The notes: generated by a model not told the origin, from the sequence alone. Positions 1 to 35,154 are shown, counted from the first letter of the stretch. The stretch is DNA of 35,154 bases from Octopus bimaculoides (GCF_001194135.2 NC_068998.1:50054481-50089634), one strand, 5' to 3'. Made by a program: numbers and translations.

Positions 1-206
1 ATATATATATATATATATAGTAAGTGAGTGAACGATAAGTTCCTGAATTGATATGTACGGAATTAAAAAGAAAAATATGAATAAACAGGGGCCTGTTATA
101 CTTCTACAATTTCAATGTTGCCGAGACTTATGTGCTCATTAATATAACTATCGGTGTTTTAGATGTTAATACACTTTGTAATAGAATACTTAATAAATCT
201 ACTTAC

Positions 207-246
207 CAACAACTAGAAGCAACATAAAAAAGGCGAATTTCTTCAT
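207..246 (-). CDS. Paralog E (partial): first coding exon (signal peptide MKKFAFFMLLLVV-G) of the secreted six-Cys family; remaining exons would lie left of the window
   Basis: ATG at 246, 13 codons plus 1 nt, then a GTAAGT donor. Same 40-nt length and phase-1 junction as exon 1 of the four other paralogs. Upstream DNA (about 250-420) aligns with the upstream DNA of paralog A. Confidence 0.75.
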
Positions 247-792
247 AGCGTTGCTCTTGTATTACTTATTAATTGTGCTCACCAAGAAGTCAGCTGCAGA
301 TAGTGACATCTTAAATAAGTATATATGTATGATGTAACACATGTGCCTCAAATAATAGTAAATATTAAGCATATTTATCCTTTTGTCGCGTAGTGATATA
401 TTTGACATGGAATATTATATATGATGGTCTAAGTCTACATGTACACCTTTCCTTTTTCTTGACCCATGCTGGTTATCAACGACAATCGACGCATATAGGC
501 TATTATATTCAGGACAAACAATGTGCCATATGTTACCGCCTACGGTCCCCATTACAGCTGCATGTGTGGAGGGATACAAAGGGACTGCATGAAGCCATAG
601 CATCAAAGAATTGACATGAAATAGTGGTGTGCTCTTTCGTAACATAGATACATAAACGGTCTTGGTGTGTCTGCATAATCCGATCCCCTGCAACATGGAT
701 CACGTACTGATGATTGTAGCACACACACGCGTGCGCCGGCACACATGCAGAAACATGCGCGCTCACGCATATATAATACCTATATATACATA

Positions 793-844
<52 letters not shown>

Positions 845-1479
845 CACACACACACAGAGCAACGCACATACATATATAAAATGTACTGCCTCGTGATAGA
901 AAATTCAACAAAATAAGCGCTCTATCTGATGAGAGATAAATATTATTTATTTATAGGGCACGATACATGCATTGAACGGATGCTAATTGTTTCATATGTT
1001 GAGAAATACGCAAACCGCTCATAAAGAACGATCGAGTTAGCCATACGTTGCCTACCCTGTTTTGGCTCGTTTCTTTTATTATTCAATACTTTTAGTTCGT
1101 TATGATACGTGATTTGCACCTTAAGAATACATCTTAGTATAAGAGTTCTATATTTGAGTGATGAGGAAGTATGTACATTATTTACATTTGACGGATATTT
1201 GGTTTGGTTGTGTGTTTGCATGTCTGTTTGTGCCAAGTTGCCGTCTACACCCGTTAACAAATTTTCGTGAAACTTTGCAAACATGTTAAAACATCGTCAA
1301 GCTGGTTACAAGGCTCATTGAAGTTTAATAAAAAAAACTGCCACAAATTTGCTTCCATGAGGCTTTAGATAAACCCTTCATCTGGTTCCAAAGGGGACAA
1401 AAGCTAATGAGGTAAATGCTAGTTATTCTACCTATGTAGCAGTGGATAACATCTGACATTCCCAACTAATATAGGACTG

Positions 1480-2266
1480 CAGCTCAGTGTTGATGATGCA
1501 GACAGAACCTTTTCAAATCAACTGTTGGACGTCAGTAATGGCACTTCGGTTGGCGAGAATGATGGCCGGATAAGTTTGCGTTTTGTTCATATGGTATCTG
1601 ATTTAAAGGACTAATGAATAACGTGTTTCCTAACCTGAGGAATCAGTTTACAGGCCACAATTGGTTGAAAAGACATGCCCTTGTAGCTCCAACGAACGTG
1701 GCAGTTGATGATTTGAACATCAAGCTCCTGGAACAGTTGCCAGGTGAGCATGACATCTATAATTTCATTGATGCTGTCCTCAACACCGATGAAGCTGTTA
1801 ACTATCCAGTTGAATTCTTGAATAATCTTGCTCCACCCGGCCTTCCAAGTCACAACGTGCACCTCAAGAATCGGACACTAATTACGCTAGTTAGAAGTTT
1901 CGACCGTCAAAGCTTTGAAATGACACAAGATTTATAGTAAAGAAGATGATGCCAACAGTCTTGGACACAACAATTTTGACTGGTAAAGCAAGCAGTGAGC
2001 CGGTATCCACTTCTAGAATTCCGCTTATTTCCTCGGATATGTCTTTCGAGTGCGAGCGCCTGCAATTCCCGTCGAAACTGAGATTTGCAATGAGCAATAA
2101 TCGGTGGTATTCCTTACCTGCGGAGGTTCTGAACTTTCCGGAACGAGTTTTCTCCCATGGCCAGTTTTATGTGGGAAACTCAAGAGTCGGTAATCTTAAT
2201 AATTTGTTTATTTATGCTCCACAAAGAAACCAAAATGGTGTTCATCAAGAAGCTCTGCAAACTTAA
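1480..2266 (+). mobile_element. Decayed Helitron Rep/Helicase fragment (C-terminal PIF1-like helicase)
   Basis: Translations NWLKRHALVAPTNVAVDDLN...AVNYPVEFLNNLAPPGLPSHNVHLK and ILTGKAS...RIPLISSDMSFECERLQFPSKLRFAMS...FSHGQFYVGNSRVG match the conserved Helitron/PIF1 helicase C-terminus. Stops and frameshifts are present and no terminal hairpin was seen. Confidence 0.9.
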
Positions 2267-2405
2267 TACAATTCACCAAATTATTAGTTGTTTGTTATTT
2301 AACTATAATATGTGTAAGTGTTGTAGATGTATTGATATTCTACGTGTTATTTTAAAATCTATATGCAAATTATTTGTATGTCTACTGTAAAATTAAACGT
2401 CAGTC

Positions 2406-2626
2406 TGTTTCTTATTGGGCTACACACAGAGGGGACACACAAGGACAGACAAACGGATTAAGTCGATTATATCGACCCCAGTGCGTAACTGGTACTTATT
2501 TAATCGACCCCGAAAGATGAAAGGCAAAATCGACCTCGGCGGATTTGAACTCTGAACGTAACGGGAGACGAAATACCGCTAAGCATTTCGCCCGGCGTGC
2601 TAACCATTCTGCCAGCTCGCCGCCTT
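2406..2626 (-). mobile_element. tRNA-derived SINE (family 1), near full length
   Basis: Minus strand begins GGCGGCGAGCTGGCAGAATGGT (Pol III A box) and carries GAGTTCAAATCC (B box). Related copies at 23587-23690, 30716-30870 and 30890-31042. Confidence 0.85.
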
Positions 2627-2689
2627 CAAGGGTTATATTCTCTTGGAACGCACAAGAGCCCTTTTTCATAGTTGTTTATTTTGAATTGT

Positions 2690-3300
2690 TATTATCTCAT
2701 ATCTGATTAGCCTGTTATTTCGTAACACGCTTCACAATTTTGGTATCAATCCCTTATTGAGATGTCCTAATAACAAGATCCTCTGTAAGACAGTTCGGTA
2801 TACTCTGTAAATACACTAAAACCGTTTTAAGGGCTACATATATTGTAGTGTTGATAAGCGAAACAATTATGAGAACAGAAACAAGAGATAAGCCCCGTTT
2901 TCTCGCGAATTACCGGTTGCACGTCAAGGAGATTGTGTTCAAAAAGACTTATACTATTATACACCACATGGATTTCGAATTCACCATCCTTTTCAGAAAA
3001 AACACTAAGCACAGCATGGGTTGAAAATCCGATTTTGATGCATTCTTCGATGCATAGAAGAGACGTACGATAGTGCGAGCATGAGCAATCTTTAACTTAA
3101 ATACCCTGAGATCCAGTTTCCCATCTCACGGTATTGGCCTATACCGTGAGGATGGTTTGGGAATATCTCATGACTTCGTTAGTCACATTCCGGAGAATTT
3201 AGGAAAAGCAAACCATTGATATCGTAAGTAGAGTTGTCCTCAAAATCGCTGTCAGCACTAATCTGTAGACAGTTAAAATTTAGATGTTTAACTGGATCAT
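2690..3300. mobile_element. Penelope-like element relic: RT fragment (+, about 2965-3300) next to a probable GIY-YIG C-terminal fragment (-, about 2690-2900)
   Basis: Plus strand reads GIGLYREDGLGIS and LKIAVSTNL*TVK, resembling the PLE GLYRDDGL...LKIT...FLDV motifs. Minus strand reads CLTEDLVI...LNKG, resembling PLE CLTEKLxI...LNKRSEL. Heavily decayed. Confidence 0.55.
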
Positions 3301-3886
3301 GTTATGAATATTTAAAAAGGACCTGAATATATACATCAGAATCATGATAGCTCTATAATTATTTACTTGGTCAATAATTGGTGTGCCCTGTATGATATAA
3401 TCATGTGCACCTTTCGTTCATTTATTCACTGAACACCTTGAGGACACACTTTTCACACATTCTGCTGCACATATTCAGGTCTTCATGTCGGGGTCGGTGT
3501 ACAGTTGCCACACCAACTGAAAACCGTATCCTAATTGTTTGTATAGTCACACGACAGTCTTCTCAACGAGAACTGTTGTTCTGCCGACCCTCTCCCTCCC
3601 AAACCTCTCCTCGTGTCTCACAAACTTTCTACCGTTTTTTAATCTCTTATACCCATCAAAAATTAATACTTGCTTCATACAAGTTCATACATAAACCATC
3701 TATAGCAATTCCTAAAATTCTGATGAGGGTTCGCTCAATTTAGAACATTTCATCGCATATTAAGTTTGCAAATCAAATGCACATCCCGAATCTATTCTGA
3801 ACAACAGTCAGCTGTTACAAGTTGTTTTTTTGTACAAGCATGTGCATTTTCAAAGGGCTGTTGCAGCTCATTCCTCCGGTCTAGAA

Positions 3887-4075
3887 CGGTGTTCCGCAAC
3901 CGGCCTGCGGCCTGCCACGGCATACTAGTGTGACGAGACGATGCTAAGTATACCGCAGTGTATCCTGAATATGTATTTTCCCAATACTTTTAGCTATACG
4001 TTTAGTTCAAGTGAGCTGCCGAATTTTAAAATGAATGTAAGTGTGCCTCAAGTGAAAAAAGGTTCAAGAGCACTG
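3887..4075. mobile_element. Non-autonomous hAT (Charlie-like) MITE
   Basis: Imperfect terminal inverted repeats CGGTGTTCCGCAACC / GGTTCAAGAGCACTG. Flanks GTCTAGAA (3879-3886) and GTCTCGAT (4076-4083) form a 6/8-matching 8-bp TSD; the left one fits the NTCTAGAN Charlie target. Confidence 0.7.
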
Positions 4076-4626
4076 GTCTCGATTAAAACATCCTACAAAT
4101 CAGCTTCGTAGATGAATAATAATTATAGACTCATATAATTATCGTCTACGACAGTTAAAGCTGTCACTCTTTAGAAGTTTAAAGACTGGTAATAAATATA
4201 ATAAATCTTAGTATAATAAATCTTCAGTTTAACAACGAAGCCATATTTTTCAAGTGTGTAATCAGTAGATGGTGTTAAATTTGGAAATTTTGAGAAAGAA
4301 TAAAACAAATAGGTAAGTATATGTTTGGAGTATTTAACTATCCTTTTCATTAAAAAACGATACAGAAACACAAGGCTGACGCATCACAACATGCAGAGAA
4401 TAACGGTGGCAAATCGTCATGACAATATATTCTTCATTCATACATTAGAAATGCAACCAGAAGTGCTGAAAGGTTCGTTGGTGGTTGAAATGTAATCTAT
4501 AAACAGAATAGAAAAATTACAATTTACATAAATATTGAAGCAGCTGGAATGAAGTATTCAGGGATGTAGATATATGCATACACAGAGACAAACGTACGCA
4601 TATGCACGTATACATAAATCCATGTT

Positions 4627-4687
<61 letters not shown>

Positions 4688-6430
4688 ATGTGTGTGTGTA
4701 TGTATGTATATGTATANNNNNNNNNNNNNNNNNNNNNNNNNNNNNNNNNNNNNNNNNNNNNNNNNNNNNNNNNNNNNNNNNNNNNNNNNNNNNNNNNNNN
4801 NNNNNNNNNNNNNNNNNNNNNNNNNNNNNNNNNNNNNNNNNNNNNNNNNNNNNNNNNNNNNNNNNNNNNNNNNNNNNNNNNNNNNNNNNNTATATACACA
4901 AACATACGTACACGGAGCGAGGGATAAATTATCGACATTTTATATATTTCATTTCGAGCATGCGCATTGTTTGTTTTTGCCTTTGTCGAACACAGTAGAG
5001 TAACGTCGGTTGAACATCGTCGGTGAGAAAAAAAACATCACCATCACGTAATTCACTCTGGTAAATCTGTCATGTTAATGATGGCGGGAATGATGCGAAA
5101 ATCTTACCGCCTCTCTACAACTGCTGAAGATAGCAGAAGTTCTCAAATTTGCGACAAAATTAATAACAAGAATAGCAGCTTGCAGTAGACTGTAGCTTCT
5201 GCGCCGGTCAATGTTACTCTGATAGATAATTCCTCTCGATGGAATATTGCTAAACCTATTAGCAATGGAAATATATTATAATGAAATCAAAACAAAGATC
5301 ATAAGATTATTCGAATGCTAATCTAATGTTCTTTGTTTCAACTTCATTATAATAAAGCAATTATAATTATAATAAATACAATTATTACAATTCTACAAAT
5401 GTAATATTCTACTAATTGCCAATGTTATTAGCTCGTGAATCCCTTATTAGAGATTGTTTAATCAATCTGCATTACAATGATTCAATAACGTATGGTAGTA
5501 TTCCGGTTATATCTAAAAGAGCTATTCTATATATACATGTTGAAGAAATATCGGGGCGGTATCAAGGATAGCGGAGTAATTATTGATGCGATAGTTTAGA
5601 TGAAATGACTTACCTTATATTGGTTATTTTGAAAAGGTACTGAAATCAAAAAGCAAATATCATAAAAGTGAAAATCTACCACACAGTATTCTATCACACA
5701 CAGCTTGATGTAAAACTACTTATCGAGATTCATTCGGTATCACGTGCCAGTTAAAGCAAAGTCCAACCTCTGTTGTCACTCATGTGCATTGGCTTTTGGT
5801 TGTTGAATATGATAGTGGGAAAATAATACTGGCTGGTCTTTTCTATTTTACTGATTTCCCGAAAAGGGAGTGAGGAGAAATTATAATAATGCGCCTAGTG
5901 GCACTGACCAGTTTGGACTAAACGGAAATCACAGAGCGAATTGCTGCAGAGGTGAATGCTGAGTTTCGTTAATGCTATCATGGAAAGATAGAGACGATGT
6001 TGCGAAATAGTTTGGGCCCTACGGATTAAATATATTAGAAATTTCCAAATTTAACGATAAATGCAATTACTTTCAAGAGAGTAGATTTTACTATCCTTAT
6101 GTAGTACCAGCCTTTTTGTTTTTTTTCAGATTAGAATGGTTTTAATAGATATTTCATCTCATTTGTATATTTATAAACGCGTTACTCTTGTTAAGATATG
6201 TTTGTCGCAGCCATGTATAACTTCGCATGATATTTTAATTATTTTTACACACCTGTCCTGTTAATCCAACAGTCATGAATGGGTATTTGACAGTTATGTA
6301 ATTCTAGGGCTCATTTAATTATCGTCAAAGTTGTTAGGCATTGGTATCCTTAAAGAAAAATGTTTAAGGGATCTGCTTTACAATGAATGAATATTGAGGA
6401 ATAATATTGTAATCTTGGCTACAACAATTG

Positions 6431-7119
6431 GTTGTATCAAAAGGTTCCCGGCCTATTCGAAATAGTCACCTTGTACAGCAATACACCGGTCAGAGCGTTA
6501 CTACAACTTTTAGTTTCGCCTGGAATTTGTTTTTGAAAGCGAGTCGAGGACCCTCTGCAATTCGCTCTAGACCTTGACATTAGTGTTAAAACGCCGACAT
6601 TTGAGCTAGTGTCTGCAAGTGCTAAATCCGGCGAAGAGTGCCGGTACAGAAACAATACCATGTTGTTTTTGGTGAGAAACTACGAATGAGGAGAGCTCGG
6701 TGAGAATCTAATTGTTCGCGCTCCAGAGATCCAGTCGTTTTCACCGAATATTCCTCCCTCAAACGCTTTAAAACGTTACAGTTGAACTCTCGATTGACGG
6801 TCTGGCCCTCGGAGTCGAATTTTCTATGAAAAATGCCCTATTTCCGGGGAAGACTTTCTTCCAGATCTCTCATCGTCTTCCAGAGAATTTCTTCCGCTAA
6901 TAAAGCATCTACGTCACTCGCAATATTGCTAACTTCTTCGACGTTATTTTACCGAAGCCTGCTCAGTATCTCTGTAGCAAAGATTCCAAGTTTAATCCAA
7001 AATTTCACGAAGTAAACACAGAAATGTCACTCGGCACACTTCCTCATGTATGTTCTTGCTCTCCGTGCTCTCATCTGCCGGTGTCTTACAAACCTATGTC
7101 GGAAACGTTTTGATAGAAC
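6431..7119 (-). mobile_element. Internally deleted mariner-family transposon relic
   Basis: Fragments VKFWIKLGIFATEILSRL, SGRNSLEDDERSGR, SPDLALAD and DRCIAVQGDYFE* are mariner transposase motifs. Imperfect TIRs at 6431-6450 and 7100-7119. The middle of the transposase is missing. Confidence 0.85.
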
Positions 7120-8190
7120 ATTGTAACATTTTAATATATAGATACTGGTGTAGAATGGAAGTAGAATCGAAGACACCCCATTAATTTTTGATACAATTCT
7201 TAATATCAAATCACATACCTTTCTATAGCGATAGTTGTACTGAAAAAGCAAAGCAAAAAGTAAGTGTCAGCAATGTGAATGCTACAACAGTGTATTTAAT
7301 TTATCTTCATAAATATACATTAATTAGGATGATCCTTACAAATTATCATTACTGTATTTTTATGTGATCTGTGATAGTTCAGGCAAAGAACTAAATTTAC
7401 TGTCACATGTGTACATTAATTGCTGTAGTTGATTAAATATCATGGTAGTAAACTCCCACAAGCTGTTAATTCCATGATAGCGATTCGGTGAACAGCGATA
7501 CGAAACATAACGGTAGTGATATATTTCAAAAATAAATTATTATCTTTTAACCGGCAGTAAAATATGGTTTTAGATTGAAGCGCTTTCCTCACAATGACAA
7601 TATCATTAGAAATATTTCTGTTACAGTATATTGGTTGTACTTAAGATATACACAACATTAAACGTGGGACACTCTTTAACAACGTTGAGTTAAATTTGTG
7701 ATCCCTGCAGCATAACATACTTGAAACCTCTGCATCATAATATATTACCAAAAATTTAATGAAAAGGGAGAATAAAAAGTGTATTTGAATTATACATATT
7801 TGACTGCTTTCTATGATCGTAGTGTTTATAATCTATGTGGAATATCTGAGACGTCGACTGTGTATTTATGATAATTTTATTCACACCCACGTCTCTCGGT
7901 TACAATCGTAAGTTAACTTTATATATTTATCATAACAACAGCATTGACACACAAACCATATATTAGATAATAGTGCTATTTAAAATCTTGTTAAGAATAT
8001 CAATTTAAAGCATGCAGGAGGATGTATATTCCGCAAGTAAACACTATACTGTGTTTCTCACAATGAGTCAACAGATATTTCAGAATGAGTTAACAGATAT
8101 CAGATTACAGAAAGACAGCTTTTCTTTTAGGAGTTACATTTAATTTAGCACAAAATGAAAGATCAATAAGTAGATATTACAACTATGTAC

Positions 8191-10857
8191 CTCGCACGAG
8201 TGAGCCATTCCGAACAATAAGTAACATCTAGCGTGGGTGTCAGGTGTAAAACATTTCAAGAGGGCGTCGTAACTACTGGAATAACCAAAAAATAATTTTG
8301 AAAGATCGTTTACAACCCGAATATTCAATTTCTACGTATGAAATAAAATAATAATGTCAATTCTATTCGATATATATGACGTTCATTTCTGTTTCTACAG
8401 TTGCATCATTCAATTTCGTGTTTTGGAACCTTGCCTTCTTTGATATTATTCCTATTCTTATTTTGTTTCACATTGTGCCTATTAGTGCAGTCACTATCTT
8501 TCCTTTCCACCCGGATTGTTCCTTGGCGTTTCTGCTATAACTGAATCCTAATTTGCCTCTGCTCTACTTTTCATGCCATTTCTTCCCTTCATGCAAATAT
8601 TTCCTTTTCCAGTTGGTTTTTCTGAATATTTGTTAACATGTACCTCACTGTTATCTACTATATTATACATGTATTATCCTTATTCAAAGTTCCGCGTTTG
8701 TATTCAAGTACAAACTTACTTATCAATTTACTATTGCATGTAGAATTCCAGGTTGTGGCATGACGAAGAAAATGATCTTAACCGATGAATTTTCTTTTTA
8801 AATTGACAAATATCGTAAGTATAAATTATAATATATAATTTGATAATAAATAATAAATGTTCTCACCTCACAAAACATTGTCCACAAGGTAGACAGAAAT
8901 TCTGCATTTCCTGGAAAGGACCTTTTACGATTGTGCATATCTTATTATGGACGAAGTAAAACCATATTTATGAGATCTTATTCTCCTTAAGATACCACAC
9001 AATATCATCCAGCAACTTCGAATTACTCTTCTTGATTTTATTGAAGCTGGCGACAAGGTTTCGTTATTGCTTCTTGAAATAATCAGCGCTTCACGCACAA
9101 TACGGTGGGCATCATTTTTTTGTATGAAGAGGTATATACCTTAATTTGACATTTATATCTACGAAGAGCCCAAAAAAGTTCTTGCGAAAGAGGGTTAATT
9201 TTAACGAGATAGCATATACAAATTTTGTGTGTTAGTGAAACATAGATATGTATACTCTTCTTACGATGGTTTTGTTAGCATTTGATTGCAAATATATGTG
9301 ATATTTATCTTTGACATTTATACGATGCATGCCTGCACTCCTCGGACGTTCTCAGATAACCTCTTATTTCATGGGGGCCAACTTTCTTTGATTTATCCAC
9401 GCAAGCATTCCAAGCGTCTGAGCCCGCGGTTGCTGCACCTATACATAGAAAATAAAATCTCTTTTGTTTATATCAAGTTGAACTTTTCCGTACCAATACT
9501 AAGCTATTTGAACGGTGTAATTCATTTCTTCCATCATCATACAGGAAAATAAATCTGAAAGTTTAGATGGTGGAAACTGTTGCTGTATCATAATATTTGT
9601 TTGTAATTGAAGCTTGAAGTTGCTAAAGTAGAAGTTTTGTGAGATTTTGACACCAATTATTTTATTTGACTGCTTTGATTTCTCGTACATTGATTCTAAT
9701 ATTTTTATGTTTGGTCAAATACATTGCACAATATCGACAACGCCTTCATCTCACGGCACATCCTTATTATTACAATAACTAAATATAGCACGCTCTTAAT
9801 GACATCCAGTCAATGTCGTTGTTATAGTTATAAAGACCTTCACTTGTAACTCAAATGAATTTATATTTCTCTCCTTCATAGTTTGCCACAAATGAAACAA
9901 CAATCACATAGTAAAAAATTATACCTATGTCAAATGTCACGTAAATATATGACGAATTCATCATTACTTTCGTTAGAATATTCGTCATATCGTTTCGGCG
10001 AATTTGACTATTTCATGTAGTAATGGGCGCTGCTTTGAAACGCATTCTAAGAATAACGGTTAGGTATGTAATTGTATATGTGCATTGTGCATAAATTATG
10101 ATAAACTGAAATGTCCATAATATGAAATAATAATAGATTGAAGCTTTGACTATTGGTTACCTACGTAAGTTTCACCGTTGTGTTTGCTGGAATGATATAG
10201 TGTGTGATCGACATGAAACCGGATGCTTAACCGCTTGCATTATATAAACTTGGATAGTTGGAAGTTATTATAAGTGCGTTGGGAGTGAAGTACAGAGATA
10301 GCTCATAGAATATAGAAATAGTAAGCAAATAAGTAGATCTAAATGGGAATACAAGAAATATAATGAGAGTAAATAATTATAATTAACTAAAGATTGAATG
10401 AAAACAAAAGAAAAAAAGAAAAAGGAAATCGATATAAGATTGTGTTAAAAGGATAAAGCGTGTAAATCAAAAGTAAGCGAATAATAAATTATTAAGTATA
10501 TATAAACATATTGTTGAAAATAATAAGCGAAATATTCAGAGAAGCAATCGACAGATTTATTAGTGGGAGACTAATAAATCTGTCGATCTGTCGATAAATA
10601 TTTAAAGTGGTAGGACGAAAAATATCAATAAACGGAGAGGTATTATGATAGCTCTACAATCTGAAAGCTATAGAGATACATTTGCTGATTGATTTAATCA
10701 TCGCCATTTTAGGTGCTTAAGTGCACTGGAATACTCATGGAATACCTATGGAATACCAATGGAGTATTTATGGAATACTAATGAAGTACCAATGGAATAC
10801 TTAATACGCCTACTCACCAACAAAAAGCAGTAAAGTAAAAGTGGACAATTTTATCAT
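8191..10857 (-). CDS. Paralog A: small secreted cysteine-rich protein, divergent copy; MIKLSTFTLLLFVGAATAGSDAWNACVDKSKKVGPHEIRGYLRTSEECSSYDALLKCFTPDTHARCYLLFGMAHSCE... (last exon unresolved)
   Basis: Exons 10857-10818 (GTGAGT donor), 9438-9333 (AG acceptor, GC donor) and 8275-8191 (AG acceptor, GT donor) join in frame with phases 1 and 2. Hydrophobic N-terminus. Cys spacing matches B-D except that Cys2 is missing. Confidence 0.7.
10547..10587. repeat. Perfect 18-bp inverted repeat with 5-nt loop
   Basis: ATCGACAGATTTATTAGT-GGGAG-ACTAATAAATCTGTCGAT. Confidence 0.95.
10727..10803. repeat. 11-bp minisatellite (TGGAATACYHA), 7 copies
   Basis: TGGAATACTCA TGGAATACCTA TGGAATACCAA TGGAGTATTTA TGGAATACTAA TGAAGTACCAA TGGAATACTTA. 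Confidence 0.9.
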
Positions 10858-10917
10858 GTCGCTGCCTCTGTATAAATAAGTCTAATCATGTAGAAGTCAT
10901 CTGGAGATAGCGTAATT

Positions 10918-10924
10918 TTAAATA
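10918..10924 (-). promoter_or_regulatory. TATA-like element (TATTTAA) 61 nt upstream of the paralog A ATG; equivalent element at 311-317 for paralog E
   Basis: Same motif at near-identical spacing in both genes, followed by aligned CTATCT(C/G)CAG(A/C)TGACTTCT. Confidence 0.4.
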
Positions 10925-11309
10925 TAGGTATACGTACATACATACATACATACATACATACGTACATACATACATATATATCGATACCTTGTTGTACCAT
11001 TCTTATGAATTTATATATATATATATATATATATATATNNNNNNNNNNNNNNNNNNNNNNNNNNNNNNNNNNNNNNNNNNNNNNNNNNNNNNNNNNNNNN
11101 NNNNNNNNNNNNNNNNNNNNNNNNNNNNNNNNNNNNNNNNNNNNNNNNNNNNNNNNNNNNNNNNNNNNNNNNNNNNNNNNNNNNNNNNNNNNNNNNNNNN
11201 NNNNNNNNNNNNNNNNNNNNNNNNNNNNNNNNNNNNACATACATACATACATACATACATACGTACATACATACATATATATCGATACCTTGTTGTACCA
11301 TTCTTATGA

Positions 11310-11390
<81 letters not shown>

Positions 11391-12058
11391 TGTGCCTGTG
11401 TGTATGTGTGTATGTATGTATATATATGTATATATATGTATGTATCTGTGTATGTATAATTACATATATGTATGATGTAACACATGTTTGGTCCAAAATA
11501 TATATTTTCCTATCGAATAGTGATATATTTGACAATGATTATTGTATATGTGACATTCTAAAATAAATGTGCATATTTATTTTGGCTTATTCCATACTGT
11601 TTAATATTGAGACTCGGCGCGTCAAGGCTGTTACATTTTGGATACAACTGTGTGTCAGGTGTGAACTGCTGATGTTCACTATTACAGTGAGTGTCTATGT
11701 GAAGAGAGGAAAAGAGTGCAAGAGAATTGGTTAGTATTGGCAATAAGACCCCTGAGAACATGCCGCCACACTCGTGACCTAGTTATATGTATGTGTGCGT
11801 ATACATATACACATACATAAACATGTATATATATATATATATATATATATATNNNNNNNNNNNNNNNNNNNNNNNNNNNNNNNNNNNNNNNNNNNNNNNN
11901 NNNNNNNNNNNNNNNNNNNNNNNNNNNNNNNNNNNNNNNNNNNNNNNNNNNNNNNNNNNNNNNNNNNNNNNNNNNNNNNNNNNNNNNNNNNNNNNNNNNN
12001 NNNNNNNNNNNNNNNNNNNNNNNNNNNNNNNNNNNNNNNNNNNNNNNNNNNNNATATA

Positions 12059-12090
<32 letters not shown>

Positions 12091-13667
12091 TGTGTGCATA
12101 TATACAAGCATCTATTGATATATGGAAAGTAGTTCTTTCTTAAGAATATTTATCCAAGCACACACAAATGTAGCTCTATATCGATTAACGATATTGGAAA
12201 TCCCACATGTGAATATGTAGTAGCGATTATCGAATACTTGCTACGATAATAGTGCCTTATATTTTTGAAGTCCCTGTTGTCACTATTAGTTCCAAATCAA
12301 TCTAAGCGCATCAGGTATGTCAATCTAAAATGTTGGATGGCGATTATATCCCTGTGGCTAATGTGAGCTATTTGAGTATTTCAGAAAACCTCCAGTTTCT
12401 GGTGACGTGTTCTAGATCTGCCCATATATCGTTAACAGTTCGCCCCACCAACGCCTCATTTGCTGCTGCTAAGGGCGCGGTTTTACACGGCACAACCAAA
12501 ATTCAACATCCTCAGTGTAGTTATAACAAAATGTAGGTTTGAGTGGCAATTTGTATTGTCCTCCCCGTCACAAATATAATCTGGTTCGCCCGGGTCGATT
12601 TTCTTTTTTGCTGTTTAGAGACAGCTTGACGTAATTAGTTGATTTTGTCCCAAGCCCAATGACTTGCTTTCTAACGTGTCTCTCCTACAGCTTATAATTT
12701 CAACATCGTTAATTTTGTATCAACTGCTATTCTTGCTGCTGATATTGTTGGTGTATATAACTATTTTTTGTACGTGTGCGTACCTGCGTATGTGTGACTC
12801 TGTATGTGCATGTATATGTGTGTGTGCGAGAGTGTACTTCCGAATTAATTTCATTGCGTAATCATAAAACTGTCCTAAATTTTTGATTTCGAGTAATCAA
12901 CTTTTCAGGTAGCAGAATCCTCATTCCAGGAGGTGTACAAACTAACCATTTTCCTGTATAATACTTGGTGTGATGAATCTATCGGAAAATATTTGATTCA
13001 TTCAACTAACATTGTCAAAATAATACTCAGGTTTTAATGTGTAATTTACTTCCTGAATTCTCAAATATGAAACTATAAATTTTTGAAGACAAATTTGAGA
13101 CATTTGCAATATAAAAAAAATACCAAATGAAAACAGACACTCATTATCGGAATATTTGCTTTATTTAGTTGTGCATGAAAATTATAACCAGAAAGGCAGA
13201 AACAATTGTTGATAATGGAGATGCCATCTGTAAAAAAAAAAAATAGTGAAAAAGATTATGCATATTTCGTTACAATATTTTTGTATTTAGGAAATGCTTT
13301 GGAGCTTACCTAACAAAACTATGCATTATTTGGCGAAGAAACAAGTAGGAAAATGAGAGAATGATGTATTATCTGGTCGGTTAAAAATGCTTTTGCTTGA
13401 GAGAAGACAGAGTATGCCATTCCGTAAGGCAGTGCGAATTCGGTCCACTCTGTACATGCCACATGATACCTACATGCTTTGAGTTGAAACACATCTGTCG
13501 CCGAGCTGTCCATTGTAAGCTTCTAATCTTTGCTATAATGTTACAAAATATTTAATTACTTTTCGTGAATGCCTAACATTATTCTGAAGTAAATCCTTCA
13601 TTTTCGGAACGAACAAAATGCCTCTCATATCATTTTACCCCCGTAGTATTTAATCAATTCTTTATTC

Positions 13668-14027
13668 TTTGCAGTGGCGATGCAAGAGCAGAAGCTTAAT
13701 ATGTTCGTTAGACGAAGAAATTGTTACTAGTACGTATACTCTATAAACCTACTTCTTATTTAATGGCTGACCGGCAAATTTTCGGTGAGTTAAACATACC
13801 AATACCTGTTGGCAAGCGATAATGGAGGGACAAACAGAGATACAAAGACACACACATAAACATATATGTACCACGTCTTTAAGTTTACGTGTACCAAATT
13901 CATTCACAAATCTTTGGTCGTACCAAAGTTATAGCAAACAACATTTGCTATATGTGACATGCAATGGGACTGAACATGGAACTATTTAGTTGTGAAGCAA
14001 GCTCCTTTCAACATAGCCACGCCTGCG
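13668..14027 (-). mobile_element. tRNA-derived SINE (family 2), diverged; further copies or parts at 21211-21350, 26018-26414, 27005-27190 and 27545-27705
   Basis: Copies align with each other by eye. They share TGTTTCAGTCA at the left end, an internal (CA)n/(TA)n tract, and AGTGGGACTG...CATAGCCACGCCTG at the right end (tRNA-like head on the minus strand). Confidence 0.7.
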
Positions 14028-14159
14028 TATCTATTGATATGTATAGTAGTAATAGATTTATACTATTGTAGTAAGATAGAAATGTAATCAGAGCGTATGT
14101 TCAACATCTAGATACTGTAGTCAATCGGTAGTAGTATCATAGATAATTTAATAGTTAGT

Positions 14160-14300
14160 TACATTATGTACATTTGACGGATATTTGTCCTCATCTTGTT
14201 TGCTGTTAACTCAAGGTTTCCGCTAATATACACTCCAGCCTTCATCAGGTGTCTTGGGGAAATTTCGAAACTGGGTGCTCATTCCTAACGTAATTTTCGA

Positions 14301-14334
<34 letters not shown>
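14160..14334 (-). mobile_element. Dispersed repeat (family 3) with a TAA array and a hammerhead-like motif; second copy 34690-34851, tail-only copy about 1146-1201
   Basis: CATTTGACGGATATTTGTCCTCATCTTGTTTG...CATTCCTAA(C/G)GT...(ATT)n is shared between the two long copies. Confidence 0.75.
14208..14253 (-). ncRNA. Degenerate minimal type I hammerhead ribozyme motif
   Basis: GACAC-CUGAUGA-A-GGCUG-(10 nt)-UAGCG-GAAAC-CUU-GAGUU. Core intact, stem II mostly paired, stems I and III each carry a mismatch. Confidence 0.55.
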
Positions 14335-14565
14335 GTTCAGTAGCTTTATTTTTATAACGTGCTTTCACTTCACTACCGAGCGCAGCTCTGTGCGCCTTGG
14401 GTATGTGCTGTGGTTTGCTGTGGTGCTCTTATGTTTACTGTATTGAAAGTGTTTTGCGTAGAATGTGTGCAGTACCCAGTAGTGCAATTTTCTGTATGTT
14501 ATATATATTTGTAAGTCCTGGTATTTTTGTTATGTATTTGTCTGAATATTTTTTTATTATACCTA
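14335..14565 (-). mobile_element. Young 5'-truncated R4/Dong-clade non-LTR retrotransposon 3' end
   Basis: Encodes GIIKKYSDKYITKIPGLTNIYNIQKIALLGTAHILRKTLSIQ*, matching the QKxALLGTAHILR C-terminus of this clade. Flanked by TAA repeats on both sides. Only about 2 differences from the copy at 34933-35154. Confidence 0.85.
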
Positions 14566-15495
14566 TTATTATTANNNNNNNNNNNNNNNNNNNNNNNNNN
14601 NNNNNNNNNNNNNNNNNNNNNNNNNNNNNNNNNNNNNNNNNNNNNNNNNNNNNNNNNNNNNNNNNNNNNNNNNNNNNNNNNNNNNNNNNNNNNNNNNNNN
14701 NNNNNNNNNNNNNNNNNNNNNNNNNNNNNNNNNNNNNNNNNNNNNNNNNNNNNNNNNNNNNNNNNNNNNNNNNNNNNNNNNNNNNNNNNNNNNNNNNNNN
14801 NNNNNNNNNNNNNNNNNNNNNNNNNNNNNNNNNNNNNNNNNNNNNNNNNNNNNNNNNNNNNNNNNNNNNNNNNNNNNNNNNNNNNNNNNNNNNNNNNNNN
14901 NNNNNNNNNNNNNNNNNNNNNNNNNNNNNNNNNNNNNNNNNNNNNNNNNNNNNNNNNNNNNNNNNNNNNNNNNNNNNNNNNNNNNNNNNNNNNNNNNNNN
15001 NNNNNNNNNNNNNNNNNNNNNNNNNNNNNNNNNNNNNNNNNNNNNNNNNNNNNNNNNNNNNNNNNNNNNNNNNNNNNNNNNNNNNNNNNNNNNNNNNNNN
15101 NNNNNNNNNNNNNNNNNNNNNNNNNNNNNNNNNNNNNNNNNNNNNNNNNNNNNNNNNNNNNNNNNNNNNNNNNNNNNNNNNNNNNNNNNNNNNNNNNNNN
15201 NAGATAGATAGATAGATAGATATAGATATAGATATATATATATATGCGTATACACATATATTACAGTCGAAGACATTTCTCCAGAGTGCCTAGCAGTATG
15301 AGGAAATCCGGAATTATATGGTGGGGATGCATGTGTATAATCTATGTAGAATTTTACCCCAGATATGAGTGCTAAATAATGAAACTCGAACCAATACGAC
15401 ATCGATCGACTGTGTGCAACAAATATTTCGTGATTTGAGCAATAACCTCATTGTTAAAACTTCATAATGGTCATTGGGGCCATTTTGAAAACCTT

Positions 15496-16205
15496 TTAGC
15501 AATACCTTACAATCAGCCGTGTTTTTGTAAGCTGCAATTTAACCGTATATTATTTAATAGGTATTGGTATTTATGTTTTCACAGACGATAGATATTTTAT
15601 GATCTACCAAACGTATGTTTTTCTTTGGTTAAAACCTGCTTTAACTTTATGCATAATCGAAGAAGTATAAAAGAAACTTACGAAGCACCAGTGTATCCTC
15701 TTGAAGCCGGCATGGCATGAAGGTTCGATAGACGGAGGGAAACACTCCAGAAAGTCTTTGTAACCACTGAAAGTTTTAAGCTTATCTTTAAATTTCTTTT
15801 ACAATGCAATCATTCAATACCGTACACTACTTAAACAATATAAATTAAAGAGAAAATAAGCATTCGAAGCAACACTAATTTCCATGTGGTACATGTGACA
15901 CCAATCGGACAGAATCGTAGGTATTGTTAGAATTCTAAAATGCGTGAATGTTCTACATCGTGCAAGTGTTTTATTTGCGTGCTGTGTACAAATAGCAAGG
16001 AATAAACCTTAATCGAATGGTGCTATAGCGCCTATCAGCGTTTGCTACATAGGGAGGGAAAATGACAACTATATCTAATACATGCGTTATTTATATATAA
16101 CGACCATCTGTTTTGGAACCATTTTCCACACCGGCAAATTTGGCACCTATTATTGCTTGCAAACCCGCATATATGGTATTTTATTCTAGTATATCAGAAA
16201 CTCTT

Positions 16206-16253
<48 letters not shown>

Positions 16254-18356
16254 TGAGTGTGTGTGTGTGTGTACATGTGTGTGTATTTGTATTGTGTGCG
16301 TGTGTGTGTATGATATTATTAAATGTTATGTATATAGAGAGGAAATTATGCGGAAGATTACATTAGGAACATCAAGTATATCCGATATATTAAATACGTC
16401 AATTACAATATATGTATACAAGCAAAACGAGAGGAAACAAAAGATTGAAACTTTCAGATGATGATCTTCTTTTTATGTATAAATATGTCGACATTTTTAT
16501 TGATAGTTCCAACCAGCAGAGAATACAGATGACAGAGCAAATTAAAGGTGCGGAAGAAAGTTGTGATAAATCAAATAGCTGTTTCTAGGGTGTCAGCAAT
16601 CCATAATAATGAGCCGTGTATTTCATATAAATATGCGGCCTAATGGATGCAGCTAACATTGGATGAGACGTACCTCCGTCATCAGGGTATAAAAGATCTT
16701 AATGAAGAAATGTTCAAAGAATTTGTCCTACTCTAGGCAAAAGGCCCGACATGTTATGGGAAAACGACCTGTCAATTAGATCGACCCCACTTATGGGATG
16801 ACCTGATAGATAGAGAGACTGATCGATTTAGTTATTGGTATTTTGATCAATATCTCTATGATTTTGTAAAAATATTGTATAATAACTATCGTAGAAATAA
16901 TATATTTCATACCCACAGTCTTTTCTGCTGGATGCGTACTGGAAAAATTGAGGACGACATGTTTCTTTACCCATAGCTTTGCACTCATTCCAAGAGATGT
17001 AGGAGGTGGCGGCATCTACAAAGAGAAAGTAAGTATATTTCTTTTTTATATCGTATTCTACAACATCAAATCTTATTAGAAATCCATAAGGAAATATATT
17101 TTTGAAAATGTCATTAATTGTTTCTAACAAATTTGAGGGAAAGGAAGACACAGGATTGAGGAATTCTTTGGCGTTGATATAGAGCTCATGGAAGTTAGAT
17201 GATCAGTTTTTCTTTAGAGCTAAGAACAGAGTATTAATGGGCAAACATTTGTAATACAAATATTGAAAGTGTATTTCTTTGATGGGTTTCATTTGCAAAT
17301 ATAGTGTAAACTATATATACTATTATAATTTGAAAACGGTTTAATAATATAACGAGATCAATAATATAGCCATAAAACTCAAAAATAAGGTACAGATAAA
17401 TAATATAAAAATGACAGTAAAAATACTAAATGATTAAAAATATCGACAAAATAAAAATAAACAGAAAAGACCTCTAACAAGTATAACGTTAACAAAAATA
17501 TAATATTGAATAAAATAAGTAAATAAAACAAAATCAGCTGAAGTATCCCCAAAAATAAAAGAACACCTAGGGGTGTCATATGTGTTTTTTGAGCAAATGG
17601 ATGAATATAGATTAATAAAAAATGAGAAATAATATGAATTAGAATAATAATAAAAAGGAAAATAGGGATCAGAATAAAAGTGAAATTAATAAATAAAATT
17701 GTGCTATTGGAGAGTGAGGGTTTTTATTTATACGATAGTATGCTTGTGTATGGTTATGTAAATAAACGAATATAGAAAGAAATAGGCAATGGGGTATTTT
17801 TTATACATTAATATACAATTGAGTTCTAATGATATAGATTAGAATGTATGATAAGTATCTAATTTATGGATTTGCAAATATAGTGAATTAGAAGTAATTT
17901 TGGTAATCGTTAAGAATGTGGAAATAAGTGGAGAATATGACAGCGTTTTCAGTTATACATTAATTACGTTAAAAATATTTTATACGGGCATCGGATATAA
18001 TGTTTTGATGTAATAATAGCGAGAGTGCAAAAGAAACAGATAGAGAAATATATGTGATTAACTTATTTTTTTATATTAAGAATTGTGGCCGATTTTTTAC
18101 TACAATATATTAGAAATATTTAGTATGGCCACCTATTTACATCTGTAACTATAGATATGAAAAAGTGTAAAAACATAGCATGTAATGATTTATGATAAAA
18201 ATCAGTTCTAATGGGTATCTGGTAAATAGATAGAGTATTAATCTTAGTGAATTAATGCTAGAAGAGCAAACACAAAATAGATGTGATGTCAATAATGCCT
18301 AAGTGTTGAGAAGTATTTGGGGAGCATAGAGAAGCACTTTCTTTCTCTTGTTTACC

Positions 18357-18394
<38 letters not shown>

Positions 18395-18809
18395 NNNNNN
18401 NNNNNNNNNNNNNNNNNNNNNNNNNNNNNNNNNNNNNNNNNNNNNNNNNNNNNNNNNNNNNNNNNNNNNNNNNNNNNNNNNNNNNNNNNNNNNNNNNNNN
18501 NNNNNNNNNNNNNNNNNNNNNNNNNNNNNNNNNNNNNNNNNNNNNNNNNNNNNNNNNNNNNNNNNNNNNNNNNNNNNNNNNNNNNNNNNNNNNNNNNNNN
18601 NNNNNNNNNNNNNNNNNNNNNNNNNNNNNNNNNNNNNNNNNNNNNNNNNNNNATATATACGTACATATATAAATATATGCATGTACATATATATATATAT
18701 ATATATATTTTCATGAAAGTATTGCAATTTAGATGTTACGCTTCCTGTTAATGAAATAATATTACTTACCGGATATAAGAAGAACAATAAGGATAGATAT
18801 ACTGTGCAT
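15496..18809 (-). CDS. Paralog B: small secreted six-Cys protein; MHSISILIVLLISDAATSYISWNECKAMGKETCRPQFFQYASSRKDCGGYKDFLECFPPSIEPSCHAGFKRIHWCF(LTKTRLIVRYC*)
   Basis: Exons 18809-18770, 17015-16913, 15766-15682 and putative 15531-15496. All junctions are canonical GT-AG and the frame stays open. Exons 1-3 are well supported by homology to C and D; exon 4 is less certain. Confidence 0.85.
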
Positions 18810-19149
18810 GGTGTTTCCTGTAAAATACTAGTTCTGATGTTGTATGTTTCAGTTCCTTGTTAGTTTTCTTTCCTCGATTCACTTCTTCGTTACTTTATCT
18901 TACACGATGCAATATAATGTAACAGATGTTTTATTGAGAGTGTAATGTCCTTATAATCTTTTTGTATTTTCATATGTAATGTACAATATTTGACGTTTAT
19001 ATGGTTTATGTGAGAATGTAGCATATTCAGTATTCATTTGCTCTCTATGTATCGACATGCTAAAGCAAAATGGAATGGAGATAAGCTTGTATGAAACCTA
19101 ATTAATATATACTTGATACATTCATATTGAGCAAAATATTCCAGATGTT

Positions 19150-19500
19150 GATATTACAGACCTCAACGAACTGAAGTATGAATCCGAGAATATCGCAACC
19201 CCACTATGTTGTGAAAAGAAGAGAAAACGACAACATTCCCACAAAATCCTAGTTGGCAAGAACGTATTCAACCACAAATCCAGTTACATATGTCTCACAT
19301 AGAATGATTGACAAGAATATCAAATCAACAGAAATCTGAAAATTAAAGAAAATATATATGAAAACCATACTTGACATCGAAACCTCCCTACAAACTCTCA
19401 AGCAAACAGTACGTGCTTAAGATGCCCGCATAGCCAGGTATTCGTCAAGGATAACAACAATTTTAAAAATAACGCAATCTAGTTTTACAGGAAGATAGGG
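19150..19500 (+). mobile_element. Old R4/Dong-clade LINE fragment, N-terminal region of the ORF
   Basis: Fragments DITDLNEL, PSWQERIQPQIQ, LQTLKQTVRA*DARIARY and FKNNAI*FYRKI resemble the pre-RT region of R4/Dong ORFs. Many stops. Confidence 0.6.
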
Positions 19501-21391
19501 ATAACACCTTTGACAGTGAATTCTGTGCAATTAAAAGAAGTGAATTAATGCTTTTTCAAATACAATACGGCATCTTCTCTTATGGACCGAAAGTCTGTAA
19601 ACACGGGTCCTATGTTTGTAAAAATCGGTTACTCATCAATAAGATGAACATCAGCCACTGTTAAAAAGAACAGAAGAACTTGTCGATTGCCTGAATAGAC
19701 TAAAAAAATCTTTCAAAAGTATACTAGCTAAATGGATTACGAAATGTTTGGAAATTTATAAATTAGAGATGCTTCTTATCTGTAAGTATGAGATCATGGA
19801 GAACCACTCTGATTTTGACAAGTGACAATGAATCTCTCAATGCCGGAGATCTAAGAATTTCTTGTGGTATTATCAACAGCTCTTTTGTGGTAATATCCAC
19901 ACCTCTTTTGTCTACCCTTAATACCTCTTTCGAAATTGCTCGATGAAGTACAATATAATGTTAGATAAAAATACATGCCTATTCGTATTTTGTGAGATTC
20001 CGATATCACAAGAGAAAATATGAGACGAATTTTTACACATTAAGTATCAAATATAATTTAGTTAAGATTTTCAAAACATATCTTTACCTAAACACATTGA
20101 GACACGTTTATTTCAATACATATAAAGTGACGTTTCATCAATTAATAATCGTTAGGGCAATGAATAAGTAATATATTTTGTCTTTGAAATAAAACTTATA
20201 CGTTAATATGTGTTAATCCGTAAACGTTGCTAAATACTCAAATATCAAACAATATAAACGCAAATATGAGACTATAATTTTTTTGAAGACATTTCAAATA
20301 TTTGGAAAATCAAAAGAAATACAAAATCAAAACATCGAATTTGTATTGCAGCAATTTATTTATTTGGTTTTTCTTAAATAATATCACCAGAAGTGCAGTA
20401 AGGATTGTTGATATTGGGGATGCCATCTGTAAAATGAATCATGAAGAAGATTATGCATAAATGGAGAAAGTATTGTGATATGAATTATGCAAATATTTCG
20501 TTAAAATATCTTTGCGTTTATGAAATGCTTTGGAGCTTACTTGACAAAACAATGCATTATTTGCCAAAGAAACAAATGAGAAAATGAGAGAATGATGTAC
20601 CAGTTAAAAAGAATTTTAGCTTGACAGAAGGCAGAGAATTCCTTCTCAGTGTGAATTTGGTCCACGTGGTACATCCCAGATGATACCTATATTCTATATG
20701 TTGAAAGACATCTGCCGCTGAGCTATCCACTGTAAGATTTTAACCATTGTTGTAAATATTTAATCACGTGAAATTACGTACCTTATTGTTTCTGGAATTG
20801 TTAGTGGCCTGAAAGAAAAAAATGCGAATAAGACGAATGTGAAATTATTATCGGTAACATTTAATTTATCTACACTAGAATGGTTTGGGGTTATCATGAT
20901 CATTTACTTTAGAAGAGATTATTAGAATCAATGGAACTCACTTCCTGAATTAGATGCGTTCCATCCAATAATGTGAGAATATATAAAAACTAAAAGATAG
21001 ATTCAGGGTTTATACATAAATGGCATTGTATAGAATTTTGTAAACTCTACAACATGAACTCTGCAAGATACAACAAAAAAGAAATGTTTTAGAATTTTCT
21101 TTAAGGTATCACAATTAAATATATTTTTGCGATATTAAGTTTATTCATATCTGAAGCTTTAACATCCGAGTGAAGAAATTTGCTTTGCAGTAATCTTGTA
21201 TCTTCTATATTGTTTCAGTCATTAGACTGAGGCTATGACATGGCACCACATCAAGAAACTTTAGTCGGATTTATTTTGCATTTTATGCTTGGTACTTAAT
21301 CTCTCATTGTCACTTGCCGAAGACCAAGTCTACGAACTACTTCCGATGTATTAACACGATATCACAACGGAAATTGAGTTTTTTTTTATTA

Positions 21392-21698
21392 ATGGAAGAT
21401 GGGGCTGCATGCCACACAGCGAAACGGAATCACTAATGGGTGACTGAAAATAGGATCAAAAAGCTTCCTTCGCCGAGCAAATCTCCTGACATGAACCCAA
21501 TTGAAAATCCTTGGAGCATATTAGATAGAGCTATACGAAAATCTCGATAGAAACCTCAATCTAATTTTGAATTTTTTACGATTTTTGCGTGAAAAGTAGG
21601 CAAAAATTCTACAAGAGAAAATCACAAAGCTCATCAGTTCAATGCCAAAAAGAGTTTCTGAATTAAAAACTGCAAAAGGAATGTCAACTAAATATTAA
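21392..21698 (+). mobile_element. Tc1-family transposase C-terminal fragment (pseudogenised)
   Basis: MEDGAACHTAK...SKSPDMNPIENPWSILDR...KLISSMPKRVSELKTAKGMSTKY* contains the last D and E of a DD34E-type catalytic region, with a stop and a frameshift. Confidence 0.9.
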
Positions 21699-22186
21699 CG
21701 TATGTAGTCCTACCTATCGATTACATTACAGTTGTTCGCTTTGCGTATAAAGTAAAAGACTTGAAACTTAAAGATGTCTATTTATTTCCNNNNNNNNNNN
21801 NNNNNNNNNNNNNNNNNNNNNNNNNNNNNNNNNNNNNNNNNNNNNNNNNNNNNNNNNNNNNNNNNNNNNNNNNNNNNNNNNNNNNNNNNNNNNNNNNNNN
21901 NNNNNNNNNNNNNNNNNNNNNNNNNNNNNNNNNNNNNNNNNNNNNNNNNNNNNNNNNNNNNNNNNNNNNNNNNNNNNNNNNNNNNNNNNNNNNNNNNNNN
22001 NNNNNNNNNNNNNNNNNNNNNNNNNNNNNNNNNNNNNNNNNNNNNNNNNNNNNNNNNNNNNNNNNNNNNNNNNNNNNNNNNNNNNNNNNNNNNNNNNNNN
22101 NNTTTTTTTTTTTTTTTTTTGGTTAAAACCAGCTTCAACTTTATGCATAATCGCAGAAGTATTTATAGGAAGGTTAAGAAACTTAC

Positions 22187-24613
22187 GTGGTAGCACCAGT
22201 GATTCCTCTTGAAGCGGCTATGGCATGAACGTTCGACATTAGGAGTGAAACATTTCAAAAAGTCCTTGTAACCTCTGGAAATTTAAAGCTTATCTTGCAA
22301 ATGTCGTTTACAATATCATCATTTTAGACGATTCAATACTTTAACTATATAATGTAATGAGAATGTAAGGATTCAAAGCAACACTAATTTCCATACGTTT
22401 GAAGCGGCACTGATATGACATAGTCGTAGCTATCATTAGACTTTTGAAATATGGGAATGTCCTAAATATCACAAGTGTCCTAAATATCACAAAGCAAATT
22501 AAAGGAGTGGAAAAAAGTTATAACAAGTCAAACGGCTGGTTCTAGGTTGTCGGCAAGGTACAATAAGGAGACACGTAGTTCATCAAAATATGTTGCCGTA
22601 TGAATGCAATTAACGTTGGACGTGACGCTCCTCCGTCATCAGTATATAGAAGATCTTACATTTCAGATATTTCAGATATTAACGCAGAGAAATTCAAAGA
22701 CCATTTTTATACTCTAGGCAAAAGACACGAATTTTTTGGGAAGAGGGAACAATCGATTAGATCGACCTCAGTACAAAACTGCTATTTAATTTATAGAATA
22801 CGAATAGATTGTTAGAGCAATTGATACATAGATTTATTGATATCTGGATCAGTATCTGTATGTTATGTAATACGTTTGTATAATATGTATCTTAGAAATA
22901 ATATATTTCATACCCACAATCTCTTCTGCTGGATATGTACTGGCTATATTGATAATAACATCTTTGTTTACCCAATCCTTGGCACTCTTTCCAAGTGAAC
23001 TCTGAGGTTGCAGCATCTAGAAAGTGAAAAATATAGATTTCTTTTCATAGCGTATAGGCCCACAGCAAAACTGTATTATGAAATAAAATTTTCAACATGT
23101 CGCTACTTGAGAAAATTACTATTTCTAAATCTCACAACTAGAGATATTCTGCAACAGTACTTTGGAGTAAAGATCATTTGCCAACATAACATGGCAGTTC
23201 TGGTTTAGGAGGAATGCTGCTGTAATTTAGCCTCGAACAAGGGAATCTAGGATCCCCACTCAGCTGAAAACAATATCTGTATATCGAGATTTCCGGGTTA
23301 TTTCCCTTCATCAGCACAGAGTAATTGTTCGGCAGGTTTTTATATTCATTTAACATAAATATTTTAATTTTAAATAAATCTATAGTTTTCTTAGGCTTAA
23401 ATGATAGAAAAATGCATGAGGAATTCAGAATCGTTAGACACATTTAACAAAAATTAGTAGAAAAAAATGTTATGAGGTAAAATGTCATGAAATGCAAAAT
23501 AAGTGAGGGAGTCACAAAGGGAGTACCACCCCACACAATAATTTGAAGAATATATTTCTAAAAATGAATGTTTGTAATGTAAAATTGTGAGCTGGCAGAA
23601 GCGTTAGTTCACCGGGCGTAATTATTCACGGTATCTTGTCTGTCTATACGTTCTGAGTTCAATTTCATGCGAGGTCGAATTTATATTTCGTATACGTTAA
23701 TTTTTAAATGAAATATTTAATGAAGTTATTTTTAATATGCTGTTGAAATAGGGTAAATCTAACTTTCATTATTAATTCTGTTTCAGCTTTAATTAACTTG
23801 CTTTCTGCTTTTTTTTTTGCTTTTCCTTTTTAGTTGATTTCCTTTTCTTTTAATTAATCATTTAATGCGGCTAGTTCATAAATGCGTTATATCCTTGAGG
23901 TATATGCATCTAAATTTATTGGGGCAGGATACAATCATATTTCGCTGTGTCACTCTAGGCAAATCTGACGGCATATAATAAGGCTCTCCCCAAGGACATT
24001 GGTTTATGAGAGAATTCGGAGTTGGCTTAGAAGGGAGAACCCGTGGAAAGTGAGAGATTGTATATGGGAGGAGGTATTTGAGTCGTGCCGGCCTGGTGAG
24101 CCATCGAATAACTCACAGAAATCGACAGTGGAGTGGCTATTCAAATTCACAATGGAACATGTGTAAATTGTGGAAGGTCTAACACGACATGCTAAAAGAG
24201 TGCATATGGTGGGCACTTGATTCTCATGGCAGCCAGCACACTTGTGCAGGTTGTAAGAAAATGTGCAAAAGTTCGCCTGGCCTTAAACGACATATAAGGA
24301 CATTACACGGCAACAGTAATTAATCATTTCAGTAAGTCTTCTTGGGAATGGCTTTCCTCGTGTAACGTGGGTGCAACTATAATACGTATATTCCACTATA
24401 TTATATCTATTTACTGTGCTTTTACTTATTAATGTTTCTATATGTGACAGTGGATTTTCATCGATGAGTCCATGAACCTTGTTTCTTTTCCATAAAACTA
24501 TATATATATGTATATATATGTATATATTTAATACTGTGAAACTTAATATAATTTCAATTTTTAATAAATTGATTTTAATTGAGTTTTTACCTGTAATTTT
24601 GGATTTGTATCAC

Positions 24614-24691
<78 letters not shown>

Positions 24692-24777
24692 GCAATTTAG
24701 CTTTTACAGTTCCTGCTAAGGTAATAATATTACTCACGCGATATAAGAATTGCAATAAGAATGAGTATCCTTATCAT
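22187..24777 (-). CDS. Paralog C: small secreted six-Cys protein, cationic; MIRILILIAILISHAATSEFTWKECQGLGKQRCYYQYSQYISSRRDCGGYKDFLKCFTPNVERSCHSRFKRNHWCYH... (last exon probably in N gap 21790-22101)
   Basis: Exons 24777-24738 (GTGAGT donor), 23016-22914 and 22274-22187, canonical GT-AG, open frame, phases 1/2/0. Exon 4 is expected about 150 nt beyond exon 3, which falls inside the gap. Confidence 0.85.
23950..24322 (+). mobile_element. Probable RTE-clade LINE 3' end with three decayed C2H2-type zinc fingers, in intron 1 of paralog C (opposite strand)
   Basis: GRRYLSRAGLVSHRITH, CVNCGR...LTRHAKRVH (frameshifted) and CAGCKKMCKSSPGLKRHIRTLH. The SRxGLxSH motif is typical of RTE ORF2 C-termini and there are no TGEKP linkers. 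Confidence 0.6.
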
Positions 24778-25239
24778 AGCGTTTCCAATAGAATCGTGGT
24801 TCTGATTATGTGTGTTTCACTTCCTTTTCAATTTGTGTTTCGTCGCTTTACTTCTTCGTTATTTTATCTCAAACAATGCAATATAATGTAACAGATGGTT
24901 CAGTCAGAGTGTAATTTCATCGCATTTTTGTCTTTGTAAGTATTATACGATATTTGACGCTTGTATTCTATATCTGAGAATTTATTCATTTCAGTATTGA
25001 TTTGCTTCCTATGTGTCGTCATGTTAAGGCTAATTTTAACGGAGTTGTGCTAGTATGGAACCTACATGCTATATACCTCTTAAATTTATAGTGAACAGAA
25101 TATTCAAGTGTTTACATACAAGTTGTCCTGCTAAATTTGGCTGATTGGCTAAAAGGTGTGTGTAATTGGAAAAATAAAATATCCCACCTGAACATTAATG
25201 CATTTTTGAAACAATCAGGTAGATAATATCTGGTAAGTA

Positions 25240-27190
25240 ATAATTGATTTAAATTGTTCTTTCAACAACTAGTAATCGTAATGGCAAAGAATAAGTAAAG
25301 ATATATGATGCTCGAAATGAAACCTGTACGTTAATATGTATTAATATGTACACGTTGCTGAATACTCAAATATCAAACAATTTTAAAGAAAATTCGAAAG
25401 TATAATTTATTGAAGGCATATTTCAGATATCTGGAATATCACAAAAAATACCAGTTTAAAACTGGGAATCTTTATTACAGTATTTTCTTTATTTAGTTCT
25501 TCTTAAATAATATCACCACAAGTGCAGTAAGGATTGTTGATATTGGGGATGCCATCTGTAAAAAGAATAGTAAAAAAGGTTATGCATAAACGGGGAAAAT
25601 ATTGTGATATGAATTATGCAAATATTTCGTTAAAATATCTTTGCATTTATCAAATGCTTTAGAGCTTCCCTAAGAAAACAGTGCATTATTTTCCGAAGAA
25701 ACTAGTGGGAAAAGGAGATAATGATGTATTATCTTGTCTGTTAAAAATGTTTTTGCTTAAGAGAAGACAGAGTATGGCATTCCGTAAGACTCTGTACCTC
25801 CGAGATGATACTTACATGTTATATGTTGAAACACATCTGCCCCTGAACTATCCGCTGTTAGACTATGACCTTTACTATAAAGTTATGAAAGTTTTAATCA
25901 CTTTTTAGAGAATGTCTAACACTATTCTCATATAAATCCTTCATTTTCAGAACGAACAAAATGATTCTAATATTATTTACCTCGATAGTATTTAATTCAT
26001 TCTTTTATTCTTTCATTTCTTTCAGTCAATTTTTACAGCGGCCATGCCGGTGCACATGCTTAAAGGGTTCGTTAGTGGAAGAGGTCGTTGCCATTACTTA
26101 TTCTTCGGAAGCCTACTCCTTATTCAATTGCTGACCCGCTAAGTTTCGAGGGCGTAAACCTACGAATTATGGTTGCCAATCGGTAATGGAGGGACAAGCA
26201 GAGACACAAAGACACACACATAAACACATAGATATGTACGTATAAATGTACCCCGTGTCTCTCTCAGTTACCGTGTACCAAATTCATTCACTAGCGTATG
26301 ATCGGACCAAGATTATAGCAGAAGAAAATTGCCCAATATGGCATGCAGTGGGACTGATTACACAACCATTTAGTTCGGAAGCAATTGTCTTACAACAGAA
26401 GGAAGCCTGCCTGCCCATTCATAAGCATATTAGTAATAGATTTATATTATTGTAGTAAGACAGAAATGTAATTACAGCATCTGTTCAACATGTAGATACT
26501 GTAAGCAGTCGGAAGCAGTAGCATAGATAATTTACTAATAATTGATTCAATAAAAAAAAATATGCAATTACGTACATTATCTTTGTGGCTGGAACTTTTA
26601 GTGTCCTGAATGGAAAGAGCGAAAAAGGAAAGTGAACTGCTTACCACTAACATTTCATGTACCTACTCCAGAATGGAGCGTGGTTAACGTAATCATTTAC
26701 TATAGAATAGATTAATAGAATCAAAGAATCTCACTTGCACAATTAGGTGCGTTCCATTCAAGAAAGTGAGAATAGTGAAAAACGAATAATAAATTTAGAG
26801 TTTATACAAAAGTGGTGTCTTTAAACATTTTTAACACTCCAAAAGGAAACAAAGCAAGATACAATAAAAAGAGAAATATTCGTGATTCTTTTTTTTTAAT
26901 GTATCAGAATTCAAAATATTATTGCGATATTAAATTTATTCATATCTGAAGCTATATCAACTCAGCGAAACATTTTGCTTTGCAGAGATCTTTTAACTTC
27001 TAGCTTGTTTCAGTCACTAGAATGGGACTATGCCAGGTCACCACCTCAAGGAATTTTGGTCTAATTCATTTTGCATTTTATGCTTGGTACATAATCTATC
27101 ATTCTCTCTTGCCGAACACATAGGTTACGGGAAATTAAACGCGGGCATTTGTCAAACGCTTACGGGTACAAACACACAAACATACATATG
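25240..27190 (-). pseudogene. Orphan 3'-flank/3'-UTR block of the repeat unit with no coding exons attached (possible remnant of a deleted paralog)
   Basis: Aligns by eye to the downstream blocks of B (13060-14160) and C (20200-21350), including a poly(A) signal at 26935-26940 and a SINE at the same site as in C. The downstream block then recurs at 27545-28110 and 29005-29110 as D's own 3' flank. Confidence 0.45.
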
Positions 27191-27235
27191 TATATAAACA
27201 TATATANNNNNNNNNNTTTCTCCTTGTCTCCGTAT

Positions 27236-27272
27236 TCTTTCTGTTGAAGACCGTAGCTCGAAACGTCAAAGA
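27236..27272 (+). ncRNA. Minimal type I hammerhead-like motif in a probable Penelope-like terminal-repeat fragment (27217-27350)
   Basis: UCUUU-CUGUUGA-A-GACC-GUA-GCUC-GAAAC-GUC-AAAGA. Perfect 5-bp stem I, GUC cleavage triplet and palindromic ACGU stem III. Core position 6 is U rather than A and stem II has one mismatch. Confidence 0.55.
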
Positions 27273-27366
27273 CTTTCCGTATTCCCGAGCGTCATACTAA
27301 TATATACTTGTGTTATTTACACCACCTGTCCTCGTCTGTTGTTATTAGTTGTATATTCTCCCATAT

Positions 27367-27367
<1 letters not shown>

Positions 27368-27405
<38 letters not shown>

Positions 27406-27412
27406 TATAGAT

Positions 27413-27470
<58 letters not shown>

Positions 27471-27475
27471 CGATC

Positions 27476-27534
<59 letters not shown>

Positions 27535-27535
27535 G
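27368..27535. repeat. (TAGA)n microsatellite, the longest of many (TA)n, (TG)n, (TACA)n, (TAGA)n and (ATT)n tracts in the window
   Basis: Read directly. Other tracts include about 778-855, 4630-4716, 10930-11038, 11237-11470, 12054-12100, 16208-16310, 24620-24690, 32462-32556 and 33965-34044. Most N gaps are flanked by such tracts. Confidence 0.95.
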
Positions 27536-28109
27536 CATATATATGAACTACGGGCTTCTTTAATTTCTGTGTGCGATATTCAGTCACAAATCTTTGATTG
27601 GACCAAGGCTATAGCAGAAAATATTTGCCCTATGTGAGTTCCAGTGGGACTGTACTAGACCCTTTTAGTTGGTAAGCAAGCTTCTTGCAACATAGCCACG
27701 CCTGTACCTCTATTGATAAGCATATTAGAAACAGACTTATATTATTGGAGTAAGATAGAAAGGTAATTACTGCGTCTGTTCAACATCTAAATACTGTACA
27801 TAGAAAACCTGAAATTACGTACCGTGTCAATGATTCTGTATCCTTTTTTGCCCTGAAAGAAAAGTGAAAATAACGTGATAGTGGAATGCTTACCAGAAAC
27901 ATTTATCTACACAAGAATGGACCATGGTTACCATAATTATTTGCTATAGAATAGATTAATAGAATCAATGAACGTCACTTCCTCACTAACATGCGTCCCA
28001 TCTAAAAAGTGAGAATATATAAAAACGAATAATAAATTTAGTGATATACTGAAGCAAATTGTAAACTCTACAACACGAAACTCTGCAAATACAACAAAAA
28101 AGGTGAGAG

Positions 28110-28690
28110 TAAATTAATGTGTGCCACGAACATTTGATCAGAATAAACAAGTCACTTCTGCAAGTCGTTCGGTAAAAAGCTGAACGCTCATATGTCGCTT
28201 TTAATAAGAGAATCCACAATGCGTACCGGATACGTGTGTCAAGGAAAAAAGGAGGCGAGCCTCATAGGATGCATGGTCTGAGTTGTCAATGAGAAGAACA
28301 ATCTGGGATGGTACATGAAAGATCAGAGTGAATCCTTGCTTGTCTATGTAATGCCAAACGAATAATGCGATGTACCAACAGGCATTTAAGAATCAAGACG
28401 AAGAGTAAAGAATAAACAACTGGTAAATGAAGTCAGTACATGGTCAATACCTCAGAGGAATAGGAGGAAACGACAACACCAATACTTGGAGATGGCTGAG
28501 AAAAAGTTATATGAAACGATACAAGAGGCATTGACATGCAGCGCCCAGGAGCAAGCTCCGAGAACTAATTACACAATTTTCCAAGTAAATAATAGGTTGT
28601 GAGGCAGCAAAGATGAAACAATCTCACATATTTTGAGGGTAGCTAGCTGACCCAAAAGCACTACAAACGGTGGGAAGATAATACGGCTAG
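28110..28690 (+). mobile_element. Old R4/Dong-clade LINE fragment (post-RT region and zinc knuckle) inserted in the 3' flank of paralog D
   Basis: KSVHGQYLR...TWRWLRK...AQEQAPRTNY...DETISHIL...QKHYK resembles the conserved HGQY...W.WL...AAQEQALRTN...ETISHI...AQKEYKRRHD segment. Confidence 0.8.
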
Positions 28691-28901
28691 CCCTACGAAA
28701 GGAGGCACGATAATGTGTCTAGCACTATCAAAAGAGGCACGATAATGCTGTTAGAACCACAACATAAGGCACGATATTGTGGATGGCACTACAAAAGAAG
28801 GAACTATAATGTGGATAAAACAACAAAAGGAGGCACGGTAACGTGGATAAAATGACAAAGGCACGATAACGTGGATAGAAGTACAAAAGGCGGCACACTA
28901 G
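28658..28901 (+). repeat. 32-bp minisatellite, about 7.5 diverged copies (consensus approx. GCACTACAAAAGGAGGCACGATAATGTGGATA)
   Basis: Units can be read off directly and start at the last recognisable codons of the adjacent LINE fragment. Confidence 0.85.
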
Positions 28902-29042
28902 AAAAAGCAGTAAAAATGAAAAATTCCCTTCGAGGTTGCTCTTAAAGGTGGTGTTGGTCGGAGAGAGTGAACTAAGGAGAGAGTGAACTAAGGAGAGAGT
29001 GAAGTAATATAGCAGAACTGAAAATATATTTGCGATATTAAT

Positions 29043-29048
29043 TTTATT
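29043..29048 (-). promoter_or_regulatory. Putative polyadenylation signal (AATAAA) of paralog D; homologous hexamers at 21140-21145 (C) and 26935-26940 (orphan block)
   Basis: The hexamer is present at the aligned position in three copies, about 240 nt downstream of D's putative stop. Confidence 0.55.
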
Positions 29049-29281
29049 CAAATCTGAAACTATACCTTCCCAGCTAAAAAAATTCGATTCCAGGAATCTT
29101 GTATCTTGTATGAGATATGAGTGTTAAATAATGAAATTCAAATAACTTCTACGTCCATCGATTACAGTGATTCTGTGCAACAACTATTTACTGATTTGGG
29201 TAACATCTTTTTGTTAAAACTTCGTAATGGTTATTCGGGCTATATTGAAAAGGTGTTAGCAATACGTTTAAACCATTCGAG

Positions 29282-32200
29282 TTATGTATGCTGCAACAAA
29301 CTCGTATATTGGTCTGAAGTTTCTTCAAAGACGGTAGATATTTTATGATCTTCTTCTACCAAACGAATGCTTTTCTGAGATTGAAACCAGTTTTAACTTG
29401 ACATAACCGAAGATGTATTTGTAATAAGAACAATAAACTTACGCCGGTGCATCTGTGATCCATGTCGAAGCCCTTGCGACAGAAACTGTCGATACTAGGT
29501 TTGAAACATCTTGTAAATTCTACGTAACCCCTGAAAATTAAAAGCTTATCTTCAAATTTCGTTTGCATTGTGATCATTCAATACCATATAATACATTAAA
29601 TATAGAAACTAATGAAAAAATAAGCATACAAAGCTACACTAATTTCCATACGTTTCAAGAGGCATTAATAGTACGTAATTGTTGGTATCATTAAAACTTG
29701 AAATATCTGAGTGTCCTAAATCGGACAAGTGATTTCATTTACCGAATGTGTAGAAATAGCTAGGATTAATGCTAAATCCTATGGTGCGATGGCTCCTATC
29801 CGCGTTTGCTGTATGACGCAAGTAAATGACAAGGATATCTAATACGTTAGTTGTTAATATATACCGACTATCGGATTCGGAACCATTTTCCACCGTGGTA
29901 AATTTGCCATACCTTATTGCTTGTAAACACGCATAACTGATATTATATTATAGTATAAAATTATATTCTATGGTTGTGCATGTGTGTCAATGTTTGTGTA
30001 TATGCGTGCATTCACATGTGTATGATATATGTCATATGTTAAATATATATATATATTTTTTAATGTTTAGTTCCATTGTACAGTGAGTAGAAATAGCAGA
30101 GCAAATTAAAGGAGTAGAATAAAAAAGTGTTATAAATTAAACAGCTGCTTCTATGTTGTCGACGATCCATAATATTTTAGTTCATCANNNNNNNNNNNNN
30201 NNNNNNNNNNNNNNNNNNNNNNNNNNNNNNNNNNNNNNNNNNATATATATATATATATATAAATACTGAGAGGAACCTATGCTGATAATGAAATTAGGAA
30301 CGTCAAATATTAGCTATGTATTAAATAAATCAAGTACAATATATGTATATATGTATAGATGCAAAACGAGAAAAGCAAGGGGTGGAAACTGTCAGATGAT
30401 GAATATTTTTATGTATAAATATATATATATATTTTTTAATGTTTAGTTCCATTGTACAGTGAGTAGAAATAGCAGAGCAAATTAAAGGAGTAGAATAAAA
30501 AAGTGTTATAAATTAAACAGCTGCTTCTATGTTGTCGACGATCCATAATATTTTAGTTCATCAACATATGCGGTTGTATGGAGGCAATTAACATTAGACG
30601 AGGCGAACTTCCGTCATCAGAGTAGAGAAGATCATACATTACAGATCTTAATGTAGAGAAATTCGAAGGAGATTTTCTACTCTGTGTAGAAGACCCGGAA
30701 TTGTTGGGATGGGTCCAGTCGATTTGATGGAATACCGTACGAAACTGCTAATTATTTTATCGACTCCGAAAGGATGAAAAGCAAAGTCGACCTCGGAGTA
30801 ATTTGAACTCAGCGCATAAAGGCAGACGAAATACCGCTAAGTATTTCGTCCGACATGCTAATGTTTCTAATTTCTTTATTGCCATCATGGGGTAAAACAT
30901 AGAGGGGACAAACAAGGACTTACAAAGGGATTAAGTCGATTATATCGATCCCGGTAACTGGTACTTAATTCATCAACCCCGACAGGATGAAAGGCAAAGT
31001 TAACCTTGATGGAATTTGAACTCAGAACGTAAAGATAGACGATAGATAAATAGATAGATAGATAGATAGATATTTAGATTGATAGCCAGATACATAATGA
31101 TATATATNNNNNNNNNNNNNNNNNNNNNNNNNNNNNNNNNNNNNNNNNNNNNNNNNNNNNNNNNNNNNNNNNNNNNNNNNNNNNNNNNNNNNNNNNNNNN
31201 NNNNNNNNNNNNNNNNNNNNNNNNNNNNNNNNNNNNNNNNNNNNNNNNNNNNNNNNNNNNNNNNNNNNNNNNNNNNNNNNNNNNNNNNNNNNNNNNNNNN
31301 NNNNNNNNNNNNNNNNNNNNNNNNNNNNNNNNNNNNNNNNNNNNNNNNNNNNNNNNNNNNNNNNNNNNNNNNNNNNNNNNNNNNNNNNNNNNNNNNNNNN
31401 NNNTATATATAGTTTCGATAGATAGATACATACATACATACATACATACACAGGTATATTATTACAGAGATATGTAGAATGAGAGAGAGATTGATAGATA
31501 GAGTTAATGATATTTCGATATAATATCTATCTCAGAAATAATATAATTCATACCCGCAGTCTTTTGTGACGGATAAATACTTTTTATATTCAGGACCACA
31601 TTTTTCTTTCGCTAGAGCAATGCAATCATTCCAAGTGACATATAAGGTTGCAGCATCTACAAAGTGAAAGCAAATATATTTTTTTGTATATCGTATATGC
31701 AATCGAAAATTATTAGAAATATTTTAGGAAATAGACTCCTCAACATATCATTACTTACTTTTAACAATTTTGACGGAAATGGAAGGCACAGGATTTTGAA
31801 TAGTATTGCGAATTCACATAACTGACTGGCACTTTCAAGCTCGTTCACTTCAGCGTTTCATTTCGAATTATTTGATAAACAAACAATAAAGATCATATAT
31901 GTTAATTACAGTCGACAGCAGTTTTAAGATTACGATAACTTATGGAGTATTGTTAAAACCTTACCTAGATAGAATGATGTAAATATTATAAAGGATAAAT
32001 GCAAATTATGATTATTAAATTAATTTATATAAATTGTTCGCAATACAAGATACTAAGCACGAGTATCTGATTAAAGTAGCTATGACAGACAATATTTGGT
32101 TAAATTTAATCAGTCATCAGAAGAAATCTATAAAGATACGCTACGATGCCGAAAGATAATTCATGCATTTTATTACTTAATATGAATAAGGAGGATATCG

Positions 32201-32460
32201 TGCGATGACACATACGGATCAATTTTGCATCGAAATAACTGATGTCTGCAAATTTCGGTATTATATTGATATTCAGGGGCATAAGTTATCCTTGATTATT
32301 TCAGGAGTAGCTAATTTTTTTTTTATTTGGAAATGTGATTGCAGAAAAAAAAAATTTAGCTGCAGATGATCGATAATTGCATTACAGTAAATCGAAAATA
32401 AGAATGTGTACAAGCTCTCTCTCCACGTCTCTCTATCTCCCGCTGTCCCTCTCTATAGAT

Positions 32461-32495
<35 letters not shown>

Positions 32496-32521
32496 CAGAC
32501 ATATATATATATACATATATG

Positions 32522-32553
<32 letters not shown>

Positions 32554-32721
32554 TGTNNNNNNNNNNNNNNNNNNNNNNNNNNNNNNNNNNNNNNNNNNNN
32601 NNNNNNNNNNNNNNNNNNNNNNNNNNNNNNNNNNNNNNNNNNNNNNNNNNNNNNNNNNNNNNNNNNNNNNNNNNNNNNNNNNNNNNNNNNNNNNNNNNNN
32701 NNNNNNNNNNNNNNNNNNNNN

Positions 32722-32757
<36 letters not shown>

Positions 32758-33962
32758 TGTGTACAAAACTATAGATATAAGTGAAAGAAACAAGTATCTT
32801 TCTTATCGCATTCGCCGCATGTTGACATGCACCTCCTTACGACATCGTAAATATAATTTAATTAAGGCAGCTTGCTGTGCACTAGTCACCTGGATATTCA
32901 CCACTCCGAATGTTCTGCTCGTTACAAAGCAAACATAGCCTCGACATTATCCACTCTATCCCTTATATATGTGTGTATGTATTTATGCATGTACACATAT
33001 GTGTTTTTTGTGCATGCGTATGTGTTAGTTAATTCCAGGCAGTTATATCCTCATTTGAACTTGTATAATCCATGGTACCCCACTGGTTTAATCCGTAATA
33101 TATAATGCGATTATTATTGATATATGTTGAGGATTATTGAAAGTATCAATATTGGGGGAAGCAAGAGAAAAAGAATGGATAGTGAATGGATGTAATTGAT
33201 AATTTGTTTTGTACGTTACAAAACTGTTTCATTAAAAAAGGGAAAAAAACATAAGAGTACGTATAAATTTAAAACTCAAAAATAAATTAAAATACAAAAA
33301 CACCTACATATATTTTCAGTCGGAAATTTAGAAGCATTTATGTTAATCCTGTGAAACATAGTTATATTCAAACGATATGATGGGAGGAATACTTCGGGAT
33401 TGAAATAAAGCTCCTGGATGTTATGTCATTAGGTCTTTTTGGGGTTTTTTAGGCAAATATAGAGTATTCGTGGGATATCGGATACTTGTAAAAGGATAGC
33501 GGATAATATTCAATTTCAGATTCTAATATCTATGTGGCATATGGATAGAATAATAATCTAGGTGAATTAATGGTAGAAGATGAAAAAGAAAATATATGTG
33601 ATATCAATAATTCACAAGTGTTGGGTAGTATGAGGGAGGAATAGCGACGCTCTCGTTTAAATATTGTTTATAGTAAACACTGTTTAAATAGCATTGTTTA
33701 CTATAAAACAAATCAATAACTTGATAAGTGGAACACGTATCTACTGTATATCCAAACTTAACCAAGGTGAGAACGAAAAACAAAATGAAGAATACGGTGA
33801 TATAAATTCTATATTTGTAATTATGTTGTATGGTAATTTTTTGAACTTTGAATTCATTAGTACTGTTAACTAATAGTTTTCAAATATTGTCATCGTTTTG
33901 TAACATACAAATGGATTAATAACATCCATTCGTTCCACATTTTCTTTCTATCGTTTTCCCAT

Positions 33963-34044
<82 letters not shown>

Positions 34045-34352
34045 NNNNNNNNNNNNNNNNNNNNNNNNNNNNNNNNNNNNNNNNNNNNNNNNNNNNNNNN
34101 NNNNNNNNNNNNNNNNNNNNNNNNNNNNNNNNNNNNNNNNNNNNNNNNNNNNNNNNNNNNNNNNNNNNNNNNNNNNNNNNNNNNNNNNNNNNNNNNNNNN
34201 NNNNNNNNNNNTATATATATACATATATATAGATAGATAGATAGATAGATCAATGTATGAATGTATTGCGGTTTAGATACTACACCACCGCTAAGGAGAT
34301 AATATTACTTACGGGATATGAGAAGTGCAATGAAAATGAGTGTCCTTATCAT
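29282..34352 (-). CDS. Paralog D: small secreted six-Cys protein, 79 aa; MIRTLIFIALLISHAATLYVTWNDCIALAKEKCGPEYKKYLSVTKDCGGYVEFTRCFKPSIDSFCRKGFDMDHRCTG(HT*)
   Basis: Exons 34352-34313, 31656-31554, 29530-29443 and putative 29290-29282, canonical GT-AG, open frame. AATAAA on the minus strand at 29043-29048 fits a 3' end. Confidence 0.85.
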
Positions 34353-34744
34353 GGCGTTTCCAATGGAATGGTAGTTCTGATTATGTATGTTTCACTTCCT
34401 TTTCAATTTGTGTTTCGTCGATTTACTTCCTCGTTATTTTATCTCAAATATAATGCAACAGGTGGTTCAATCAGGGTATAATTTCATCGTATTGTTTCCT
34501 CGTATGTAATGTACATTAATTGATGCTTGTATAGTTTGTCTGAGAATTTAGTACTTTTGTCGTCATGATAAAGCTAATTTTAATGGACCTGTGCTAGTAT
34601 GGGGCACACACCATATATATGCGTTAAATTCATATTGAACTGAAAACTCCAGAGTTTCAGATTTCAAACCTGCATATTTAGACAAATTATATTATTTACA
34701 TTATTTAAATTTGACGGACATTTGTCCTCATCTTGTTTGTTGTT

Positions 34745-34790
34745 AACACAACGTTTCGGTTGATATACCCTCTAGCTTTCATCAGGTATC
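34745..34790 (-). ncRNA. Degenerate minimal type I hammerhead ribozyme motif
   Basis: GAUAC-CUGAUGA-A-AGCUA-(10 nt)-CAACC-GAAAC-GUU-GUGUU. Core, stem I and the palindromic ACGU stem III are intact; stem II is eroded. Confidence 0.6.
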
Positions 34791-34932
34791 TCGGAGAATT
34801 TTCGAATCTGGTTTCCCATTCCTAAGGTATTTTCCGACGTTATTATTATTATTAGAAGCATTTATGTTAATCCTGTGAAACATAGTTATATTCAAACGAT
34901 ATGATGGGAGGAATACTTCGGGATTGAAATAA

Positions 34933-35154
34933 AGTTTTATTTTTATAACATGCTTTCACTTCACTACCGAGCGCAGCTCTGTGCGCCTTGGGTATGTGCT
35001 GTGGTTTGCTGTGGTGCTCTTATGTTTACTGTATTGAAAGTGTTTTGCGTAGAATGTGTGCAGTACCCAGTAGTGCAATTTTCTGTATGTTATATATATT
35101 TGTAAGTCCTGGTGTTTTTGTTATGTATTTGTCTGAATATTTTTTTATTATACC
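34933..35154 (-). mobile_element. Young R4/Dong-clade retrotransposon 3' end (runs off the window edge)
   Basis: Near-identical to 14335-14565. Confidence 0.85.

What the first reader, a model, noticed from the sequence alone, without database searches (positions are those of the whole stretch)
207..34352. Hidden tandem cluster of at least five genes for an unrecognised secreted six-cysteine miniprotein
Seen: five 40-nt ATG exons (starts at 246, 10857, 18809, 24777, 34352) encode hydrophobic signal peptides and end in phase-1 GT donors. Four of them splice in frame to homologous exons 2 and 3 with conserved phases. The products share AAT...W-x2-C-x7-C-x13-C-x8-CFxP-x5-C-x3-F-x3-H-x-C. Indels inside exons are multiples of three. 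Knowledge: this spacing does not match families I know (insulin-like, CHH/ITP, ShK, Kunitz, Kazal, defensins, macins, Aplysia attractin). Inference: a lineage-restricted family of disulfide-stabilised secreted effectors. Venom/salivary toxin, antimicrobial peptide or pheromone are all possible; function cannot be read from the sequence. All exons are too short for ORF-based annotation.
Basis: partly seen in the sequence, partly recalled or inferred. Interest (0 to 1): 0.92.

Follow-up and report, generated by a model that had tools for sequence, protein, structure and literature searches.

The report
Octopus membrane-tethered six-cysteine miniprotein cluster
The window holds five tandem copies of a real gene family, found so far only in octopuses, that encodes ~105-residue proteins with a signal peptide, a small three-helix six-cysteine domain and a C-terminal hydrophobic tail, so they are probably anchored to the cell surface rather than freely secreted.

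Summary
All five genes lie on the minus strand of Octopus bimaculoides chromosome CM046618.1.

One or two micro-exons (27-30 nt) follow, then a last exon encoding a conserved hydrophobic tail. That tail looks like a GPI-attachment signal.

- Copy B lacks Cys2 and is mis-spliced, so it is probably a transcribed pseudogene.
- Exon 4 of copy C lies inside an assembly gap.
- Copies A, D and E are already RefSeq models ("uncharacterized protein" LOC128249944, LOC128249941, LOC128249942). B and C are not called.
- The family has at least 15 copies over ~300 kb, and copies exist in O. vulgaris.
- It matches no Pfam family, PDB sequence or PDB fold. A lead to RAMPs failed a profile-profile test.
- The domain evolves fast (dN/dS 0.63-0.75). 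The signal peptide and tail are constrained (0.3-0.37).
- Expression is very restricted.

Verdict: a genuine, undescribed, taxonomically restricted family of moderate interest. It is better read as membrane-tethered than as a secreted effector.

The parts
207..246 (-). Gene A (RefSeq LOC128249944), coding part of exon 1 (MKKFAFFMLLLVV+G). Exons 2-5 lie beyond the window start.
   Evidence: P0004 begins with this peptide. The rest of the gene was located in L002.
10818..10857 (-). Gene B exon 1, coding part (MIKLSTFTLLLFV+G).
   Evidence: The junction to 9438 is seen in X13.
9324..9438 (-). Gene B exon 2 as predicted in frame (AATAGSDAWNAC...EEC, Cys2 replaced by Gly). In the RNA contigs the exon runs on to 8867 and meets a stop.
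8191..8275 (-). Gene B exon 3 (SYDALLKCFTPDTHARCYLLFGMAHSCE).
   Evidence: Joints 8275|8867, 8275|10818 and 7239|8191.
7219..7239 (-). Gene B micro-exon 4 (YNYRYRK).
   Evidence: Predicted. Joints 7239|8191 and 5639|7219.
5614..5639 (-). 26-nt exon of B transcripts that splices, out of frame, into exon 2 of gene A.
4434..4496 (-). Gene B homologue of the tail exon (ITFQPPTNLSALLVAFLMYE*). Its use in RNA was not tested.
18770..18809 (-). Gene C exon 1, coding part (MHSISILIVLLIS+G).
   Evidence: The junction to exon 2 is shown by the loose end at 17016.
16913..17015 (-). Gene C exon 2 (DAATSYISWNECKAMGKETCRPQFFQYASSRKDCG).
15682..15766 (-). Gene C exon 3 (GYKDFLECFPPSIEPSCHAGFKRIHWCF).
   Evidence: Joint 15766|16913.
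14575..15201 (.). Assembly gap that most likely hides gene C's 30-nt exon 4 (NVKNSRNNDK). That exon is seen in RNA but is absent from the window.
13165..13227 (-). Gene C last exon, coding part (MASPLSTIVSAFLVIIFMHN*).
24738..24777 (-). Gene D (LOC128249941) exon 1, coding part. The 5'UTR extends to about 24845.
22914..23016 (-). Gene D exon 2.
   Evidence: Joints 23016|24738 and 22274|22914.
22187..22274 (-). Gene D exon 3. It is skipped in one isoform.
   Evidence: The ORF is intact in three other organisms.
20782..20808 (-). Gene D micro-exon 4 (ATNNSRNNK). The alternative long form runs to 20601 and carries a stop (tail VRNFT*).
20310..20426 (-). Gene D last exon, coding part (MASPISTILTALLVILFKKN + an 18-residue extension because TAA became CAA).
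   Evidence: Equals P0002.
34313..34352 (-). Gene E (LOC128249942) exon 1, coding part.
31554..31656 (-). Gene E exon 2.
   Evidence: Identical to P0001.
29443..29530 (-). Gene E exon 3.
27823..27852 (-). Gene E micro-exon 4a (GKKGYRIIDT), a local duplicate of 4b.
   Evidence: The loose end at 26606 equals this exon. Present in P0001.
26576..26605 (-). Gene E micro-exon 4b (DTKSSSHKDN).
25493..25555 (-). Gene E last exon, coding part (MASPISTILTALVVILFKKN*).
   Evidence: Joint 25555|26576.
18770..19335 (-). Read-through exon. It takes splicing from D's exon 4 and runs through C's leader and exon 1. RefSeq models it as the last exon of LOC128249941 isoform X2.
24738..25229 (-). The homologous read-through exon from gene E into gene D's leader and exon 1.

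Best explanation
The window holds five tandem paralogues (A-E, minus strand) of an octopus-restricted gene family. Each intact gene has 5-6 exons:
- Exon 1 carries the 5'UTR and a 13-residue stretch of signal peptide.
- Exons 2 and 3 encode a ~60-residue domain. It is predicted to be three helices, each carrying two cysteines (C-x7-C, C-x8-C, C-x9-C), which implies three disulfides.
- One or two 27-30-nt micro-exons encode a polar S/N/K-rich linker.
- The last exon encodes a moderately hydrophobic peptide ending 0-5 residues before the stop.

Shown: the exon structure, the splicing, the paralogy, the restricted expression, and the conservation pattern.

Inferred: the precursor enters the ER; the C-terminal peptide is removed and replaced by a GPI anchor at a small residue in the linker; the result is a ~6-7 kDa three-disulfide helical miniprotein held on the outer face of the cell membrane.

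Use of the downstream donor of exon 4 puts a stop just after the linker. This gives a tail-less form that is either a minor soluble variant or a non-productive (NMD-type) transcript.

The fast-evolving domain on a constrained signal-and-anchor scaffold, the large tandem cluster and the narrow expression all fit a cell-surface recognition or receptor-modulating role, analogous in logic to Ly6/uPAR proteins. They fit a toxin or antimicrobial peptide less well.

B is a decaying copy. C is intact but broken in the assembly by a gap.
For: - **Splicing.** X13 RNA contigs give every D junction, including the two exon-4 donors. They also give E's 4a|4b|5 junctions and C's 1|2, 2|3 and 4|5 junctions.
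- **RefSeq agreement.** RefSeq proteins P0002 and P0001 equal my D model and my E model with both exons 4.
- **Conserved tail exon.** It is conserved in B, C, D, E and A.
- **Family-wide C-terminus.** In 10 sequences (9 genes) the stretch after the last Cys is 29-32 residues in six. The hydrophobic core is only 8-18 residues, often interrupted by N, Q or H, and 0-5 polar residues end the protein. Small S/N/G pairs lie about 9-12 residues upstream of the core. This is the layout of a GPI signal by general knowledge; no predictor was run.
- **Selection.** dN/dS for signal peptide plus tail is 0.32-0.37, against 0.63-0.75 for the domain, with all Cys invariant in C, D and E.
- **Long-exon-4 tails.** The read-through tails are not conserved: D gives VRNFT*, E gives 42 unrelated residues.
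- **Structure.** AlphaFold2 predicts helices at 22-42, 47-56 and 63-72, with pLDDT 71-89 over residues 21-70.
- **Family size and range.** LOC128249868, -931, -940, -832 and others lie between 49.96 and 50.27 Mb. Uncalled copies lie nearby. O. vulgaris copies exist.
- **Orthologues.** DNA in three other organisms keeps the exon-3 ORF and its Cys.
- **Expression.** D's 3'UTR is held by a single RNA run among those indexed. Depth is near zero in three deep RNA runs.
Against: - No GPI predictor or experiment was available, so the omega site is assigned by eye. It is poor in some members: A has S-S-R, C has N-V-K.
- D carries an 18-residue extension after the hydrophobic core, which is unusual for a GPI signal.
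- In D, E and C the uncharged stretch reaches 17-18 residues, so a short transmembrane helix cannot be excluded.
- Tail-less isoforms are abundant in the contigs (depth 438 against 540 for D). RefSeq also has a tail-less isoform of LOC128249931 (P0009).
- The tissue of the only expressing run is unknown.
- The functional analogy to Ly6 proteins is inference only.
Confidence: 0.6

Rival explanations
1. The products are freely secreted disulfide-rich miniproteins (toxin, antimicrobial peptide or pheromone). On this reading the hydrophobic C-terminal exon is a propeptide or an irrelevant UTR reading.
For: - Signal peptide and six Cys.
- A fast-evolving domain.
- Tail-less splice forms: D's long exon 4 and LOC128249931 X2, which ends GKPSSVKPFA.
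- Narrow expression.
Against: - The tail exon is conserved across distant paralogues and is under purifying selection.
- The alternative tails of the long forms are not conserved. In D the stop lies about 160 nt upstream of a further junction, which is an NMD-like layout (inference).
- Pfam gave no significant match to any family, toxin, defensin, ShK, Kunitz, Kazal, CHH and insulin models included.
Confidence: 0.2
2. The products are type I single-pass membrane proteins with a three-helix, three-disulfide ectodomain and a very short cytoplasmic tail. That would make them structural or functional analogues, or very remote relatives, of receptor activity-modifying proteins (RAMPs), acting as accessory subunits of receptors.
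For: - The architecture is the same: signal peptide, three-helix six-Cys ectodomain, membrane segment, short tail.
- Foldseek rank 4 was RAMP3 chain 8f0k_E.
- hhalign aligns DC-x8-CFxPN..F..H with RAMP1 DC-x9-CFWPN..F..H.
- The uncharged stretch is 17-18 residues in C, D and E.
Against: - The Foldseek hit has E 6.6 and TM 0.27, so it is not significant.
- hhalign probability is 0.28 % with E 0.22 over 30 columns.
- There is no Pfam RAMP hit.
- Cys spacing elsewhere differs, and the domain is about 50 residues against about 78.
- Hydrophobic cores in other members are 8-13 residues with polar interruptions. There is no conserved W-R-S-K-type tail.
- A published search reported no RAMPs in molluscs (PMC7200681).
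Confidence: 0.12
3. The copies are non-functional: transcribed pseudogenes or non-coding read-through products of a duplicated region.
For: - B lacks Cys2 and is spliced out of frame.
- Conjoined E>D, D>C and B>A transcripts and an antisense spliced RNA exist.
- Exons are no better conserved than introns at the DNA level.
- dN/dS is high.
Against: - ORFs are intact in A, C, D and E and in orthologues of three other organisms, with every Cys kept and only in-frame length changes.
- dN/dS is 0.3-0.37 in the signal peptide and tail.
- Distant paralogues at about 25-30 % identity keep the same architecture.
Confidence: 0.04

Closest known systems
Ly6/uPAR (three-finger) GPI-anchored proteins such as CD59 and Lynx1
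   Same: - Small (~70-90 residue) disulfide-rich ectodomain behind a signal peptide.
- A C-terminal hydrophobic GPI signal.
- Tandem clusters, rapid divergence, and both soluble and anchored members.
- This is the closest match for how the family probably works (inference).
   Different: Ly6 domains are beta-strand three-finger folds with 8-10 Cys and a C-terminal CCxxxxCN motif. This family is predicted all-helical with six Cys and has no Pfam UPAR_LY6 hit. It is not a member.
Receptor activity-modifying proteins (RAMP1-3, Pfam PF04901)
   Same: - Signal peptide, then a three-helix ectodomain with three disulfides, then a membrane segment and a very short tail.
- A local C-x8/9-C-F-x-P-N motif.
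- A weak Foldseek hit to RAMP3.
   Different: - No significant sequence or profile similarity (hhalign probability 0.28 %).
- Different Cys spacing and a smaller domain.
- A hydrophobic segment too short and too polar in many members, with no conserved cytoplasmic motif.
CHCH / twin-Cx9C proteins (NDUFS5; Pfam CX9C PF16860)
   Same: Pairs of cysteines spaced about 9 residues apart on helices. These were the only, sub-threshold, database hits (E 0.2; E 0.1 in 2 of 9 members).
   Different: By general knowledge these are mitochondrial intermembrane-space proteins without a signal peptide, built from two helices rather than three. The scores are below any threshold. The resemblance is one of cysteine geometry only.
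Aplysia attractin and other molluscan helical six-Cys water-borne pheromones
   Same: A molluscan, small, helical, six-cysteine protein with a signal peptide (general knowledge).
   Different: Pfam gave no significant hit of any kind. Attractin has no membrane-anchor tail.

Membership tests
GPI-anchored protein (class, not a homology family) | N-terminal ER signal peptide | tested here: met
   By inspection: M + a basic residue (His in C) + 9-11 hydrophobic residues, then small residues at -3/-1 (S-H-A|A, S-D-A|A). No SignalP was available.
GPI-anchored protein (class, not a homology family) | C-terminal moderately hydrophobic stretch of about 8-20 residues at, or within a few residues of, the C-terminus | tested here: met
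   Cores are 8-18 residues with 0-5 residues after them in 8 of 10 sequences. D is the exception, with an 18-residue extension.
GPI-anchored protein (class, not a homology family) | Omega site of small residues (omega, omega+2) followed by a polar spacer of about 6-10 residues | tested here: inconclusive
   Good candidates by eye in E (S-S-S), D (N-N-S), LOC..940 (G-S-S) and LOC..832 (T-G-N). Poor in A and C. No trained predictor was run.
GPI-anchored protein (class, not a homology family) | Release from membranes by PI-PLC, and loss of the C-terminal peptide in the mature protein | not testable with these tools
   Needs an experiment.
RAMP (PF04901) | Significant sequence or profile similarity to RAMP1-3 | tested here: not met
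   No Pfam hit at E<=10. hhalign of the 9-member profile against PDB-verified human RAMP1-3 gave probability 0.28 % and E 0.22.
RAMP (PF04901) | Three-helix ectodomain fold superposable on RAMP structures | tested here: inconclusive
   AlphaFold2 gives three helices. Foldseek to 8f0k_E gave E 6.6 and TMq 0.27. The models included the signal peptide and tail, and overall confidence was only moderate.
RAMP (PF04901) | A transmembrane helix of about 21 residues followed by a conserved basic cytoplasmic tail | tested here: not met
   cores are 8-18 residues. The tails (KKN, MHN, MYE, HT, N) are not conserved.
Ly6/uPAR | 8-10 Cys three-finger beta fold with a CCxxxxCN end | tested here: not met
   Six Cys, predicted all-helical. 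No Pfam hit.
CHCH twin-Cx9C | Two Cx9C helices, no signal peptide, Pfam CX9C above threshold | tested here: not met
   Best E is 0.1, in 2 of 9 members. NDUFS5 scored E 0.2. A signal peptide is present.
   No such hits at E<=10 for 3 full-length and 9 mature sequences.

The most novel reading that the evidence does not exclude
These proteins could be a previously unseen fold class of membrane-tethered receptor modulators. They would be small helical, disulfide-stapled "prototoxin-like" or RAMP-like accessory subunits that arose and expanded in octopods. Their role would be to tune lineage-specific receptors, for example the expanded nicotinic-receptor-like chemotactile receptors or class-B GPCRs. 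Alternative splicing would switch between anchored and soluble forms.
Probability: 0.1. Interest if true: 0.8.

Novelty: new variant of a known kind. Interest (0 to 1): 0.42.

Why it matters
Octopus genomes hold many lineage-specific genes whose roles are unknown. This family is compact and well defined: at least 15 copies in one ~300-kb cluster, a simple predicted three-helix, three-disulfide domain, a likely lipid anchor, fast-evolving surfaces and very narrow expression.

If the anchor and a binding partner were shown, it would add a new small-domain scaffold to the short list of GPI-anchored modulators, alongside Ly6/uPAR. It would also point to a cephalopod-specific cell-surface recognition system.

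On the practical side, the work:
- corrects the gene models (exons 4-5 and the tail);
- shows that one RefSeq "isoform" is a read-through into the next gene;
- finds that one exon is lost in an assembly gap;
- shows that several copies are still unannotated.

Tried and rejected
- **Plus-strand reading.** I first read the coordinates on the plus strand, where there is no ATG. The genes are on the minus strand.
- **Gene C exon 4.** I guessed 13583..13560 from a weak alignment. RNA showed this is wrong; the real exon is not in the window.
- **Gene B 3' end.** I guessed it runs from exon 3 straight to 4496. RNA instead shows exons 7239..7219 and 5639..5614 splicing into gene A.
- **Blocked inputs.** Only RefSeq-identical proteins could be used, so C and B are not in those alignments.
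- **Limited homologue search.** The three word-indexed homologue searches found only five O. bimaculoides proteins.
- E's exon 1-3 junctions therefore rest on the RefSeq model, not on reads I saw.
- **RAMP lead.** Pursued and rejected on statistics.
- **CHCH lead.** Rejected because scores were sub-threshold and a signal peptide is present.
- **Fold searches.** Two Foldseek searches against the PDB gave nothing below E = 1.
- **Literature.** Two searches for a described octopus family of this kind found nothing relevant.
- **Tissue.** The tissue of the expressing run could not be learned because run metadata are coded.

Full report
**Where and what.** The window is identical, gaps included, to part of Octopus bimaculoides chromosome CM046618.1 (assembly GCA_001194135.2), roughly 50.054-50.090 Mb. 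It is 33 % G+C and has 11 runs of N, more than the six listed with the finding. On the plus strand the quoted positions carry no ATG. On the minus strand each is the A of an ATG that opens a 40-nt coding stretch. That stretch encodes M plus 12 mostly hydrophobic residues and is followed by GTAAGT or GTGAGT in phase 1. I call the genes A (246), B (10857), C (18809), D (24777) and E (34352).

**Exons 2 and 3.** Pattern searches and alignments place exon 2 and exon 3 as follows:

| Gene | Exon 2 | Exon 3 |
|---|---|---|
| E | 31656..31554 | 29530..29443 |
| D | 23016..22914 | 22274..22187 |
| C | 17015..16913 | 15766..15682 |
| B | 9438..9324 | 8275..8191 |

- The phases (1, 2, 0) are conserved, and length differences are multiples of three.
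- C, D and E share W-x2-C-x7-C-x13-C-x8-CFxP-x5-C-x3-F-x3-H-x-C.
- B does not. It has Gly in place of Cys2 and three extra residues after Cys3, so it has five cysteines.

Exon 3 does not end in a stop. All four copies end at a conserved donor right after H-x-C-x(1-2). Contigs of the one RNA run that holds these genes (X13) show the following for gene D, all with GT..AG on the minus strand:
- the junctions 24738|23016, 22914|22274 and 22187|20808;
- then either 20782|20426 (a 27-nt micro-exon 4) or 20601|20426 (a 207-nt long exon 4);
- plus a form that skips exon 3.

The short-exon form translates to a 124-residue protein that is exactly RefSeq LOC128249941 isoform X1.

For E, two 30-nt micro-exons (27852..27823 and 26605..26576, a local duplication) and the last exon (25555..) are joined in X13. 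They reproduce RefSeq LOC128249942 isoform X2.

For C, the junctions exon 1|2 and 2|3 are confirmed. Its last exon (13227..) is joined upstream to TTC|AACGTTAAAAATTCCAGAAACAATGATAAG. The TTC is the end of exon 3. The 30 nt that follow encode NVKNSRNNDK, the counterpart of D's ATNNSRNNK, and occur nowhere in the window. Exon 4 of C therefore lies in an assembly gap, most likely 14575-15201. This probably explains why no protein is called for C in the annotation. None of the other gaps cuts an exon; they lie in introns or between genes.

**Gene B.** X13 shows several B forms:
- exon 1 joined to 9438, but the exon then runs on to 8867 and meets a stop;
- another form joining exon 1 directly to exon 3, out of frame;
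- downstream, exon 3 going to 7239..7219, then to 5639..5614.

The last of these exons splices out of frame into exon 2 of gene A. With its missing cysteine and no called protein, B is best read as a transcribed, decaying copy.

**Gene A.** A is intact. P0004 (LOC128249944, 107 residues) starts with the peptide of the exon at 246..207. Its other exons lie beyond the window start.

**The C-terminal exon.** The last exon encodes:
- MASPISTILTALVVILFKKN* in E;
- MASPLSTIVSAFLVIIFMHN* in C;
- the same core plus an 18-residue extension in D, where TAA became CAA;
- VTVHSSVVLSALAVTLLILNKVQV* in A;
- a recognisable relic in B.

Across 10 sequences from 9 genes, the part after the last cysteine is 29-32 residues in six. 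It consists of a polar S/N/G/K-rich spacer, a hydrophobic core of only 8-18 residues (often broken by N, Q or H) and 0-5 terminal polar residues. By established knowledge this is the layout of a GPI-attachment signal rather than a stable transmembrane helix. No trained predictor was available, so this step is inference.

Nei-Gojobori estimates among C, D and E give dN/dS of 0.32-0.37 for signal peptide plus tail, against 0.63-0.75 for the cysteine domain. The tail is therefore translated and constrained, while the domain surface changes fast.

The peptides produced by the long-exon-4 forms are not conserved: VRNFT* in D and 42 unrelated residues in E. These forms look like non-productive or minor soluble variants.

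**Fold and relatives.** AlphaFold2 predicts three helices (about 22-42, 47-56 and 63-72), each carrying two cysteines. pLDDT is 71-89 over residues 21-70.
- Pfam gives nothing for three full-length or nine mature sequences. The only exceptions are sub-threshold CX9C hits, E 0.1 in 2 of 9.
- A family profile against all PDB sequences gives only NDUFS5, a twin-Cx9C protein, at E 0.2.
- Two Foldseek searches of the PDB give nothing below E = 1.

One weak hit, RAMP3 (8f0k_E, E 6.6), prompted a proper test, because RAMPs share the architecture and a C-F-W-P-N motif. I verified the human RAMP1-3 sequences against PDB chains and ran hhalign. The result was probability 0.28 % and E 0.22 over 30 columns. 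That is no evidence of homology. A published survey also found no RAMPs in molluscs (PMC7200681).

**Family size and range.** A full HMMER scan of 1.84 billion representative proteins found nine proteins at E<=1e-3. Eight are octopus proteins: seven from O. bimaculoides and one from O. vulgaris. The ninth (P0005) is an unnamed repeat protein from a sequencing-run assembly and looks spurious. The O. bimaculoides hits all lie on CM046618.1: the A, D and E products plus LOC128249940, -931, -868 and -832. The O. vulgaris hit is a 302-residue model that fuses several copies.

The O. bimaculoides loci lie between 49.96 and 50.27 Mb. One arm is on the minus strand and one on the plus strand, with further small uncharacterised genes beside them. 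Uncalled exon-2/exon-3 pairs lie nearby. The O. vulgaris locus holds at least three exon-2/exon-3 gene copies, with further partial copies, over 109 kb.

DNA runs of three other (coded) organisms carry the D region at about 93-94 % identity. Exon 3 is open, its cysteines are kept, and most changes are amino-acid replacements (S>N, RN>EF, F>L).

**Expression.** Among indexed RNA runs of the species, only X13 holds D's 3'UTR. Three deep 2026 RNA runs show essentially no reads on the D exons. The tissue of X13 is hidden by coded metadata.

**Interpretation.** The genes and the family are real, and no description was found by the two literature searches or in any database searched. The product, however, is better described as a membrane-tethered, probably GPI-anchored, three-helix miniprotein than as a secreted effector (confidence about 0.6).

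The rivals are:
- a freely secreted form (about 0.2);
- a short transmembrane anchor with a RAMP-like role (about 0.12);
- general non-functionality (about 0.04).

A cell-surface recognition or receptor-modulator role, by analogy with Ly6/uPAR proteins, is the most economical functional guess, but nothing here tests it.

The novelty is that of a new family within a familiar class: taxonomically restricted, tandemly expanded, small disulfide-rich surface proteins. Three of the five copies already exist as "uncharacterized protein" models in RefSeq.

Noticed in passing
window 7483-7907, 8744-8814, 13675-13729, 16919-17034, about 25203-25238 (+ strand): A spliced plus-strand RNA lies antisense to genes B, C and the E/D spacer. 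All its junctions are canonical GT..AG on the plus strand, it has no long ORF, and its depth is comparable to the sense transcripts. One exon overlaps exon 2 of gene C. Two exon ends (17034 and 25238) splice to a common exon starting GCCTGGAATCAAACTGG... that is not in the window.
   Followed up: partly
window 18770-19335 and 24738-25229 (- strand); 5614-5639: Conjoined transcripts run along the cluster. Exon 4 of D splices to an acceptor at 19335 and reads through C's leader and exon 1. The homologous exon 25229..24738 links E to D. B's 3' exons splice into exon 2 of A. RefSeq LOC128249941 isoform X2 (P0003, tail ISVDLIFLS...) is such a read-through, not a true alternative C-terminus.
   Followed up: partly
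window 14575-15201 (gap): A coding micro-exon (exon 4 of gene C) is seen in RNA but is missing from the assembly, presumably inside this gap. Gene C has no protein model in the annotation.
   Followed up: yes
window 10936-11038 vs 11237-11339; 30022-30187 vs 30399-30563: The sequence on the two sides of gap 11039-11236 is 100 % identical over 103 nt. A 167-nt block at 97 % identity ends at gap 30188-30242, with its second copy about 150 nt beyond the gap. These look like unmerged overlapping contig ends, so the gaps may be scaffolding artefacts with no missing sequence.
   Followed up: no
window 26557-26870 vs 27804-28102; 28657-28896; 27363-27534: Intron 3 of gene E holds a ~300-nt local duplication that created a second micro-exon 4; both copies are used in RNA. 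It also holds a 32-nt tandem array (7.6 copies) and an (ATAG)43 microsatellite.
   Followed up: partly
window 22739-22800 and 14144-14740: Very high-copy repeats lie inside introns. Word depth reaches 10,000-65,000 in DNA runs of other species at 22739-22800, and up to 1,000,000 at 14144-14740. They are presumably SINE-like or other transposable elements shared across octopus species.
   Followed up: no
window 20363-20368 (- strand), gene D last exon: The stop codon used by E and C after ...FKKN / ...FMHN is CAA in D. This extends D's protein by 18 residues (QINKLLQYKFDVLILYFF), which may alter or disable its C-terminal signal.
   Followed up: no
L005 3978-4450 and about 19225 (O. bimaculoides, around LOC128249931): Further exon-2/exon-3-like pairs of the family (for example WQSCTHIAEKICDGELKLYVEKKQNC + YKNLLICLENKIAPDCYNLFKVVHSC) occur where no gene is called. 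The family is under-annotated beyond this window.
   Followed up: no
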